NCBI GenBank assembly: GCA_963677595.1
Contig: OY782041.1
Span: forward strand, 1,760,001 to 1,824,000
Direction: 5' to 3'
From: Spirochaetia bacterium
GTDB taxonomy: Bacteria > Spirochaetota > Spirochaetia > CAKZLE01
DNA length: 64,000 nucleotides
How positions within the stretch are numbered: the stretch's first letter is position 1; each line of letters starts with the position of its first letter. The notes under the pieces are model-generated. The model was not told where the DNA came from and did not search any database. It was given only the letters and a program-made list of their open reading frames with translations. Below, one piece after another: positions 1 through 64,000 of the stretch. The translations under genes and the position numbers were made by a program.

Positions 1-735
1 ACCCTGTTCGATGAGTATATGAGAGACGGGTCCTTTCCCTATCTTTCCAGCTCTGGTGGTGACGAGCAGGTGGTCAAGCCGTATCTCGAAGGGCTCTTTC
101 ACACGATACTGATCAAGGATATCGCGAGCAGGGAACAGGTCTCAGATATACAGCAGCTTGAGAATATCGTGAAGGTCTTGGCCAGCAGTGTCGGCAGTCC
201 CATCTCGATCAAGCGTATATGTGATACGCTGGTATCAGCAGGCCGCCCGATCGCCCTCAACACGGTATCAAGCTATGTGAAGGCCCTGACTGACAGCTAC
301 CTCTTCTACCAGGTCGCACGCTATGATGTCCGGGGCCGGCAGTTCCTCCGGACCAACGGCAAGTATTATCTGGTAGATAGTGGTATCAGGAACCATCTGC
401 TGTCAGGTTCATCATCCGACCTTGGCCATATCATAGAGAATATCGTCTATCTTGAACTTCGTCGGAGGTACGGAAAGGTCAATATAGGGAAACTTGACAA
501 ACGGGAGATCGATTTCGTTGCGGTTTCTCACAGTGAGACTGTCTATTATCAGGTAACAGCAACCATGATGGACGAGAAGACAGCAGAACGGGAACTGGCT
601 CCGCTGAGAAAGATCAGGGATAATCACCGGAAGATCGTATTGAGCCTGGATGAGTTCCTGGTTCCGGCAGATTATGACGGCATCAAACACCTGAATCTTA
701 TTGACTGGCTGCTTGAAGAGGATCTGCGGGTGTGA
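1..735 (+). CDS. ATP-binding protein, AAA_14 + DUF4143 family (5'-truncated by window edge)
   Basis: Frame is open from base 1. C-terminal DUF4143-type motifs: KYYLVDSGIRN, ENIVYLEL, EIDFVA..YYQV. Confidence 0.85.
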   Translation, partial: TLFDEYMRDGSFPYLSSSGGDEQVVKPYLEGLFHTILIKDIASREQVSDIQQLENIVKVLASSVGSPISIKRICDTLVSAGRPIALNTVSSYVKALTDSYLFYQVARYDVRGRQFLRTNGKYYLVDSGIRNHLLSGSSSDLGHIIENIVYLELRRRYGKVNIGKLDKREIDFVAVSHSETVYYQVTATMMDEKTAERELAPLRKIRDNHRKIVLSLDEFLVPADYDGIKHLNLIDWLLEEDLRV

Positions 736-804
736 AGCGGTAAAGAGGATTCCCGCACTACACCCTGCTGATTTACTCGGACCTGTCCGTATGGGATACA
801 AGCA

Positions 805-827
805 GGGCTGCCGCAGTGCGGCAGCCC
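805..827. terminator. GC-rich hairpin between convergent genes
   Basis: GGGCTGCCGC-AGT-GCGGCAGCCC, a perfect 10-bp stem in the convergent intergenic gap; no clear U-tract. Confidence 0.55.
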
Positions 828-869
828 CAATCAATCCAACTCTACAATAACCGTATCTTCAGGTTTCTG

Positions 870-1964
870 TTAGTTCGTCTTGTAGACCAGTACGAGACCT
901 GATCTCTGGAATACCTGTGCGACTTCCGTCAACTCCATGCCGGCTGCATCAGCGGCGATGAGGTTGGAGACCCAGGTCACGCCGAAGTCGACCTGTCCTG
1001 TGTAGACTGCCGTGGTCTCCCCGATGTCACCGCCCCCTGGGACGATGGTCACGTTCAGACCGGCTTCTTCGTAGTAGCCCTTGGCAAGGGCTACGTAGTA
1101 CCCCATGAACTGTGCCTGGGGTAGCCATTTCAGCTGGATGCTGACGTCTGTTTTCTCGACTGGGAATGAACCGGATGAAGCCATGGCCTCCTCCCAGTAC
1201 GATGCATCCCTGATGTCATCGAGGGTCATCGCATCGAGTGCTGCGGCAGCGACGGAGTCCTCGAGCTTGATATAGGTCTTTGCCAACTCCAGGGTCTGCC
1301 CCATCGCGTCCTCATCGATCTTGCCGTAGACCGTGACCTTGTTGCCCATGGTGTCCGTCTCGACGAGCTTCTTCACCTCAGCGGCCATATATGCCTGGTG
1401 CTCAGGTGATACGGAGGAGCCGTAGTCGAACACGATCTCGGCAGCCTCTTCCGGGTTCGCACAGGCATACTCCCAGCCCTTCATGGAAGCGTAGATGAAC
1501 GCCTTTACCGTGTTCGGGTTCGCAGCGGCGAAGTCAGCCGTGGTGAACAGGTTGTCCTCGAGCATGGCCACACCCTCGTCGTTCATGTCGATGAACGAAG
1601 CCTGGTCCCCATAGCCGTAGCCGCCGTCATAGCTGTTCTTGACCAGCCCGAGCTCATTGTAGGTCATGGCTGATGCCAGCAGGATCGAATCATCATCGAA
1701 GCCGTCCATGTCGAATGCCTGGCTCAGGTACGACGTGGGAAGGTCATACTTGGTCAGCAGGGCAAGGACCTCATACTCGTTACCGAGACCCCAGTTTCCC
1801 ACCTGGCCCTTCGTGGCCGCATCGGTCACGATCGACTTGACGGATGCATCTGCTGCGTAATAGGAACTCTCCTCCGCAGTCTCTGTATTGCCGCCGGCGA
1901 ACGCACTTGCAGCAGCCGCAAAAAGAACAATCATAAGAAAAACGATTTTGCTCAACCTCTTCAT
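870..1964 (-). CDS. ABC transporter substrate-binding protein, NMT1/THI5-like (pyrimidine-type), apparently circularly permuted
   Basis: Signal peptide MKRLSK..AFAGG. Motifs GNWGLGNEYE, AMTYNE, LEDNLF, ASMKGW. The usual N-terminal QLKWLPQAQFMGYYVA..KGYY block sits at the C-terminus. Start moved to ATG 1964 (GAGGAG RBS). Confidence 0.85.
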   Translation of the reverse strand: MKRLSKIVFLMIVLFAAAASAFAGGNTETAEESSYYAADASVKSIVTDAATKGQVGNWGLGNEYEVLALLTKYDLPTSYLSQAFDMDGFDDDSILLASAMTYNELGLVKNSYDGGYGYGDQASFIDMNDEGVAMLEDNLFTTADFAAANPNTVKAFIYASMKGWEYACANPEEAAEIVFDYGSSVSPEHQAYMAAEVKKLVETDTMGNKVTVYGKIDEDAMGQTLELAKTYIKLEDSVAAAALDAMTLDDIRDASYWEEAMASSGSFPVEKTDVSIQLKWLPQAQFMGYYVALAKGYYEEAGLNVTIVPGGGDIGETTAVYTGQVDFGVTWVSNLIAADAAGMELTEVAQVFQRSGLVLVYKTN

Positions 1965-2007
1965 TCTGTCACTCCTCACATTGATTAAAATATATGAACT
2001 CCGCCGG

Positions 2008-2817
2008 TTACGGACGGCCTTTCATGCTCACTCTCTCTACCGCGAGCAGGATCACGTACATGGTGATCCCGATCGCGATCGCCGCGATGATATACGCCCA
2101 GGCAGTCGCGTACTGCGCAAGGACGATGTTCTCCCGTATCTGCCTGCCGACCCCGATGATGTACTCAGCGAAGTACTCGCTCACCATGGCGCTGATCACG
2201 CTTGCCGGGACACTGACCCGCAGCGCGGTGAAGATATAGGGGACAGAGTTCGGTACCTTCAGCTTCAGGAAGATCGTCCCCTTGCCTGCGGCGAACGACT
2301 TCATCAGGTCTTCGGAGAAGGGCTTCAGCTCCGTGAACCCCCTGTAGGCGTTGACGCTCATGGACACCGTGCAGGTGATCATGACGACCAGGATCTTCGC
2401 CAGCATGCTCCGGATGTTCGGGTCCCTGCTGAAATCCTTGGTAAGGTTATTGAGGATCGGGGCGATCGCTATGATCGGTATGGCGTTGAATGACGCGACG
2501 ACCGATAGGCCCCCGACACCCCATTTCGGGAAGCCTGAAGCGATGATCGCGAGCAGGTACCCGAGCAGTGAGCCCAGGAGGAGCCCGCCGAGGGCCACGA
2601 TGACCGTAGCCCGCATGTTGATGAGGATCTTCCCGATGTTCTCGGTGATGATCCCGATGATCCGCCCCGGGAGGGGCAGGGTGAACGTGTCAGCCCCGAG
2701 GAAGTGGTGCAGGATCTGCGACTGCCACAGGATGATGACGATCACACCCAGCAGTACGGGCATGGCGATCGTTGAGAACCTGTTCCGGTCAAACCTGTTT
2801 CGTGCCATACTGATCAC
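2008..2817 (-). CDS. ABC transporter permease (SsuC/NitT family)
   Basis: Multiple TM helices; EAA-like loop DLMKSFAAG..IFLKLKVPNSVPYIF. Confidence 0.9.
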   Translation of the reverse strand: MISMARNRFDRNRFSTIAMPVLLGVIVIILWQSQILHHFLGADTFTLPLPGRIIGIITENIGKILINMRATVIVALGGLLLGSLLGYLLAIIASGFPKWGVGGLSVVASFNAIPIIAIAPILNNLTKDFSRDPNIRSMLAKILVVMITCTVSMSVNAYRGFTELKPFSEDLMKSFAAGKGTIFLKLKVPNSVPYIFTALRVSVPASVISAMVSEYFAEYIIGVGRQIRENIVLAQYATAWAYIIAAIAIGITMYVILLAVERVSMKGRP

Positions 2818-3632
2818 CTCGCTCCCTTGGCTTTCTCATGCGGAGAGAAGACCTTCTCCGCGAAGGACATGAGTTTGTAGCTCAGGATTCCCACTGCGGC
2901 ACTGAAGAAGACGATCTGCCAGAACACGAAGATGGACATGGCATGCTTCAGCGACTGGGACAGCATCGTCCCCAGTCCAGCCCCGCCCTGCAGCGTGTCG
3001 ACGAGGATCGAGGCCGTGATCGCCATGGGTGCGGCGATCTTCAGGCCGGAGAAGATATAAGGGATGCTCGTCGGCAGGAGCAGCTTCGTGTAGATATGCC
3101 AGCGGTTCGCTGCCAGGGAGTGCATGAGGTCGTACTTCTCCTTCTCCACCGACTTGAGCCCGTCCAGCATGTTCGTTGCCACGGGGTAGAAGGTCAGGAT
3201 CGCCGCGATGACGATACGGCTCTCGTTAATATCCTGGGTGATCGCGAGGACGATCGGCGCCATCCCGAGGATGGGGATCATCTGGATCATCATCAGGTAG
3301 GGGAATACCGCCTTCTCGACCTGCGACACCAGGTTCATCGCCAGGGCGAGGAAGAACCCGACCACCGCCCCGATACCGAACCCGATACCGGCCCGCAGCA
3401 GCGTGATCCCTGCATTCGTGATGACGATCTGGAACGCAGTCTGTTTGTTGCTGACCATCTTGTCGCTGAAGACAGAGGCGACGATCTGTCCCAGATGGGG
3501 CAGGACGTTCTCAGGGGTCCGTTTCGTATGTTCTATGACGGTCGCACCGATCTCCCAAACGATGATGAGGGCGATGACCCAGACGAGGATCACCAACCGG
3601 TCCGCCAGTTTGTCTTTCCGGGCTTTTGTCAT
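2814..3632 (-). CDS. ABC transporter permease (SsuC/NitT family)
   Basis: TM helices; QMIPILGMAP and DLMHSLAA..KLLLPTSIPYIFSGLK motifs; overlaps both neighbours. Confidence 0.9.
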   Translation of the reverse strand: MTKARKDKLADRLVILVWVIALIIVWEIGATVIEHTKRTPENVLPHLGQIVASVFSDKMVSNKQTAFQIVITNAGITLLRAGIGFGIGAVVGFFLALAMNLVSQVEKAVFPYLMMIQMIPILGMAPIVLAITQDINESRIVIAAILTFYPVATNMLDGLKSVEKEKYDLMHSLAANRWHIYTKLLLPTSIPYIFSGLKIAAPMAITASILVDTLQGGAGLGTMLSQSLKHAMSIFVFWQIVFFSAAVGILSYKLMSFAEKVFSPHEKAKGAR

Positions 3633-4414
3633 TCGTAGATTCCTTCAAAGCTGTTCCGTACCCGTGATACGAGGGTAGCGAACTCCGCAGTCTCCCGGAG
3701 AGCCATCTCCCGTGGTCTCGGCAGGTCGATATGGACGACAGCCGACACCCTCCCGGGGTGGGGCGAGAGCACCACGACGTCATCGGAGAGGAAGACCGAC
3801 TCCCGTATATTATGGGTCACGAAGAGGATGGTCTTCTTCGTCTCCTGCCAGATCCGCAGGAGGTCGATCTGCAGTTTCTCCTTGGTGAACTCATCAAGGG
3901 CGGAGAACGGCTCATCCATCAGGAGGATCTCAGGATCCAGCGCCAGGGCCCGCGCGATCCCGACCCGCTGCTGCATCCCGCCGCTGAGCTGATGCGGGTA
4001 CTTCCTCCCGAACTTGGTGAGCCCCACCAGTTCGAGGACCTCATCAACCCTCCGGGTCCGCTCCTTCTTATGCAGGCCGATGACCTCCATCGGCATGCAT
4101 ATGTTGCGCCGCACGGTCCTCCAGTCATAGAGGACCGGGCTCTGGAAGACGATGCCGTACTTCTGGCTCAACCGGATCTCCCTGGGGGTACGCCCCTTCA
4201 CGGAGATGATCCCCGAGGTCATCTCCTGGAGATCCGCTATGGACCTCAGCAGGGTGGTCTTCCCGCAGCCTGACGGTCCGAGCAGTGAAACGAAGGAACC
4301 CTCCTTGATGGCTATGTTCACATCCTTCAGGGCCTGGATATCGCCCCCATTGTCCTTATCCGGGAAATTGACACATAACCCCTTGATGTTGATCTCAGTC
4401 TCGTTCGTTTCCAC
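3629..4414 (-). CDS. ABC transporter ATP-binding protein (SsuB/TauB family)
   Basis: Walker A GPSGCGKT, signature LSGGMQQR, Walker B LLMDEPF. Start placed at GTG 4414 (AAGGA RBS) because ATG 4480 overlaps the sigma54 promoter. Confidence 0.92.
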   Translation of the reverse strand: METNETEINIKGLCVNFPDKDNGGDIQALKDVNIAIKEGSFVSLLGPSGCGKTTLLRSIADLQEMTSGIISVKGRTPREIRLSQKYGIVFQSPVLYDWRTVRRNICMPMEVIGLHKKERTRRVDEVLELVGLTKFGRKYPHQLSGGMQQRVGIARALALDPEILLMDEPFSALDEFTKEKLQIDLLRIWQETKKTILFVTHNIRESVFLSDDVVVLSPHPGRVSAVVHIDLPRPREMALRETAEFATLVSRVRNSFEGIYE

Positions 4415-4463
4415 TATCTCGTTCCTTGCACATCTGTAGTTTTTCGTATTGACACTAAACAGT

Positions 4464-4479
4464 AGCAATTTATGTGCCA
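4464..4479 (-). promoter_or_regulatory. sigma54 -24/-12 promoter for the ABC importer operon
   Basis: Minus strand reads TGGCACATAAATTGCT, matching consensus TGGCAC-N5-TTGCT with exact GG-N10-GC spacing. Confidence 0.85.
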
Positions 4480-4669
4480 TAATCGCAGGACTCCAGGTTT
4501 TTCAGGCTGTATACAGGTGATTGGGAATGGTCCCATATGAAGAAGATCTCTATATATAAGGATTTATTGAACTGTTCCTGCATGATCGGCTCGGGAAGAG
4601 GAATAGTCTCCCAAAGCCCGGACCAGTGGGACAGAGAAAGGGGTTAGGCAGGTAATATTCATACGTAAA

Positions 4670-4718
4670 TGTAAGACACTATGTAAAAAAATACATAATT
4701 GTAGGACATCGTGTCATA
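4670..4718. promoter_or_regulatory. Candidate enhancer (UAS) for a sigma54 activator
   Basis: TGTAAGACACTATGT (4670) and TGTAGGACATCGTGT (4700) repeat at 30-bp spacing, with palindrome TATGTA-N6-TACATA (4680-4697), between two sigma54 promoters. Confidence 0.45.
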
Positions 4719-4833
4719 TTTCATCCATAGTTTGAGGAGAAAGGAGGGAAATCACTGGAATTTAGTCCCCTTCTCCGGCCTGGTGTGCATCGAACGGCAG
4801 GAACAGGCTGTTTTTTGATCAGTCCCTGTTCGT

Positions 4834-4849
4834 TGGCATTGTTTATGCA
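4834..4849 (+). promoter_or_regulatory. sigma54 -24/-12 promoter for the pyrimidine catabolic operon
   Basis: TGGCATTGTTTATGCA with GG-N10-GC spacing, about 90 bp upstream of ATG 4939. Confidence 0.75.
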
Positions 4850-4938
4850 AGAACGTTCTGCGTATGTGCCCGGGGTTCCCCCGGCACATGGATCGTAACA
4901 AAAACATTGGCTCTGACCTAAAAAGGAAGTGAAACGGT

Positions 4939-6201
4939 ATGTACACATGCAGCTTAGACAGGATGACAGACAAGATCAAGACGTTCAGCACATTCGGCGA
5001 TGCAGGACATGGGGGAATCACCCGGTACACCCTCTCCCCTGAGGATATAGAGGCCCGCAACGAGTTCATACGGAGGATGGAAGCCATCGGGGCAGCCATC
5101 GAGTTCGATGATGTCGCGAATGTCTATGCCACCTTACCGGGGTCCGACCCGGATGCCAAGCGGATCGTCATGGGGTCACACACGGACTCCGTGAAGAACG
5201 GCGGGAACTATGACGGGATCCTCGGGGTCCAGTCCGCCATGGAGGTCCTCGAGACTGTCGCCGAACAGGGGATCGAACATACCCATCCCCTGACTGCCAT
5301 GATCTGGACGAACGAGGAAGGGTCCCTCTACCCGCCGGCGATGATGGTATCCGGGATCGTATGCTATGACTTCCTCCCCGAGGCTATCAAGGGGAAGTTC
5401 AAGTATGAGGACATGCTCGCATCAGTGAGCGTGCTCGATCCCTCCGATACCTTCGGCGATGCCCTCGAGCGGTCAGGCTTCAAGGGCGAGAAGAAATACC
5501 GGCTCCACCCTGACAACTACCAGAGCATGTTCGAGATCCATATCGAGCAGGGACCGATCCTGGAAGATGCCGGGAAGAACATCGGTGTCGTCGACTGCGT
5601 CCTGGGAATGTTCAACTACCGGTTCAGGTTCTACGGCCAGACCGTCCATGCGGGGACCTTCCCGATGCCCAAGCGGCAGGATGCCCTGTATGCGGCATCC
5701 CAGGTGATCTGCCATCTCCATGAGGAGATCGACAAGCTCGGGTACCCCGAGCTGGTGTATACCACCGGGGAGATCGTCTGCCACCCCAACGTCCATACCT
5801 GTGTCCCCGACTATGTGGACTTCTGCATCGACGTACGGCATGAGAGCCCCGAGGTCCTCGGGGAGGTCCTCGCGATCGTCACGGGCTGTGCTGATCAGGA
5901 ATGGGCCGGCTGTCGGTGCGAGGTCGGGAAGATGTGGAACCGGGATACCGTCTACTGGGACAAGAAGCTGTTCAGCTATGTGAAAGAAGCCGCTGAAGAG
6001 GTGGGTTCCTCCCACATGGTCCTCCACTCAGGTGCCGGGCACGATGCACAGTTCGCCGCATACATGATGCCGACGACCATGCTCTTCGTTCAGTCCAAGG
6101 ACGGCCTCTCCCACTGCGAACCGGAGTACTCAACACCGGAGCAGTGCACCGAGGGAGCGACCGTGCTGTTGAACGCAGTCCTGAAGGCTGACCGGGAGTA
6201 G
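4939..6201 (+). CDS. pydC: Zn-dependent M20 amidohydrolase, beta-ureidopropionase / N-carbamoyl-amino acid hydrolase
   Basis: GSHTDSV..GGNYDG, NEEG, EIHIEQGP and SGAGHDAQ motifs; operon with preA and hydA. Confidence 0.85.
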   Translation: MYTCSLDRMTDKIKTFSTFGDAGHGGITRYTLSPEDIEARNEFIRRMEAIGAAIEFDDVANVYATLPGSDPDAKRIVMGSHTDSVKNGGNYDGILGVQSAMEVLETVAEQGIEHTHPLTAMIWTNEEGSLYPPAMMVSGIVCYDFLPEAIKGKFKYEDMLASVSVLDPSDTFGDALERSGFKGEKKYRLHPDNYQSMFEIHIEQGPILEDAGKNIGVVDCVLGMFNYRFRFYGQTVHAGTFPMPKRQDALYAASQVICHLHEEIDKLGYPELVYTTGEIVCHPNVHTCVPDYVDFCIDVRHESPEVLGEVLAIVTGCADQEWAGCRCEVGKMWNRDTVYWDKKLFSYVKEAAEEVGSSHMVLHSGAGHDAQFAAYMMPTTMLFVQSKDGLSHCEPEYSTPEQCTEGATVLLNAVLKADRE

Positions 6202-6204
6202 GGC

Positions 6205-7395
6205 ATGAGTCTATTAGCGACAGATATCTGCGGGATCCCGCTGGAGAATCCGTTTCTCGTGGCATCAGCATCACCGTCGGCCACGATCGAGATGATCGAG
6301 CGCTCGTTCATCGCGGGTTGGGCCGGTGTGGTCACCAAGACCATAAAACCCGATTTCATGCAAATCGAGGACGCACGGCCCCGGTTCAACGTCGTGAAGG
6401 ACGGGAAACGCATCATCGGCTTCGAGAACTTCGAGCTGGTCAGCAAGAAGGACCTCTCCTACTGGCTTGACGGGATCGCCTACCTGAAGGGGAAATACCC
6501 GACCAAGGCCGTGATCGCGAGCATCATGGGTGACAGCGGCAGGGAGTCCTGGAGCGGACTGGCCAAGGCGATCGAAGCAGCAGGGGCAGATGCCGTAGAG
6601 CTCAACTTCTCCTGCCCCCACGGCATGCCCGAGATGGGCGTCGGGGCGGCAGTCGGCCAGAACCCCGAGATCATCGAGCGGATCACCTCCTGGGTCAAGG
6701 AGGCAGTCTCCATACCCGTGATCGTGAAGCTCACGCCGAACGTGACCAGTATCGAGCAGGCTGCCGAGGCAGGGATACGGGGCGGTGCTGACGGGTTCGC
6801 AGCGATCAATACCGTGGAATCCCTGTCGGGGATCGACCTCGAGACCTTCGAGCCGCTCCCGAGCGTGAACGGCATGTCCACCTACGGTGGACTGTCGGGG
6901 AAGGCGGTCAAGCCGATCGGCCTTCGGGCGGTCTCCCAGATCGCCAGGAGCCAGCGTGCCCCGATCATGGGGATCGGCGGCATCTCGAACTGGAGCGATG
7001 CCCTCGAGTACATGGCTGTCGGGGCATCCTCGGTACAGGTGTGCACCGAGGTCATGCTCAGGGGCTTCGATATCGTGGGGGAGATGATCTCCGGTACCGA
7101 AGCTTACCTGAAGCGCAAGGAGTTCACATCGGTGACCCAGGTCATAGGACAGGCGATCGGGAAACTCACCAGCCATGAGAACCTCGTGAAGAACGCCCCG
7201 CTGACGGCGGTCGTCGACACGGAAGCCTGCATCGGCTGCGGCAAATGTGTCGTTGCCTGTGAGGACGGCGGCTACCATGCTGTGGCATTAGTGAACAAGA
7301 AAGCGCAGGTAGACAGCAGCTTATGTGACGGCTGCTCCCTGTGCACCCATATCTGCCCGGTAGGGGCATTGAGACTTGAGAGGATGGAGGCTTAG
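6205..7395 (+). CDS. preA: Dihydropyrimidine dehydrogenase FMN/Fe-S subunit
   Basis: ENPFLVAS, ENFELVS, ELNFSCPHGMPE, KLTPNVT, INT motifs; C-terminal 2x CxxCxxCxxxC ferredoxin domain. Confidence 0.93.
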   Translation: MSLLATDICGIPLENPFLVASASPSATIEMIERSFIAGWAGVVTKTIKPDFMQIEDARPRFNVVKDGKRIIGFENFELVSKKDLSYWLDGIAYLKGKYPTKAVIASIMGDSGRESWSGLAKAIEAAGADAVELNFSCPHGMPEMGVGAAVGQNPEIIERITSWVKEAVSIPVIVKLTPNVTSIEQAAEAGIRGGADGFAAINTVESLSGIDLETFEPLPSVNGMSTYGGLSGKAVKPIGLRAVSQIARSQRAPIMGIGGISNWSDALEYMAVGASSVQVCTEVMLRGFDIVGEMISGTEAYLKRKEFTSVTQVIGQAIGKLTSHENLVKNAPLTAVVDTEACIGCGKCVVACEDGGYHAVALVNKKAQVDSSLCDGCSLCTHICPVGALRLERMEA

Positions 7396-7396
7396 A

Positions 7397-8803
7397 TTGA
7401 AGACGATAATCAAGAACGGGAAGGTCATCACGGCAGGTGACAGTATATTCCAGGACATCATGATCGAGGACGGGGTGATCACGGCTCTGGGGAAGGGGTT
7501 CCCCGAAGATGGGTGTACCGTGATCGATGCGGAGGGGAAGTACATCCTTCCCGGGGGCATCGACGCCCATACGCACCTCGACATGCCCTTCGGTGGGACC
7601 GTCAGTTCAGACGATTTCTTCACCGGGCACAAGGCAGCTGCCTTCGGCGGCACGACCTGCCATATAGACTTCGCCATCCAGACGAAGGGGGAGACCCTCA
7701 CCAAGGGAGTCCAGGACTGGAAGAAGAAGGCGGAAGGCAAGGCTGCCGTCGACTACAGCTTCCATGTGGCGGTGACGGATCCCACGGAGGGGACGATCGA
7801 AGAGATCCCGAAGCTGAAAGAGGAGGGCGTGACCTCCCTGAAGGTCTTCCTGGCCTACAAGGGCGTATTCCAGGTGGATGACACGGCATTCATGTCTACC
7901 ATGACCAAGGCCGCTGAGCATGGGATGCTGACCATGGTCCATGCCGAGAACGGCGATGCCATCGCGTTAAAGACCAAAGAGCTCCTCGATGCCGGCAAGA
8001 CAGAGATGAAGTACCACTCGGTAGCCCATTCCGAGGCCATCGAGGCCGAGGCGATCAACCGGGCTGTCTCCTTCGTGGAGATCACCGGCGCCCCCCTCTA
8101 TATCGTGCATATAGCGAGCGGGAACGGCATCGAGGCCGTGAGGAAGGGACGACGGAAGGGCTTGCCCGTCATGGGAGAGACCTGCGTGCAGTACCTCTAC
8201 ATCACGGATGATGCGCTGGATCAGGAAGGGTTCGAGGGGGCGAAGTATATCTGCTCACCTCCCCCGAAGAAGGAGGCCGACAAGGCTGCTATATGGGAGG
8301 CCCTGAACGACAACACGATCCTGACCATCGCCACCGACCACTGCCCGTTCTGGTTCGACGGGACTAAGGAGGGGAGGACTCCCGGCAAGGAGCTGGGCAA
8401 GGCCTCCTGGGACAAGGTGCCCAACGGGGTCCCGGGGATCGAGGACCGGTTCCCGATGACCTGGGACGGGGCGGTGAACAGCGGGAAGCTGTCACCGAAC
8501 AGGTTCGTCGAGCTGATCTCGACCAACCCCGCGAAGATCTTCGGGATGTACCCCAAGAAAGGGACCATCGCGATCGGCTCCGATGCCGACCTGGTGGTAT
8601 TCGATCCAAACAAGGAACATACCGTCTCGGCTGAGACCCACCATATGAACGTCGACTACAACCTCTATGAGGGGATGACCGTGACCGGCTGGCCTGAGAA
8701 GGTCCTCGTCCGGGGCAGGCTCCTGGTCGATGGTGATGCCTGGCTCGGTGAGGCCGGGTACGGCGAGTTCGTCTTCAGGAACGCACCCGGCGAAGTCCTG
8801 TAG
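7397..8803 (+). CDS. hydA: Dihydropyrimidinase (D-hydantoinase)
   Basis: PGGIDAHTHLDMPFGGT, carboxylated-Lys region SLKVF, HAENG, TDHCPF, VPNG. TTG start at 7397 after GGAGG. Confidence 0.93.
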   Translation: MKTIIKNGKVITAGDSIFQDIMIEDGVITALGKGFPEDGCTVIDAEGKYILPGGIDAHTHLDMPFGGTVSSDDFFTGHKAAAFGGTTCHIDFAIQTKGETLTKGVQDWKKKAEGKAAVDYSFHVAVTDPTEGTIEEIPKLKEEGVTSLKVFLAYKGVFQVDDTAFMSTMTKAAEHGMLTMVHAENGDAIALKTKELLDAGKTEMKYHSVAHSEAIEAEAINRAVSFVEITGAPLYIVHIASGNGIEAVRKGRRKGLPVMGETCVQYLYITDDALDQEGFEGAKYICSPPPKKEADKAAIWEALNDNTILTIATDHCPFWFDGTKEGRTPGKELGKASWDKVPNGVPGIEDRFPMTWDGAVNSGKLSPNRFVELISTNPAKIFGMYPKKGTIAIGSDADLVVFDPNKEHTVSAETHHMNVDYNLYEGMTVTGWPEKVLVRGRLLVDGDAWLGEAGYGEFVFRNAPGEVL

Positions 8804-8817
8804 GGAAAGGAAGCAGC

Positions 8818-9927
8818 ATGATCGAGCAGAACTATATGCCGGTTATGGTCATGACCGGCAGGGATTGTGTGCGCGAAAGCGGTGATACCCTGGACTCCCT
8901 CGGGAAGAAGGCCCTCGTGGTATGCGGGTACCAGTCAGCTGACCGGAACGGGGCCATCGATGATATTACCCATGCCCTCGATGAAGCCGGTATGGGCTGC
9001 TGGATCTACCGGGGCGTATCACCGAACCCGACGGTCGAGCAGGTACGAACGATTGCCGGAGCAGCGAGGGAGCAGGGCTGCGACCTCGTCATCGCGATCG
9101 GCGGCGGGTCGGTCATCGATGCCGCGAAGGCGGCAGCGATCCTGGCAGCCCATGATTTGACCGACGATGAATTGTTCACCCGCAAGGAGTTCGATGACGC
9201 CCTCCCCATCGTCGCGATCCCTACCACGGCAGGGACCGGCAGCGAGGTGACGCAGTACGCAATCCTCACCAACGTCGCCAAGGAGACGAAATCCTTCGTG
9301 ACAAGCTATGCGATCTTCCCGCAGGTATCGTTCCTCGACGGGAAGTATATGAAAGACCTGCCTGCGGAGACGACGGTACATACGGCGATCGATGCACTGA
9401 GCCATGCCGTCGAGGGATACCTTGCGGCAAGGTCCACCGCCTATGGGCGGGTACTGGCCCTTGAGGCCATCAGGCTCCTCGCCCCTGCCCTGAAGAAGCT
9501 GCACACACCAGAGGACCTCTCCTTAGAAGACCGGGACAGCCTCCTCTATGCCTCGATGCTGGCAGGGATCGTCATATCGCAGAGCGGCACGACGGCAGTC
9601 CATGCCGCAGGCTACTCCCTGACCTACTTCAAGCATGTGGACCACGGGCGGGCCAACGGGCTGCTGATGCCCACATACCTCGAGTTCCTCTCCAAGGAGC
9701 GAACGGAAGAGGTCTCGGCCATCCTTGGAGCGATGGGATTGTCTTCTCTCCCAGAGTTCAGGAGCTTGTGCTTCTCGCTGCTGAGTGTTGAACCACTGAC
9801 GGAAGAGGAGGTCACTACCTTCTCTGAGATTGCCATACAGGCTGGGAACATACAGAACACGGTCCCGAGACCGACGATCGATATCTTACAGGACATGCTG
9901 CGTGATGCTGCAGGAAGAGGAGAATGA
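8818..9927 (+). CDS. Iron-containing alcohol dehydrogenase, probable malonic semialdehyde reductase (PydE-like)
   Basis: GGGSVIDAAK, PTTAGTGSEVT, DALSHAVE, H..HG motifs; context in the pyd operon. Confidence 0.8.
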   Translation: MIEQNYMPVMVMTGRDCVRESGDTLDSLGKKALVVCGYQSADRNGAIDDITHALDEAGMGCWIYRGVSPNPTVEQVRTIAGAAREQGCDLVIAIGGGSVIDAAKAAAILAAHDLTDDELFTRKEFDDALPIVAIPTTAGTGSEVTQYAILTNVAKETKSFVTSYAIFPQVSFLDGKYMKDLPAETTVHTAIDALSHAVEGYLAARSTAYGRVLALEAIRLLAPALKKLHTPEDLSLEDRDSLLYASMLAGIVISQSGTTAVHAAGYSLTYFKHVDHGRANGLLMPTYLEFLSKERTEEVSAILGAMGLSSLPEFRSLCFSLLSVEPLTEEEVTTFSEIAIQAGNIQNTVPRPTIDILQDMLRDAAGRGE

Positions 9928-9931
9928 GGAA

Positions 9932-11254
9932 GTGAATACTGAAGATCTAGTGAGACTTGACAGAGACCATGTAGTGTACAGCTGGCACAGCCAGAACCAT
10001 GTGAACCCGATCATGATGGACCGGGCTGACCGGATCTATATGTGGGATACCGACGGGAAACGGTATACCGATTTCTGTTCCGGCCTCCTCAATGTGAATA
10101 TCGGTCATAACAACGAGCACGTGAAGCAGGCTATGCGGGAACAGATGGAGAAGCTCTGCTATGTGGGGACCTCCTTCGGTACCGCCCCGAAAGCCGTGCT
10201 CAGCAAGATGATCAGCGAGGTGACCCCCGGTGACCTGGACTATGTGTTCTACACGAACGGCGGGGCCGAAGCCGTTGAGAACGCGATCAAGGCTGCCAGG
10301 GCCTACACCGGCAGGCACAAGATCTACTCCCGGTGGAGGAGCTACCACGGGGCCACCGCCGGTGCGATAAGCCTCACGGGGGACCCGAGACGCTGGGCTG
10401 CTGAACCGGGCATGCCTGGCGTGGTGAAGTACTTCGGTCCCTATGGGTATAACTGTCCCTTTGGTACGGACTCAGTCGAGGAGTCAGGGCAGAAAGCCCT
10501 GGAGATGCTGCGGACCCAGATCATGATCGACGGGCCCCATACGATCGCTGCGATCTTCATGGAGCCGATCGTGGGAACGAACGGCATCATCATCCCCTCA
10601 AAGAGCTATGTGAAGGGCGTGCGTGAGATCTGTGACGAGTACGGTATCCTGCTGGTCGCCGATGAGACCATGTCAGGCTGGGGCCGCAGCGGCAAGTGGT
10701 TCTGTATGGAGCATTTCGATGTGGTCCCAGACATCATGACTACCGCGAAGGGTGTCACCTCGGGCTATGTGCCGCTAGGCTGCATGGTCTGGAGCAAGAA
10801 GATCTGGGATTTCTTCTGGGAGAGCCCCTTCATGGGCGGCCTCACCTACGGCGGGCATGCACTGGCCTGTGCGACGGGTATCGCGAACATCGAGGTCTAC
10901 AAGCAGGATAACCTCATCGAGAACTCGGAGAAGCTGGGGTACTACCTGGAGAAGAAGCTCCTTGAGCTCAAGGACCGTCACCCCTCGATCGGCGATGTCC
11001 GCTGCAAGGGATTGTGGGCATGCATCGAGCTCACGAAGGACCGGGAGACGAAGGAGCCGCTGGCAGGGTACAACAACGCGATCCGGAACGTGGCAGGCCC
11101 ACTGATGAAGATCCTCTACGGGGAAGGTCTCTACACGTTCTGCAAGTGGGACTTCATCTTCATCAGCCCACCGCTCTGCATCACGGCCGAGGAGATCGAC
11201 GAATCGATCGAGAAGCTGGAGAAGGGGCTGGAGTACACTGACTCGTTAGTGTGA
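9932..11254 (+). CDS. Class III aminotransferase, probable beta-alanine aminotransferase (PydD-like)
   Basis: SYHGAT, EPIVG, ADETMSGWGRSG, TAKG (PLP Lys), GLTYGGH. Start at GTG 9932 with GAGGA RBS. Confidence 0.85.
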   Translation: MNTEDLVRLDRDHVVYSWHSQNHVNPIMMDRADRIYMWDTDGKRYTDFCSGLLNVNIGHNNEHVKQAMREQMEKLCYVGTSFGTAPKAVLSKMISEVTPGDLDYVFYTNGGAEAVENAIKAARAYTGRHKIYSRWRSYHGATAGAISLTGDPRRWAAEPGMPGVVKYFGPYGYNCPFGTDSVEESGQKALEMLRTQIMIDGPHTIAAIFMEPIVGTNGIIIPSKSYVKGVREICDEYGILLVADETMSGWGRSGKWFCMEHFDVVPDIMTTAKGVTSGYVPLGCMVWSKKIWDFFWESPFMGGLTYGGHALACATGIANIEVYKQDNLIENSEKLGYYLEKKLLELKDRHPSIGDVRCKGLWACIELTKDRETKEPLAGYNNAIRNVAGPLMKILYGEGLYTFCKWDFIFISPPLCITAEEIDESIEKLEKGLEYTDSLV

Positions 11255-11297
11255 TATAAGAGGCTGGGATCGGTAGCCACTTTACAGGTGAGAGGTC

Positions 11298-11606
11298 TCA
11301 TGATACTGCGATTCCCTCTAATGCGATGATATATTCCAGTGAACCATTCAGTTGGCTTCGCGTGGTGAAATCAGGTTCGGAGAGAACAAGGATATCCATG
11401 GCCATGGAAAGATACTTCCTGGCTTCTACACGAATGTCATAGATCAGGTCAAAGGGATCCTTGGACAATGAAGGAAATACCGCACATAAGTCCAGATCGC
11501 TGTCCTTGGTGGTATTGCCGGTTGCTTGGGATCCAAACACTATGAACCGTGCTTCGGGGAAAGCCTGTTTCAACTTCTGTATCGCCTGAACGATATCTTC
11601 ATTCAT
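11298..11606 (-). CDS. Minimal nucleotidyltransferase (MNT-type)
   Basis: FGSQATG..DSDLDL (GS..DxD) motif plus third Asp in MDIL; about 102 aa. Confidence 0.8.
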   Translation of the reverse strand: MNEDIVQAIQKLKQAFPEARFIVFGSQATGNTTKDSDLDLCAVFPSLSKDPFDLIYDIRVEARKYLSMAMDILVLSEPDFTTRSQLNGSLEYIIALEGIAVS

Positions 11607-11711
11607 GATTCTTCCTTGTAGCTGAATTCTACAAGAGAATAATGGGTGATGCAATCATCAGCAGCGGCTTCTCACGTGGTTGTATATTCCAATGGGAACA
11701 CTCCTATAGGC

Positions 11712-11761
11712 TGGGTGTGAATTGTAAAATGAATTGACAATTTACACCCACGGGCTACACT
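11712..11761 (+). promoter_or_regulatory. sigma70 promoter overlapped by an inverted repeat
   Basis: TTGACA (11734)-N16-TACACT (11756). Inverted repeat TGGGTGTGAATTGT / ACAATTTACACCCA (13/14 match) spans 11712-11750. Confidence 0.6.
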
Positions 11762-11767
11762 GTACCT

Positions 11768-12943
11768 ATGGTTGAACGAGAGATCAGTGCCAAAGTACTG
11801 GAATATGCCTCCTATTTCCCGGTAGTGACGATCACGGGCCCAAGGCAGTCGGGAAAGACCACCCTGGCAAAAGCCTTGTTTCCTGAGAAGCCCTATGTCT
11901 CACTCGAAGAGGTGGACCAGAGAAAGCATGCACAGTCAGACCCGCGGGGGTTCCTCTCGCAGTATCCTGATGGTGCAGTCCTCGATGAAGCTCAGCGGGT
12001 ACCGGACCTCTTCTCCTATATACAGACGATAGTGGATCAGGTTGACAGGAGAGGGCTCTTCATCATAACAGGCAGCCAGCAGTTCGGCATGCTCTCCCCT
12101 GTTTCGCAGTCATTGGCCGGGAGTACTGCCTTGGTGGAGCTGCTGCCGTTCACCATCGGGGAGGCGTATGGTGCCAAAGGCCTGCGGAACCTGGACTCCA
12201 TCAGCCTTGATGAGGTTCTCTGTACCGGTTTCCTTCCCAGAATATTCGACAGCCAGGCACCCCCGGCTGATGTGAACAGGTTCTATGTCCAGACCTACCT
12301 TGAGCGCGATGTCAGGCAGCTGCTTCAGTTCCGCGATATGTCGCGCTTCGAGGACTTCCTCTACCTGTGCGCCGGCAGGACCGGGCAGCTGGTCAATCTC
12401 TCGGCGATCAGTGATGAACTGGGGCTCAGCCACAATACCATCAAGGCATGGCTCTCGGTCCTGGAGGCATCGTATATCATCAGGATGGTATATCCCTACC
12501 ATAAGAGGATCACGAGGAGGGTGGTGAAGACCCCGAAGCTCTACTTTCTCGATATCGGGGTCGCCTGCTCCCTGCTGGGTATCAGTTCAGCGGAACACCT
12601 TGTCCGCCACCCGCTTCGCGGGGCGTTGTATGAGACCATGGTCGTCACAGAGATCCTTAAGCAGCGGTTGAATAGGGGATTGGATGACAGGATCTATTTC
12701 TATCGGGACCAGAAAGGGAATGAGGTCGACCTGGTGATCGAGGAGGGGCAGCGGCTGCACCTCATCGAGATGAAATCCTCCAGGACGATGAACAGCAGCT
12801 TCCTGAAGGGGTTCCTGCGGTTCCCGCAGGAGGGGCAGCAGGTAGCTTCAAGGAGTATCATCTATGACGGGGAACATACCGGTCCCTACCATGAGGCCCG
12901 AATCTGGAACTGGAAAGAGGCTGCTTCCCTGGATATCTACTGA
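11768..12943 (+). CDS. ATP-binding protein, AAA_14 + DUF4143 family
   Basis: GPRQSGKTT, LDEAQ, TGSQQF, KTPKLYFLDIG and EVDLVIE..IEMK motifs. Confidence 0.9.
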   Translation: MVEREISAKVLEYASYFPVVTITGPRQSGKTTLAKALFPEKPYVSLEEVDQRKHAQSDPRGFLSQYPDGAVLDEAQRVPDLFSYIQTIVDQVDRRGLFIITGSQQFGMLSPVSQSLAGSTALVELLPFTIGEAYGAKGLRNLDSISLDEVLCTGFLPRIFDSQAPPADVNRFYVQTYLERDVRQLLQFRDMSRFEDFLYLCAGRTGQLVNLSAISDELGLSHNTIKAWLSVLEASYIIRMVYPYHKRITRRVVKTPKLYFLDIGVACSLLGISSAEHLVRHPLRGALYETMVVTEILKQRLNRGLDDRIYFYRDQKGNEVDLVIEEGQRLHLIEMKSSRTMNSSFLKGFLRFPQEGQQVASRSIIYDGEHTGPYHEARIWNWKEAASLDIY

Positions 12944-12971
12944 GGACCATGTGACCATGGGAAGGAACGAG

Positions 12972-13862
12972 TCACCCTTCCGGGAAGCCGTGGGTGAAAT
13001 CGATGAAGGTATCGATGAACTCCAGCGGTGAGTCGTCGGTATAGACGAAGCAGAGTTCCCGCAGCAGCGGGCCTGCCGAAAGCGGCCTTGATACGAGCGA
13101 GCCGAGGAGGAGTTCCTTCTCGACTGCCCGCTTGGACATGACCGATGTTCCGATCCCTGCCTCGACCAGGGACTTGATCGCGCTTAAGGATCCCACTTCC
13201 ATGATGACCGAGGACTTCGGGATGTGCAGGCCGTGGGTCCTGCAGTACTCCTCCCAGTAGTATCTCGTGCCTGAACCCTGCTCACGCAGGATGAGCCTGC
13301 TTGAGATGAGCTCTCCTTCCCCGATCGGCTTCGAGGGATCCGGGATGTAGTCCCGGTTCCCGATGAAGATCATCTCGTCAGTGAGGAAGAGCCGTGAGCG
13401 GTACTGCTCCCGGTCGAAGGGCCCCTCGATGAGGGCCAGGTCGATTTCGCCCCTCTTCAGCAGGTCAAGGATCGAGACGGTGTTCTCGATCAGGATGCTG
13501 AGTTCCAGGTTCGGGTTGCTGACCCGGAACCTCCCGAGGTAGGAGGGGAGGATGAACTCCCCGATCGTGAGTGTGGCACCTAACCGATACTCCCTCCTCC
13601 CGCTGATCATGGAACCTGCTTCCCGCCTGAAGCGGTCGTAGAGCATCCCGGAACGCGATGCAGCCTCATAGAGCAGCCTCCCGGCGTCATTGAGGACGAG
13701 ACGCCTCCCGACATGCTCGAAGAGGGGCATCCTATAGTACTCCTCGAGGGCCTTGAGGTGCTGGGAGACTGCGGGCTGCGTGATCCCGAGGGTCTCCGAT
13801 GCCTTCAAGAGGGACCCCTGGTCCACAACAGCCAGGAATGACTTGATACGGAAATCTATCAT
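12972..13862 (-). CDS. LysR family regulator (CysL/YeiE-like)
   Basis: HTH ITQPAVSQHLKALE; GATLTIGEF, DLALIEG, REQGSGTR; divergent from a YeiH gene. Confidence 0.92.
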   Translation of the reverse strand: MIDFRIKSFLAVVDQGSLLKASETLGITQPAVSQHLKALEEYYRMPLFEHVGRRLVLNDAGRLLYEAASRSGMLYDRFRREAGSMISGRREYRLGATLTIGEFILPSYLGRFRVSNPNLELSILIENTVSILDLLKRGEIDLALIEGPFDREQYRSRLFLTDEMIFIGNRDYIPDPSKPIGEGELISSRLILREQGSGTRYYWEEYCRTHGLHIPKSSVIMEVGSLSAIKSLVEAGIGTSVMSKRAVEKELLLGSLVSRPLSAGPLLRELCFVYTDDSPLEFIDTFIDFTHGFPEG

Positions 13863-13976
13863 AAGCTCATCATAAGGTTTAGTAATACTAAAGTAAACAT
13901 AATAAAATATAAATATTACTAATGAGATGATTCTGATAGGCTTACTGAAAAGCTGCAGTATGCAGGGAGGGGAAGT

Positions 13977-14945
13977 ATGAGAGAGGTTATCCCGGGATTG
14001 GCATTGACGGTCCTGATCATGGTCGTCGCGAAGGTCGCAGCAGGGGTGATCCCGCTCGGCAGCGTCACGATCGCCATCCTGCTGGGCATCCTCATCCGGA
14101 ATGTGTTCACCCTCCCGGGATACTGCTCTCCGGGGATACGCTTCAGTGAGAAGCAGGTCCTTCCTGCCGCGATCGCCCTGCTCGGCTTCGGCCTGGACTA
14201 TCGTATCCTGCTCGAACTGGGGGCCGGGACGATCGTGATCATCCTCCTCGGGGTTCCCTTCACGATCCTGGCAGCCTTGCTGGTCGGCAGGATCCTGGGG
14301 ATGGACAGGGACTTGAGTCTCCTCCTGGGGGTGGGGAACGCAGTCTGCGGTTCCTCGGCCATAGCCGCAGCCCAGGCGGTCATACAGGCCGATGGGGAGA
14401 AGGTCGGGGTGTCGGTAGCCGCAGTCAACCTGTTCGGTACCATAGGCCTCTTCCTCCTGCCGGGGGTATGCCTGCTGCTCACGGGGTTCTCCCCCGAACA
14501 GGGGGGTATCCTGATCGGGGATACCCTGCAGTCCATCGGGCAGGTCACTGCCGCCGGCTACTCGATAGATGAGACAGTCGGCAGGGTCGCGACCGTCGTG
14601 AAGATGGGGCGGGTGCTGCTTATCACCCCGGTCGTCCTGGTCCTGGGGGCCTGGAAAGGATCAGCCCAGGGCGGGAGAGGAGTCGGTCTCCCGAAGATAC
14701 CCAGGTACCTGGTAGGTTTCATCCTCTTCTCAGGAGTCAACTCCCTCGGGATCCTGCCCGGGGAGGTCACCGCCTTCCTGCACCAGGCCAGCAAGGTCCT
14801 CCTGACGGTTGCCATGGCGGGGATCGGGATGGCCATCTCGAAGGAGATCCTGGCCCAGGGAGGGAAGAAGGTGATCCTTACCGGACTGCTGACCTGGATC
14901 TTACAGATCGCGTTCAGCCTGTTCCTGGTACACGTCCTGACCTGA
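13977..14945 (+). CDS. YeiH family (putative sulfate exporter) membrane protein
   Basis: IALLGFGL, GNAVCGSSAIAA, VVKMGRV and AMAGIG motifs; about 10 TM helices. Confidence 0.88.
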   Translation: MREVIPGLALTVLIMVVAKVAAGVIPLGSVTIAILLGILIRNVFTLPGYCSPGIRFSEKQVLPAAIALLGFGLDYRILLELGAGTIVIILLGVPFTILAALLVGRILGMDRDLSLLLGVGNAVCGSSAIAAAQAVIQADGEKVGVSVAAVNLFGTIGLFLLPGVCLLLTGFSPEQGGILIGDTLQSIGQVTAAGYSIDETVGRVATVVKMGRVLLITPVVLVLGAWKGSAQGGRGVGLPKIPRYLVGFILFSGVNSLGILPGEVTAFLHQASKVLLTVAMAGIGMAISKEILAQGGKKVILTGLLTWILQIAFSLFLVHVLT

Positions 14946-14973
14946 CCCGGCCAACCGGTGACCGGTCACGGGA

Positions 14974-15522
14974 CTACTCCCGGGAAGTGAAGATACTCTG
15001 CTTCAGGATCAACTCTATCTGGTCCATGAGGTAGGGGATATCATCCTGCATCCGTGACTCGAACCACCTGCTGATGATATGGAGGGTTGCACCGACGAAG
15101 AACTCTGCCGCATAATCGAGGGAGAGGTCACTGTCCAGCTCAAGCATGACCAGCCAGTTCAGGTACCCTTCATGCAGCAGGGAGCCGAAGGTCTTCTTGA
15201 ATGACTCGTATCCGTTCACATCGAAGATGCTCCGGTAGAACGGCTCGTTCTCCTTCAGGAGCAGCAGCATGAGCTTTCCCCCCTGCTTCCAGTTATCAGC
15301 TTGGAGATGGTTCCTCCTGACAAGGTCATAGTAGTCATCCCTGATGATGTTGTTTATGAGGGCATACTTGTCACGGTAGTGGTAGTAGAACCCCATCCTG
15401 CTGATGCCTACCCGTTCGCATACGGTACTCACCTTCAGGTTAGTGAACCCCTCGTGGATGACGATGTCCCGGGCAGTGCTCATGATCGATCGTGTCGTCT
15501 GTTCGGCCCTGTATGAAGCCAT
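14974..15522 (-). CDS. TetR/AcrR family regulator (DhaS-like C-terminus)
   Basis: N-terminal HTH VSTVCERVGISRMGFYYHYRDKYAL. Confidence 0.88.
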   Translation of the reverse strand: MASYRAEQTTRSIMSTARDIVIHEGFTNLKVSTVCERVGISRMGFYYHYRDKYALINNIIRDDYYDLVRRNHLQADNWKQGGKLMLLLLKENEPFYRSIFDVNGYESFKKTFGSLLHEGYLNWLVMLELDSDLSLDYAAEFFVGATLHIISRWFESRMQDDIPYLMDQIELILKQSIFTSRE

Positions 15523-15525
15523 AGT

Positions 15526-15576
15526 TTACAATCTACCTTCTTTGTAAGAAAACTATACATTATAAGTATATTGTAA
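15526..15576. promoter_or_regulatory. Tandem candidate TetR operators
   Basis: TTACAA-N10-TTGTAA (15526-15547) and ATACAT-N10-TTGTAA (15555-15576) in the divergent tetR/amidase gap. Confidence 0.55.
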
Positions 15577-15643
15577 ATAGCTCGTCCTCACAACAGAAAT
15601 TACACTGATACAAACACATACACACAAGACCAAGGAGGCAGGT

Positions 15644-17080
15644 ATGAGTGGACTGACCTGGATGCCCGGCTGGGAGCTGCTTGAGAGGATCAAGACGAAA
15701 GAGCTCTCCCCGGTCGAGGTAGTCAGACATTATCTTGAGCGGATAGAACGGCTGGAGCCTGATATCCACGCGTATATCACAGTAGATGGGGAGGGAGCCC
15801 TGAAACAGGCCAAGGCGGCAGAAGAGGCGGTCATGGGGGGAGCAGACCTCGGTCCGCTCCATGGGCTCCCGATTTCTATCAAGGACCTCTATAACACGAC
15901 AGGGCTGCGGACCACGATGGGTTCGGCCCTCTTCGAGCACTTCGTTCCTGACTATGATGAGATCCTCGTGGAACGGCTGAAGAAAGCCGGGGCTATCATC
16001 ATCGGAAAGACGCAGACCCCGGAGTTCGCGAGCTTCGACCGGACGGTCACCCCGTTCACGGAAGAGTGCATGAACCCCTGGGACCTCAAGCGCTCCTCGG
16101 GTCACTCGAGCGGCGGTGCCGGGGCTGCAGCCGCGGCAGGGATGACTCCCTGGGCCATTGGGAGTGACGGCGGCGGGTCGACGAGGAACCCCGCGGCCTA
16201 CAACGGGGTCGTCGGCTTCCAGCCGAGTGCGGGACGGATTCCAATGCGCAACCCCGTCAGCATGCCCTCGTCCTCAGCAGGACCGATGACCCTGCACGTG
16301 AGGGATGCCGCAGCCATCATCCAGGCGATCGCGGGCAAGGACCCCAGGGACCCGAGTGCCATCGAGGAGGCTTCCCCTGATTTCCTCGGGGAGCTTGACA
16401 AGGGTATCAGCGGGCTGAAGATCGCCTGGACGGGTGATTGGGGAGTCGTGCCGGAAGAGGATGCAGCTGTCACGGAGCTGGTACGCAGGGCAGTACTGAG
16501 ATTCTCTGAGGCAGGGGCGGCCGTGGAAGAGCCGTCGATCGTCATGCCCGATGAGGAGACGACCCATAAAGTCTTTACATTCATCGCCGCAATAGGCGGA
16601 GGCAGGTTGAGCATGTGGGAGAGCTTCACAGCTGAACAGCTCAAGCTGCTCACCCCGCGCAACCAGGCCATGATAGCGATGGCCAAGGATTTTAAACCGG
16701 ACGCAAAAGCAATGAGGGGAGCGCTGGAGTACCGCGCGATACTCCACCAGTGGATGTCAGGCTGGTTCTCCCAGTACGACCTCATCTGCACGCCGACCGC
16801 GGGACGTATCGCCCCGATCGTCCCCGAAGACAAGTATGCCTCGCCCTATGACGGGATCTACGCTGAACGTTCCGGAGTCAACCATCTCTACATCGCCAAC
16901 GCCCTCGGCCTGCCGGCGATCTCGGTTCCCTGCGGGTTCTCTGACGGCATGCCGGTAGGGATGCATATCGTAGGCCCCAGGTTCTCCGATACCCTCGTCA
17001 TGAGGGCGGCACAGGCATTCTCACAGATCCAGCCGTGGATGGATAGACATCCCGTAATCGCAGGAGGAATCAATGAATAG
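15644..17080 (+). CDS. Amidase signature family protein
   Basis: LHGLPISIKD (Lys), GHSSGG, GSDGGGSTRNPA (Ser-cisSer-Lys triad), GLPAISVPCG. Confidence 0.92.
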   Translation: MSGLTWMPGWELLERIKTKELSPVEVVRHYLERIERLEPDIHAYITVDGEGALKQAKAAEEAVMGGADLGPLHGLPISIKDLYNTTGLRTTMGSALFEHFVPDYDEILVERLKKAGAIIIGKTQTPEFASFDRTVTPFTEECMNPWDLKRSSGHSSGGAGAAAAAGMTPWAIGSDGGGSTRNPAAYNGVVGFQPSAGRIPMRNPVSMPSSSAGPMTLHVRDAAAIIQAIAGKDPRDPSAIEEASPDFLGELDKGISGLKIAWTGDWGVVPEEDAAVTELVRRAVLRFSEAGAAVEEPSIVMPDEETTHKVFTFIAAIGGGRLSMWESFTAEQLKLLTPRNQAMIAMAKDFKPDAKAMRGALEYRAILHQWMSGWFSQYDLICTPTAGRIAPIVPEDKYASPYDGIYAERSGVNHLYIANALGLPAISVPCGFSDGMPVGMHIVGPRFSDTLVMRAAQAFSQIQPWMDRHPVIAGGINE

Positions 17081-17792
17081 TGAAGTCATGGCAATAGCCA
17101 ACTCAGGGCTGGTATTCCTGCTTGCCCTTATACCCATCGTCCTGGTAGTCATCCAGGCATTCATCTTCCTTGGCAGTGCATGGAAGGAAGGACGCAAGAT
17201 CGGGATCAAACAGGGGACCCTCAGGAAAGTCGTGGTGAACTCGGTGCTGTTCTCCATCATCCCCTCACTGCCGATCATCCTGATCATGGCAGTGCTCATG
17301 CCTGCACTGGGGAAGTACATCCCCTGGCTCAGGCTTACCGTGCTCGGGTCGGCACCCTATGAGAACATGGCAGCGGACCTGGCAGTGAAGTCTTTCGGCC
17401 TCTTCGGGATCGCTGATCCCGGCATGACGCCGTCGATCTTCATCTCCGTGGTCTGGGTGATGACGCTCGGGGTCGTCTCCTACCCCTTCGTCAACGGGTT
17501 CTTCCTGAAGAAGTACGATGGGAAACTGGAGAAGGTGAAGAGTGGGGGAGGCTTCGCTGAGGTGGCCATGGGGACCTTGTTCCTGGGGGTCATGGCAGCT
17601 TACATGCCGCCGATGCTCATCGATTACCAGAACGTACCGGGCCTGGCAGCCGTTGCCGGGTCAGGCGTGCTCGTGATCCTGCTGGACAAGATAGCGAAGA
17701 AGACCGGGATCAGGTCGTTGGGAGAGTTCTCATTCCCCCTGGCCATGCTCTTCGGTATGGTCGTGTCCGTTATCGTCGCGAATATCATGTAG
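17073..17792 (+). CDS. DUF5058-like membrane protein
   Basis: Hydrophobic protein with the PWLRLTVLGSAPYE motif recognised from DUF5058; coupled to the amidase. Confidence 0.7.
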   Translation: MNSEVMAIANSGLVFLLALIPIVLVVIQAFIFLGSAWKEGRKIGIKQGTLRKVVVNSVLFSIIPSLPIILIMAVLMPALGKYIPWLRLTVLGSAPYENMAADLAVKSFGLFGIADPGMTPSIFISVVWVMTLGVVSYPFVNGFFLKKYDGKLEKVKSGGGFAEVAMGTLFLGVMAAYMPPMLIDYQNVPGLAAVAGSGVLVILLDKIAKKTGIRSLGEFSFPLAMLFGMVVSVIVANIM

Positions 17793-17806
17793 GGAGGAGA
17801 TGCAGT

Positions 17807-18514
17807 ATGGAATACAAAACAGAAGATAAGAGCAGACCGGACAGCTACCATAACCGGGTACATCGTTTCGGGAGGATCTCCTCGATCACTATCGGGATCT
17901 CGTTCCTTATGGTGCCGCTGATGCTCTCCGTATTCACCGGTATACCGGTGAACTTCGCGAAGACCATCCAGGGGGTCATCGGCGTGCTGAGTCTGATGCT
18001 GGTACTGAACGTCGTGGAGTTCATCTCCTATACCCCGATCCTGGGTGCCAGTCTTTATCTGAGCCATATAACCGGTAACACCCTGAACATGAAGCTCCCT
18101 GCGGCGATCAGCAGCATGAAGCTTGCCGAGGTGGAGCCGGGAACCACGGAGGGGCAGATCGTCTCGATGGTGGCCATTGCCACCTCAGCGCTGACGACCA
18201 CCGTCATCCTCGTGATCGGCATGCTGGCAGTCAGCCAGCTCGTCCCCCTCATGCAGTCCCCGGTCCTGAAGCCCGGGTTCGATAACCTGATGTATGCGCT
18301 CATGGGAGCACTTGCCGTGCCGATGCTCTTCAAGGATGTGACCTCCATGAAGCGGGCATCCGTCCCGGCCGCACTGGCGATGGTCATAGCCCTGGTCATG
18401 GGGTACCAGACCTACGCCATGTACACGAGCATGATGCTCCCGCTCTTCATGGGGATCGCGGTCCTCTGGGCACGGGTCCTCTACAAGAGGGATGAGAAGA
18501 AAAAGAAGGTCTGA
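17807..18514 (+). CDS. Uncharacterised membrane protein (usual DUF5058 partner)
   Basis: HRFGR, VEFISYTPILG..YLS.ITGN..NMKLPAA motifs; 6-7 TM helices; GGAGGAG RBS. Confidence 0.7.
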   Translation: MEYKTEDKSRPDSYHNRVHRFGRISSITIGISFLMVPLMLSVFTGIPVNFAKTIQGVIGVLSLMLVLNVVEFISYTPILGASLYLSHITGNTLNMKLPAAISSMKLAEVEPGTTEGQIVSMVAIATSALTTTVILVIGMLAVSQLVPLMQSPVLKPGFDNLMYALMGALAVPMLFKDVTSMKRASVPAALAMVIALVMGYQTYAMYTSMMLPLFMGIAVLWARVLYKRDEKKKKV

Positions 18515-18536
18515 TCCAGGCCTCTGAATGTGTGTG

Positions 18537-18570
18537 CAGGCTGCCTTCCGACTCGTCGGGAGACAGCCTG
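18537..18570 (+). terminator. Hairpin after the amidase operon
   Basis: CAGGCTGCCTTCCGAC-TC-GTCGGGAGACAGCCTG long stem. Confidence 0.6.
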
Positions 18571-18702
18571 TCTTACGGTATGGGAGGAAACGGCCCCTGC
18601 CGGGATCACTACCTGATAAGAATGACTTGATTTATCACGGCTGACCGCGTATGGTTAGAACATGCCCTTGAAGCATCTTCGTATACCGGGGCATACTCAG
18701 GG

Positions 18703-21366
18703 TTGGTGATGAGCAGGATTCCGCATTCAGATATCAAGAAGATCGCCAGGAGGTCCCTCTTTGGGATCCCCGTCCTCATGATCGTCCTCTTCACCCATTT
18801 CTTGCTGGTAGACTCTGCCCAGCGGCACGCTGCCAGACGCATCGAGGTCATGGAGCGGAACGGGCTAGCTGTCACGTCAGGCTTGATGGACAGCACGTTC
18901 ACTGATTACTACAGCGCCTTGCAGATGGCCTTCAATGCCGATGAACTCAATGATTATATCGCGCAGCCGAGCAGTGAGAATACCCATCAGGCTGAGCAGC
19001 TGTTCTTCCGCATAACCGGCAACGTCCCATCGATCCTCCAGCTGCGGTTCCTGGGGATGGACGGCATGGAGCTCATCCGGGTCAACCGGGAGAGCGACGG
19101 GATCGTCGTCGTACCTGAAGGGGAACTGCAGGACAAGAGCGACCGGTATTACGTCCAGGAGGCGCTCAGCCTTCCTAAGGGTGCGGTCTTCATCTCGGAG
19201 CTGGATTACAACATCGAGAACGGGGAGGTCGTCTTCCCGTATGCACCGGAGATCCGGCTCGTGACCCCGGTATTCGCAGGGGAAGACCCTCTCGGGCTGC
19301 TGGTCATCAATTTCGACGCTACCGAATTCCTTGACTTCTTCTCCTCCTTCCTCTCATCCTTCCCCCATGCTTTAGGGTTCGGGTTGCTGGACAGCGAGGG
19401 AAGGTGGCTGATCAAGAATGACCAGGAGGATTACATCTTCCTGCTGGAGGGGAATGAACTTATCATGGATGACCTCCCCGGCTTTGCCGACCTGGCCTTC
19501 GATGCTGACTATGTGTTTGCGGAAGGGAAAGAGAACCAGTACCTGCTCACGAAAGTCGAGCTCCTACCGACCGTCAGCCAGGGGGTGGCGGGCCAGACCT
19601 GGTACCTGGCCGGGTATTATCCCCATGACCAGCTCGCAGGGATCGACCAGAACAGTTTCCTGCTCTACTCGAAGTGGCTCATCCTGGGCTATGTCCTGCT
19701 CTACCTGCTTTGGGTAGTGGAGGCTGCCCGGTCGAGGTTCCGTGAGAATGACCGGCAGATGATCCGTGTAACGACCCATATCGCTGAGTTCACCTATGAC
19801 GGGGTGATCATCACCGATCGCGACTACCGCATCATCTTCATCAACAGGGTCCTCGAGCAGTTGACTGGCTATAAGAGGGCGAATGTCATCGGGCAGCTCC
19901 CCACGATCTTCTCCGTGAGCAATGCGGTCCCAGCACGGACTGCGGAATACCAGCAGGAACGGTTCCTCCAGGATAACTACCTGTGGGATGTGGATGTCTC
20001 GGGGATGTTCTTCCTCTCCCGGCTCTTTATATCGACCGTCATGAACGGGACGAAGAGACAGATCGAGCACTACATCGGCCTCTACCGGCAGCCGGAGCTG
20101 CCCGAGATCTCCCTGGATGACCTGCTGCACGACAGGAAGCCCGAGATCTACCACTCAGTCGATATCATACCGGTCGAGGTCATCCGGGAGCGGCTCAAGG
20201 AGGGGCCGGTCTTCTGTGTCGCCCTGATGGTATGCGAGAAGGATGTGCTGCAGAGCTATGAACGGTTCAGGGACCTGACGACTGAGCACTTCTCTGATGC
20301 GGTGTCTCTCAGGTATTCGAGTGAGTTCCTCCTGCTCGTGTTCCCGGCTGACCGAAGGGAAGCGCTTCTGGAGGAGCTGGAGACACTTCTTGTGATCTGC
20401 AGTGACCCTGATACAGAATCTGAATGGAGGATGTATGCAGGATGTTCACTGAATTGCCAATCCCCGTATCAGGCAGAGGAAGCGCTGCAGCAGGCACGCC
20501 TGGCGCTGAACCTGGCAGACCGTTCCGGTACTGTGCTCTACCGGTACTCGAGGAGCAGGCATGGGGAACTCCTGCGGTCATCGGAACTGAAGCAGCAGCT
20601 CCCGGCGGCACTGGAGAGGGGAGAACTCTTCGTCCTGTTCCAGCCTCAGGTCCTCATTGAGGATGATACCGTCATCGGGGTAGAAGCCCTCCTTCGGTGG
20701 CAGCATCCTGAGATGGGGGCTATCCCGCCGGATGAGTTCATCCCCATACTCGAGGATGACCCAGAGCTGATGCTGCTGCTGGGGAAGTTCGTGATCGAAC
20801 AGTCGGTGCAGCTGATTGCAGAGCTGAAGGAGGCAGGAATAGACCCCAATACCTTCACGGTCTCTTTCAACCTCACTGCCGATGACCTGCTCGACCCGGG
20901 GATCACGGCATACATGAAGGACCAGCTCTCCCGCTATGGTGTCCCCGCATCGGTCCTGACGGTGGAGGTGACCGAGCGGACTCTCATGGCAGAACTGGAG
21001 CAGATGAACACGATCTTTGCCGGCCTGCAGCAGGACGGGATCAGGATAGCGGTCGATGACTTCGGTACGGGATACTCCTCCCTCAACTACCTCAAGCACC
21101 TCAATATCAGCAAGATCAAGGTAGACCGGGCCTTCATCAAGGATTACCCCGACGGGGATGACGGTACCATCGTCACGGCCGTGACCTCCATGGCAGCGAC
21201 CCTCGGTATCGAGAGCATCGTGGAAGGGGTCGAGACAGAAGCCCAGCGGGAGTTCCTGAGAGGTGTCGGCTGCCCGGAATACCAGGGCTTCCTCTTCTCG
21301 AAGCCGGTACCAAAGGAGGTGATCATGAAGATGCTTGTCCCGGGAGGGAGGAATACCGACTCGTAA
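18703..21366 (+). CDS. Membrane-bound c-di-GMP phosphodiesterase (Cache-like sensor, PAS, degenerate GGDEF, EAL)
   Basis: Two TMs flank a QDKSDRYY Cache-like region; PAS DGVIITD; GVEALLRW, DDFGTGYSS and EGVE intact; GGDEF position reads YSSEF. Exact start uncertain. Confidence 0.88.
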   Translation: MVMSRIPHSDIKKIARRSLFGIPVLMIVLFTHFLLVDSAQRHAARRIEVMERNGLAVTSGLMDSTFTDYYSALQMAFNADELNDYIAQPSSENTHQAEQLFFRITGNVPSILQLRFLGMDGMELIRVNRESDGIVVVPEGELQDKSDRYYVQEALSLPKGAVFISELDYNIENGEVVFPYAPEIRLVTPVFAGEDPLGLLVINFDATEFLDFFSSFLSSFPHALGFGLLDSEGRWLIKNDQEDYIFLLEGNELIMDDLPGFADLAFDADYVFAEGKENQYLLTKVELLPTVSQGVAGQTWYLAGYYPHDQLAGIDQNSFLLYSKWLILGYVLLYLLWVVEAARSRFRENDRQMIRVTTHIAEFTYDGVIITDRDYRIIFINRVLEQLTGYKRANVIGQLPTIFSVSNAVPARTAEYQQERFLQDNYLWDVDVSGMFFLSRLFISTVMNGTKRQIEHYIGLYRQPELPEISLDDLLHDRKPEIYHSVDIIPVEVIRERLKEGPVFCVALMVCEKDVLQSYERFRDLTTEHFSDAVSLRYSSEFLLLVFPADRREALLEELETLLVICSDPDTESEWRMYAGCSLNCQSPYQAEEALQQARLALNLADRSGTVLYRYSRSRHGELLRSSELKQQLPAALERGELFVLFQPQVLIEDDTVIGVEALLRWQHPEMGAIPPDEFIPILEDDPELMLLLGKFVIEQSVQLIAELKEAGIDPNTFTVSFNLTADDLLDPGITAYMKDQLSRYGVPASVLTVEVTERTLMAELEQMNTIFAGLQQDGIRIAVDDFGTGYSSLNYLKHLNISKIKVDRAFIKDYPDGDDGTIVTAVTSMAATLGIESIVEGVETEAQREFLRGVGCPEYQGFLFSKPVPKEVIMKMLVPGGRNTDS

Positions 21367-21384
21367 TGTGCCAAAGGGACACTT

Positions 21385-21405
21385 CCCGGCTTGAACCGGG
21401 TTTTT
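21385..21405 (+). terminator. Intrinsic terminator
   Basis: CCCGG-CTTGAA-CCGGG followed by TTTTT; overlaps a possible TTGAAC-N18-TATAAT promoter for the next gene. Confidence 0.55.
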
Positions 21406-21470
21406 CCGTTCGATTATAATCAGGTGTTCTCCATGATCCACAGGGGAGCACGTATAGAGAGGATGAAAGT

Positions 21471-22403
21471 ATGAATAAGAAAGTCGAAGGGATCGTGCCG
21501 GTCATGATCACCCCGTTCACCGAAGATAACAGGATAGACTATGCCAGCCTCGAGCGGCTGGTCGAGTGGTATATCGCGAAGGGCTCGGATGCCCTGTTCG
21601 CCGTCTGCCAGTCAAGCGAGATGCAGTTCCTCTCCCTGGAGGAACGCTCCAGCCTGGCCAAGGCTGTGGTGGAGATCGTAGACGGCCGTATCCCGGTCGT
21701 TGCCAGCGGCCACATCAGCGATGACCCCTATGACCAGATCAGGGAGTTGACCGCAGCGGCCGAGTCTGGGGCTGACGGGGTCGTGCTCGTCTCCAACCAC
21801 CTCGACCCCCATCACCGGGGGACCGGGACCTTCCTGGGGAACCTTGCGTGGCTGCTGGAGAAGCTCCCGAAGGATATCCCGCTGGGCATGTACGAGTGTC
21901 CCGCCCCCTACCGGCGGCTCATCTCGGATGAGGAGCTGCAGTTCATGGCCGATACCGGGCGGTTCATCTTCATCAAGGATGTCTCCTGTGACCTCGAGAC
22001 TATCAAGAGACGGGTTGCGATCACGAAGGAATCCGGGATGGCGATCCTCAATGCCAATGCGGCGATCGCCTGGGATGCCATGAAGGCAGGGTCCCGCGGG
22101 TTCAACGGCGTGCTGACCAACTTCCACCCCGACCTCTACAAGTGGCTCTACACGAAGTGGCAGGCCTACCCGGAGGTCGCGGATGAGCTCGCCTCCTTCC
22201 TCGTGCTTGCCGCCTGCACGGAAGCGTTCGGCTACCCCGTGCTGGCCAAGATGTACCATAAGAGGATCGGGAACTTCGAGACGATCAAGTCACGAACGAT
22301 CACCTATGACGTGCATGAGAAGGTCTGGGCGATCGAGCCCCTGCTGGATCATCTCATCAAGGGAGCAGAGACCTGGAGAGAGAGAATAGGGGAACTGGCG
22401 TAA
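21471..22403 (+). CDS. Dihydrodipicolinate synthase/NAL-family aldolase-like protein
   Basis: GIVPVMITPF..IDY, Tyr in MYECP, Schiff-base Lys in FIKD. CQSSE replaces GTTGE, so not a canonical DapA. Confidence 0.82.
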   Translation: MNKKVEGIVPVMITPFTEDNRIDYASLERLVEWYIAKGSDALFAVCQSSEMQFLSLEERSSLAKAVVEIVDGRIPVVASGHISDDPYDQIRELTAAAESGADGVVLVSNHLDPHHRGTGTFLGNLAWLLEKLPKDIPLGMYECPAPYRRLISDEELQFMADTGRFIFIKDVSCDLETIKRRVAITKESGMAILNANAAIAWDAMKAGSRGFNGVLTNFHPDLYKWLYTKWQAYPEVADELASFLVLAACTEAFGYPVLAKMYHKRIGNFETIKSRTITYDVHEKVWAIEPLLDHLIKGAETWRERIGELA

Positions 22404-22413
22404 GAAGACCGAA

Positions 22414-22758
22414 TCACTTCTTCTTTCCCTTCTTCTTGGCTTTCTTTGTATCTGCAGCCTTCCCTTTCTTCTTTGCCTTCTTGGGGGCTTTAGGCTTCAC
22501 ATCCGCTTTCTTCTTCTTTTTCTTTACAGGTGTTTTCGTTACCTGGGCAGCCGGTGCTGGAGCCTTTGGTTCACTGGATTCAGTGATCTCAGGCTCCTCA
22601 GGCTGGACGGGTGCCGGCTCAGCTTCCGGTTCCTCATATCTCTTCAGGACGACCACCGGCACGCCGGCCCGTTTGATAAGGACCTCCTCTCCCTGCTCCG
22701 CAGCCCGGATCAGGGCACTGAGCTTTGCCCTTGTTTCGGTCAATGTCTCTACAACCAT
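22414..22758 (-). CDS. Phd/YefM-domain protein with Pro/Glu linker and Lys-rich C-terminal tail
   Basis: N-terminus LTETRAKLSALIRAAEQGEEVLIKRAGVPVVVL; GGAG RBS; 22 of the last 36 residues are Lys. Confidence 0.75.
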   Translation of the reverse strand: MVVETLTETRAKLSALIRAAEQGEEVLIKRAGVPVVVLKRYEEPEAEPAPVQPEEPEITESSEPKAPAPAAQVTKTPVKKKKKKADVKPKAPKKAKKKGKAADTKKAKKKGKKK

Positions 22759-22874
22759 GGCAGATCTCCCCGTATGAATGGTATTTTCAATGAGAATTGA
22801 ATCTATTCATGATTCTATTCTAGTGTTAAATGTCTGCGAGATATATGAAAAACTGGTTAAAAACCGGGATCTAC

Positions 22875-23357
22875 CTAGTGACCCTCTCCCCTGATCATCA
22901 GGGGGGCATGTTTCAGGACCGGGATGAGGAGTCTTGCTCCAAGCCGTACGGCCTTCACCGATCCGGGAAGGTTTATGAGGACCGTTGTACCACGTAACCC
23001 GGCATAGCCCCGGCTCAGCATGGCCATCGGGGTCTCCTTGCAGGATTCCGATCGTATATGTTCCGCAATCCCGGGAAGCTCCTTCTCGCACCACTCCCTG
23101 CTGATATCGGGGGTGATGTCCCTCGGGCCGATGCCGGTCCCCCCGGTCGTGATCACGGCATCGGAAGGTTCATCGCCCCCGATGGCCGCATCGAGCTCGG
23201 CGATGATGCGATCAGCCTCATCTGGGACGACGGCATACGCGATCTCGAGGCCTTCCGGTATCCCCTCCCGCAGGATCCTGATGATCTCGGGGCCTGAGAG
23301 GTCCTCATACTCCCCCCGGGAAGCCCGGTCAGATATGGTAATGACAGTGACTTTCAC
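22875..23357 (-). CDS. mog: Molybdopterin adenylyltransferase, MogA/MoaB family
   Basis: TISDR, DLSGP, TTGGTGIGPRDITPD, LSRG and NLPGS motifs. Confidence 0.9.
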   Translation of the reverse strand: MKVTVITISDRASRGEYEDLSGPEIIRILREGIPEGLEIAYAVVPDEADRIIAELDAAIGGDEPSDAVITTGGTGIGPRDITPDISREWCEKELPGIAEHIRSESCKETPMAMLSRGYAGLRGTTVLINLPGSVKAVRLGARLLIPVLKHAPLMIRGEGH

Positions 23358-23775
23358 GATCTATCCTCCCTCCTGTGATGACTTTGGCGAAGATACCCCT
23401 CCTGGGCATGACGCAGTCCCCGACTGCCTGGTAGATGGCGCAGCCGTGGTGACACTCCTTGCCGATCTGGGTCACCTCGAGCTCTGCCTCCCCAAGGAAC
23501 AGGCGCGACCCGATCGGCAGGGAACTCAGGTCGATCCCCTTCGTGGTGATGTTCTCGGCAAAGTCGCCGGGTACGAGCTCGATGCCTTTCCCCCGCATGG
23601 ACTCGACATCCTCATCGGCAAGGAGGGAGACCTGGCGGTGCCACTTCCCGGCATGGGCATCCCCTTCGATACCCCATTCCGCTATCAGGACGGCATGGTC
23701 TACCGGGACCTTCTGCTCACCCTTCTGTTCTGAGATGTTGAGCGAGATGATCGAGAAATTGTTTTCTTCATCCAT
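23329..23775 (-). CDS. MOSC domain protein
   Basis: GDAHAG.WHRQVSLL, GDFAENI, TQIGKECH..C..GDCVMPR.GIF motifs. Confidence 0.9.
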   Translation of the reverse strand: MDEENNFSIISLNISEQKGEQKVPVDHAVLIAEWGIEGDAHAGKWHRQVSLLADEDVESMRGKGIELVPGDFAENITTKGIDLSSLPIGSRLFLGEAELEVTQIGKECHHGCAIYQAVGDCVMPRRGIFAKVITGGRIDRESHCHYHI

Positions 23776-23779
23776 GGGA

Positions 23780-24238
23780 TCAGGACTCCTCTATCGGCGT
23801 CTTCGTCTTCTCAAGGAGTTTGATCTCCCCGATCGACATCTGCTTGTCCACGGCCTTGCACATATCATAGATACCGAGGGCTGCCCCGCAGACGGCACTC
23901 AATGCCTCCATCTCCACACCGGTCCTGCCGGCACAGATGGCAGTGGCCTGTATCTGAATATGGTCATCGGCGACCTGGAACTCCACATCCACCTGGTCGA
24001 GTATGACCGTATGGCAGAGGGGGATGGTATGGCCGGTCTGCTTCGCTGCCGTGATGCCGGCGATCTTCGCAACGGTGAGGACATCCCCCTTGGGCATGCG
24101 TTCATCCCTGATCGCCTCGATGGTCGCTGGGGCGAGCCAGATCTTCCCTGCTGCCACGGCGGTCCTCTTGACTATTGGTTTTGCAGCCACATTCACCATG
24201 CGTGCATGTCCGTCTTCGTCCAGATGTGAAAATTCCAC
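23780..24238 (-). CDS. moaC: Cyclic pyranopterin monophosphate synthase
   Basis: FSHLD..G.ARMV, IPLCH, TGVEMEAL, IYDMCKAVD motifs. Confidence 0.95.
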   Translation of the reverse strand: MEFSHLDEDGHARMVNVAAKPIVKRTAVAAGKIWLAPATIEAIRDERMPKGDVLTVAKIAGITAAKQTGHTIPLCHTVILDQVDVEFQVADDHIQIQATAICAGRTGVEMEALSAVCGAALGIYDMCKAVDKQMSIGEIKLLEKTKTPIEES

Positions 24239-24241
24239 TGG

Positions 24242-25042
24242 TCACCCTCCTATCTTGTTCATCGGCCGGGTCGTGTGACTGAACCCGTTCACCGGTTTTG
24301 ACCTGACTGCTGCCATCAGGGATCCCTCGATGTCATCCATGTCGACCTTGAGCTCCTCGTCCGAGTGGAGGCAGGATTTCAGGTAGCCGTCAGCGGTCAG
24401 CCTGATGCGGTTACAGGCCCCGCAGGCCGGCGGCCGCTCATACTGCATCTCGTCACTCTTCGACTCCAGAAGTGAATACTGCCTGATCCGCTGCAGCAGC
24501 AGGCCGTTTGCCCGGCAGAACTCACCCATGGCCTCGAGCTCCCCGCCTGCGGTCTCCTTCCCGACCACCATATTGATCTTGATCCGGTCGAACCCTGCCT
24601 TCTTTGCAGCCTGGACCCCCTCCAGGGCGTCTTCAAGCTTACCGCAGCGGGTTATCTTCGCATAGAGTGCGGGGTCTAACGTATCGAGTGAGATGTTCAG
24701 GGAATCGAGCCCTGCCTCCTTGAGCCCTGCTGCATACCTGGGGAGGAGTATCCCGTTCGTGGTCATGCCGAGGGTCTCGACTTCCCTGATACCTTTCAGC
24801 ATACGAACGAGCTCCGTGATCCCTCGCCTGACGAGGGGCTCCCCCCCGGTCAGCCGGAACTTCCTGAACCCGAGCCCGGTCGCTGCCCGGACGATGGCCG
24901 TGATCTCCTCGAAGCTCAGGAGGTCGGCATGGTCGAGGACGGGTACGCCCTCAGGCGGCATGCAGTAGGTGCAGCGAAGATTGCACTTGTCCGTGACTGA
25001 TATGCGGAGATACATGATCTCCCGGTTAAATGAGTCGCGCAT
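24242..25042 (-). CDS. moaA: GTP 3',8-cyclase (radical SAM), short form
   Basis: YLRISVTDKCNLRCTYCMP, TGGEPL, CGACNRIRLTADG..KSCL, C-terminal IGG. Confidence 0.92.
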   Translation of the reverse strand: MRDSFNREIMYLRISVTDKCNLRCTYCMPPEGVPVLDHADLLSFEEITAIVRAATGLGFRKFRLTGGEPLVRRGITELVRMLKGIREVETLGMTTNGILLPRYAAGLKEAGLDSLNISLDTLDPALYAKITRCGKLEDALEGVQAAKKAGFDRIKINMVVGKETAGGELEAMGEFCRANGLLLQRIRQYSLLESKSDEMQYERPPACGACNRIRLTADGYLKSCLHSDEELKVDMDDIEGSLMAAVRSKPVNGFSHTTRPMNKIGG

Positions 25043-26213
25043 GTACCTGTTGTCCTATCTTCAGCTCCCCGGTTCCCGGGGGCAGTATGACCAGTGCTTC
25101 CGTCTCCACCATGGCATTCAGGTGGGCGGAACCCATATAACGGACGGGCCTGAAGAGGGGAAGTCCCTGCTCTGGGGCATCCGGGATGATGCGGACCGGA
25201 CGGAACTCCATCCGTTCGGTATCGCGCCTGCGGATACTCACCTCAAGCATCCCGACAGTCCCCGCGGGCTTGAAGGTCAGGCCGTTGAGGTGATGGATGA
25301 ACGGCTTGACCAGCACCTCGAAGAGGATGTAAGTGGAGACGGGGTTGCCCGGGAGCCCGAAGACGAAGGTGTCGTCCCTCCTCCCGAAGAGGGTTGGCCG
25401 TCCCGGTTTGACGAGTACCCCATGGAACCTGATATTCACGCCGAGATCCTCGAGCGTTCCCGGGACGTAGTCGTACTCTCCCTTGGATACGCCGCCGCTG
25501 AGGATGACGAGGTCGCACTCATCGAGCGCCCGCTCCAGGGTCCTGCGATGGAGGTCTCGGTCATCGGCGATGATCCCGTAGCTGACCGGGGCTGCTCCCG
25601 CTGCCAGGATCTGGCACCTGAGCTGCCTCCCGTTGCTGTCGTAGATCTCTCCCGGGTTCAGTGTTTCCCCCGGATTCCTCAGCTCGCTTCCCGTCGTGAC
25701 GATCCCGACCTTCAGGGTCCGGAAGGCCTGCAGCTCAGCGATGCCCGAGGCTGCAAGGCTCCCGATGTCGCCGGCGCCGAGTCGCTTCCTGGGCATGAAA
25801 GTGTCGCCTTTATGGAGGTTCTCCCCCCTATGTATGATATTCTCATAGGGTTCAGGCTGCGTGATGCGCATGACCCCGTCCTGTTCTTCCGTATACTCCA
25901 CGCGGACGATCTTCCCCGCGCCTTCCGGTACCATGGCACCCGTCATGATCTTCGTGCAGTGCCCGGCCTTCAACGCGACGGTTGGGGTCTCCCCGGCAGC
26001 TACAGTCTCGAGGATCCTGAGCTCTGTCGATGCATCCCCTTCCATGACGGCGTAGCCGTCCATCGCCGACTTGTCGAATGGAGGGGAGTCTACCGCAGAA
26101 GCCGGGGGTTCCGCGAGGAACCGGCCGAAAGCCTCCTCGAGCTGGATGGTCTCTACCTGTGCAGGGTATTCCTGGCTGTACAGGATATCTTCTGCTTCCT
26201 GAAATGAAATCAT
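25026..26213 (-). CDS. moeA: Molybdopterin molybdotransferase
   Basis: PPFDKSAMDGYA, IMTGAMVP, TGSEL, SGGVSKG, KPGRP, GLPGNPVS motifs. Confidence 0.95.
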   Translation of the reverse strand: MISFQEAEDILYSQEYPAQVETIQLEEAFGRFLAEPPASAVDSPPFDKSAMDGYAVMEGDASTELRILETVAAGETPTVALKAGHCTKIMTGAMVPEGAGKIVRVEYTEEQDGVMRITQPEPYENIIHRGENLHKGDTFMPRKRLGAGDIGSLAASGIAELQAFRTLKVGIVTTGSELRNPGETLNPGEIYDSNGRQLRCQILAAGAAPVSYGIIADDRDLHRRTLERALDECDLVILSGGVSKGEYDYVPGTLEDLGVNIRFHGVLVKPGRPTLFGRRDDTFVFGLPGNPVSTYILFEVLVKPFIHHLNGLTFKPAGTVGMLEVSIRRRDTERMEFRPVRIIPDAPEQGLPLFRPVRYMGSAHLNAMVETEALVILPPGTGELKIGQQVHARLI

Positions 26214-26626
26214 GCTGTGCCTCTTCTGTTCCGTTAACGTACTGGCAGCTGCCGGATGGGAACTGCCACGTACTTCAGTATAGGGGAAAAGTGGAAAAAA
26301 TCCAAATGGAAGAATGGTCTTCGGGGGAGTAAATCCCGTGATCCCTGATCACAGGATAGAAAGGCATAATGGCAATTTTTCTATTTTTTGCCGATATAGC
26401 TCTGGAGGTGGTGCTATTGACAAACTACCACTTCTTAACCAATTGCCAAATGGTATTTGTACAAGGCAATACATCTTACATACAGCTCAGAAGGTGGATC
26501 CCACGTTCAAGGGGGCACAGCTCCAATATCTGCTGGATGTCTTGAATGATTCCCATATGCTCATCAGGTTAGGGCGCATCCAATTCCAGAAGGCTGAGAG
26601 TTCTATCTTTGACCATATCTAGAAGG

Positions 26627-27121
26627 TCAGGAGTGAGTGGTCAGAGAAAGCTTCTTCTCAAAGTCAAGCAGGAGGCTGGTCGTTATCGCCTGATTGATCG
26701 AATGGATCTTTCTGGCAGCAGTAGGGGCCCTTTGGGGGGAGATTACCTTTACCTTAACCAGGATTAGCAGCAGCTCCAATCCCCAGATTACCTGACCTCC
26801 GGCTTCTTGGCACGTTATGCGGAGTACTTTGTCATTCGTGAGACATACCCATTGCTCTTTTTGGACGAAATACAGGCAGGCTCTGTCTTGGAATGAGAGC
26901 CGTGGATTCCGTGGCAGATCCAATGGGGTCTCGATGATAATCAATCCGAGTTCCTTAGCTTTTTTCTCAGACAGCGCTTTTACCTCATGAAGAACAACAT
27001 CGGGAATATATACAGCTTTCCAGCAATGTGCCATTTGCCTTATGATGCCCTCATCGACAGCTGCCAAGTCTATCAGGATATTTGCATCACAGACAGCGGC
27101 TCCCTCTATGGGTCTACTCAT
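26627..27121 (-). CDS. PIN-like domain protein (putative toxin)
   Basis: DANILIDL, E, SFQD and LTND acidic-residue pattern of PIN domains; overlaps the stop of the upstream gene. Confidence 0.7.
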   Translation of the reverse strand: MSRPIEGAAVCDANILIDLAAVDEGIIRQMAHCWKAVYIPDVVLHEVKALSEKKAKELGLIIIETPLDLPRNPRLSFQDRACLYFVQKEQWVCLTNDKVLRITCQEAGGQVIWGLELLLILVKVKVISPQRAPTAARKIHSINQAITTSLLLDFEKKLSLTTHS

Positions 27122-28223
27122 GAAGTTCAGCTAACTCCTGCTGCCAATCATTGATGCGGTCCCGCATCTCCTCTACGGACAGGTGCAGGAGTTCCCCAGC
27201 TAGGGAGATGGAGATGAGCTCCTTGTCATATGCCTTTCGAACCAGCCGTGCATACCGATCTTCTATCAGTTCGAAACGGCTTATGGCGTCAGGTTCATAG
27301 AAGTCTTTCAGGTCATGGTTGTATTTGCGTTTGTATTGAACAGCGAAATCCCTATTCAGGACAGCACGATCCAATGTAGGGTTGATCTGGCTCAGGCGAT
27401 ACAGCACGGTCTTATAGCTGACTTTGAATAGCTTCTTGGTCCTCAGCACGGAATCGACAAAATCAAGGCCGGTTGAGGCATTCCATTCCCTGATGAAGGT
27501 CTTTGAGGGGACAAGCAGCGTCTGGGCAAATTCATTTGCCTCGTCCTCCTCAGTCTTGTCTTCTCCCTGAATAGGCTCGCCATAGGATCCTCGGTGAAGG
27601 ATGAGGTGCCCAAGCTCATGGGCAATGGTGAAAAGCTGCCTCTCAACAGAGATCCCCTGTCCGGAATTGGCGATGATAGCAGGCCCTCCATCCTGTGCCC
27701 CTATAGAGAGACCGAATGTCTTCCTGAAGCCAAAATCATATAATCGCAGCTTGATACCCAAATCCTCGATCATGCTGGCTAGGTTACAGATTGGAGCATG
27801 TTCCGGCAGATCGAGGATCCTGCGTACCTCAGAACTTGCTTGCCCTGGATCCCGGGTACCTATATCATCCAGCCTGGACTCAAGGTGATCGTCCAATAAG
27901 CCTTCGAGGTACAGGTAGTTTTCCAGCCAGACAGCTGCCTCGATCCTGGTCTGGTCCCGTTGAGCTTTTTCCCTTCCACTCAACCGGTTGGTCCGAAACC
28001 TGATAGTCTTCAATTCGAGGGGGTCTGCCAGCAGGTCGATGAAGCGGGCACCCAGTGCGTCAGCCAGCTTGAGCAGCGTACTGGATCTTGGGATCGATCT
28101 TCCATTCAGGATGTTTGAGAGAGTTGCGGTGCCCATACCGATCTCTGCAGAGAGCTGTTTTATGGTGAACCCCTCCTTTTTCATCAATCTCCTGAGATTA
28201 CTGCCAATATCTTGTATAGCCAT
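27114..28223 (-). CDS. XRE HTH + ImmA/IrrE (M78) metallopeptidase fusion
   Basis: N-terminal XRE HTH (LSNILNG..P); RQLFTIAHELGH zinc motif; EDEANEFA. Start at ATG 28223 with AGGAG RBS. Confidence 0.9.
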   Translation of the reverse strand: MAIQDIGSNLRRLMKKEGFTIKQLSAEIGMGTATLSNILNGRSIPRSSTLLKLADALGARFIDLLADPLELKTIRFRTNRLSGREKAQRDQTRIEAAVWLENYLYLEGLLDDHLESRLDDIGTRDPGQASSEVRRILDLPEHAPICNLASMIEDLGIKLRLYDFGFRKTFGLSIGAQDGGPAIIANSGQGISVERQLFTIAHELGHLILHRGSYGEPIQGEDKTEEDEANEFAQTLLVPSKTFIREWNASTGLDFVDSVLRTKKLFKVSYKTVLYRLSQINPTLDRAVLNRDFAVQYKRKYNHDLKDFYEPDAISRFELIEDRYARLVRKAYDKELISISLAGELLHLSVEEMRDRINDWQQELAELHE

Positions 28224-28438
28224 CCGTCTCTCCTGTCTACAGTATAGCAAACTATGCATGAATTAACAAATAATAAAAATACATAGCAAACTAACTATAA
28301 AATAGTTATATAAGATAATAGATACTAAGTAATGACCCTACAGACTTTCGGGTATCCATATCATGCGTACATGCAACAGGGCTCCCCTGATGTGGGAAGT
28401 CATTGGATGTGTATGGGGGAAGAGGGGCGTATGCTTGG

Positions 28439-29821
28439 TTACCAGGATCCGCCTACAGCTGCTTCATAGAACTGCAGGAAGATCGTCAACGCCAGGATGT
28501 CGGCAGAACCTCCGGGGCTGATGTTCTCCGCGATGAACTCCCCGTCCAGCCGGGAGGCCTCCTGCAGGCCCTCAGGTCCTGAGAACCTCTCTGATCCTAT
28601 CAGGTCCTGCATCTCTCCCTGCAGCCTGAGCATCCGCTCATAGCTCGACCGGGAGATGATGTTCGTGTCCCCGGACACTGCCATGATCGCTGCCAGGGTC
28701 CTCACGCAGGCATCGTTGAACGACTGTCCGGCAGAAAGATGTTCATGCAATGTGGGGAGGGCGGTCCTGAAGACGATGGGGAAGCCTGCAGCAGCCTCTC
28801 CCCGGATGCCGGTCAGCCCGTAGCGGCTGAAGCAGCGCTTCCCCGCGGTGACAGCGGAGGAGTCAGAGAAATCGTCCATGAGATGGGTTGTCATCGCCGA
28901 GCAGGTACCGGCAAGCTGTTCCCGCGAGCAGCCTTCCGACCTCATATGGAGCCTGCCTGCCGCACAGCAGATGATGCCGAGGGAGAAGATCAAGCCTTTG
29001 TGGGTATTGACCCCGCCTGTGGCTTCGAACATGTCCAGCTCAGCCTCCCTGCCGACCGGGCGTATCAGCCCGAACAGCTTCACGGGGTCCAGTCCCGGGT
29101 TGCGTGAGCCGATGAGAGCAAGCTCCCGGAAGTAGGCACGCAGGCTCACGGCACTGTCGATGAAGGAGAAGAAGTCCATGTCGGTATGGGAGCCGCTGTT
29201 ATCACGGTCTACCAGGCCGGGCTTCGGGGTCACCGAAACCTCATAGAGCAGGGCCTTCACTGCCAGGTCTGCACAGAGTTCGGCATGCATCCCTATCTGA
29301 TGGTCCTTCATAATCTGGCAGGATGCTTCGAGGATCTCGTCCAGGCTGTGAGCACGGGAGCGTGCACAGACAGCAGCCTCCTTCCCGCAGAGCAGGCACC
29401 TTCGTTCGGGGAACCCGATCTCGGTTCGTGAGACCTTGGACCCGTCGAGCCGGATCACGTCGATGTCAAAGAGGCGCCCCAGGGGCGTCTCCTCTTCCAG
29501 TCCCGTCATGAGCCGCTTGATGGCTACTGGGTCACCCCCGGCGGGGATCAGGGCCTCATACCCGGTCGACTCCCGGGTCTCTGTCACGGCCTGCAGTGCG
29601 ATGCCCTCCGCCCGGCACCTTCGGGTGATGAGTCGCAGGCCCTCCTCGAAGGTCCGTACCGTGAGCGGGAAGACCTTGACCGGTCCCGCGATGTTCAGGG
29701 TGAAAGAGATAATGGGGGAATCGTAGGTCCCGATGAGTTCTCGCTGCAGGGCGCTGCGATGCTCCCGTGCATCGAGGATCTCCTCGAGAGTTACCTGTCT
29801 GCCTGTTACTGACGTATCCAT
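28439..29821 (-). CDS. citXG: Fused CitX (apo-citrate lyase phosphoribosyl-dephospho-CoA transferase) and CitG (triphosphoribosyl-dephospho-CoA synthase)
   Basis: N-half LEEILDARE, NIAGPVK, GRLFDIDV, RRCLLC..CARSRAH; C-half PKPGLVD, GVNTHKG, SPGGSAD. Confidence 0.92.
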   Translation of the reverse strand: MDTSVTGRQVTLEEILDAREHRSALQRELIGTYDSPIISFTLNIAGPVKVFPLTVRTFEEGLRLITRRCRAEGIALQAVTETRESTGYEALIPAGGDPVAIKRLMTGLEEETPLGRLFDIDVIRLDGSKVSRTEIGFPERRCLLCGKEAAVCARSRAHSLDEILEASCQIMKDHQIGMHAELCADLAVKALLYEVSVTPKPGLVDRDNSGSHTDMDFFSFIDSAVSLRAYFRELALIGSRNPGLDPVKLFGLIRPVGREAELDMFEATGGVNTHKGLIFSLGIICCAAGRLHMRSEGCSREQLAGTCSAMTTHLMDDFSDSSAVTAGKRCFSRYGLTGIRGEAAAGFPIVFRTALPTLHEHLSAGQSFNDACVRTLAAIMAVSGDTNIISRSSYERMLRLQGEMQDLIGSERFSGPEGLQEASRLDGEFIAENISPGGSADILALTIFLQFYEAAVGGSW

Positions 29822-30009
29822 TGAACCGCTCCCTATACCAGGTCCTTTCATTCCCCTGTTGTAAACAAGTTAGAAATATAGTCCAGAAATCTGTGTATGA
29901 CAAGCTTATAGAAAAGGGTATACAGGAGTTCGGTGAAAAGGCAGGCAGTCATACTCCAGGTTCTCCCATCGCCCGAAGCAGTATGGTATTCGTAAATGTA
30001 AGCAGAATT

Positions 30010-30040
30010 TCATAATGAATTCTAAAATGAAATTCACAAT
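30010..30040. promoter_or_regulatory. Candidate enhancer (UAS) copy 1 for the PrpR-like activator
   Basis: TCATAATGAATTCTAAAATGAAATTCACAAT; 26/31 identical to 38180-38210; about 140 bp upstream of a sigma54 site. Confidence 0.7.
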
Positions 30041-30177
30041 AGAATATATCTCAAGTAATACCTGCATGAGCCAGAGTGGCAGCATACCTTGGTTATACCA
30101 TGAACTTGTGCATGAAGTATAGTAACTGCTTGAAATAAAGAAAGATACTAAATCTTCCTTTCTCCGATGTGTTTTTT

Positions 30178-30193
30178 TGGCATGCATATTGCT
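30178..30193 (+). promoter_or_regulatory. sigma54 -24/-12 promoter
   Basis: TGGCATGCATATTGCT with GG-N10-GC spacing. Confidence 0.8.
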
Positions 30194-30248
30194 TTGGTAT
30201 CAGCACGTGGCGGCCACCCATGTTCTCTAAACAGGAAAGGTATAGAAG

Positions 30249-31130
30249 ATGAGAATTGGTTTCATAGGATTTGGTGAAGCAGCATATAATATCTCGTTGG
30301 GTCTCAAGGGAGAAGGTATGGACGGGATCATTGCGTATGATGCGATGATCGACCATGCCGAACTCGGTCCGCGGATCCGGGAGCGGGCAGGGGAGAGTGG
30401 TGTGACCATGGCATCCTCTGCTGTCGAAGTGGTGAAGGACGTTGACTACCTCTTCGTGGCAGTCCCTGCCGTGAATGCGCAGGATGTCTACCGGGAGATA
30501 GTCAGTGACCTGAGAGCTGGTCAGGTCTATATAGATGTCTGCGCAACGACCCCGGCAGTCAAGGAAGAGTTGACGAAAGGGGTGGAACAGGCAGGAGCTG
30601 TGTATGTCGATGCGGCGATGCTGGGATCGCTCCCGCTGAATAAGCATAGAGTGCCAATCACCGCAAGCGGGACCGGGGCTGCCAGGTTTCATGAGGAGAT
30701 GTCAGCATTCGGGATGCAGATCAAGTGTATCAGCTCCCAGGCAGGTGCAGCGTCAGCAGTCAAGCTGATCCGCAGTATCTTCATGAAGGGTATTGCATCC
30801 CTGATGTTCGAGATGCTTGAGGGAGCACAAGAGTATGATGTGATAGACGAGGTGGTGGAGTCCATATCCAAGTCCATGGATGGGATCCCGTTCGAGAGCC
30901 ACTTGAACCGCCTTGTCACAGGAACTGCCGTGCATGCTGCGAGAAGGGCAGCTGAACTGCAGGGGTCAGTCCAGATGCTCGCCGACTGTGATATCGACAA
31001 TGTGATGGCCATAGCTGCAAAGCACAAACATGAATTGGTTGCACAGCTGGTATCAGATAAGATGCATTCCGGCGATATCAAGGGTTACCGAGATACCATA
31101 ACGGCGATGCATGCAGCTTCAAGGAATTAG
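30249..31130 (+). CDS. NAD(P)-dependent beta-hydroxyacid dehydrogenase-like oxidoreductase (DUF1932-type)
   Basis: Rossmann motif GFIGFGEAA; ASAVKLIRSIFMKG; HAARRAAE. Confidence 0.8.
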   Translation: MRIGFIGFGEAAYNISLGLKGEGMDGIIAYDAMIDHAELGPRIRERAGESGVTMASSAVEVVKDVDYLFVAVPAVNAQDVYREIVSDLRAGQVYIDVCATTPAVKEELTKGVEQAGAVYVDAAMLGSLPLNKHRVPITASGTGAARFHEEMSAFGMQIKCISSQAGAASAVKLIRSIFMKGIASLMFEMLEGAQEYDVIDEVVESISKSMDGIPFESHLNRLVTGTAVHAARRAAELQGSVQMLADCDIDNVMAIAAKHKHELVAQLVSDKMHSGDIKGYRDTITAMHAASRN

Positions 31131-31139
31131 GAGAAATTT

Positions 31140-31841
31140 ATGCCTGTAGGAAAACGGATATATTTACAGAGGGACCTGCCTGATGCCGGGCTGGTCGAGG
31201 AGTTCAAGAACATCCCCGCATCCAATTGCGCGGATGTCATGGAGCGATCCTGCGGGATGAACCCCCGTATTCGCTTGATGAGCAGCCCGAAGAGCCAGAT
31301 GATGGCCGGGCCTGCCTTCACCGTGAAGGCACGGGCTGGGGATAACCTGCTCATCCATGCCGCACTGAACCTGGTGCAGGAAGGTGATGTGCTGGTAGTC
31401 TCGAATGAAGGGGACCAGACCCGTTCATTGATCGGTGAGGTGATGCTTGCCTACCTGTTCTTTACGAAGAAAGTGGCAGGGATCATCCTTGATGGGCCAA
31501 TCCGTGACATAGATGAAGTCAAGAACTGGGACTTCCCGATCTATGCCACCGGGACGACGCCCGGAGGTCCCTATAAGGAAGGACCGGGTGAGGTCAATGT
31601 GCCGATCTCCTGCGGGGAGCAGAGCGTGAGGCCGGGAGATATCATCCTTGCTGATCCTGACGGGATCATCGTCATACCGAGGAAGGATGCCCCATCGATC
31701 CTGGAAGATGCCAAGGCGTTCCAGGCAATGGATGAGCAGAAGCTTGAAGCAGCCAAGAACGGGACAGCGAACCGGGAATGGGTGGGCAAACTGCTTGAAA
31801 CCAAGGGGTTTGAGATAATTGATGCTGTATATCGTGATTGA
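31140..31841 (+). CDS. RraA family protein (HMG/CHA aldolase-like)
   Basis: GPAFTV..GDNL..H.AL, GEVM, DGPIRD, PGDII.AD.DG motifs. Confidence 0.88.
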   Translation: MPVGKRIYLQRDLPDAGLVEEFKNIPASNCADVMERSCGMNPRIRLMSSPKSQMMAGPAFTVKARAGDNLLIHAALNLVQEGDVLVVSNEGDQTRSLIGEVMLAYLFFTKKVAGIILDGPIRDIDEVKNWDFPIYATGTTPGGPYKEGPGEVNVPISCGEQSVRPGDIILADPDGIIVIPRKDAPSILEDAKAFQAMDEQKLEAAKNGTANREWVGKLLETKGFEIIDAVYRD

Positions 31842-31868
31842 CACGTTATATAATAAATGGAGGTTGTT

Positions 31869-32819
31869 ATGAAAAAGATTCTAGTAGTTCTGGTGTTATT
31901 GAGCATGATGTTCGGGTTGTACGCCCAGGGTGGACAGGAAGCTGCTGAGGGTGCCGATGCATGGCCAAGCCAGCCGATTAATGTCCTGGTTCCTGCCTCT
32001 GCCGGTGGTGGTGCTGACATCATCACTCGTATTATCATGAAATATGTAACCGAAGAGACTGGCCAGCCTGTGGTTATTACCAATATGACAGGTCTTGCTG
32101 GTTATGAGATGGTACGGAAGCAGGAAGCGAACGGGTATAACTATGTATTCGGTATCACCGGCTTGCTGATCTCGGCGGCACAGGGCCAGCTCGATTTCGG
32201 GCATGAGGCTTTTGATGCAGTATTCTGTCCGGGACTTGATTTCTCCAACGGGATCCTGGTGCGGGGTGATTCTCCCTATAAGACACTGGATGACCTGTTC
32301 GATGCGATCAAGGCTGATTCCACAAGTGTGACTGGCGGGATCTCGATGACCGGTTACCCATACCTGTGCTATAGAGGTATTGAGGATGCACTTGGGATCG
32401 ATATGTACTGTGTTGATGCAGGGAACACTGGGGAGAGAGCTGTGGCGCTGCTCGGCGGACAGGTTGATTTCATCATTTCTGGTATGGCTGCTATCACGGG
32501 ATACCTTGAATCCGGCGATTTCCGATACCTGGCTATCACCTCTGAAGAACGGAACCCCTTCATCCCTGACGTGCCGACTTTCAAGGAGCTAGGATATGAC
32601 TTCTCTTATGCTGGCCAGGGCGGATACCTGCTGGCACCCAAGGGCACTGATCCTGAGATCATCGAGAAGTTCAACTCGCTGTTCCATGATAAGATCCAGA
32701 CCAACCCTGAATACCAGGAAGAGATCTCCAGGTTCGGTATGGTCGATGTGGATTATTCCCCTGCGGAGCTTGCCACGGAACTTGATAAAGCCGCTGCAGG
32801 TTTCAAGAAATTCCTGTAA
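31869..32819 (+). CDS. tctC: Tripartite tricarboxylate transporter substrate-binding protein
   Basis: Signal peptide; WPSQPINVLVPASAGGGADIITR; ALLGGQVD; PDVPTFKELG. Confidence 0.9.
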   Translation: MKKILVVLVLLSMMFGLYAQGGQEAAEGADAWPSQPINVLVPASAGGGADIITRIIMKYVTEETGQPVVITNMTGLAGYEMVRKQEANGYNYVFGITGLLISAAQGQLDFGHEAFDAVFCPGLDFSNGILVRGDSPYKTLDDLFDAIKADSTSVTGGISMTGYPYLCYRGIEDALGIDMYCVDAGNTGERAVALLGGQVDFIISGMAAITGYLESGDFRYLAITSEERNPFIPDVPTFKELGYDFSYAGQGGYLLAPKGTDPEIIEKFNSLFHDKIQTNPEYQEEISRFGMVDVDYSPAELATELDKAAAGFKKFL

Positions 32820-32850
32820 ACTGAACGATATATAAAGGTAGAGTAGTAGG

Positions 32851-33384
32851 ATGAACAGCAAAATTGACAATTGGTTTTCCAAATGGTCAGTAAATTTCAC
32901 AACCTATAAGATGCTTGCATTGGGGATCGTGTTGATAGTCTTGTCTATCTTCATGCTCCTGCAGACACCTGGGTACGTGCGTGCCGACGGGTTGAACGCA
33001 GTGGACAGTGCTGCGTTCGCACCCCGTCTGGTATATTCGGTATTACTGATATTCGGTGTTGTGATCACTGTCCAGCAGGTACTCCTTCTTAAGGCTCTCA
33101 AGATAGAGAAAGAGGAGATGACTGTATCAAAAGACGATAATGCGGGGAATCAGAAAGCTCTACTCATCCTGGGCACTATATTAGTGTATATAGTGCTCAT
33201 GTATATCCTTGGTTTTATTCTAGCCTCGATCCTTTACCTGATGAGCAATATGATAATCATGTCGGAAAAAGGGTCGAGGAATATCAAAATGTATCTGTTG
33301 ATTTCGGTGATCATCTCGGTCGTCGTATATTATTGTTTTAAAGAATTCATTTTTGTGAATTTGCCGACAGGTATGCTGTTTTAG
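32851..33384 (+). CDS. tctB: Tripartite tricarboxylate transporter small subunit
   Basis: 4-5 TMs, AFAPR, C-terminal F.VNLPTG; lies between tctC and tctA. Confidence 0.85.
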   Translation: MNSKIDNWFSKWSVNFTTYKMLALGIVLIVLSIFMLLQTPGYVRADGLNAVDSAAFAPRLVYSVLLIFGVVITVQQVLLLKALKIEKEEMTVSKDDNAGNQKALLILGTILVYIVLMYILGFILASILYLMSNMIIMSEKGSRNIKMYLLISVIISVVVYYCFKEFIFVNLPTGMLF

Positions 33385-33403
33385 GCAGCGGAAGAGGTTT
33401 ACT

Positions 33404-34921
33404 ATGTTTGCTGCGTTAATTAGCCTTCTCACACCATTGAATATTCTGTTAGTGGTCTGCGGTGTCATTGTCGGTATCCTGTTCGGGGCTATCCCGGGGT
33501 TGAGTTCCACCATGGCGATAGCTCTCTTCCTGCCTGTTACGTTCGCCTTCGATGTGACGAGTGCTTTCGTCCTTCTGACGGCTCTCTACATAGGGGGGGT
33601 CTCTGGAGGCCTGATATCCGCGATCCTGATCAATATACCCGGATCTGCGATGTCCATAGCCACCACGTACGACGGGTCGCCTATGGCGAAGAACGGACAG
33701 GCTCACAGGGCATTGGGCATCGGTATCGTGTTCTCCTTTCTCGGGACCATGTTCGGTCTCATCGTCCTCATCGCTGCAGCTCCGCCCCTATCAAGTCTCA
33801 CGATCAAGCTGAGCTCGTATGACTTCTTTGCCTTGACGTTATTGTCGTTGACGCTTATCTCAGGGGTCTCTGGCAAGAATATGATGCTGGGATTGGTATC
33901 AGGTTTCATCGGGCTTGCTATCGCGATGGTCGGGATAGCCCCGATCGACGGAGTCCCGCGCTATACATTCGGGAACTACCAGCTGTTGAATGGGTTCTCA
34001 CTCCTTCCGGGAGTCATCGGGTTATTCGCCGTGACGGAGATCATGAAGTCCGTGAGTGAGATGCATAAGAAGCCTGTGATCAAAGCTGAAACAGAGCGGG
34101 TGAGGGGATTCGGCTTTACGTTTCGTGAAATGATAGGCCAGACGAAGAATTTTCTCATATCCTCGGTGATTGGGTTGGTCGTTGGGTTCCTGCCTGGTAT
34201 GGGCGGTTCCCTGGCGAACCAGGTTGCGTATGCCGCTGTCCAGAAGAACTCAAAACATCCTGAGAAGTTCGGGACCGGTATCATGGATGGTATCGTCGCA
34301 TCGGAATCCTCGAACAATGCCTCTATCGGCGGGGCTATGATTCCGCTGCTTACCCTCGGTATTCCCGGGGACGGCCCGACAGCCATGCTGCTCGGTGCCT
34401 TCATGATCCATGGGGTAGTACCGGGGCCTCTGCTCTTCACAACAAGTAAGCCATTGGTGAACTTGATCTTCCTCTCGCTGATAGTCTGTTCAGTTGTCAT
34501 GCTGTTCATCGAGTACTATGGCTTGAGGCTGTTCGTGAAAGCCTTAAATGTCCCAAAAGCGATTCTACTCCCGGCGATCCTCGTCTTGTGTACGGTAGGG
34601 TCCTTCGCGAATAACAACACGATGTTCGATGTCTGGACGCTGTTGATCTTTGGTGTGTTCGGGTATCTCCTGCATAAGATGAAGGTTCCCCGGGCTCCGA
34701 TGGTCTTGGGATTCGTGCTTGGGCCGGCGGTCGAGACCCATCTGCGGCGAGCCGTTCAGCTTAGCCGGGGCTCTATCACGCCGTTCTTCACTCACCCGAT
34801 CAGTGCGGTGCTGCTTCTGGGAAGCCTGGTCATTATCGTGCTTTCTTTTGTAGCCCAATTCAAGTCGATAAAGGAAGAGAAGCTCAAGGCCGCAGCAATG
34901 CAGGCTGGTGAAGGGAAGTGA
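33404..34921 (+). CDS. tctA: Tripartite tricarboxylate transporter large subunit
   Basis: GAIPGL, SAILINIPG, ESSNNA..GG.MIPLLTLGIPG motifs. Confidence 0.93.
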   Translation: MFAALISLLTPLNILLVVCGVIVGILFGAIPGLSSTMAIALFLPVTFAFDVTSAFVLLTALYIGGVSGGLISAILINIPGSAMSIATTYDGSPMAKNGQAHRALGIGIVFSFLGTMFGLIVLIAAAPPLSSLTIKLSSYDFFALTLLSLTLISGVSGKNMMLGLVSGFIGLAIAMVGIAPIDGVPRYTFGNYQLLNGFSLLPGVIGLFAVTEIMKSVSEMHKKPVIKAETERVRGFGFTFREMIGQTKNFLISSVIGLVVGFLPGMGGSLANQVAYAAVQKNSKHPEKFGTGIMDGIVASESSNNASIGGAMIPLLTLGIPGDGPTAMLLGAFMIHGVVPGPLLFTTSKPLVNLIFLSLIVCSVVMLFIEYYGLRLFVKALNVPKAILLPAILVLCTVGSFANNNTMFDVWTLLIFGVFGYLLHKMKVPRAPMVLGFVLGPAVETHLRRAVQLSRGSITPFFTHPISAVLLLGSLVIIVLSFVAQFKSIKEEKLKAAAMQAGEGK

Positions 34922-34966
34922 TCCTGCGGGATATGATGTTCGGTACCAATAGGCGGCAGGAAGGAT

Positions 34967-36103
34967 ATGTTTGACTTACTGATCAAGAATGGTGAACTGC
35001 TCGGGCTCGGCAGCGGGCACGCAGGTGTCGGTGATATAGCGGTAAAGGGGAACAGGATCGCGAAGATCGGCAAGGTTCCCGAGGCTGAGGCCTCCCGCGT
35101 CATCGATGCCGCGGGCTGTATCGTGAGCCCGGGACTCATCGATTTCCACCTGCACCTCTCCCCCCTGGCAGAGATCGGGGTCTGCGGGGAAGCGGCATGT
35201 TTCCCCTCAGGTGTGACGACTGCGGTGGACTGCGGCAGTGCCGGGGTCGGGACCTATCTCGGTCATCGTCCGGCTCTTGCTGCAAGCCGACTCGGGGTCT
35301 ATACCTTCCTTCACGTAAGTTCAGCCGGGCTCGCTACCGGCAGTTATCTTGAGAATGCAGACCCAGCATACTTCAACCGCGCGAAGATCATCGAGCACTT
35401 CGAGCGCTGGGGGGAAGAGGAACTGATCGGGCTGAAGATCCGTCAGGGAAAGGAGATCGTCGGCGATCTCGGGCTGGAGCCCCTCCGTGAGACGATCGGG
35501 ATAGCCGATGAACTGCAGGTGCCGGTGATGGTCCACTGTTCCAATCCGCCGAGTTCTATCGACAGCATGCTCGACCTGCTGCGCCCTGGGGATATCATCA
35601 CCCATGCGTACCAGGATAACGGCGGCAGTATCCTGGGGAGCGATGGCGCCGTATCGAGCAGGGCGAGAGCCGCACGTGCACGCGGGGTGCTCTTCGATGT
35701 CGCTAATGCGAACATCCATTTCTCGTTCAAGGTGGCGAGACAGGCCATCAGTGAAGGATTCCTGCCGGATACCATCAGCACTGACCTCACCACACGGAGC
35801 CTTTATTACCGCCCGAATGTGTTCAACCTGCTCCATGTCATGTCGAAATACCTGAATATGGGGATGTCGATTGAACAGGTGTTCGAGCGCTGCACCATCA
35901 AGCCCGCGCAGATCATTGGGAGGAAGGGGCTGACCGCGACCCTCGAGGAGGGGCACCTTGCCGATATCGCCGTCATTCGCAAGATCAGGAAAGATGTCAT
36001 CTTCGGCGATCGTGTCGGAGAAACGCTGCAGGGTGCATTCTTCCTGAAAGCGATGGCTACGATCAAGGATGGCATGCTGGTGTACCGCGACCAGGAATTC
36101 TAA
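34967..36103 (+). CDS. Dihydroorotase-like amidohydrolase/deacylase
   Basis: PGLIDFHLH, GVTTAVDCGSAG, GLKIR, VMVH, GDIITH, PDTISTD motifs. Confidence 0.85.
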   Translation: MFDLLIKNGELLGLGSGHAGVGDIAVKGNRIAKIGKVPEAEASRVIDAAGCIVSPGLIDFHLHLSPLAEIGVCGEAACFPSGVTTAVDCGSAGVGTYLGHRPALAASRLGVYTFLHVSSAGLATGSYLENADPAYFNRAKIIEHFERWGEEELIGLKIRQGKEIVGDLGLEPLRETIGIADELQVPVMVHCSNPPSSIDSMLDLLRPGDIITHAYQDNGGSILGSDGAVSSRARAARARGVLFDVANANIHFSFKVARQAISEGFLPDTISTDLTTRSLYYRPNVFNLLHVMSKYLNMGMSIEQVFERCTIKPAQIIGRKGLTATLEEGHLADIAVIRKIRKDVIFGDRVGETLQGAFFLKAMATIKDGMLVYRDQEF

Positions 36104-36210
36104 GGACTGTTTGACACGACATCTGCTGATTTCTCTGCTATACTATGAGGGGATGTAATACGATTCCCTGTTCAGACACGCAGGGAGGCTTTCGGGAAGA
36201 CTGACATCAT

Positions 36211-38136
36211 ATGAGTAAGATAGTAATATTTTCAACGACGCCGGGCATGACCCAGAGCTGCAGCTCCATCTTGAAGAAGCGGAATATCACCGATATCCCG
36301 ATCTACGAGCTGACGATGTACCGAGCCCTGGAGAAAGCGCAGGAGTGCCAGCTCTCCGGTACCAAGGTGTTCGTCTGCAGGGGAGGGTCCGCCTCATTCC
36401 TCCGTGAACACCTCGATGCCCCGATCGTCGATATCAGGCACAGCTTCCTGAGTTTCTTCGTCACCATAAAGAAGCGACTCCTCTCTGACGAGAAGGTCGC
36501 GGTCATCGGGTTCTCCCAGTTCTGTGATACGGCCAGGAAATACAATATGGTCTTGAACGAGTCCCTGATCGTCATCCCCGTGCAGGATGCCCAGGAATTC
36601 GAGTCGGCGTTCCTCCAGGCTCGTGAAGCCGGGGCACAGGTGATCATAGGCGGCCTGCAGGTCAAGCGTATCTGTGACAGGAATGACTTCCCCTTCTTTT
36701 CCATCTATCCGGAGGAGATGGAAGTGGAGCAGGCCTTGGATGAGGCGTTCTACAACCTGTATGTTGAGGAGGAGCGGGAGAAACAGTTCAGTATCATCTC
36801 GACTATCCTGCACAGTACCTCGGAAGGGATCATCGGTATCGACACCTCAGGAGCTATCCTCCATATCAACAAGAATGCGCAGGAACTGCTTCAATATAGT
36901 GCAGATGGTGAGAACAGGTACCTGAAGAGTCTCATCTCGAACAAGAATATCCTTGATACCATCAGGACAGGAGACCCCATCCATGATGAGCTGCTGACCA
37001 TAGATAAGCTCTCCCTGGTGATCAGCTGCCTGCCGATCGTGCAGGGCGGCAACATCACCGGGGCGGTCATCACCATGCAGGAAGAGACGAACATCCAGAT
37101 CATCGATTCGAAGATCAGGAAACGCCAGATCAGTACCGGTCGTTTCGCTAAGATGAACTTCAACGATGTCATCGGTGAATCTCCCGAGATCATCAGGACG
37201 AAGAAGACAGCCAAGAAGTTTGCCCAGACCGACAGTACGATACTCCTGTCCGGAGAGACTGGGACCGGTAAGGAGCTGTTCGCACAGAGTATACATAATT
37301 ACAGTATGAGACGGAATATGCCGTTCATAGCCATAAACTGTGCTGCCCTGCCTCAGAGTATCCTGGAAAGTGAGTTGTTCGGGTATGCAGGGGGTGCCTT
37401 CACCGGGGCGAAAGCCGGGGGTAAGGCTGGTGTGTTCGAGCAGGCCCACAAGGGGACGGTATTTCTCGACGAGATCACGGAGATCCCGATGGATGTACAG
37501 GCGAAACTGCTTCGGGTGCTGCAGGAGAAGGAGATCACGCGGATCGGCGACAACCGGATGATCCCCATCGATATCCGGATCATCGCGGCATGCAATAAGA
37601 ACCTCTACCAGGAAGTGAAGAATAGACAGTTCCGGGAGGACCTGTATTATCGGCTGTGTGTCCTGGAGTTGAAACTGCCGTCGCTGCGGGATCGTAAGGA
37701 TGATATCCCGGCTCTCTTCAGCCATTTCCTGCAGGGAGAACGGACACTGACTGACAAGGCCCTTGAGATCCTCTATACCTACAGCTGGCCGGGTAACGTA
37801 CGGCAGTTGATCAATGTGACTGAACGGGCGAATGTCGTCTTGAAGGACAACGTGATCGATGAGGATGTCATGGGGGATCTCATAGACTCCCAGGAGACCG
37901 GCACCATGGATACCGGCGTTGAGAATCAGCATCCTTCCATCCTGGATTATGTACGCCATACTCTGGATGATTTTACGAATATAGCATCAGTCTCGGATGG
38001 ACTGCTGCGAGTGATCGAGAAGCATGTCATCCTCGATATCCTGGCAAAGACGAACGGGAATCGGGAGAAGGCTGCGGCGATCCTTGGGATCAGTATCTCG
38101 ACGTTGTGGCGTAAGGAAAAATCATATAAGTCCTGA
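36211..38136 (+). CDS. sigma54-dependent activator, PrpR-like (PrpR_N, PAS, AAA+, Fis HTH)
   Basis: N-terminal CRGGSA; GETGTGKE; ESELFGY..GAFTGA intact; FLDEI; FREDLYYRL; WPGNVR; C-terminal HTH. Confidence 0.92.
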   Translation: MSKIVIFSTTPGMTQSCSSILKKRNITDIPIYELTMYRALEKAQECQLSGTKVFVCRGGSASFLREHLDAPIVDIRHSFLSFFVTIKKRLLSDEKVAVIGFSQFCDTARKYNMVLNESLIVIPVQDAQEFESAFLQAREAGAQVIIGGLQVKRICDRNDFPFFSIYPEEMEVEQALDEAFYNLYVEEEREKQFSIISTILHSTSEGIIGIDTSGAILHINKNAQELLQYSADGENRYLKSLISNKNILDTIRTGDPIHDELLTIDKLSLVISCLPIVQGGNITGAVITMQEETNIQIIDSKIRKRQISTGRFAKMNFNDVIGESPEIIRTKKTAKKFAQTDSTILLSGETGTGKELFAQSIHNYSMRRNMPFIAINCAALPQSILESELFGYAGGAFTGAKAGGKAGVFEQAHKGTVFLDEITEIPMDVQAKLLRVLQEKEITRIGDNRMIPIDIRIIAACNKNLYQEVKNRQFREDLYYRLCVLELKLPSLRDRKDDIPALFSHFLQGERTLTDKALEILYTYSWPGNVRQLINVTERANVVLKDNVIDEDVMGDLIDSQETGTMDTGVENQHPSILDYVRHTLDDFTNIASVSDGLLRVIEKHVILDILAKTNGNREKAAAILGISISTLWRKEKSYKS

Positions 38137-38179
38137 ACTGGGCAGGGTGAGCAGTAGTGAAACGTGCTTCACAGAAATG

Positions 38180-38210
38180 TCAAAATGAATTCTATTATGA
38201 AATACAAAAT
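38180..38210. promoter_or_regulatory. Candidate enhancer (UAS) copy 2
   Basis: TCAAAATGAATTCTATTATGAAATACAAAAT; 26/31 identical to 30010-30040; about 135 bp upstream of a sigma54 site. Confidence 0.7.
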
Positions 38211-38342
38211 GGAATCTCCCCTTCTGATCATAGCGCATGAGGAAGATACCTTCCTGTGCCTGAAGCGTAAACAATGCTTAAGGATCTTCTAAGTATAGGC
38301 ATAGTAACAAGATACCTTCTCTTGAAATGTGTGTGGACAGAT

Positions 38343-38358
38343 TGGCATGAATAATGCT
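38343..38358 (+). promoter_or_regulatory. sigma54 -24/-12 promoter of the MBL gene
   Basis: TGGCATGAATAATGCT with GG-N10-GC spacing. Confidence 0.75.
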
Positions 38359-38440
38359 TTTAGTTTTCAAGGATGTTTACCTTTTTGTTGGGCGAATACA
38401 GGGGTTCACACAGGAATGATCAGGATGCAAAGGAAAGAGT

Positions 38441-39319
38441 ATGAACAATCAGAGAGCCATAGAGCTATGGGAAGAGAAAGAAAAACTGTTTTATGAACGG
38501 CACAGCGCATATTATGCGCATCCCGAAGACAGCTGGGTCGACCCCTTCAGGGTCATCGGGAATGTCTATTTCATCGGGGATACGGTGGTCGCACCGTACC
38601 TGATCGATACCGGGGCCGGGCTGATGCTCCTTGATTCCGGCTATCCGCATGCCGGGGAGATGCTCAAGAAGAGCATAGCCCTCCTGGGGTTCAGACTGGA
38701 AGATATCAAGTATATCCTCCACTCACATGAGCACTTCGACCACTTCGGCATCACAAAAGAATTACAGGAAGCATACGGCTGCAAGGCATTCATCCATGAG
38801 AAGGGTGCGGAGGTCATCAGAGAGAGACCGGAGCACACCCATATCCAGGATGCCCATTACGCCAAGGCTGAACTGTTCATCCCGGATGAGGTCTTCTCTG
38901 ACGGGGATGTGATCGAGCTTGGGAATACCAGGGTCACCTGCATCTTCACCCCCGGCCATTCCGAAGGAGCGACCACGTTCACGTTCAACGTGGAGGAAGG
39001 CGGGACTTCCTACACCGCCGGTGTGTGCGGCGTCGGCGGCTTCCTGGTCCTGCATACGGGCAGGCTGCTGAAGTATGGTCTCCCGATGGATTCACGGCAG
39101 CAGTACAGAGACAGCATTGCCAAGCTCAGGGACCTTCCCATAGACATAACCCTTGATGCGCATCCCCGGCCTAATGGGGTCCTGGACCGTCGCAAGCGCA
39201 TGCTGGAGATCCCAGAGGTCAATCCATATATCGACAAGAAGGCATGGGGAGAGAACCTGGATGCCTACCAGCAGCGGTTCGAGGCATTCCTGCAGGAGGA
39301 GGAACGGGAACTCGGATAG
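38441..39319 (+). CDS. Metallo-beta-lactamase-fold hydrolase, subclass B3-like, cytoplasmic
   Basis: PFRVIGNVYFIG, HEHFDH (HxHxDH), TPGHS and AHP motifs; no signal peptide. Confidence 0.85.
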   Translation: MNNQRAIELWEEKEKLFYERHSAYYAHPEDSWVDPFRVIGNVYFIGDTVVAPYLIDTGAGLMLLDSGYPHAGEMLKKSIALLGFRLEDIKYILHSHEHFDHFGITKELQEAYGCKAFIHEKGAEVIRERPEHTHIQDAHYAKAELFIPDEVFSDGDVIELGNTRVTCIFTPGHSEGATTFTFNVEEGGTSYTAGVCGVGGFLVLHTGRLLKYGLPMDSRQQYRDSIAKLRDLPIDITLDAHPRPNGVLDRRKRMLEIPEVNPYIDKKAWGENLDAYQQRFEAFLQEEERELG

Positions 39320-39339
39320 GGAGAACCTGATCAACCCGG

Positions 39340-40290
39340 TCACACAGTATAGAACTTCCTGATCCTTGTCTTGCACATCTCGATGAAATCAGAGGCTGCA
39401 TCTGAGAGGTACCGGTCCCGGTGGTAGGCAACCACCAGGTTGCCTATCGTCTCCGGGTCGTCGATGGGGAAGAAGTATACCGGGGATTTCTGTTCGTGGA
39501 GCATGAGCGGGCTCAGGTGCTTGACGAACATCTCGGGATAGATGGTCACCCCCATCTCCTCCCCGGCAAGTGAGAGCAGCGACTCGATGCTCTCCATCTC
39601 CATCTTGATGTTCACCTGGATTCCGTGCTTGTTCAGGTAGTGGTCGAGGAGGGTGCGTATCCGGTTCCCGGAGTTCAGGATCAGGAAGGGGTAGTCCTTG
39701 ATGAGGGCGAGGTTGAACCCCTTCTTGAATTCCACGATCTTCTCCTCGTGGGTGCCGGGGAACAGTTCCTTGATGTATCGCTGGGGGACGACGGCGAAGA
39801 GGCTTTCCTGGAGGATGTCGATCGTCTCGGCGGCGTCCAGGTTGATCGGGGAGAACCCGATGATCAGGTCGATCTGGCCGTGCTGCAGCCAGTTCTCGAG
39901 GGCCTCGGAGTTCCCCTCCTTGATGATGATCTCGATGAGGGGGTACTTCTTCGAGAACAGCGGCAGCACCTGCGGGAGGAAGACACGCCCCCGGGTATGG
40001 GAGATCCCGATGCGCAGCTCCCCCCGCTTCAGGTTGTTGATGTCATCGAGTTCCATGATCATCTGCCGCTTCGTGTCCAGCAGGCGGGTCGCCGCCTTCA
40101 GGAAGCACTTACCGGCATAGGTCAAGGATAGCGAAGGAGATCGTTTGAAGAGTTCGGCACTCACCTCCTCCTCCAGCCTGATGATGTGCTTGCTCAAGGA
40201 CTGCTGGGAGATGAAGAGCCGCTCTGCTGCCCGGGTGATGTTCAGCTCCTCGGCAACGGTGACGAAGTACTGGATAGTGAGGAAATTCAT
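39340..40290 (-). CDS. LysR family regulator
   Basis: MNFLTIQYF..NITRAAERLFISQQSLSKHI HTH; AGGAGG RBS before ATG 40290. The ORF-track extension to 41007 is antisense to aconitase. Confidence 0.9.
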   Translation of the reverse strand: MNFLTIQYFVTVAEELNITRAAERLFISQQSLSKHIIRLEEEVSAELFKRSPSLSLTYAGKCFLKAATRLLDTKRQMIMELDDINNLKRGELRIGISHTRGRVFLPQVLPLFSKKYPLIEIIIKEGNSEALENWLQHGQIDLIIGFSPINLDAAETIDILQESLFAVVPQRYIKELFPGTHEEKIVEFKKGFNLALIKDYPFLILNSGNRIRTLLDHYLNKHGIQVNIKMEMESIESLLSLAGEEMGVTIYPEMFVKHLSPLMLHEQKSPVYFFPIDDPETIGNLVVAYHRDRYLSDAASDFIEMCKTRIRKFYTV

Positions 40291-40505
40291 AGATCCTCCT
40301 ACAATAAAAAGGTTGTGCTTATATGTACAAATAAAATGTTTTTCGTTGTGATCATAGCATGGTAAAATCCAGTTAGCAATATGACAACGTAATCTTTGGA
40401 GGGTTTCAAGAGAAAACAGTTCGAATCGCATGCCTTGGGGCCCTTGGGGACGGCATGAACTAAGCAAGTAAACGAGAGAGAATCTTATCAGGAAGGGAGA
40501 AAGTA

Positions 40506-42470
40506 ATGGGACAGAACATACCAGAGAAGATCCTGTCGGCACACCTGGTAGAGGGTGAGCTGAAAGCAGGGAACGAGATCGCGGTGAAGATCGACCAGAC
40601 ACTGACGCAGGACGCGACGGGAACGATGGCGTACCTGCAGTTCGAGGCGATGGGGATCGACCATATACAGAACGAGTTGGCGGTGAGCTATGTGGACCAC
40701 AACACGGTGCAGGTGGGGTTCGAGAACGCGGACGACCACCGGTACCTGCAGTCGGTGGCACAGAAGTACGGGATCGTGTTCTCCCGGCCGGGGAACGGGA
40801 TCTGCCACCAGGTACACCTGGAGCGGTTCGGGATCCCGGGCAAGACGCTGTTGGGATCAGACTCGCACACGCCGACCGGCGGCGGTATCGGGATGCTGGC
40901 GATGGGTGCCGGCGGGATCGACGTGGCCGTGGCCATGGGCGGGGGAGCCTTCTACATGAGCGCGCCGAATGTCGTGCGCATCGAGCTGGAAGGCAAGCTC
41001 CGGCCATGGGTCTCGGCGAAGGACGTGATCCTGAAGGTCTTGAGCATCTTCTCGACGAAAGGGAACGTGGGGACGGTGCTGGAGTACGGCGGGCCCGGGG
41101 TCGATACCCTCGACGTGCCGGACCGTGCGACGATCACGAACATGGGAGCCGAACTCGGGGTGACGACCTCGATCTTCCCGAGCGATGAGAAGACGAAGGC
41201 GTTCATGGAAGCCCAGGGGCGGGGAGCCGACTGGGTGGAGCTGAAAGCGGATGCCGATGCGGAGTATGCCCGGACCGTGACGATCGACCTGAGTGAGCTG
41301 GAACCGCTGACAGCGGCACCGCACTCACCGGGGAACATCGAGACGGTGAAGGGACTTGCAGGGAAGCGCGTAGACCAGGTGCTCATCGGGTCCTGCACGA
41401 ACTCCTCCTACCGGGACCTGGTGACCGTCGCGGAGATCCTCGACGGGAAGCGGGTGGCCCCGGGCGTGAGCCTGGGTATCGCGCCGGGTTCAAGGGAAGT
41501 ACTCACGATGCTCGCGCGGGACGGGTACCTGACGAAGCTGATCGAGTCGGGGGCACGGATCCTGGAGAGTGCCTGCGGGTTCTGTATCGGCAACCACATG
41601 TCGCCGAACAGCGAAGCGGTCTCGCTGCGGACATCGAACCGGAACTTCGAGGGGAGATCGGGGACGAAGTCGGCCCAGGTCTACCTGGTGAGCCCGGAAG
41701 TGGCAGCCTTGGCGGCGATCACGGGAGCGTTCACCGACCCGCTGGCAGACAACGGGATAGCCTATCCTGCGGTGGGGATGCCGAAGGAGTTCATCATCGA
41801 TGACAGCATGTTCATCTTCCCGACAGAAGACGGGGGCGATACCGAGATCCTGCGGGGACCGAACATCGGGGCACCGCCGGTGAACACCGGACTGCCGGAA
41901 GCACTGAAGGGTGTGGCGACACTGAAGGTAGGGGAGAAGATCACGACCGACCACATCATGCCGGCAGGAGCACGGCTGAAGTACCGGTCGAACGTGCCGA
42001 CCTACTCACAGTATGTGTTCGAGCCGATCGACCCGCAGTTCCCCACACGGGCGGCAGCGAACCGGGACGCGGGGATCGACAACATCATCATCGCCGCAGA
42101 CTCGTACGGGCAGGGCTCGAGCCGGGAACATGCGGCATTATGCCCGATGTACCTGGGGGTGAAGGCGGTGGTGGCGACCTCGATCGAGCGGATCCACATG
42201 GCGAACCTGTTCAACTTCGGGATCGTGCCGTTCATCTTCGCAGACCGGGAGGATTACGACCGGATCGACGAGGGGGATGAGCTGGAGATCGCGGGACTGG
42301 CCGAGGCGATCAGGAGTGCCGGTGAGCATGGGGGCATCGTGAAGATGGCCAACAAGACGAAGGGGACCGAGATCCCGCTGAGAGCGGAGTTCACGGCCCG
42401 GCAGATCGGGCTGCTGGAAGCAGGCGGGCTGCTGAACTACACGAGCGCACAGCAGGGGGAACAGGCATGA
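40506..42470 (+). CDS. acn: Aconitate hydratase (about 650-aa form)
   Basis: [48 protein letters not shown] motifs. Confidence 0.93.
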
Positions 42471-44704
42471 CGATAGCGCAGACAGAACCGAAGATCATCT
42501 ACACGATCACCGATGAGGCGCCGGCACTGGCGACGGCATCATTGCTGCCGATCATCCGGGCCTATACGGCCGCGGCAGGGGTGACGGTGGAGACCCGTGA
42601 CATCTCGCTCTCCGGGCGGATCCTGGCGCACTTTCCAGAGGCCCTGTCCGCAGGGACCGATGACCTGGCAGAGCTGGGGGAGCTGGTGAAGGCGCCTGAG
42701 GCGAACATCATCAAGCTGCCGAACATCAGCGCATCGGTACCGCAGTTGAAGGCCGCAATCGCCGAACTGCAGGGGAGGGGGTACGCGGTACCCGACTACC
42801 CGGAGAGCCCTGCGAGTGAGGACGAGCAGGAGGTGCGGAAGCGGTATGACGCGGTGAAGGGGTCAGCGGTGAACCCGGTGCTGCGGGAAGGGAACTCGGA
42901 CCGGCGGGCACCGCAGGCGGTGAAGGCGTATGCGCAGAAGCACCCGCACAGCATGGGGGCCTGGGAAGCAGGCTCGAAGAGCCATGTGGCAAGCATGGAG
43001 GACGGGGACTTCTACGGGAGCGAGCAGTCGGTGGTGACCGAGGGCCCGACGAGCGTGGATGTGGTACTCAAAGGCGCAGACGGCACGCAGACGGTCCTGA
43101 AGGCGGGACTGAAGCTGCAGGCAGGGGAGATCCTCGACTCAGCGGTGATGAGCGCAGGGAAGCTGCGGAGCTTCTTAAAGAGAGAGATCGCCGATGCGAA
43201 GAAGCAGGGAGTACTCTTCTCGGTCCACCTGAAGGCGACGATGATGAAGGTATCGGACCCGATCATCTTCGGGCATGTGGTCTCGATCTACTATGAGGAG
43301 CTGTTCGACACCTACGGCGAGCAGCTCGCATCGGTGGGTGCAGACCCGCGGATGGGGATGGCAGACCTGGAGAAGCGGATCGCGGGGTTGAAGCCGGAAG
43401 AGCGGGAAGCGATCGAGGAAAAGATCGCAGCGATCTACCGTGATCAGCCGGAGCTTGCGATGGTGAACTCCGAGCGGGGGATCACGAACCTGCACGTATC
43501 GAGCGACATCATCATCGACGCGTCGATGCCGGCAGCGATCCGGAACTCCGGGAAGATGTGGGGCGTCGACGGGAAGCTGAAGGACATGAAGGCCGTGATC
43601 CCTGACCGGAGCTATGCAGGGGTGTATGCCGAGACGATCGCGTACTGCAAGGCGAACGGGGCGTTTGACCCGAGAACGATGGGCGACGTGTCGAACGTGG
43701 GGCTGATGGCGCAGAAGGCCGAGGAGTACGGGTCGCATGACAAGACCTTCGAGATGCCGGGAAGCGGCGTGGTGGAAGTAGTCGATGCAGACGGCACCGT
43801 ACTGATGGCGCAGGCCGTGGAAGGCGGGGACATCTTCCGGATGTGCCAGGTGAAGGACGCCCCGGTGCGTGACTGGGTGAAGCTTGCCGTGAGGCGTGCG
43901 AAGGCGACGGGGAACCCGGCGGTCTTCTGGCTTGACGAGGCGAGGGCCCATGATGCGCAGCTGATCAGGAAGGTGCGGACCTACCTGGCCGAGGAGGAGA
44001 CAGACGGGCTGGAGCTGACGATCGCCTCCCCTGAGGAGGCGACGAAGTGGACGCTCGAGCGGCTGAAGCGGGGAGAGGACACGATCTCGGTGACGGGGAA
44101 CGTGCTGCGAGACTACCTGACGGACCTGTTCCCGATCCTGGAACTGGGGACGAGTGCGAAGATGCTGTCGATCGTGCCGCTGATGGGCGGGGGCGGGCTC
44201 TTCGAGACGGGAGCCGGCGGGTCCGCGCCGAAGCATGTGCAGCAGCTGCAGGAGGAGGGCCACCTGAGGTGGGACTCGCTCGGCGAGTTCCTTGCTCTGG
44301 CGGCCTCGCTCGAGCACCTGGGGACGGTGTACGGGAACCCGAAGGCCCTGGTACTGGCGAAAGCGCTGGACCGGGGGACGGAAGTATTGCTGGAGGAAGG
44401 CAAGTCGCCGTCGCGTAAGGTCGGGGAGATCGACACGCGGGGCAGCCACTACTACCTGGCGCGATACTGGGCGCAGGCGCTCAGTGAGCAGGATGAGGAT
44501 GAGGAGCTCTCTGAGCTCTTCCGGCCGCTGGCGAAGGAGTTCACGGTGAAGGAAGAAGCCATCACCTCCGAACTGCTGGCAGTCCAGGGGAACCCGACGG
44601 ACATCGGGGGGTACTACTGCCCCGATGAGGCGGTCAAGGCACAGGCTATGCGCCCGAGCAAGACGCTCAATGCCGCACTGAAGTTGATCTCAGGCGAGAT
44701 GTAG
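42467..44704 (+). CDS. icd: Monomeric NADP-dependent isocitrate dehydrogenase
   Basis: [59 protein letters not shown] motifs. Confidence 0.96.
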
Positions 44705-44720
44705 GTAAGGAGAGGAACTA

Positions 44721-45017
44721 ATGGAATTGGTGAAGACCGGGATCTCAGGGACCCTGGAATCAAGCGATATCATGGTGACGATCAAGCAGGCCGATGAGGC
44801 TGGGATCGACATTCAGCTTACCAGCATCGTGGAGAAGCAGTTCGGCGCCGTGATACGGAAAGTCATAACCGAGACACTCAACGCGCTGGAGATCGAATCA
44901 GCCACAGTCGAGGCTGTCGACAAGGGAGCCCTGGACTGTACGATACGGGCACGCGTGAAGACCGCTGCCTACCGGGCATGCGAGGTGTCCAGGAAAGAGT
45001 GGGAGACAGGGAAATGA
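44721..45017 (+). CDS. citD: Citrate lyase acyl carrier protein (gamma)
   Basis: GTLESSD (prosthetic-group Ser), VEKQFG, DKGALDC. Confidence 0.95.
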   Translation: MELVKTGISGTLESSDIMVTIKQADEAGIDIQLTSIVEKQFGAVIRKVITETLNALEIESATVEAVDKGALDCTIRARVKTAAYRACEVSRKEWETGK

Positions 45018-45901
45018 GACATGAACACTTAAGAAGGACTATGCTGTTCGTCCCGGGGAACAATCCCGGGATGATACAGGATGCGTATATCTACGGAAGT
45101 GACAGCATCATGTTCGACCTCGAGGACTCTGTCTCCATCCTGGAGAAGGACGCTGCCAGGGCCCTGGTCTATGAGGCCCTGACGACCCTGGACTTCAACG
45201 GGACAGAGATCGTGGTCAGGGTCAATTCGCTGGACTCCGAGATGGGGATCGATGACCTTGAAGCGATGGTCCGGGCACAGCCGCATGTGATCAGGCTCCC
45301 GAAGACGGAGACAGCTGATGACATCATCGTGTGTGAGCGGGAGATCGCACGCATCGAGAAGGAAGCAGGTATCCCGGTCGGTACGACGAGGATGATAGCT
45401 GCCATCGAGTCTGCTGCCGGTGTGCTGAACGCGAAGGAGATCGCCCTCGCGAGCGACCGCCTCGTCGGTATCGCGCTCGGGGCTGAGGACTATGTCACCA
45501 ACCTGAAGACGAACCGCTCGGAAGACGGCATAGAGCTCCTCTTCGCCAGGAGCATGATCCTTCTCGCCGCACGTGCAGCCGGGATCGCCGCGATCGATAC
45601 CGTCTACTCCGATGTCGACAATGAGGAGGGCCTCAAGAAAGAGGCCTCGCTCATCAAGCAGCTCGGCTTCGACGGGAAGTCGGTGATCAACCCGAGGCAG
45701 ATAGCTATCATCAATGAGATCTACACACCGAGTGAGAAAGAGATCAAGAAGTCGAGGGCCGTCCTTGAGGCCATCGCCGAAGCGAACAGGAAGGGAAGCG
45801 GGGTCATCGCCCTGAACGGGAAGATGATCGACAAACCGGTCGTCGAGCGTGCGCAGCGGGTGATTGACCTGGCATTCGCCTCCGGGATCATCAAGGATTA
45901 G
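45014..45901 (+). CDS. citE: Citrate lyase beta subunit
   Basis: LRRTMLFVPGNNP, FDLEDSV, GAEDY, GKMIDKP; ATGA overlap with citD. Confidence 0.95.
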   Translation: MRHEHLRRTMLFVPGNNPGMIQDAYIYGSDSIMFDLEDSVSILEKDAARALVYEALTTLDFNGTEIVVRVNSLDSEMGIDDLEAMVRAQPHVIRLPKTETADDIIVCEREIARIEKEAGIPVGTTRMIAAIESAAGVLNAKEIALASDRLVGIALGAEDYVTNLKTNRSEDGIELLFARSMILLAARAAGIAAIDTVYSDVDNEEGLKKEASLIKQLGFDGKSVINPRQIAIINEIYTPSEKEIKKSRAVLEAIAEANRKGSGVIALNGKMIDKPVVERAQRVIDLAFASGIIKD

Positions 45902-45912
45902 GGGGAGAACAT

Positions 45913-47445
45913 ATGGAACTGAAAGATATACCGCATATCGGGGAACTCTCCGGTATAGACAGGGCCTTCGACAGCGGGAAGATTAACAAGGATACCAGGA
46001 GTCTCAAGGAGCATTCCGAGAGCTCGGTCAAGGTACTGGCCTCCATCCAGGACGCGATCCGCGCTACGGGGCTGCGGGACGGCATGACTGTGAGCTTCCA
46101 CCACCATTTCAGGAACGGGGATTACGTCCTGAACATGGTCCTCGACGAGATCGCCGCCATGGGGATCAGGGACCTCACTCTGGCCCCGAGCTCCCTGCAG
46201 GAGATCCATGAACCGCTGATCGAGCATATCAGAAACGGTGTGGTGAAGCGCATCGAGACCAGCGGCCTGCGGGGTAAGCTCGCAGGTGAGATCTCACGGG
46301 GGCTCATGGACTATCCCGTGGTCTTCCGCAGCCACGGCGGCCGGGCATATGCGATCGAGACCGGGAAGCTGAAGATCGACGTCGCTTTCCTTGGGGCACC
46401 TGCCTGTGACCCCTTCGGCAATGCGAACGGCTATTCGAGGGAGGATGACTCCAGCGTCATCTGCGGGTCCTTGGGCTATGCGAAATGCGATGCCCAGTAC
46501 GCAGGACAGGTCGTCATCATCACGGATAACATCGTGCCGTTCCCCAACGCCCCCTTCGGCATCCCTGAGTCGGATGTAAACTATATCGTCAAGGTCGACA
46601 GGATCGGGGACCCGAACGGGATCATGACCGGGGCCACCCGGTTCACCAAAAACCCGAAGGACCTCATCATCGCCGAGCAGGCCGCGAAGGTGATCGATGC
46701 CAGCGGGAAGCTCGTGAACGGGTTCTCCATCCAGATGGGGTCCGGTGGTGCGTCCCTGGCGATCACCCGATTCCTTGAGGCGAAGATGATCGAGAAGGAC
46801 GTGAAGGCCTCCTTCGCACTGGGGGGGATCACCGGGTCGATGGTCGCGCTCTTCGAGAAGGGGCTGGTGAAGAAACTGCTCGATGTGCAGAGTTTCGACC
46901 TGGATGCGGCGAAGTCGCTGATCAACAACCGGTTCCACCAGCAGATCTCGGCATCGTACTATGCGAGCCCGGGAAACAAGGGGAGTGCGGTCAACCAGCT
47001 CGATATCGTGATCCTCTCGGCGATGGAGATCGACCTCGACTTCAACGTCAATGTCCTCACCGGCTCCGACGGTGTGATCCGGGGAGCGATCGGCGGACAC
47101 TGTGACACTGCCGCCGGTGCGAGCCTGACGATCATCGTCTGCCCGCTCTGCAGGGGGAGGATACCGTCAGTCGTCAGGAAGGTGAACACGATCGTGACTC
47201 CCGGGAAGACCATCGACGTGGTCGTCACCGACCAGGGAGTCGCCGTGAACCCGCGGAGGCGGGACCTCGAGAAGACTTTGAGGGAGCGGGGCATCAATGT
47301 CCGTTCCATCGACGAGCTCTGTACCCGTGCTGAGAAGATCGCGGGGAAGGCCGTGCCGATACGCTATACCGACAAGGTCGTCGGGGTAGTCACCTACCGT
47401 GACGGCAGCGTCCTTGATGTCGTCCGGCAGGTCGAGGAGGACTGA
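45913..47445 (+). CDS. citF: Citrate lyase alpha subunit
   Basis: SFHHHFRNGD, RSHGGR, GSGGASLA, GGHCDTA motifs. Confidence 0.96.
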   Translation: MELKDIPHIGELSGIDRAFDSGKINKDTRSLKEHSESSVKVLASIQDAIRATGLRDGMTVSFHHHFRNGDYVLNMVLDEIAAMGIRDLTLAPSSLQEIHEPLIEHIRNGVVKRIETSGLRGKLAGEISRGLMDYPVVFRSHGGRAYAIETGKLKIDVAFLGAPACDPFGNANGYSREDDSSVICGSLGYAKCDAQYAGQVVIITDNIVPFPNAPFGIPESDVNYIVKVDRIGDPNGIMTGATRFTKNPKDLIIAEQAAKVIDASGKLVNGFSIQMGSGGASLAITRFLEAKMIEKDVKASFALGGITGSMVALFEKGLVKKLLDVQSFDLDAAKSLINNRFHQQISASYYASPGNKGSAVNQLDIVILSAMEIDLDFNVNVLTGSDGVIRGAIGGHCDTAAGASLTIIVCPLCRGRIPSVVRKVNTIVTPGKTIDVVVTDQGVAVNPRRRDLEKTLRERGINVRSIDELCTRAEKIAGKAVPIRYTDKVVGVVTYRDGSVLDVVRQVEED

Positions 47446-47453
47446 AGTTTTTT

Positions 47454-48482
47454 ATGGAATCCGGTTATGAAGTCCGGGAGATTCATGGGATCAGGACAGA
47501 TTCCATGCTCTATCATGATTTGACGGACTTCCTCGAGGAGAACCACCTCGTGATCGATGGGAGCATCGATCACACCGTCACCATCGTTGATGGGGACGGC
47601 CGCCTCATTGCCAGCGGTTCCTCCTCTGGGAATGTCATCAAATATCTGGCGGTCTCAGCCTCTCACAGGAGTGAGGGGCTGCTAGCCCCGATCCTGACCG
47701 CCCTCATCCGGGAGATCACGAACAACGGCGGGGATAAGATCTTCATCTACACCGCGCCCGGGAACGAGGACCTGTTTCGGGAGTTCGGGTTCTTTCCCGT
47801 GGCACGGACGGATGAGATCCTGCTGCTGGAGAACCGTAAGGACGGGATCGGGAGATGGCTCAAGCGTGTCGGGACTGAGACCGAACAGCTCTTCGGAAAG
47901 GGCGATGGCCCCAGGAGGGTCGGGGTCATCGTCATGAACTGCGACCCCTTCACCAGGGGCCATCGCTACCTCATCGAGTACGCCGCAGCACGGAGTGACA
48001 TCCTCCATATCTTCATCCTCTCCTCCGGAGGGACCTTCACGCCTCAGGAACGGTATGCGATGGTCGAGGCAGGAACAGCTGACCTGGGTAACGTGATGCT
48101 TCACAAGGCCTCTGACTATATGGTCTCCCCGGCTACCTTCCCGACCTACTTCATCAAGGCCGAGAAGCCGATGAGCGAGGTGAGCTGTGCCCTTGATATA
48201 CAGATCTTCACCCGGGTCATCGCCCCTGCATTGGGGATCACGCTGCGGTTCGTGGGGACCGAACCCTACTGCCCCGTGACCTCGGTCTATAACCGGATGA
48301 TGCAGGAGGCATTGCCAGGCCAGGGGATCGAATTCATCGAGATTCCCAGGTTCGAGTTTGATGGCCGTGCAGTGAGCGCCTCCGAGGTCAGGAGGCATTA
48401 CCATGCCGGGGATTGGGAATCACTCGAACCGCTGGTCCCCCCAACGACCTATGAGATCCTGCGGGGGCTGCCGGGGAGATAG
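47454..48482 (+). CDS. citC: [Citrate (pro-3S)-lyase] ligase
   Basis: N-terminal GNAT-like part; VMNCDPFTRGHRYL, SPATFPTYF, RFVGTEP, SASEVR. Confidence 0.93.
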   Translation: MESGYEVREIHGIRTDSMLYHDLTDFLEENHLVIDGSIDHTVTIVDGDGRLIASGSSSGNVIKYLAVSASHRSEGLLAPILTALIREITNNGGDKIFIYTAPGNEDLFREFGFFPVARTDEILLLENRKDGIGRWLKRVGTETEQLFGKGDGPRRVGVIVMNCDPFTRGHRYLIEYAAARSDILHIFILSSGGTFTPQERYAMVEAGTADLGNVMLHKASDYMVSPATFPTYFIKAEKPMSEVSCALDIQIFTRVIAPALGITLRFVGTEPYCPVTSVYNRMMQEALPGQGIEFIEIPRFEFDGRAVSASEVRRHYHAGDWESLEPLVPPTTYEILRGLPGR

Positions 48483-48502
48483 GGTAGCTTCAGGTATCGA
48501 GT

Positions 48503-49771
48503 TTATGTCAGATAGGGCTTATCGGTCATATACTTGATAAATCTCAGGACATCGTTATTAGTGAGGATATCGCCTGCCGTCAGTTCCCCGATGATATGGA
48601 GGTTCTCTATTTCCCTGCATCGTGAGAGGGCTACATACGTTTGTCCGGGACTGAAGGCTTTCTTCCTGAGATCGACCGTGACATCATCGATGGTCAGTCC
48701 CTGGGATTTATGTATTGTCAAAGCCCATCCCAGCCGTATGGGGAATTGCCTGAATGTCCCGATAACTTCCTTCTCCAGAATCCCCTGGTAGAACCTGTAC
48801 CTGATGTTCTTCCAGGTGAATGGGTGTATTTTGTGAGAGCCGGACCTTGTCGCTATCTTTATATGGGAATGTGCTGGATCGGCATGGGTGTGGATCTCTG
48901 TGATGATGCCTATTGACCCGTTGATCAAACTGCCTGTATTCGTGATAACCAGTATCTTAGCCCCTACCTTGACATGCAGTATGTGTTCTGTCGGGAAATG
49001 AGACTCAGGAAACTCACCGTTACATGCGGCATCCAATGTGAACAGCTTGCTTTGGAGCTTATCAAGCTTCATGTTGTTATAGGATTCCGCTTGGGCCTTG
49101 GTCGTGGCTAGCAGGGTAGTCTCCTCATCCAGGTGCTCCTCCCCTATGGTACGCCGGTTGAAGAATGCCATCGTCTCAGCATCTGCGTTATATTCCCGGA
49201 TATGGTTCAGATGTGTGATGAGATCAGGATCAGATTGACGGTAGGTGGTCGTCAACTCATAATACCTGACATCTTCGAGGTTGTTCCTGAATACTGCAGC
49301 ACTGAAGAAGAACTCAGTCTTATACCCCATCTCCTGCAATAGCTGCTTCTCCCTCTGCTTCACCACAGGCGGCAGCTGGTACAGATCCCCGAAGGTGATG
49401 ATCTTGATCCCGCCAAACGGTTCAGGCCTCCCTCTATGCACCTTCAGGTATCGATCGATGCTGTCCAACAGGTCTGCCCGTACCATTGAGATCTCATCGA
49501 TCAGGATGTATTCCAACAGCCTATAGTGCTCATCCCGCTCTTTCGTGATTTCCCGTGGATTGAGGAGCTCTGGTGCGAAATGAAAGAAGGAATGAATCGT
49601 CTGCCCCTCAATATTTCGGGCAGCGATGCCTGTAGGGGCCAGGACTACCGAGCTGGCGATGTACCGATCCGCCAGGTATCTCAGGAATGTGGACTTTCCC
49701 GTCCCGGCCTTCCCGTTGATGAGAAAGAAGAAACAGGAGCTCTCTTCTATCTCCTGGATGATCCGTTCCAT
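48503..49771 (-). CDS. Pif1/RecD-like SF1B DNA helicase (catalytic core; probably frameshifted from an upstream TM segment)
   Basis: GKAGTGKST, APTGIAA, IDEISM, GDLYQLPPV, QFPIRLGWALTIHKSQG and YVALSR motifs. Confidence 0.9.
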   Translation of the reverse strand: MERIIQEIEESSCFFFLINGKAGTGKSTFLRYLADRYIASSVVLAPTGIAARNIEGQTIHSFFHFAPELLNPREITKERDEHYRLLEYILIDEISMVRADLLDSIDRYLKVHRGRPEPFGGIKIITFGDLYQLPPVVKQREKQLLQEMGYKTEFFFSAAVFRNNLEDVRYYELTTTYRQSDPDLITHLNHIREYNADAETMAFFNRRTIGEEHLDEETTLLATTKAQAESYNNMKLDKLQSKLFTLDAACNGEFPESHFPTEHILHVKVGAKILVITNTGSLINGSIGIITEIHTHADPAHSHIKIATRSGSHKIHPFTWKNIRYRFYQGILEKEVIGTFRQFPIRLGWALTIHKSQGLTIDDVTVDLRKKAFSPGQTYVALSRCREIENLHIIGELTAGDILTNNDVLRFIKYMTDKPYLT

Positions 49772-49778
49772 CTCTTCA

Positions 49779-49973
49779 TTAGGCGGGTATATACCAATCG
49801 GTTTGGATGCTTCCGTTTCTGTAAAACGGACAGGAGGTGAAAGTGTGTCTGAATCCAGGACCGGGGCTGTTCGTGCTTCTTTGGAAACGGTCTCTGATCC
49901 GGGGGTCTTTCCCTGACCGTCTCGAGACCAGGAAGATGATAATCGCCAGCAGAATGAGGATGATATAGATCAT
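49779..49973 (-). pseudogene. N-terminal membrane-anchor fragment, likely the 5' part of the helicase gene
   Basis: MIYIILILLAIIIFLVSRRSGK; removing one base of the G5 run at 49901-49905 joins it in frame to the helicase. Confidence 0.55.
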
Positions 49974-50128
49974 CTCAGATGTCCCGGGGGTGAGGATGGA
50001 AGAGGTCGTATCGTAGTGTGCCCATATGATAACAGCATATCGAGTCAATCATACCAGCATCGAACACGATATGCAATTTGTTTGTTTCTACTCTCTATCA
50101 TGTGAATCTGTAGGACGAGTTATATGTT

Positions 50129-51310
50129 TCAGGTATCCATCCCCTCCAGGATATCACCGCAGATGATGCACATCCTCGGAATATGGAAGGGCCCCTTGAA
50201 CAGGTTCCCCTTGACCGTCGAGGAGACTGAACCGTCCCGGTGGAGGTAGCCGTACCACTCTCCATAGTCCCTGTCGGGGAATCTCTCGAAGGCCCATTCG
50301 AATGCTAGGGAGAACTTCTCCAGGTACGATGGTTCATTGGTGATGCTGTAGAGCATCAGCGATGCGATGATCGCCTCGTTATGGGGCCACCAGAACTTCA
50401 TGTCATGCCAGTATTCACTCGATGGGTACCCCAGGGCGTCCCGGAAGTAGAAGATGCCGCCGTACTGTTCATCCCAACCCCACTCCCACATCCAGTCAAA
50501 GATCTGCCTTCCCCATTGGAGGTACTCATCAACACCGGTCTCCCGGTACTCGGAGAGGATGAACCATGCAAGTTCCAGGGCATGGCCGGGATTGAGCTGC
50601 CGACCTTCATTGTGGTCGAAGGAGGGTTCTCCCCCGACCAGGTTCTCGACGAGGCAGCGCTGGCCGGGGATCAGGTGCCCCGGCAGGATGGAGGTGATCG
50701 CAGACCTGACCTTTGCCGTATAGTAGGCTGCCCGGCCAGGGTCTGCACGCCGGAGTTCCTGCAGGACCGAGATCTTGATCATCGGGTAGGCGATCGAGGA
50801 GGTATCCCTGCTGCCGGGAACCCACTTGGGGTTCTCATCTACCGGGCCCTCTGCGAGGGTCTCCACCCGGTCCATGAGCTCCCGTGCAGCCTCGAGGTAC
50901 GAGAGGTCGCCGGAGGCCCTCGAGAAGGCTGCGAAGGCGTTCACCGCGAAGAGTTCAGAGAAGTAGTACCGCCTCTGCAGCAGGGGTTTCCCTTCTGCCG
51001 TCGTGCGGTAGTACATCCGGCCCCTATGGTCAAAACAGTGCCTCTTGATGAAGTTCACCCCTGATTCTGCTGCTTCAAGATAGTCTACACGACTATGTTC
51101 CCTCATGAATGCGGTAGAGAGTATCCAGGAGAACCGCCCCTGGAACCAGACGGACTTGTCCGATTCTATGAGCTTCCCTTCCCGGTCGAGCCCGGTGTAG
51201 TAGCCCCCATGAGTCCGGTCCAGGCCGTGGGTCAGCCAGAAAGGGAGGATGTGTTCACCAAGCTCACGGGAGAAGAGCTCCCGGTATCTTCGGATCTCCT
51301 GCCCCGTCAC
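50129..51310 (-). CDS. AGE-family epimerase (N-acylglucosamine 2-epimerase-like)
   Basis: ILPFW, DKSVWFQGR, NPGHALE..WF, KFWWPHNE, WYGYLHRDG, KGPFHIPR; GTG start overlapping the upstream stop. Confidence 0.88.
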   Translation of the reverse strand: MTGQEIRRYRELFSRELGEHILPFWLTHGLDRTHGGYYTGLDREGKLIESDKSVWFQGRFSWILSTAFMREHSRVDYLEAAESGVNFIKRHCFDHRGRMYYRTTAEGKPLLQRRYYFSELFAVNAFAAFSRASGDLSYLEAARELMDRVETLAEGPVDENPKWVPGSRDTSSIAYPMIKISVLQELRRADPGRAAYYTAKVRSAITSILPGHLIPGQRCLVENLVGGEPSFDHNEGRQLNPGHALELAWFILSEYRETGVDEYLQWGRQIFDWMWEWGWDEQYGGIFYFRDALGYPSSEYWHDMKFWWPHNEAIIASLMLYSITNEPSYLEKFSLAFEWAFERFPDRDYGEWYGYLHRDGSVSSTVKGNLFKGPFHIPRMCIICGDILEGMDT

Positions 51311-52281
51311 TGGTCGTTCCCCTGAAGGTTTTCCTGAAGATTCCACTGCCTGAAGGTCTCATAGAAATCGGCCCCGGCCTGCCGGCGCCCGAGGAAGTGG
51401 CCGTACTCCCAGGTGATGGTTCGTGAGACATACCCCCTGCCTGCCTCATACTGCTGGCTGACCCGGTCGATCGGGGCTGACTTGAGCCAGATCTTGCTCC
51501 GGTCATAGCCGGAATCCCGAAACCCCGGATTGAAGGAGAAGGTCTCAACATTGTTCCAGAACTCGATCCCCCGGCTTGCGAAGAGCGGGGAGAGCAGCTC
51601 GTAATAGGCGGGGATATCCCCGGGGGTGATGTCCCGGTTGCAGCCGATGCCGTCCTGCATGGCGAGGATGTCGAACATGGGCCGTTCCAGGAAGCGGTCC
51701 CAGAACGCAGCGAGGTCAGCGGGACTGACGGCCTTCGTGAAGAACGGCGAGGAGAGGACGGGCAGGCTGGTTGCCTCCTTCAGTCTGCGATAGAGGTCGG
51801 AGAAGAAGTGCTGTGCCGCCTCGAAGCGGGCAGGGGAGGCGAGGTTGTCATTGTCGGCCTCATGGGAGATGTAGATGCCGCTGAGGCCGGGATGGTCCCG
51901 GTAGATCTCGAGGAGCTCGGTGATGACCCGCTCATAGATGGAGACGTCCCGCCCCATCATACGGATGAAATCGGCGTCGTTCGCGTTGAAGAAGTGGTCG
52001 CTGATGAGGCCGGAGATGAAGACCTTCATCCCGGTCTCGGCTGCGGCTTCCATGAACGGCCTGATGTAGTCGTGCTCAAGATGCGTCTCGAAGTACTTCG
52101 AGTGGTAGTAGACCGCCCCGAAGCGCATGGTCCTGGCAAGGATGACGGTATCGATCCCGGCTTCGAGCATATCCTGCATCTCCGCTGCCCAGTCTGCAGT
52201 GTCCCAGGGAAGCAGCTGGAGGTCTTTGTGTGTCTGTTCAGAGAAATCGATGAAGGTCCCTGATATCTTTCCTGTTTTCAT
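51307..52281 (-). CDS. DUF4434-like putative glycoside hydrolase (TIM barrel)
   Basis: ISGTF, W..EM..M...GIDTVI, YISHE, QDGIG and W.NVETF pattern. Confidence 0.7.
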   Translation of the reverse strand: MKTGKISGTFIDFSEQTHKDLQLLPWDTADWAAEMQDMLEAGIDTVILARTMRFGAVYYHSKYFETHLEHDYIRPFMEAAAETGMKVFISGLISDHFFNANDADFIRMMGRDVSIYERVITELLEIYRDHPGLSGIYISHEADNDNLASPARFEAAQHFFSDLYRRLKEATSLPVLSSPFFTKAVSPADLAAFWDRFLERPMFDILAMQDGIGCNRDITPGDIPAYYELLSPLFASRGIEFWNNVETFSFNPGFRDSGYDRSKIWLKSAPIDRVSQQYEAGRGYVSRTITWEYGHFLGRRQAGADFYETFRQWNLQENLQGNDQ

Positions 52282-52332
52282 AGTCTAGTCCTTGGCCGGT
52301 CCTAACAAGACCGGCGGGTTGAGTACGCTCGG

Positions 52333-53172
52333 TCAGAACTTCAGTCCTGAGGTCTTTGCCCCTTCGATGAAGTACTTCTGTGCAAAGAAGAACATCAACA
52401 GCGTCGGTACACTGAAGAGCACCGATGCCGCCATGAGGAGGTGCCACTCCACATGGTGCGACGTGAGGAAGGACTGCAGCCCGATCCCCAGGGTGTACAT
52501 GGTATCCTTGGTCAGGTAGATGAGCGGGCCCATGAAATCCGACCAGGTATTGAGGAACATGAAGATCCCCACCGTGATGAGGGCGGCCTTGCTCAGCGGG
52601 AGCATGATCTTCAGAAACACCTGCCGTGAGCTCGCGCCTTCCAGTTCAGCAGACTCGATCAGGGAATCGGGGATTCCCAGGAAGAACTGCCGCAGGAGGA
52701 AGATGTAGTAGCCTCCCCCAAGCCCGCCGCCGAGGAAGGCGGGAACGATCAGCGGCAGGTAGGTGCCGATCCATCCGAGCTTCTTGAAGGTCACGTACAG
52801 CGGGACGAGCGTCACCTGCATGGGGATGAGCATGCAGCCGATCATCAGGGGGAAGAGGATCGATGCCCCTCTCCACCTGATCTTCGATACGGCGAATGCC
52901 GCCATCGGTGCCGAGAAGAGGATCCCGACCACACTTGACAGCGTGATGATGAGGGTATTGCCGGTATACCGTGCGAAGGGGATGCGCCTGAAGACCTCGA
53001 CATAGTTCTCGGGGTGGAACACCTTCGGCAGGAGGGTCGGTGGGATACAGAAAGCCTCAGCGAAGCTCTTGAACGACGTGGCGAGCAGCCAGACGAAGGG
53101 GAGAAGGTAGACGATGCTCAAGAGTGAGATGATGATGTATGCTGCAGTCCGTTTTTTCGTGTCAATCGCCAT
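52333..53172 (-). CDS. Carbohydrate ABC transporter permease (MalG-like)
   Basis: LLRQFF..IP..L.ESA.LEGA, WSDFMGPLIY, AQKYFIEG motifs. Confidence 0.92.
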   Translation of the reverse strand: MAIDTKKRTAAYIIISLLSIVYLLPFVWLLATSFKSFAEAFCIPPTLLPKVFHPENYVEVFRRIPFARYTGNTLIITLSSVVGILFSAPMAAFAVSKIRWRGASILFPLMIGCMLIPMQVTLVPLYVTFKKLGWIGTYLPLIVPAFLGGGLGGGYYIFLLRQFFLGIPDSLIESAELEGASSRQVFLKIMLPLSKAALITVGIFMFLNTWSDFMGPLIYLTKDTMYTLGIGLQSFLTSHHVEWHLLMAASVLFSVPTLLMFFFAQKYFIEGAKTSGLKF

Positions 53173-54070
53173 AGAACACCCACTTCTTAGAGGATCTGAA
53201 GATGATGAACGTCAAGGTTCCCGCCACGAGGAAGAGAATCCAGGCCATGGCAGATGCCTTGCCCATCTTCAGGTAGAGGAATGCGTTCTGGTAGAGATAG
53301 GTCGCGTAGAACATGAGCGAGTTGAGCGGGCCCCCGACCGCCTGGTTCAGCCGGTCGGTTGAGCCGCTGATGATGTAGGCCTCGGTGAAGTACTGCAGGT
53401 TCACGATGATCTGCATGATGACCTGGAAGAGGATCGCCGGGGTGAGGGCGGGGAGCGTGATCTGGAAGAACTTGCGAAAGATGCCCGCCCCGTCGATGTC
53501 TGCGGCTTCGTAGAGCGTCTTCGGGACATCCTGGAGGGCTGCGAGGAAGAGGATCATGGTAGGGCCGGTCCTCCACGCGCCGATGAGGATGAGCGATACC
53601 TTGGTATAGGCGGGGTCGGCCAGCCAGTTGGGTGCCGGGAGGTGCACGGCCCTCAGGACCATGTTCAGCAGTCCGTTGACCGGGTTGAGCATCCAGACCC
53701 ACAGCAGGGCTGTTGCCACGATCGGCAGGATGTAGGGGATGTAGAAGACCGTCCTGAAGAAGGCCAGCCCCCTGATCCTGTTATTGAGCAGGACAGCCAT
53801 GACCATGCCGATGATGATGTAGATCGGGCTCCCGAGGAAGGTCATGTAGAGGGTATTGTAGAGACTCTTGTAGAAGAGGTCATCGGAGAAGAGTTCACGG
53901 AAGTTCTCCAACCCGATGAAGTTCGGGGCCTGGAAGAGGTTGAAATCGGTGAAGCTGTAGTAGAGAGACTGAAGGATTGGATAGAGGATGAAGAGCAGGA
54001 ACCCGATCAGCCAGGGGAGGGAGAAGAGTATCCCGTTCCTGGTATCGACCCGCTTGAAACCTGAATGCAT
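53162..54070 (-). CDS. Carbohydrate ABC transporter permease (MalF-like)
   Basis: PWLIGF, FRTVFYIP, LYEAADIDGA, MGKASAMAW; start at ATG 54070. Confidence 0.92.
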   Translation of the reverse strand: MHSGFKRVDTRNGILFSLPWLIGFLLFILYPILQSLYYSFTDFNLFQAPNFIGLENFRELFSDDLFYKSLYNTLYMTFLGSPIYIIIGMVMAVLLNNRIRGLAFFRTVFYIPYILPIVATALLWVWMLNPVNGLLNMVLRAVHLPAPNWLADPAYTKVSLILIGAWRTGPTMILFLAALQDVPKTLYEAADIDGAGIFRKFFQITLPALTPAILFQVIMQIIVNLQYFTEAYIISGSTDRLNQAVGGPLNSLMFYATYLYQNAFLYLKMGKASAMAWILFLVAGTLTFIIFRSSKKWVFYGD

Positions 54071-54101
54071 AAATAAGACCTCATAACGTATGGGCGAAGA
54101 C

Positions 54102-54127
54102 CCTGGAGGGGAATCTTCCCCTCCAGG
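54102..54127 (-). terminator. Intercistronic stem-loop after the SBP gene
   Basis: CCTGGAGGGGAA-TC-TTCCCCTCCAGG perfect inverted repeat; typical position for an SBP mRNA stabiliser or attenuator. Confidence 0.65.
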
Positions 54128-54146
54128 ATACCTGTCTGGTCGGCTG

Positions 54147-55412
54147 CTACAGGGAAGCCGCGGCTTTCTGTGCCTTTGCAAGAGCCTCGTCGACACCGGC
54201 TGTACCGAGCATGACTGCCTGGTAGGTGTCGCTGATGATCTTCTGCAGCTCCTGCTGCCCGTCGAATGCCGGGAAGGTCGTGAGGTTGGTGCTTCGTGCC
54301 AGGTCGGCGAAGGCATCGAAGTTCACGACATCATCGAATGCCGCATTGTCGAGTGCGGAGATCCTGGCAGGGATCCAGCCCATCCCCGCGGAGAGCTCTG
54401 CCATCTGCTGCTCCTCATGGAGCCAGCTGATGAATGCCCAGGCACCATCCTTGTTCTTCGCCGTTGAGGGGATGAAGAAGGTCGAGCTCTGGACCTGCCC
54501 GCTCTTTGCTGAGCCGGGGATCGATGCTGCATGGGGGATGGGGGCTACCCCGTAGTTCAGGTCGACAGCAAGGGTGTTGGTGATGTGGTTGCCGAACCAG
54601 GGGCCGTCGATCCTCAGTGCCTGCCTCCCGGTGATGAAGGGGTCAGCTGCCGACATGTACCCGCCGCTGGAGTTGAAGGCAAGGACGCTGTCCAGCCCGT
54701 ATTTCGCACGATAGTCAGAGACCATCTCCAGTGCGAGACGGGAAGCCTCGGTATCGACGGTGATCGCTCCCGCCCTCCCGTAGTCACCGCCCAGGGAGAA
54801 TGCCATATGCTCGATGAAGTAGACCTCCGGGAACTCAGGGAAGCCCTGGACTGTCATATTGCCTGAGGCATCGACTTCGGTGAGCGTGTCGGCATACTGG
54901 ACGAGCTCCTTATCGGTGGCAGGGGGTGCCGTGTAGCCTGCGGCTGCGAGCAGGTCCTTGTTGTAGTAGAGCATCATGAGGTTGACCGAGATCGGGAGGG
55001 CATAGATCTCGCCGTCTACCGAGACGCTGTCGATGGCTGAAGCCATGAAGTCGTCGATATCGTAGCCGTCCCGCTCGATATATGCGCCCAGGGGTTCGAG
55101 GATGCCTTTATCGGCATAGGAAGCCGTGAGGGAGGAGAAGGTGTCAGTGACATCAGGCCCGTCCCCGGCTGCGATGGCGACCTGGATCTTCTGCCCATCG
55201 GGGACCGAGAGCCCCTCGACGATATACTCATCCTGGGAAGCATTGAACTTATCGATCATTGCCTCTACCTTCTCACCTTCGACGCCGCCCCAGAGATACC
55301 AGAACGATACGGTCGATGGACCTTCCTTCTGTACCGGTTCAGCCTGGCCCTGTGCGGATACCATGCCTGCGGCAAGCAGGCAGATCATCATGACAAGTAC
55401 GAACTTTTTCAT
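54147..55412 (-). CDS. Carbohydrate ABC transporter substrate-binding protein
   Basis: Signal peptide MKKFVLV..AQG; GDGPDV, LYYNKDLL, IDGPW motifs; AGGAG RBS. Confidence 0.92.
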   Translation of the reverse strand: MKKFVLVMMICLLAAGMVSAQGQAEPVQKEGPSTVSFWYLWGGVEGEKVEAMIDKFNASQDEYIVEGLSVPDGQKIQVAIAAGDGPDVTDTFSSLTASYADKGILEPLGAYIERDGYDIDDFMASAIDSVSVDGEIYALPISVNLMMLYYNKDLLAAAGYTAPPATDKELVQYADTLTEVDASGNMTVQGFPEFPEVYFIEHMAFSLGGDYGRAGAITVDTEASRLALEMVSDYRAKYGLDSVLAFNSSGGYMSAADPFITGRQALRIDGPWFGNHITNTLAVDLNYGVAPIPHAASIPGSAKSGQVQSSTFFIPSTAKNKDGAWAFISWLHEEQQMAELSAGMGWIPARISALDNAAFDDVVNFDAFADLARSTNLTTFPAFDGQQELQKIISDTYQAVMLGTAGVDEALAKAQKAAASL

Positions 55413-55437
55413 AAAAACACTCCTTTTACAGTATACA

Positions 55438-55618
55438 TGATTCAACGTTGAATCAAAAGCGAAAAGTTTTTGCTTCATCGTTGAATCATATGGTATTACG
55501 GATTTGTATCCCTGTCAAGCAGTTTATTTCATTGAGTGACACGTTTTCTACTAGGATAAAATCATGTAGTATGCTATATTTCAGTAATTGCAGCATAAAA
55601 AGGTGCAACGATGAATCA
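55438..55618. promoter_or_regulatory. Three LacI-type operators
   Basis: Perfect palindrome TGATTCAACGTTGAATCA (55438-55455); variants TGCTTCATCGTTGAATCA (55471-55488) and AGGTGCAACGATGAATCA (55601-55618); all with a central CG. Confidence 0.8.
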
Positions 55619-55629
55619 ACGAGGAAGGT

Positions 55630-56643
55630 GTGGTGAAGAAGGCAACCATCAAGGACATAGCCCGTGAAGCGGGAGTCTCCCCGCGATCAGTCTCCTATGC
55701 GGTCAACGGTACCGGGCGCATCTCGGCTGAGACCAGGGAGCGGATCCTCAAGATCGCCGAACGACTCAACTACCAGCCGAACATCCTGGCCAAGGGACTG
55801 GTCGGGCAGAAGACCTACCTGATCGGGGTGGTACTGCCCTATCTCTCGAGCAGCTTCTTCACTGACATCATCAACGGGATCGAGGAGTGCTGTGTGGGGG
55901 ATGGCTTCGATATCATCCTGGGGAACTCCTCGAGCAGGACCGTCTCCGAGAAGAACGTGATCAAGCGGATGGTCAACCGGCAGGTTGACGGCATCATCTG
56001 TTGTCCCGACCCGCGCTACTTCGAGTTCTACCAGGAGTTGAAGGCAACCAACCTGCCGCTCATCCAGATCATGACCCATGTGAGGGGGGTAGATGCCACC
56101 TCATTGCTGGTGGATGATGAACACGGCGGATATATCGCCGCGAAACACCTGCTCGACCTCGGGCATGAGAGGATCGGGTTCCTTGACTACCAGGAGAGTT
56201 TTTATGAGGAGATCGGTCTGAGGAAGAACGGTTTCCTCAGGGCCCTGCTCGAGAAGGGCATATCGCTTGAGGTGAACCGGTACAGCGAGCCTTCTGACCT
56301 CACGATCGAGGGCGGCTATGCTGCTGCCCTGAAGCTGCTTGAACGCAACCCCTCGCTCACGGCGATCTTTGCCGCTACCGACCGTGCCGCTATCGGTGCC
56401 GTCCAGGCAGTCTTGAGTCTCGGCAGGCGGGTCCCTGAGGATATATCAATAATAGGGTATGACGATATCGACCTGGCAGAACACCAGGTCCTCTACCCGC
56501 TGACGACCGTCGCCCAGCCCAAGGAGCTGATCGGGGAGATCTCATACGGGATGCTCGGCAGGCTCATCGCGGGCGAGTCGGTTGCCTCGCAGCTGCTCAC
56601 GCCTGAGCTGGTCCCCAGGAAGACGACCGGTCCTGCCCGATAG
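55630..56643 (+). CDS. LacI family regulator
   Basis: TIKDIAREAGVS..SVS, YQPN..AKGL, VPEDISIIGYDD, LTTV.QP motifs. Confidence 0.95.
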   Translation: MVKKATIKDIAREAGVSPRSVSYAVNGTGRISAETRERILKIAERLNYQPNILAKGLVGQKTYLIGVVLPYLSSSFFTDIINGIEECCVGDGFDIILGNSSSRTVSEKNVIKRMVNRQVDGIICCPDPRYFEFYQELKATNLPLIQIMTHVRGVDATSLLVDDEHGGYIAAKHLLDLGHERIGFLDYQESFYEEIGLRKNGFLRALLEKGISLEVNRYSEPSDLTIEGGYAAALKLLERNPSLTAIFAATDRAAIGAVQAVLSLGRRVPEDISIIGYDDIDLAEHQVLYPLTTVAQPKELIGEISYGMLGRLIAGESVASQLLTPELVPRKTTGPAR

Positions 56644-56673
56644 GGCACAATCCATATACTTTGAGGTACGTGC

Positions 56674-57669
56674 ATGAGAATACTGGACTTACATTGTGAT
56701 ACGCTCCTGAAGGCCCTCCTTGCCTCGCAGGACGGCATGCCGTTCTCCCTGGTTTCGAATGACCTCATGCTCGATATCGGCCGGATGGTGGAGGGGCGCT
56801 ACTTAGGCCAGTTCTTTGCCGTCTTTGTCCCTGTAGAGGGGGTTCCCGGCGCGACCCCGGGGGAGGCTGCACAGGCCATGCTCGAGACAGCATGGAAGAT
56901 GATCGGGATGCATACTGATGGGCTGCAGAAGGACCGTGAGCGCATCAGGCTCGCCGGGGACTATGCGGGGATCATCGCGAACCAGGAGGCCGGCAGGCTC
57001 TCAGCCATGCTCTCGATGGAAGGACTCGGCTACCTGCAGGGAGACCTCTCGCTGGTCGGGGAGTTTCATGCGGCCGGGGTGAGGATGGCAGGCCCGATCT
57101 GGAATATCGAGAACGAGTTTGCCTTCCCCAACTCTACCGACCCGCAGGTCATGGGGAGGGGACTGAAGCCCGCGGGCTTCGACCTGGTCGCCGAACTCGA
57201 CCGGCTGGGCATCATCATCGATGTCTCCCACCTCTCTGACGGCGGGTTCTGGGACTGTATACAGAGTTCGAAGCATCCGGTCATCGCCTCCCATTCCAAT
57301 TCCCGGGCGGTCTGCGACCACCCGAGGAATCTGAGTGATGAGATGCTCAAAGCCCTTGCTGACAGCGGCGGCGTGGCAGGCCTGAACTACTGCCCGGCTT
57401 TCCTGAAGGATACCGGATTACCCCTTGGCCAGGGTACGAGCCGTATCAAGGACATGGTACGCCATATGCTCCATATCAGGGAGGTCGCCGGGATCGAGGC
57501 TCTTGCCCTCGGTTCGGACTTCGACGGGATCAGCGGGGAGTTCGAGATCGGCGATGCCTCTGAAGTGGTGACCCTGATCCCTGCCCTGGAGCAGGCGGGG
57601 TTCTCTCCCACGGAGATCGACAAGGTCACCCATGAGAACATCCTGCGGGTCATCCGCGACGTATGCTGA
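56674..57669 (+). CDS. Membrane dipeptidase family (M19) peptidase
   Basis: DLHCDT, EG, DVSHLS, ASHSN, HPRNL, GSDFDG motifs. Confidence 0.9.
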   Translation: MRILDLHCDTLLKALLASQDGMPFSLVSNDLMLDIGRMVEGRYLGQFFAVFVPVEGVPGATPGEAAQAMLETAWKMIGMHTDGLQKDRERIRLAGDYAGIIANQEAGRLSAMLSMEGLGYLQGDLSLVGEFHAAGVRMAGPIWNIENEFAFPNSTDPQVMGRGLKPAGFDLVAELDRLGIIIDVSHLSDGGFWDCIQSSKHPVIASHSNSRAVCDHPRNLSDEMLKALADSGGVAGLNYCPAFLKDTGLPLGQGTSRIKDMVRHMLHIREVAGIEALALGSDFDGISGEFEIGDASEVVTLIPALEQAGFSPTEIDKVTHENILRVIRDVC

Positions 57670-57765
57670 CCTGATTAAAAGACTCGAAATGTATTTTATA
57701 TTCCCAGTACAATCAAGAGGGTGTGTTTCTTTGATGAGAGACTATGGTACATCACCACGGCCAGA

Positions 57766-58824
57766 CTAGATGAGATCCTTCTGTGAGTAGCCCTCTGCTA
57801 TCGAAGGCAGGATGATCGCCGGCGGTATCAGGATGTCGCTCTCCAGCTCGATACTCGATACCAGATGCTTGAACAGGTGGTTCACCGCGACCCTGCCGAT
57901 CATCTGGGGATGACGGTCGAGCAGGGCGACGAGCCTGTCCTCGGAGAGGAGCTTCAGGTTCTCATCGAGGGTATCGACGGTGATGATCCGGTACTTGTCG
58001 AGCATGTCCCGTTCTTTCAGGGTATTGATGATCGCATGGGACTGCGAGATCCCGATGAAGATCCCGTTGACTTCGGGATACTCGTCGATCAGCTTATTCG
58101 TCAGCAGACTGCCGATCGTGTCATCATAGTGGTTCTCGTAGGTGACGATCACCTGGCTGCTGCTCTTCCTGATCGATTCCTCGAAACCGGTGATGGTATC
58201 GGCCTGGTTCGGGACATCCCGCTTGCCGATGAACACGGCATTGACGCCGTTGGGGTTGCAGAGATTCATCAGGTCCCCGGCAAGCATCCCTAGGACCCTT
58301 CCGTCATACTGCACGCACGATATGGAATGGAATCCCGGTAGGGTGTTGTTGATGGTCATGACCGGGATGCCCCGCTCCTCGATTATCGTATTGAAGTCAT
58401 TGTACTCCCGGTAGGGGATGGCAGGGTAGAGGATGACCCCGTCCGGTTTCTGGTCCAGGGTGTTCTCGAACGCCTTGAGTGTCTTGTCCTTGTCCAGCCG
58501 GTAATCTATGTTGTCGTCGATATTGTTGATCATGAGATTCACCCGGTAGTTCTTGAGGGCATCGGCTTCCCACCTCATCCCCTGGACCACCTTCTGCATG
58601 AACTCCCGGTTGCTCGCCTCTATGATCGCATGGATGTTCAGCTCCTTTCGCGCAAGGGTCTGGGCTACCACGTTGCTCGTGTAGTTCATCTGCCTGGCCA
58701 CCTGGAGGATCTCGTCGCGTTTCTTCTCGCTCACACCCTTCTTGTTGTGGAGTACCTTGTATACGGTGGTGGTAGAGACACCGGTAATCTTTGCTATGTC
58801 AGTGATGGTCGCCGCTTTCTTCAT
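57766..58824 (-). CDS. LacI family regulator
   Basis: TITDIAKITGVSTTTVYKVLH HTH plus periplasmic-binding-type domain; start at ATG 58824. Confidence 0.9.
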   Translation of the reverse strand: MKKAATITDIAKITGVSTTTVYKVLHNKKGVSEKKRDEILQVARQMNYTSNVVAQTLARKELNIHAIIEASNREFMQKVVQGMRWEADALKNYRVNLMINNIDDNIDYRLDKDKTLKAFENTLDQKPDGVILYPAIPYREYNDFNTIIEERGIPVMTINNTLPGFHSISCVQYDGRVLGMLAGDLMNLCNPNGVNAVFIGKRDVPNQADTITGFEESIRKSSSQVIVTYENHYDDTIGSLLTNKLIDEYPEVNGIFIGISQSHAIINTLKERDMLDKYRIITVDTLDENLKLLSEDRLVALLDRHPQMIGRVAVNHLFKHLVSSIELESDILIPPAIILPSIAEGYSQKDLI

Positions 58825-58988
58825 ATCTGCTTTTCCTGTTCTAAGGTATTCCCGATTATACTTCAATAAGGTAAAAATGTAAATATAAAACTTATATTAG
58901 ATGCAAAAGGGTAAAAAAACAAACCATAAATCAGCTGAAATGATACAATGTGTTGCAAAAATAGTGGAAAAAACTATAAAAAAAGATA

Positions 58989-59042
58989 TTGACGTATGAA
59001 AAAAGCTGCCATATAATCGGAATCAAGGTAAACGTTAAACCT
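58989..59042 (+). promoter_or_regulatory. sigma70 promoter with a downstream LacI-type operator
   Basis: TTGACG (58989)-N17-TATAAT (59012); imperfect palindrome AGGTAAACGTTAAACCT at 59026-59042. Confidence 0.75.
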
Positions 59043-59072
59043 AATACCAAATTTTTGATGAGGATTTGTATC

Positions 59073-60185
59073 ATGCCAGTTGTTAAAGTAGATTGGATTC
59101 CCACAGAGAATCCTGAAGTCCGGTTCGAGGACAATGTGATCGGGAGATTGAAGAAGGAAGTCTGGGATGCGGACTTGGCTCAGCTCGATAAATGGCTCGA
59201 GGAGGATTTTGAGATCCCGCAGCCGTCAGAGATCGGGAAGGCAAACTGCTACTACCAGACGACCCCGCTCGGGAAGTCAAACGAGAAGCGGAAGAAGAAC
59301 GATATCGTGTTCATCCCCGTGGGATGTACCGAATGCCATGGTGTCGCACTTCCCCCGGGACAGGACGTGTTCCAGGTCTCACAGTTCCTCGAGGGTGTTC
59401 GAAGATACACCGCGAAACTCGGGAAGGAGATCACCCTTGCCTGGCCGATCCTCTACGGCGGCCACCCGCACCACCACCTCGGGATGCCGGGAACGGTCGT
59501 CATCCCCCAGGACGTACTGACTGAACAGATCATTGCGATCATGCTGGGGCTGTGGAACGACGGGTACCGGAAGATCATCCTGGTCAACAACCACGGACAT
59601 ATGTATACCCTGGTCACCGCGATCCAGGAGTTCTGCAAGCGATTCCAGCTTCCTGGTATCTTCCAGGTATTCGACTGGATCACCACTACCCGTGAGTTCT
59701 TCATGCCGTTCTCCGGCAAGGAAGACGAACTGCAGGAGACCTTCACCCATGCGGCAGAATCAGAGACATCACTCGGTCTCCTGCTCAACCGGGAGATGCT
59801 TGATGAGTCGAAGTTCATGGACCGGCAGGGCAAGTCACTCATGAGGTCGGAATGGTTCGATAACTCGATCACCGACTACGGCCGACCCCACCAGTGGTGC
59901 GAGGGCGAGGGGCACAACGAGATAGAGATGTCCGCCGCACGTGACGGCGTACTCGGATGGCAGTCACTCGCACATCCTGACAAGGCAAAGAGGCCGGTGG
60001 TCGCGATCTGCAAGCTGCTCGTACAGTTCGTCGAGGATGTCCTGGCGGTCTATCCCCCGGGAACGGTCCCTGAGGCAGAGAAAGTGACCCTGAGGACCTC
60101 GGAGGAGATGGCACCATACCTGAAGGAACCGATGAGCGAGGGTTGGAAGACAGTCTACGGTATCCCTCGGATAGGATTGTTCTAG
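59073..60185 (+). CDS. Creatininase-family hydrolase, IolN (3-dehydro-scyllo-inosose hydrolase)-like
   Basis: IPVGCTECHG, HPHHHLGMPGTV, GLWNDGYRK, NNHG, HAAESETS, RP.QW and KEP..EGWK..Y recall Thermotoga IolN. Confidence 0.75.
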   Translation: MPVVKVDWIPTENPEVRFEDNVIGRLKKEVWDADLAQLDKWLEEDFEIPQPSEIGKANCYYQTTPLGKSNEKRKKNDIVFIPVGCTECHGVALPPGQDVFQVSQFLEGVRRYTAKLGKEITLAWPILYGGHPHHHLGMPGTVVIPQDVLTEQIIAIMLGLWNDGYRKIILVNNHGHMYTLVTAIQEFCKRFQLPGIFQVFDWITTTREFFMPFSGKEDELQETFTHAAESETSLGLLLNREMLDESKFMDRQGKSLMRSEWFDNSITDYGRPHQWCEGEGHNEIEMSAARDGVLGWQSLAHPDKAKRPVVAICKLLVQFVEDVLAVYPPGTVPEAEKVTLRTSEEMAPYLKEPMSEGWKTVYGIPRIGLF

Positions 60186-60203
60186 GAACAGGAGTGCAAT
60201 ACC

Positions 60204-61289
60204 ATGGGTAATAGAATCAAGGAGATACAGTGTTATCGTGCCGTGTCCAAGATCAGCAAACCGATCGCGGATGCTACGCATTCGATAGACCAGATCGCCT
60301 TCAACATCGTCGAGATCACCACCGAGAAGGGGGTGACCGGCCAGGGGTACCTGCTGGCATTCAACTACTCACGGAATGCTATCGAAGGGGCGCTGAAGGA
60401 TGTCTGTGAGTTCGTCGAGAACCATGAGTACCAGGTATATGAGATGCCGCGGGTCAGGAAGGACTGGGACGCAGAGGCAGAGTACTTCGGCAACTCAGGG
60501 ATCAACAACTCCGCCATCGCTGCCCTGAACATCGCCATGTGGGATGCATGGGGCAGGGAGAATGGCCAGCCGGTCTGGAAGATGCTCGGTGCATGTCATT
60601 CGAGGGTCCCGGTATACGGGAGCGGCGGCTGGCTCTCCTACACCGATGAGGAGCTGCTGGACGAGGTACTGGACTACAAGGGAAGGGGATTCAAGGCCGT
60701 GAAGATCAAGGTCGGGTCCCCTGAAGCCGGACGGGACCTCGAGCGGCTGAGGCTCTGCAGGGATGCATTGGGCCCGGGTGTGAGCATCATGATGGATGCC
60801 AACCAGGGGATGGATGTCCCCTCGGCGCTGACCCTTGCCACGAAGGCGAAGGAGCTCAATATACACTGGTTCGAGGAGCCTGTCGTCCATACCGATTTTG
60901 CCGGGTACAAGATGCTGCGGGACAACTGCGGGATCTCCCTGGCGATGGGGGAGCGGGAGTATGACTGTGAGGCGCTCAAGCACCTGATCGGTATCAATGC
61001 CCTCGATATGTGGCAGCCGGACATCGTCCGTTTGGGCGGTGTGGAGAGCTGGCTGGCATCCTCAGCGGTTGCCAATGCCTACAACCTCCCGGCCCTGCCT
61101 CATTATTATAAGGACTACGATGTCCCTCTGCTCTGCACGATCCCGAACGCGTACGGCTCGGAATCTTTCGACTGGATCGACGGGATCATCGACAATGTCA
61201 TGAGAGTGGAAGACGGATATGCGTATCCCCGAACCGGCCCGGGCTGGGGATTCACATTCAACGCAGAGAGCATGACGGAGGTGAAGTGA
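60204..61289 (+). CDS. Mandelate racemase/enolase superfamily protein (probable acid-sugar dehydratase)
   Basis: KxK (KIK), metal ligands DAN / EEP / GERE, QPD, His in LPH. Confidence 0.88.
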   Translation: MGNRIKEIQCYRAVSKISKPIADATHSIDQIAFNIVEITTEKGVTGQGYLLAFNYSRNAIEGALKDVCEFVENHEYQVYEMPRVRKDWDAEAEYFGNSGINNSAIAALNIAMWDAWGRENGQPVWKMLGACHSRVPVYGSGGWLSYTDEELLDEVLDYKGRGFKAVKIKVGSPEAGRDLERLRLCRDALGPGVSIMMDANQGMDVPSALTLATKAKELNIHWFEEPVVHTDFAGYKMLRDNCGISLAMGEREYDCEALKHLIGINALDMWQPDIVRLGGVESWLASSAVANAYNLPALPHYYKDYDVPLLCTIPNAYGSESFDWIDGIIDNVMRVEDGYAYPRTGPGWGFTFNAESMTEVK

Positions 61290-62053
61290 TGGACAGTACA
61301 GCATTCGTCAACGGTATGTTCGGGCTGGAGGGGCATGTAGGGATCGTGACCGGTGCCTCGCGGGGACTGGGCAAGTCCATTGCCTCCCGACTCGTGGAGG
61401 CTGGGGCGAAGGTCTACAACCTTGACGTGATCTCACCGGATGAGAAGGTGGAGAACGTGGTCGATATCCAGGTGGACCTGACCGACCGCGTGAAGACGAG
61501 GGAAGTCATCGACACCATCGCCACTGAAGAGGGGCAGCTCGATTTCCTGGTGAACAACGCCGGGATCACGTTCAAGAGCAGGGCTGAGGACTTCCCGATC
61601 GAGAAGTACCGGAAGATACAGGATATAAACCTGGAGACCGTGTTCGAACTGAGCCGGATGTGCTACCCCTACCTGAAAGGTTCTGAGTATATCGGGAGGA
61701 TCGTCAGCATATCATCGATGGCAGCCCATATGGGGTTCACGGATGTCGTCCCTTACTGCATCACCAAGTCGGGTGTGACGGGTCTGACTCGCGGCCTGGC
61801 TGAGGAGTGGAAGCACGACAACATCCGCGTGAACAGTGTGGCACCGGGCTGGGTCCTGACCAAGTTGAACGCCGAGCTGTTCGACAGGGATCCGTCCAGG
61901 AAGGAAGCTGCCGCGAGCAAGATCATGCTGGGAGAATTCGGTACCCCCGAAGATATCGGCAATATGGTCCTGTTCCTGCTGGGGAACGCATCGTCCTACC
62001 TTACTGGACAGGACTTCGCAGTTGACGGCGGTGCATTGACCCACGGGTTCTAG
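61286..62053 (+). CDS. SDR oxidoreductase (gluconate 5-dehydrogenase/KduD-like)
   Basis: TGASRGLG, NNAG, YCITK (YxxxK), VDGG motifs. Confidence 0.88.
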   Translation: MMDSTAFVNGMFGLEGHVGIVTGASRGLGKSIASRLVEAGAKVYNLDVISPDEKVENVVDIQVDLTDRVKTREVIDTIATEEGQLDFLVNNAGITFKSRAEDFPIEKYRKIQDINLETVFELSRMCYPYLKGSEYIGRIVSISSMAAHMGFTDVVPYCITKSGVTGLTRGLAEEWKHDNIRVNSVAPGWVLTKLNAELFDRDPSRKEAAASKIMLGEFGTPEDIGNMVLFLLGNASSYLTGQDFAVDGGALTHGF

Positions 62054-62226
62054 AGAGACCTGTCGGCTGCGTTCCCGGGCCGGGGAGAGAAGCTCTTTCC
62101 GGTTTTGGGAGCCGGGACGCAGCAGAAGGTATATGACATGATGAATCATGAGTTATACTACTCATAAGAAAATCGAAAAGAAGGAGAAGTGAGTCATAAC
62201 TTCCATATGATGCACGAAGTAAGATC

Positions 62227-63192
62227 ATGAAGAGAAGAAATCTGGTTTTGGTAATGATGGCAGTACTGCTGCTGGCTGGATCTGTATCCGTGTTCGCACA
62301 GGGCGGGCAGGAAAAAGCTGACGACGGGAACGTGAAGGTCGTCGCGATCGTCAAGAAACTCTCAAGCAGTTTCTGGACTGACATGAAAGATGGTATCGAG
62401 GCACAGGCTGGTGAATACGGCTGGGATGTAGAGGTCCTCTGCCCGGTGAACGAGACGAACGAAGAACAGATCCAGCTCCTCGAGATGGCACTGCTCGATC
62501 CTCCTGATGCGTTCCTGATCACACCGGTAGACTCGAAGGGTATCGCCCCGGTCATCGAGAAGATCAATGAAGCCGGGATCCCGATCATCAACTTCAACAC
62601 CAAGATCTCAGCAGATGACGTGGACGTGGAGACCTTCGTGGGCGTCGAGTACAAGCAGCTTGCGATCACCGCAGCTGAGGCGATCGCCAAGAAGGTCGAC
62701 TATAAGGCAAACATCCTGATGATCGAGGGAACTACCGGTTCACAGACCGCGATCGACATGAAAGAGGGTGCGAACTCCTTCTTCGCCAAGTATGACGGCC
62801 TGAAGGTCATCGACAGCATGCCTGCCAACTACCGAAGGGCAGACTCCCTGAACGTTACCCAGAACCTGCTGCAGAAGCATGCTGATGTGGATGTCATCTT
62901 CGCCTGTAACGGTGAGATGGCGCTCGGTGCCGCAGAAGCTGTACGACAGTCAGGACGAAAGGGTATCATGATCGCTACCCTGAACATGTCGGACGAGATC
63001 GCCCAGGCTATCCAGGATGGGACGATCACCCTGACCGTCGATGATGACTCTACGAACGTCGGCAAGCAGGCAGTCGTTGCTGCCAAGAAGGTACTGGACG
63101 GGATCAAGCTCCCTGCTGAATCGATGCAGGATGGTATCATCGTGGATTACGATGCATTGGATCCCTATCGAGCCAAATATGGTATAAACTAA
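62227..63192 (+). CDS. Monosaccharide ABC transporter substrate-binding protein (RbsB-like)
   Basis: Signal peptide ..AQGGQE; LSSSFW, AGIPII, IFACN.EMALGA motifs. Confidence 0.9.
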   Translation: MKRRNLVLVMMAVLLLAGSVSVFAQGGQEKADDGNVKVVAIVKKLSSSFWTDMKDGIEAQAGEYGWDVEVLCPVNETNEEQIQLLEMALLDPPDAFLITPVDSKGIAPVIEKINEAGIPIINFNTKISADDVDVETFVGVEYKQLAITAAEAIAKKVDYKANILMIEGTTGSQTAIDMKEGANSFFAKYDGLKVIDSMPANYRRADSLNVTQNLLQKHADVDVIFACNGEMALGAAEAVRQSGRKGIMIATLNMSDEIAQAIQDGTITLTVDDDSTNVGKQAVVAAKKVLDGIKLPAESMQDGIIVDYDALDPYRAKYGIN

Positions 63193-63213
63193 GACCGGGA
63201 TCAGTGTTATGGG

Positions 63214-63247
63214 ACAACCGGCTGGAGATACAGATTCAGCCGGTTGT
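63214..63247 (+). terminator. Intercistronic stem-loop after the SBP gene
   Basis: ACAACCGGCTG ... CAGCCGGTTGT 11-bp stem. Confidence 0.6.
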
Positions 63248-63269
63248 TCTCAAGAAGAGAGGTGTTACT

Positions 63270-64000
63270 GTGGCAGAACAAGAAAAACCTGTACTAATGG
63301 AAATAAAGCAGCTGAGGAAGGCATTTCCCGGGGTCCTGGCTGTCAATGATGTGAGCCTGACCATCAGGAAGGGCGAAGTCCATATCATCATAGGCGAGAA
63401 CGGGGCGGGAAAGTCGACACTCGTGAAGATGATGGCTGGTATCTATGAGATCAACGGCGGAGAGATGTTCGTCGAGGGTGAGAAATACGAACCATCGAAC
63501 GTTCTGCATGCCCAGAGGGCAGGCATCAACATGATCCACCAGGAGCTGAACGTGATGCCGCACAGGACCGTAGCCCAGAATATCTACGTGGGACGGGAAC
63601 CGGTGAAAGGCCCGCTGCGTATGGTCGATACCAGGAAGATGAACCAGATGTGCCGGGACCTCCTGAACAGCCTGGAGATCGATATCGATCCCGGGATGCA
63701 GATCAAGGACCTGAGCATAGCCCAGCAGCAGATGGTCGAGGTGGCCAAGGCGATCTCGAACAACAACAAGCTGCTGATCATGGACGAGCCGACATCGAGC
63801 CTTACCCACAAGGAGATCGACAGCCTGTTCAAGATGACCAGGAAGCTCCGTGATGACGGGGTGGCGATCATCTATATCTCGCACCGTATGCAGGAGCTCA
63901 TGGAGATCGGCGACGTCGTGACGATCATGCGTGACGGCTGCCATGTCGGGACCCGGAGGATCTCGGATGTCGATATGGCAGAGATCATCTACCTCATGGT
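63270..64000 (+). CDS. Monosaccharide ABC transporter ATP-binding protein (RbsA-like), 3'-truncated
   Basis: Absent from the ORF track because no stop falls in the window. GTG 63270 after GAGG gives ..KAFPGVLA, GENGAGKST, IHQEL, QQQMVE, IMDEPT, YISHR. Confidence 0.9.
   Translation, partial: MAEQEKPVLMEIKQLRKAFPGVLAVNDVSLTIRKGEVHIIIGENGAGKSTLVKMMAGIYEINGGEMFVEGEKYEPSNVLHAQRAGINMIHQELNVMPHRTVAQNIYVGREPVKGPLRMVDTRKMNQMCRDLLNSLEIDIDPGMQIKDLSIAQQQMVEVAKAISNNNKLLIMDEPTSSLTHKEIDSLFKMTRKLRDDGVAIIYISHRMQELMEIGDVVTIMRDGCHVGTRRISDVDMAEIIYLM

What the first reader, a model, noticed from the sequence alone, without database searches (positions are those of the whole stretch)
870..1964. Circularly permuted NMT1/THI5-type binding protein
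Seen: after the signal peptide the protein starts with KGQVGNWGLGNEYE..MTYNE..LED..ASMKGW. The block DVSIQLKWLPQAQFMGYYVALAKGYYEEAGLNVTIVPGG..AQVFQRSGLVLVYK forms the last ~92 residues (nt 870-1148). Established, from my recall of the family: in pyrimidine-type NMT1/THI5 SBPs the QLKW..QAQF.GYYVA block is N-terminal and leads directly into the KG..G.W..GNEY segment. Inference: a natural circular permutation in a single intact ORF. It begins and ends exactly where the canonical chain would be cut.
Basis: partly seen in the sequence, partly recalled or inferred. Interest (0 to 1): 0.7.

Follow-up and report, generated by a model that had tools for sequence, protein, structure and literature searches.

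The report
Circularly permuted pyrimidine-transporter binding protein
The solute-binding protein of this bacterial ABC importer has the first ~90 residues of the usual chain moved to its end, a real rearrangement shared by many spirochaetes and Clostridia, and it likely captures uracil-type pyrimidines for the breakdown genes next door; such rewiring is known in other binding-protein families, but I found no description of it in this one.

Summary
Confirmed. ORF 870-1964 (-) is one intact 364-aa NMT1/THI5 (PF09084) binding protein with its halves swapped. Residues 54-260 match 155-353 of a canonical Clostridium butyricum homolog, and 276-364 match 54-142. A canonical control aligns colinearly to the same PDB chains. 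It is not an assembly artefact: the swapped order holds in 120 of 120 top homologs and 80 of 80 GTDB loci, and contigs of one run bridge the junction. Permuted proteins form one clade (100/100) nested among canonical ones, and both halves share the same canonical relatives (57-73% identity). This fits a single permutation event. AlphaFold gives a confident type II binding-protein fold (pLDDT 89.8). Its best structural match is OpuAC, part of a published permuted group. The gene ends an ABC operon beside reductive pyrimidine-catabolism genes, so pyrimidine uptake is likely but untested. No close tandem intermediate was found. Natural permutation is known in other binding proteins (OpuAC/ProX, TpMglB-2), and this scan noted the same family in another genome. 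New variant of a known kind.

The parts
870..1964 (-). Gene for the circularly permuted NMT1/THI5-family substrate-binding protein (364 aa, P0001)
1896..1964 (-). Predicted N-terminal export signal (about residues 1-23): basic start, hydrophobic core, no Cys lipobox
   Evidence: read from the sequence; no signal-peptide predictor was run
1185..1865 (-). Segment B (residues 34-260) = canonical middle and C-terminal part (lobe 2, second crossover, C-terminal helices), now N-terminal
   Evidence: 54-260 = C. butyricum 155-353; model 4-233 (protein 34-263) aligns to Thi5 4H67 95-306, Z 9.7, rmsd 3.2, 198 aligned
1149..1184 (-). New linker (about residues 261-272) joining the old C-terminus to the old N-terminus
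   Evidence: rotation scan; linkers of similar length in 10 permuted homologs printed; pLDDT about 93-96 there
870..1148 (-). Segment A (residues 273-364) = canonical N-terminal part (QLKW..QAQF..GYYVA block up to the first crossover strand), now C-terminal
   Evidence: 276-364 = C. butyricum 54-142
2008..2817 (-). ABC permease (BPD_transp_1)
   Evidence: matched in 80 of 80 loci
2814..3632 (-). ABC permease (BPD_transp_1)
   Evidence: matched in 80 of 80 loci
3629..4480 (-). ABC ATPase (NitT/TauT-like)
   Evidence: matched in 75 of 80 loci
4939..6201 (+). Hydantoinase/carbamoylase-family amidohydrolase (likely beta-ureidopropionase, PydC)
   Evidence: TIGR01879 and NF006771 above cut-off; 59 of 80 loci
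6205..7395 (+). Dihydropyrimidine dehydrogenase PreA/PydA (FMN + 4Fe-4S); no PreT-like gene beside it, as in ferredoxin-dependent PydAc
   Evidence: NF006183 483 bits, cut-off 335; 72 of 80 loci; ORF lists; PMC7332683
7376..8803 (+). Dihydropyrimidinase (HydA/PydB)
   Evidence: TIGR02033 579 bits, cut-off 393; 76 of 80 loci
8818..9927 (+). Iron-containing alcohol dehydrogenase (likely malonic semialdehyde reductase, PydE)
   Evidence: PF00465; role inferred from the Pyd cluster legend in PMC7332683
9830..11254 (+). Class III aminotransferase (likely beta-alanine aminotransferase, PydD); true start probably downstream of the listed TTG
   Evidence: PF00202, NF004718 above cut-off; 61 of 80 loci

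Best explanation
This gene encodes an NMT1/THI5-family ABC binding protein whose chain is naturally circularly permuted, predicted to keep the normal two-lobed fold and likely to deliver uracil/thymine or a related pyrimidine to the adjacent permeases for the neighbouring reductive breakdown pathway. Shown: the order is signal peptide, B (canonical ~95 to end), ~12-residue linker, A (canonical 1 to ~90). All sampled permuted copies form one clade inside the canonical family, and both halves have the same canonical relatives. Predicted: a confident type II fold. Inferred: the cut lies just after the first inter-lobe crossover strand, so the new N-terminus sits near the start of lobe 2 and the old termini are joined inside lobe 1. 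Both hinge strands and the cleft would stay intact, and the protein would work as an ordinary Venus-flytrap receptor whose N-terminal anchor now hangs from the other lobe. Inferred origin: one event in a canonical ancestor of the Treponema/Clostridia-type subfamily, most likely in-frame tandem duplication (SP-A-B-A-B) followed by internal loss of the first A and truncation after the second A. The transporter cassette then likely spread between phyla.
For: Reversed matches. The canonical control P0363 is colinear with 4NMY 6-244 and 3IX1 2-273. Swapped order in 120 of 120 top homologs, 80 of 80 loci and 47 of 119 rows classified from the P0135 search. Permuted clade 100/100 on joined halves (24 permuted, 50 canonical rows), and 99/95 and 100/100 on halves A and B separately. 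Close canonical proteins are 53-58% identical over B and 57-73% over A. 74 positions are kept in at least 95% of 24 permuted and at least 90% of 41 close canonical proteins, including W58, E63, Y64, M100, N103, E104, D137, W280, Q283, Q285 and F286. AF2 pLDDT 89.8, pTM 0.90. Thi5 95-306 aligns to protein 34-263. Pyrimidine-catabolism genes flank it: hydA in 76, preA in 72, aminotransferase in 61 and pydC in 59 of 80 loci. Canonical relatives sit in the same slot of the same cluster.
Against: No ligand binding or expression was tested. No close tandem or A-B-A intermediate was found, so the duplication route is not shown. I could not inspect model coordinates, so the insertion of the last strand into lobe 2 rests on homology. 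Sequence support for A and the start of B being pseudo-symmetric repeats was not significant (hhalign E 0.09, probability 0.6%).
Confidence: 0.8

Rival explanations
1. The permutation is real, but the ligand is not a free pyrimidine base. It may be a pathway intermediate (dihydrouracil, N-carbamoyl-beta-alanine), a nucleoside, a hydantoin or a thiamine-pyrimidine precursor as for ThiY.
For: The nearest solved relatives bind a thiamine-pyrimidine precursor or are Thi5 enzymes (3IX1, 4H67). The neighbouring amidohydrolases belong to families with hydantoin and allantoate members.
Against: PreA, the enzyme that acts on the free base, is in 72 of 80 loci. The genes annotated around three canonical homologs include no thiamine genes; the 80 permuted loci were searched only with this window's own genes. 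Identity to ThiY/Thi5 is low (E 1e-6 to 1e-8).
Confidence: 0.13
2. The swapped order arose by fission and refusion or cut-and-paste within one gene, or by recombination between two close paralogs, and not through a tandem-duplicate intermediate. This concerns only the route and is compatible with the function above.
For: No close tandem intermediate: 5 hits longer than 637 aa were signalling fusions; 0 of 119 rows had A-B-A or B-A-B; the junction pattern found 2 metagenome loci, both single canonical genes. The sister groups for A and B are not fully resolved (P0139 for A, an open fork for B).
Against: Both halves trace to the same canonical subfamily, with no core segment lost. Tandem A-B-A-B NMT1 proteins do exist (3 of 150 representatives, 30-33% identity), so duplication happens in this family. 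Intermediates are expected to be short-lived (general knowledge).
Confidence: 0.35
3. The order is an assembly or annotation artefact of this genome.
For: None found. P0036, a homolog with an internal repeat of B1, shows that odd assemblies exist in the databases.
Against: 80 of 80 loci from separate assemblies, including complete isolate genomes, have the same order. Two contigs of run X1 span nt 1062-1338 and no joint is listed (X1 may be the source sample).
Confidence: 0.01

Closest known systems
Canonical NMT1/THI5-family (PF09084) binding proteins: PDB 4NMY, ThiY 3IX1, Thi5 4H67/4ESX; and the canonical Pyd-cluster proteins of C. butyricum (WP_024041184), Deinococcus, Azospirillum and Treponema primitia ZAS-2 (P0363)
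   Same: Same family, motifs and operon slot (ATPase-permease-permease-SBP next to hydA/preA in C. butyricum). 53-73% identity per half to the closest canonical forms.
   Different: The first ~90 residues are moved to the C-terminus, a new ~12-residue linker joins the old termini, and the N-terminal anchor attaches to lobe 2. In lipobox-bearing members, the spacer from the Cys to the first core strand has a median of 51 residues (145 permuted; about 20 of these are the N-terminal helix segment) against 17 (58 canonical).
B. subtilis OpuAC (PDB 2B4L) versus ProX (1R9L, 1SW1): circular permutation among glycine-betaine-binding type II proteins (PMC2395249, section 11 read)
   Same: Natural permutation in a type II binding protein. 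OpuAC is the top structural match in all three fold searches (Z 10.4-10.8, 211-219 aligned, rmsd about 5; next unrelated row Z 8.8), which suggests a similar order of parts.
   Different: Different family and ligand, 13-16% identity, hence an independent event (inferred). Other type II proteins also align over model 21-334 with fewer residues (145-229), so the range alone does not prove the same cut point.
Treponema pallidum TpMglB-2 (Tp0684), 'Type Ic / Cluster Bc' (PMC4990184; section 6 part 1 of 2, section 8 and passages read)
   Same: The N-terminal 70-100 residues are moved to the C-terminus in an ABC binding protein. It is found in spirochaetes and Gram-positive gut bacteria, binding is retained, and the authors suggest tethering and horizontal transfer.
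   Different: Type I sugar-binding fold, with a fourth hinge crossover created and only 13% identity in the moved part. Here the fold is type II, the moved part stays 57-73% identical to close canonical sisters, and no extra crossover is expected.

Membership tests
NMT1/THI5-like SBP (PF09084) | Pfam score above the gathering threshold | tested here: met
   104.3 bits vs 20.5, in two stretches
NMT1/THI5-like SBP (PF09084) | Type II periplasmic-binding-protein fold | tested here: met
   AF2 model pLDDT 89.8; Thi5 Z 9.7 over 198 residues; all top rows are type II folds. Predicted model only.
NMT1/THI5-like SBP (PF09084) | Canonical N-to-C order (QLKW block first) | tested here: not met
   Reversed; hence a permuted variant of the family
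ABC importer binding protein | N-terminal export signal and adjacent permease and ATPase genes | tested here: met
   Signal-like N-terminus read from the sequence; two permeases and an ATPase upstream
Natural circular permutant | Both segments homologous to one parent family in swapped order, with no core part missing | tested here: met
Natural circular permutant | Single intact ORF conserved in independent genomes | tested here: met
Natural circular permutant | Same 3D fold and activity shown experimentally | not testable with these tools
   Prediction only; no solved structure in the same order among 6 PDB sequence hits
Permutation by duplication | Close tandem or partial-duplicate intermediate exists | tested here: inconclusive
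   None close; the searches were capped, and the long-protein search is weak by its own note
Pyd (reductive pyrimidine) transporter | Linked to pydA/pydB/pydC | tested here: met
Pyd (reductive pyrimidine) transporter | Binds a pyrimidine | not testable with these tools
   No binding data; no paper on this transporter seen in the listings
OpuAC/ProX betaine-binding family | Sequence membership | tested here: not met
   Only PF09084 hit at E<=0.01; 13-16% identity in structural alignments

The most novel reading that the evidence does not exclude
This is an undescribed, recent, single-origin circular permutation of a type II binding protein with living canonical sisters about 60% identical in the same operon slot. 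It cuts at a point equivalent to the independent OpuAC permutation. That would mean type II binding proteins have a preferred, lobe-swapping permutation site, and that selection (for example moving the membrane anchor to the other lobe) let the permuted cassette replace the canonical one across several phyla.
Probability: 0.3. Interest if true: 0.6.

Novelty: new variant of a known kind. Interest (0 to 1): 0.4.

Why it matters
Close natural pairs of permuted and unpermuted proteins with the same job are rare. The published TpMglB-2 case has only 13% identity in the moved part; here the halves are 53-73% identical to canonical sisters in the same gene cluster. The pair makes it directly testable whether permutation is neutral or changes stability, affinity, hinge dynamics, permease docking or tolerance to membrane tethering (an idea raised in PMC4990184). 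It also gives a natural permutation site for biosensor design, and flags the likely uptake system for pyrimidine catabolism in many gut and anaerobic Clostridia. It does not reveal a new biological mechanism.

Tried and rejected
Assembly artefact: rejected.

Tandem intermediates: the 'longer' search gave 5 hits, all signalling fusions. Three A-B-A-B representatives are distant, 30-33% identity. A degenerate pattern for a permuted-type A end followed by a B start gave 2 metagenome loci, both single canonical genes. The own genome has no close second copy; the other tblastn hits are at 35% identity or less.

DNA microhomology at the junctions: the longest shared words are 6-7 nt, i.e. nothing.

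'Tethering requires the permutation': not supported, since 58 of 93 canonical proteins held also have a lipobox-like motif, against 145 of 183 permuted (simple regex).

Pseudo-symmetry of A and the start of B by profile alignment: not significant.

The control fold of canonical P0363 failed without an alignment (pLDDT 33.8) and was not used.

Expression: no RNA holder was listed. Runs X2 and X4 gave only patchy cover and are not used as evidence. Promoter and terminator scans were at shuffle level. Base composition of the operon shows no clear foreign signal (GC 0.57-0.61 vs genome 0.55).

Literature: no description of a permuted NMT1/THI5 protein was seen in the search listings (top rows only; the library lacks most subscription papers). 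The L. lactis OpuAC paper (PMC2861598, passages) does not use the words permut, swap or invert. PMC8694067 (passages) mentions permutation only generally. PMC11036815 (passages) gave pathway background only. PMC6816092 (extended Pyd pathway) was not held. Supplements were not read; the CPSARST supplementary lists could hold further binding-protein pairs.

Full report
Observation. Window 870-1964 on the minus strand is one open frame of 364 aa. Its only Pfam family at E<=0.01 is NMT1 (PF09084, 104 bits, two stretches), and the N-terminal part of the profile (2-81) falls on the last 80 residues. Against PDB 4NMY the two matches are in reversed order, and Thi5, Thi13 and 3IX1 match by their first ~85 residues to query 274-354. 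A tblastn of plasmids gave two-piece hits. I fetched three of them (C. butyricum, Azospirillum, Deinococcus), and all match in swapped order: query 54-260 = 155-353 (45%) and query 276-364 = 54-142 (62%) for C. butyricum. Rotating the mature sequence raised alignment scores by 53-82% against four canonical proteins, with the best cut at residues 263-274. As a control, the canonical protein P0363 aligns to 4NMY and 3IX1 as a single colinear stretch. From residue 34 these align structurally to Thi5 from residue 95 and replace the short segment that follows the first crossover in canonical proteins.

Not an artefact. The homolog search gave 2917 hits among 7994 scored candidates. All 120 listed cover the query in the permuted order; one carries an internal repeat. 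The GTDB scan found 389 stretches encoding relatives and kept the best 80. All 80 are B-then-A, from Spirochaetales, Lachnospiraceae, Christensenellales, Oscillospiraceae and a Moduliflexus-type genome, including complete isolate genomes. The other 309 were not returned, so their order is unknown. Two contigs of run X1 span nt 1062-1338 across the junction, with no joint or indel listed; X1 may be the source sample. Among the best 150 representatives at 50% clustering, 108 were in canonical order, 5 in permuted order, 3 were A-B-A-B tandems and 34 were fragments with only one side. So the permuted form is a tight subfamily inside a larger canonical family.

Origin. A search with the nearest canonical representative (P0135) returned canonical proteins that are closer still. 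Where named, these come from Treponema (including T. primitia ZAS-2), Sphaerochaeta and Clostridium. It also returned more divergent permuted proteins (Ruminococcus, Butyrivibrio). Of 119 rows classified, 72 were A-B, 47 were B-A and none was A-B-A or B-A-B. The closest canonical proteins are 53-58% identical over B and 57-73% over A. In a tree of the joined halves (74 hand-picked rows: 24 permuted, 41 close canonical, 9 outgroup), the permuted proteins form one clade (100/100) nested within canonical proteins (96/93 with the Treponema-type group, P0357 and P0139). Separate trees of A and B agree (97/93 and 100/100; 99/95 and 100/100). So the permutation is derived, most simply arose once, and both halves come from the same subfamily. 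Several outgroup branches are long, and the exact sister is unresolved. Because the protein is exported, a duplication route needs SP-A-B-A-B, an internal in-frame loss of the first A and a stop after the second A (inference). No close intermediate was found, so the route stays open.

Spread. Distribution is patchy. At E<=1e-15, 4 of 401 genomes sampled from the phylum match (2 permuted including this one, 1 canonical, 1 fragment), and 6 of 61 relatives match (4 permuted including this one, 2 distant canonical). None of 5 same-family genomes matches. Transporter genes are mostly 65-76% identical to those of Bacillota loci, while HydA and PreA are about 40%. The spirochaete-labelled rows nest among rows labelled Bacillota. 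This suggests horizontal transfer of the transporter cassette; direction was not formally tested.

Structure. AlphaFold2 on the mature chain (136-row alignment of permuted homologs) gave pLDDT 89.8 and pTM 0.90, with no low-confidence segment and high confidence over the new linker. VIA-align matches protein 34-263 to Thi5 95-306 (Z 9.7, rmsd 3.2, 198 residues), which is what a sequential aligner should give for a permutant. The top match in all three fold searches is B. subtilis OpuAC (Z 10.4-10.8, 211-219 residues, rmsd about 5). OpuAC 2B4L is one of the betaine-binding proteins reported as circular permutants of each other (PMC2395249, section 11). Other type II folds also align end to end with fewer residues, so an identical cut site is suggested but not shown. 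From recalled type II topology, the last strand of A is the first inter-lobe crossover. Ending the chain there keeps both hinge strands and puts the new N-terminus near the start of lobe 2. The secondary-structure order fits this, but I could not inspect coordinates, and the sequence test for pseudo-symmetry was not significant. 74 positions are conserved across permuted and close canonical proteins, consistent with an unchanged ligand site.

Function. The gene ends an ATPase-permease-permease-SBP operon. This is divergent from genes for a carbamoylase, PreA, dihydropyrimidinase, an Fe-alcohol dehydrogenase and a class III aminotransferase, which match PydC, PydA, PydB, PydE and PydD as listed in PMC7332683 (passages and section 19 read). 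No PreT-like gene is adjacent, as in ferredoxin-dependent PydAc. Within 5 kb flanks of the 80 loci, matches at 35% identity or more were: both permeases 80, hydA 76, ATPase 75, preA 72, aminotransferase 61, pydC 59; Fe-ADH matches were common but mostly about 30%. Canonical relatives occupy the same slot. Pyrimidine import for use as a nitrogen source is therefore the likely role; the ligand is untested.

Known versus new. Natural permutation of ABC binding proteins is published for OpuAC/ProX (type II) and TpMglB-2 (type I; PMC4990184), the latter also in spirochaetes and Gram-positive gut bacteria, with tethering proposed as a cause. Tethering alone does not explain this case, as 58 of 93 canonical relatives held also carry a lipobox-like motif. 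The permuted lipoproteins do have a longer spacer (median 51 vs 17 residues, partly due to the extra N-terminal helix). I saw no description of a permuted NMT1/THI5 protein in six search listings. This scan's notes hold the same family from another genome (e1-6715816) and permutations in several other binding-protein families; these are unchecked notes and are not used as support.

Verdict: real, a new variant of a known kind, valuable mainly as a clean natural experiment; interest 0.4.

Noticed in passing
window 6205-7395: PreA/PydA with FMN and 4Fe-4S domains but no adjacent PreT/Pyr_redox gene, i.e. probably the ferredoxin-dependent PydAc type described for Clostridia (PMC7332683), here in a probable spirochaete.
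   Followed up: partly
window 4939-6201 vs L081:3907-5169: The carbamoylase is 73% identical to that of C. butyricum but only about 50% to those of the Bacillota loci with the permuted SBP, while the transporter shows the opposite pattern: the cluster is a mosaic.
   Followed up: no
P0394, P0410: Permuted homologs with a twin-arginine-like signal (SRRQFL) followed by a lipobox, suggesting Tat export of the permuted protein in another lineage.
   Followed up: no
P0154, P0183, P0206; P0122-P0126: NMT1 domains occur as tandem A-B-A-B pairs (one labelled archaeal) and as sensor domains fused to histidine kinases or GGDEF/EAL proteins.
   Followed up: partly
P0036: Permuted homolog with an internal repeat of about 55 residues of lobe 2; a single contig, possibly a mis-assembly.
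   Followed up: no
window 1-735 and 11298-12943: The transporter-Pyd cluster is flanked by a DUF4143 gene on the left and, on the right, a small nucleotidyltransferase-like ORF and a similar-looking AAA/DUF4143-type gene (read from the sequence, not scanned). Run X1 shows strain-level variants across the region.
   Followed up: no
L038:2050-5142: About 2 kb of extra DNA lies between the second permease and the permuted SBP gene.
   Followed up: no

Follow-up and report, generated by a model that had tools for sequence, protein, structure and literature searches.

Why should an aldolase-fold enzyme, an importer and two putative hydrolases lie between the citrate lyase genes of a Spirochaetia bacterium? 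We analysed a 64,000-nucleotide stretch of this genome (G000), here called the window, which had been interpreted earlier from its sequence. Profile searches of 28439..48482 found every gene named in the original prediction, in the order and place given there. They also bore out its observation that oad, malic enzyme, CitAB and CitT/S/M genes are missing locally, none being found among 29 ORFs at 21.5-54.3 kb.

28439..29851, minus strand: citX-citG fusion, holo-ACP synthase plus triphosphoribosyl-dephospho-CoA synthase (TIGR03124, 162.2 above the cut-off of 105.25; TIGR03125, 294.7 above 272.3)
30006..30041, plus strand: predicted upstream activator site 1, a 12-bp tandem repeat, for the PrpR-like activator (37.7 bits)
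30177..30193, plus strand: predicted sigma54 -24/-12 promoter of the DUF1932 operon (9/9 consensus positions)
30249..31130, plus strand: DUF1932 NAD-binding oxidoreductase, beta-hydroxyacid-dehydrogenase fold (PF09130, E 4e-13)
31140..31841, plus strand: RraA/HMG-aldolase-fold enzyme, PRK06201 subfamily (NF004850, 233.6 above 231)
31869..34921, plus strand: tctC-tctB-tctA, tripartite tricarboxylate transporter (TTT) of the module type (PF03401, PF07331, PF01970)
34967..36103, plus strand: dihydroorotase-like binuclear amidohydrolase, PRK12394-like (NF009060, 382.9, below 442)
36211..38136, plus strand: PrpR-like sigma54 activator (PrpR_N, PAS, AAA and HTH domains)
38176..38211, plus strand: predicted upstream activator site 2 (40.4 bits)
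38342..38358, plus strand: predicted sigma54 promoter of the MBL gene (8/9 consensus positions)
38441..39319, plus strand: B3-like MBL-fold hydrolase (NF033105, 188.9, below 240)
39340..40290, minus strand: LysR regulator, divergent from acn (PF00126, PF03466)
40506..42470, plus strand: acn, aconitase (PRK07229, above cut-off)
42467..44704, plus strand: monomeric NADP icd (TIGR00178, above cut-off)
44721..48482, plus strand: citD-citE-citF-citC, citrate lyase and ligase (all four above NCBIfam cut-offs)

The citX-citG fusion is the sole copy in the genome, and citD begins after a 17-bp step from icd. LysR was taken as 316 residues because the 555-residue ORF extending to 41007 overlaps acn and its HTH begins at residue 245. 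The locus is predicted to consist of two parts, a sigma54 regulon (DUF1932, RraA, TTT, amidohydrolase and MBL) and LysR-acn-icd-citDEF-citC. With an activator-site matrix trained on four sites from outside the window, one of them from a second spirochaete (G401), the two window sites are the top two matches in the 4.3-Mb genome, while the best unrelated match reaches 26.5 bits. At least 7 of 9 sigma54 consensus positions are matched upstream of DUF1932 in 9 of the 12 related loci tested, and full-length orthologs of the activator (46-68% identity) stand beside the module in eight loci, with one more at 44%; in L030, L031, L035, L038 and L040 no activator site scored above 24. Since neither a sigma54 site nor an activator site was found at the acn-icd-cit operon of the window (score 7.3), this operon appears to be regulated apart. 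Its LysR is 31-38% identical to the LysRs at further module loci and 31% identical to one from a cit cluster. In G401, citDEF-citC directly follows a sigma54-promoted MBL gene, and icd has a sigma54 site with a matching upstream site, whose score of 26.1 is level with the best background match in G000.

Which genes define the module can be read from 80 loci that carry it. The gene-neighbourhood analysis suggested in the original prediction gave cit genes within 10 kb in just 4 of these (3/49 where the flanks were complete) and monomeric icd in one, whereas DUF1932 and RraA occur together in 72 and are adjacent, within 3.5 kb, in 66. This pair is the core of the module; the carrier is always present but variable, and the hydrolases are accessory (present in 39/80, missing from 41/80, with MBL relatives in 10/80).

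The DUF1932 oxidoreductase, which had been passed over, is the most informative gene. Its structure model (pLDDT 91) best matches the folds of 3QSG, 4EZB and 1I36, then HIBADH-type enzymes, and Asp31 indicates NAD as the likely cofactor. K172, R175, S176, K180, H229, R232 and E236 are invariant in 14 sequences, including those linked to lig/gal genes; such distant relatives lie beside the CHA aldolase of ring-cleavage clusters in 6 of 11 plasmid regions opened. The RraA enzyme is predicted to be a retro-aldolase or beta-keto-acid decarboxylase: the catalytic Arg-Asp (R122-D123) is invariant and the best PDB match (3NOJ, E 7e-26) is the HMG/CHA aldolase (LigK/GalC/PmdF) of P. putida F1. However, it belongs to a different subfamily, PRK06201, falls far below the cut-off of the LigK model (117.7 against 304.5) and has Gly-Glu where LigK has Gly-Asp. 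Compared with the lower protocatechuate 4,5-cleavage/gallate pathway, the window is without a dioxygenase, LigU/PrpF or a recognisable LigJ/GalB hydratase and has fermentative partners instead.

PrpR, the propionate regulator, has a PrpR_N-PAS-AAA-HTH architecture and acts at sigma54 promoters, and GarL/GarR are an aldolase-reductase pair. The window activator shares this architecture and has predicted sigma54 promoters, but it scores below the PrpR model cut-off and no prpBCD genes accompany it; the window aldolase is likewise paired with a beta-hydroxyacid dehydrogenase but differs in fold from GarL.

The amidohydrolase best matches 8JE0 'Amidase' (E 4e-76) and Atu3266 (2OGJ, E 7e-50). Like these COG3964 hydrolases it has binuclear metal ligands, and like 2OGJ it lacks the substrate Arg of dihydroorotase (Ser65 here); H61, H63, K157, H190, H213 and D273 are invariant in 32 sequences. 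Atu3266 reportedly hydrolyses O-acyl-(R)-2-hydroxy acids. The window enzyme, which forms a clade separate from theirs (close orthologs 48-76%), is a predicted lactonase, esterase or amidase. The MBL protein has HxHxDH at 96 and an N-terminus that is not hydrophobic; without a signal peptide, it is predicted to be cytoplasmic and may be a second lactonase or lactamase.

Citrate fermentation clusters of the citCDEFXG type are known from Klebsiella, E. coli and lactic acid bacteria. Like these and the citC-D-E-F-tctCBA-citXG clusters of Spirochaetia, the locus has the full set of lyase, ligase and prosthetic-group enzymes and includes a TTT, while its oxaloacetate enzymes are unlinked. Unlike them, it has no two-component system, its cit set adjoins a spare acn-icd and is interrupted by the module, its CitF is just 56-59% identical to the spirochaete standard and its TTT is of another type, with TctC sharing 72-81% identity with module orthologs and 24-31% with TctC of standard citrate lyase clusters.

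The local absences lose their implied oddity at wider scale. An OadA-like biotin protein (317.9, below the cut-off of 756.5) adjoins OadB, which passes TIGR01109, at C1:1335086-1338062, and a malic-enzyme domain protein is encoded at C1:1251xxx. The task of oxaloacetate decarboxylase thus does not have to fall to RraA, as had been proposed, and RraA keeps company with DUF1932 far more often than with cit genes. The original prediction had named an oad or malic enzyme gene elsewhere, co-induced with citDEF, as counter-evidence; of this, the existence of such genes is what we found. As for the carrier, the one usually encoded next to citrate lyase in this class is a TTT importer: tctCBA adjoins citDEF in 10 of 13 other class genomes with a fetched citF region. 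A genome-wide search found no 2HCT/CitS carrier.

The acn-icd of the window is a spare copy, with 96.9% nucleotide identity to C1:3477830-3481996 beginning exactly at the acn start codon. Citrate synthase (C1:3483408-3484745) lies near that other copy, and biosynthesis is therefore already covered. G000 has only one citC and one citXG and no standard tct-linked citrate cluster, and the nearest relative of its CitE is the module-linked one in G401 (77%) rather than those in same-genus standard clusters (branch support 85/93, not starred). G401 carries the same module (L026) with its genes ordered differently; sigma54-type promoters there precede a spare icd and spare citDEF-citC, and a standard citC-D-E-F-tctCBA-citXG cluster lies elsewhere in the genome. 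Its single acn is unlinked to the module, with no activator site above background there. In both genomes citXG and citDEF bracket the module and the module-linked icd is spare. Within this lineage the close module-cit link may be genuine; it rests on these two genomes, of one shared origin (66-90% identity).

Same-genus genomes G001 and G002 are without the module, and citF was found in 30 of 44 module genomes and not found in 14, against 67/301 in a class sample not matched to them. Among operons from outside, synteny is highest in G402/G403 (genomes 98-99% complete as G043/G069), which have no citF; there a Kor-type oxidoreductase and a SucD-like enzyme are joined to the module (best PDB match 8CEI, E 2.6e-160, next 3e-99). 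Kor-type genes are also joined to the module in Pelosinus (L076/L078); 'Kor-type' and 'SucD-like' are best-match labels, not substrate assignments. Conversely, KorA has no ortholog in G000 or G401, only partial matches of 37-38% (VorB-type in G000), and neither HgdD nor glutamate mutase was found in either, so that the four spirochaetes show a complementary pattern. The downstream enzymes joined to the module, icd plus citrate lyase or Kor-type plus SucD-like, converge on 2-oxoglutarate.

Our best reading, which we hold tentatively and at somewhat less than even probability, is that the cell opens a lactonised hydroxy-polycarboxylate, oxidises it and splits it to give 2-oxoglutarate, for fermentation via reverse ICD, aconitase and citrate lyase. 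TctCBA would import the acid or its lactone, and the amidohydrolase and/or MBL would open lactone, ester or lactam forms. DUF1932, as its fold suggests, would use NAD+ to turn a hydroxyl into a 2-oxo group, an unfavourable step that C-C cleavage by RraA would pull, either by retro-aldol cleavage of a CHA homologue to pyruvate and 2-oxoglutarate or by decarboxylation of oxalosuccinate derived from an unusual isocitrate isomer. The spare ICD could then carboxylate 2-oxoglutarate, aconitase yield citrate and citrate lyase release acetate and oxaloacetate, which would exit through the OadAB-type pump or malic enzyme whose genes lie outside the locus. The same three enzyme types form the reverse TCA segment of Chlorobium, with its monomeric ICD, and of glutamate-grown Acidaminobacter hydrogenoformans, in which 2-oxoglutarate is carboxylated by ICD before aconitase and citrate cleavage. 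The latter has icd within its citrate lyase cluster (L224); literature searches listed no paper supporting its reverse route. Unlike that segment, the proposed feed here is an acid from a dedicated module, and we infer the direction.

The lig/gal analogy, taken alone, predicts pyruvate and oxaloacetate, not 2-oxoglutarate, which counts against this reading. Independent neighbours are an unlikely but substantial alternative, in which the module takes up a CHA/HMG (parapyruvate)-type acid, its reduced 2,4-dihydroxy form or its lactone and, in the manner of LigK, cleaves it to give pyruvate and oxaloacetate, and an ordinary LysR-acn-icd-cit cluster for citrate, aconitate or 2-oxoglutarate landed alongside. 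The separate regulators in the window, the 76/80 module loci without cit genes and the DUF1932 genes adjoining CHA aldolase in lig/gal clusters agree with this, as do DUF6282, common to a Thermus ring-cleavage cluster and 4/80 module loci, and the D-2-hydroxyacid (14/80) and Ldh_2 (9/80) dehydrogenases, which fit C2 epimers of a 2,4-dihydroxy acid. Moreover, acn, icd and PrpF also join cit clusters lacking the module (acn and/or icd in G237 L136, Acidaminobacter L224 and G406 L223). Yet G401 keeps a spare icd and spare citrate lyase in the module's apparent regulon despite its standard cluster, citXG and citDEF flank the module in both genomes, and the window RraA shares no more than 25-28% identity with LigK-type enzymes.

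Hydrolysis of a citryl or isocitryl conjugate for citrate lyase, with RraA decarboxylating oxaloacetate, was the original proposal; this reading, in which ICD would divert part of the product to glutamate synthesis, now seems improbable. It draws on the hydrolases, TTT and complete citrate lyase set adjacent in G000 and G401, the lack of a standard tct-linked cluster in G000, the commoner citF in module genomes, judged against that unmatched sample, and the oxaloacetate decarboxylase activity of HMG/CHA aldolase (PMC5065237). But such a conjugate is disfavoured because the products of RraA-type enzymes are 2-oxo acids and carbonyl compounds rather than citrate. Furthermore, the hydrolases are accessory to the core pair, DUF1932 is left without a role, G402/G403 lack citF, the window TctC is not of the citrate-cluster type and OadAB-type and malic-enzyme genes exist. 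Improbable, too, is a GarL/GarR-like route, in which RraA splits a 4-hydroxy-2-oxo acid to pyruvate and succinate semialdehyde, which DUF1932 would reduce to 4-hydroxybutyrate or a SucD-like enzyme would oxidise. The DUF1932 fold group does include gamma-hydroxybutyrate dehydrogenases and tartronate semialdehyde reductase, SucD-like genes occur in L027/L028, and 4-hydroxybutyrate CoA-transferase-like genes lie near L041 and L046, with an HpaB/AbfD-fold gene in L041 that we presume to be AbfD from its sequence start rather than from a family match. However, icd and citrate lyase in G000/G401 are left unexplained, these genomes lack a KorA ortholog to reach 2-oxoglutarate, and the aldolase step in lig/gal clusters that keep DUF1932 makes no aldehyde.

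What stands of the undescribed pathway first proposed is thus a catabolic module for an organic acid that TTT imports and hydrolases probably open, for which G401/L026 makes a functional link with icd and citrate lyase plausible in this lineage; the role given to RraA and the citryl conjugate do not stand. If the fermentation of a lactonised hydroxy-polycarboxylate via 2-oxoglutarate is true, a module core that recurs in many bacteria would here feed spare Krebs-cycle enzymes run backwards into citrate lyase.

Open reading frames, family scans and translations confirmed every gene named in the original prediction, including the gene order, between positions 28439 and 48482 of the window, whose source genome (G000) is a single contig of 4.33 Mb (95.4% complete, 6.3% contamination). 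The family scan recovers a complete citrate lyase set, each member exceeding its curated cut-off:

citD, score 115.2, cut-off 63.5
citE, score 464.9, cut-off 443.4
citF, score 737, cut-off 501.45
citC, score 287.9, cut-off 262.1
citX, score 162.2, cut-off 105.25
citG, score 294.7, cut-off 272.3

Judged from the encoded subunits and accessory enzymes, citDEF with citC, citX and citG is a citrate (pro-3S)-lyase system and would cleave citrate in vivo. The locus is real and uncharacterised, though not for the reason put forward originally. The object of interest is a widespread module of a DUF1932 oxidoreductase and an RraA/HMG-aldolase-type enzyme, which forms a predicted regulon of its own and is coupled in this genome to a spare acn-icd pair, i.e. 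a second genomic copy, and to citrate lyase.

The earlier argument from missing genes fails, as G000 encodes an OadA-like biotin protein (scoring below its cut-off) beside OadB, and a malic-enzyme domain protein. Given these genes and the rarity of cit genes at module loci, we rejected the RraA-type enzyme as a replacement for oxaloacetate decarboxylase. Nor is the absent citrate carrier a clue. From a class sample of 301 genomes, 67 of which carry citF, the citrate lyase regions of 13 were fetched, chosen for high score and usable contigs. A tripartite tricarboxylate transporter (TTT) is the usual neighbour, with tctCBA adjoining citDEF in 10 of the 13; citC-D-E-F-tctCBA-citXG, accompanied by a two-component system, is the prevailing order. 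Inspection by eye showed an oadAB-like pair in one of the 13. It is therefore normal in the class for a TTT to replace CitT/CitS/CitM and for the oxaloacetate enzyme to be encoded elsewhere. The citrate lyase part of the window is ordinary. The window TTT, however, is not of this citrate-cluster type: compared with the standard Spirochaetia cluster, CitF of the window is only 56-59% and TctC 24-31% identical, CitE groups with the module copy of G401 (a spirochaete genome with a syntenic module), and two-component genes are absent from the locus.

A second citE-citF pair in G000 (C1:3341901-3344285; CitE 240.7 against the cut-off of 443.4) has neither citC nor citXG nearby and probably acts on a different acid. 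A second, low-scoring citF is present in same-genus genomes too. Divergent citEF paralogs cluster with LeuC/LeuD-like pairs at three other loci (L115 on G406:C93, L117 and L222), the first of which additionally holds a second TTT, a D-2-hydroxyacid dehydrogenase and a second RraA; from this side observation, they may be citrate-lyase-like complexes for other acids.

Promoter predictions divide the window locus into two units. Two sigma54 sites were found, against a background of 46 sites with at least 8/9 consensus positions in the G000 genome:

-24/-12 site, 72 bp upstream of the DUF1932 gene, 9/9 consensus positions
-24/-12 site, 99 bp upstream of the metallo-beta-lactamase-fold (MBL) gene, 8/9 consensus positions

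No site of at least 7/9 was detected in the window upstream of acn, the activator gene or citXG. An upstream-site matrix trained on four upstream repeats from outside the window ranks positions 38176 (40.4 bits) and 30006 (37.7 bits) first and second genome-wide, the next match reaching 26.5 bits; the region upstream of acn scores 7.3 bits with the activator-site matrix. The sigma54 activator would thus serve two promoters with one predicted upstream site each. As they share these sites, DUF1932-RraA-tctCBA-amidohydrolase and the MBL gene form one predicted regulon, while acn-icd-citDEF-citC, which lacks them and has a divergent LysR gene in front, forms a second unit. Among 12 related loci, nine carry a sigma54 site of at least 7/9 upstream of DUF1932, and the three others are flanked by LysR or RpiR genes. 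The activator-site motif is not universal: no match exceeds 24 at five further loci with a linked activator, including one that supplied a training site. The activator differs from the propionate regulator PrpR (TIGR02329 337, cut-off 499.2), and prpBCD is not nearby. A paralogous cluster at G000:C1:1049350-1060629 encodes a PrpR-like activator (35%), a TTT, a B3-like MBL (35%) and a D-2-hydroxyacid dehydrogenase, together with DHDPS-like, PdxA-like and Fe-ADH-like ORFs (assigned by eye from sequence starts) and a sigma54 site at 1058548.

The oxidoreductase of the window is a DUF1932 protein (PF09130, 49.4 against 25). Its structural model (pLDDT 91) is closest to three uncharacterised structures and then to beta-hydroxyacid dehydrogenases; with a TM score of 0.88 to 3QSG it is predicted to combine a Rossmann domain with a helical DUF1932 domain. 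Lys172 in the dimer helix is invariant in DUF1932 alignments, at what we take to be the position of the HIBADH catalytic lysine. Together with R175, S176, K180, H229, R232 and E236 it is conserved in lig/gal-linked and other DUF1932 sequences alike; these seven invariant polar residues would fit a polycarboxylate substrate. Of 138 plasmid records with a DUF1932 relative, 11 were opened. Six regions (Roseomonas, Novosphingobium, two Agrobacterium, Thermus and Klebsiella) are aromatic ring-cleavage clusters with a CHA aldolase, and in the other five DUF1932 is paired with an RraA-family gene outside any such cluster. The NAD(P) oxidoreductase retained in lig/gal clusters has "no known role" according to the accessible part of PMC12710314; the accessible part of PMC12314914 contains nothing about DUF1932.

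The RraA-type enzyme belongs to the PRK06201 subfamily (NF004850, 233.6 against 231) and is not LigK, scoring below the cut-offs of the HMG/CHA aldolases LigK/GalC (TIGR02798, 117.7 against 304.5; PRK09262, 137.1 against 179). It shares with them the Arg-Asp pair and the metal-binding Gly-acid motif: R122-D123 and G99 are invariant in 13 RraA-type sequences, four of them LigK-type, but Glu100 of the window protein is Asp in all four. Unlike LigK/GalC ring-cleavage clusters, the 29 ORFs scanned include no dioxygenase, LigU or LigJ/GalB. In the P. putida enzyme, which catalyses aldol cleavage and oxaloacetate decarboxylation, and whose structure is 3NOJ, R123K lowers kcat 181-fold, and the role of RraA/HMG-aldolase homologues beyond aromatic clusters is called unknown (PMC5065237, accessible part). 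Chemistry of this kind yields 2-oxo acids and carbonyl compounds but in no case citrate.

For the PRK12394-like amidohydrolase, the closest solved structures are 8JE0 and 2OGJ, and the best families are NF009060 (382.9, cut-off 442) and NF006689 (313.2, cut-off 371). We rejected a dihydroorotase because Ser65 occupies the place of the substrate Arg and dihydroorotase models reach 50-52 bits against cut-offs of 279-728. In dihydroorotases this Arg, Arg20 in E. coli, sits two residues past HxH, and it is missing from 2OGJ (PMC12524618, accessible part); the accessible part of PMC11354265 makes no connection to 8JE0. A 279-aa relative, P0213, matches both amidohydrolase and MBL Pfam families and is possibly a fusion or a frameshift. 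The MBL aligns its metal ligands with those of 6E0S and 2GMN (HxHxDH at 96, His 173, His 241). An exported resistance enzyme was rejected, since the score lies below the subclass B3 cut-off (NF033105, 188.9 against 240) and there is no signal peptide (9-residue hydropathy peaks at -0.69 within residues 1-35, against 3.5 for TctC). An Atlas search matched unnamed MBL clusters only. Upstream of citXG, G401 encodes another MBL (L026:4663-5574), which is 78% identical to the window MBL, compared with 62% for the syntenic copy, and shows neither a sigma54 nor an activator site in the scan. DUF6282, a candidate lactonase family by context, occurs in Acidaminococcus-type module loci (L043, L046, L054, L059) and in a Thermus oshimai ring-cleavage cluster (L121:4728-5648) that has no annotated LigI. 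TctC gave only 20-30% matches in the PDB and no ligand clue.

The distribution of the module was derived from an alignment-based search of genome contigs, adopted since a single DUF1932 query gave no match. Of the 332 DUF1932 relatives that it yielded, the 80 best were analysed within 10 kb, with flanks of 8 kb or more on either side at 49 loci. RraA accompanies DUF1932 in 72 of the 80, within 3.5 kb in 66. TctA is present in 33, and carriers vary (TTT, CitMHS, DASS, MFS, GltS-like, DctM). A hydrolase of any kind occurs in 39 (amidohydrolase 34-35, MBL 10, DUF6282 4), LysR in 31 and a sigma54 activator in 17. Cit genes are found in four (L026, L031, L039, L056), monomeric icd in one, Kor-type genes in four and SucD-like genes in two. 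The cit genes at L031 form a cluster of divergent paralogs, whereas at L039 and L056 they may be neighbours by chance. A Rhizobium plasmid locus consists of LysR, an SLC13 carrier, DUF1932 and RraA only. These counts and this locus identify the DUF1932-RraA pair as the core, which needs neither hydrolases nor citrate lyase. D-2-hydroxyacid dehydrogenase (14/80) and Ldh_2 (9/80) also recur; assignment of the former as 2-hydroxyglutarate dehydrogenase is unsupported, its best matches being phosphoglycerate/glyoxylate enzymes. Cultured carriers include Acidaminobacter hydrogenoformans DSM 2784, Clostridium symbiosum ATCC 14940 and Pelosinus propionicus DSM 13327.

A metagenome search with the amidohydrolase alignment returned mostly distant relatives: among the matches listed, module RraA occurs in 2 of 80 loci and cit genes in none, so that no cit-linked locus was added. 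No description of the module was found in the literature searched, whose scope excludes most subscription papers. As side observations, an AtuA-family gene and DUF4387 follow RraA at L097:11768-13441, and G000:C1:1391229-1402353, with three RraA paralogs, a LeuC/LeuD-like dehydratase pair and a peptide-type ABC system, is another uncharacterised organic-acid cluster.

What the module may feed is suggested by its neighbours. In G401 (locus record titled Sphaerochaetaceae) the order is MBL > citXG < icd > DUF1932 > RraA > tctCBA > amidohydrolase > activator > MBL > citDEF > citC. Here icd is preceded by a separate sigma54 site (8/9) with an upstream site of 26.1 bits, not above the G000 background, and citDEF-citC directly follows the sigma54-promoted MBL (7/9; 30.8 bits), both bit scores leaning on a matrix with one G401 training site. 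As G401 carries another icd and, elsewhere, a further citrate lyase cluster of the standard type, the module-linked genes are spares; its acn is single-copy and unlinked to the module. In G000 the window acn-icd is 96.9% identical in DNA to a pair near citrate synthase. Between window 40506-44675 and G000:C1:3477830-3481996 this identity begins at the acn start codon and is confined to the two coding regions, suggesting gene conversion or a recent recruitment. The two most syntenic other operons, in the spirochaetes G402 and G403, whose genomes yielded no citF, continue instead with Kor-type alpha/beta genes and a gene for an acylating aldehyde dehydrogenase most similar to SucD, and two Pelosinus loci likewise continue into Kor-type genes. 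KorA ortholog, HgdD and glutamate mutase were not found in G000 or G401.

Since 2-oxoglutarate is the sole metabolite taken by both ICD and Kor, we tentatively prefer a funnel in which an unknown acid is converted to 2-oxoglutarate and passed backwards through the spare ICD and aconitase into citrate lyase, though we hold this at somewhat less than even odds. An unfavourable NAD-linked oxidation by DUF1932 would be pulled by C-C cleavage by RraA, which would account for the lasting association of the two genes. Of the 14 module genomes without citF, 13 have Kor- or Hgd-type genes; these are consistent with the funnel but are not counted as evidence, both families being common, some Kor matches partial and a matched control lacking. 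The funnel is weakened by the narrow icd-cit link. An RraA ortholog was found in 3 of 401 genomes of the class and in 1 of 251 from the G401 family, and the link is therefore restricted to the related G000 and G401 among those searched. Across anaerobe-type loci citF occurs in 30 of 44 module genomes (the class baseline, 67/301, not being a matched control) and within 20 kb of the module in two. Aconitase, PrpF or ICD also join module-free citrate lyase clusters (L136, L223, L224). The module and the acn-icd-cit operon could also be independent neighbours, a doubtful but serious alternative.

That the substrate is a citryl conjugate, as originally proposed, we consider unlikely. A semialdehyde route appears more improbable still. 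It is equally unlikely as the citryl conjugate that DUF1932-RraA is a two-enzyme oxidative decarboxylase of a lactone-freed isocitrate stereoisomer useless to ordinary ICD and aconitase, with the spare ICD re-carboxylating 2-oxoglutarate; the locus would then be a redox- and CO2-neutral stereo-inversion loop feeding citrate lyase, and the same chemistry would give the orphan oxidoreductase of lig/gal clusters a function. On chemical grounds we set aside a siderophore (citrate plus 2-oxoglutarate), hydroxycitrate, tartrate, PDC and substrates from ascorbate breakdown, each requiring enzymes the module lacks or leaving DUF1932-RraA unexplained.

Among the module-free clusters, L136 (G237:C1:1292000-1311900) reads LysR < acn - PrpF-type isomerase - tctCBA - citDEF and is a candidate trans-aconitate fermentation operon. 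L224 (G404:C27, Acidaminobacter hydrogenoformans) combines a PrpF-type gene, tctCBA, two LysR genes, citEF, citC, a dimeric NADP-ICD and citXG. At the module locus L054, a candidate dimeric-ICD-like ORF lies at the edge.

Toxin-antitoxin-like and PIF1-like flanks, together with the absence of the module from same-genus genomes, suggest that the locus is an acquired island. To the left, window 26627-28259 holds an HTH plus IrrE/ImmA-type metallopeptidase gene and a 164-aa partner without Pfam match, resembling a toxin-antitoxin pair; to the right, 48503-49771 encodes a PIF1-like helicase. Beyond these, a DHDPS-family gene, a Phd antitoxin-like ORF and molybdenum-cofactor genes (21471-26213) and an AGE-type epimerase, DUF4434 and sugar ABC permeases (50129-54316) look unconnected to the module and cit locus.

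Two annotation problems meet in this module, namely the RraA/HMG-aldolase homologues of bacteria without aromatic pathways and the NAD(P) oxidoreductase of lig/gal clusters. It couples both orphan enzymes to a binding protein and a sensor, which can be screened for a ligand. B3-like MBL genes of such anaerobes may, judging from the encoded protein, be cytoplasmic metabolic hydrolases instead of resistance genes. If the 2-oxoglutarate reading is true, the module would give anaerobes of rumen, gut and sediment a further organic acid to ferment and provide a case of ICD, aconitase and citrate lyase run backwards in catabolism.
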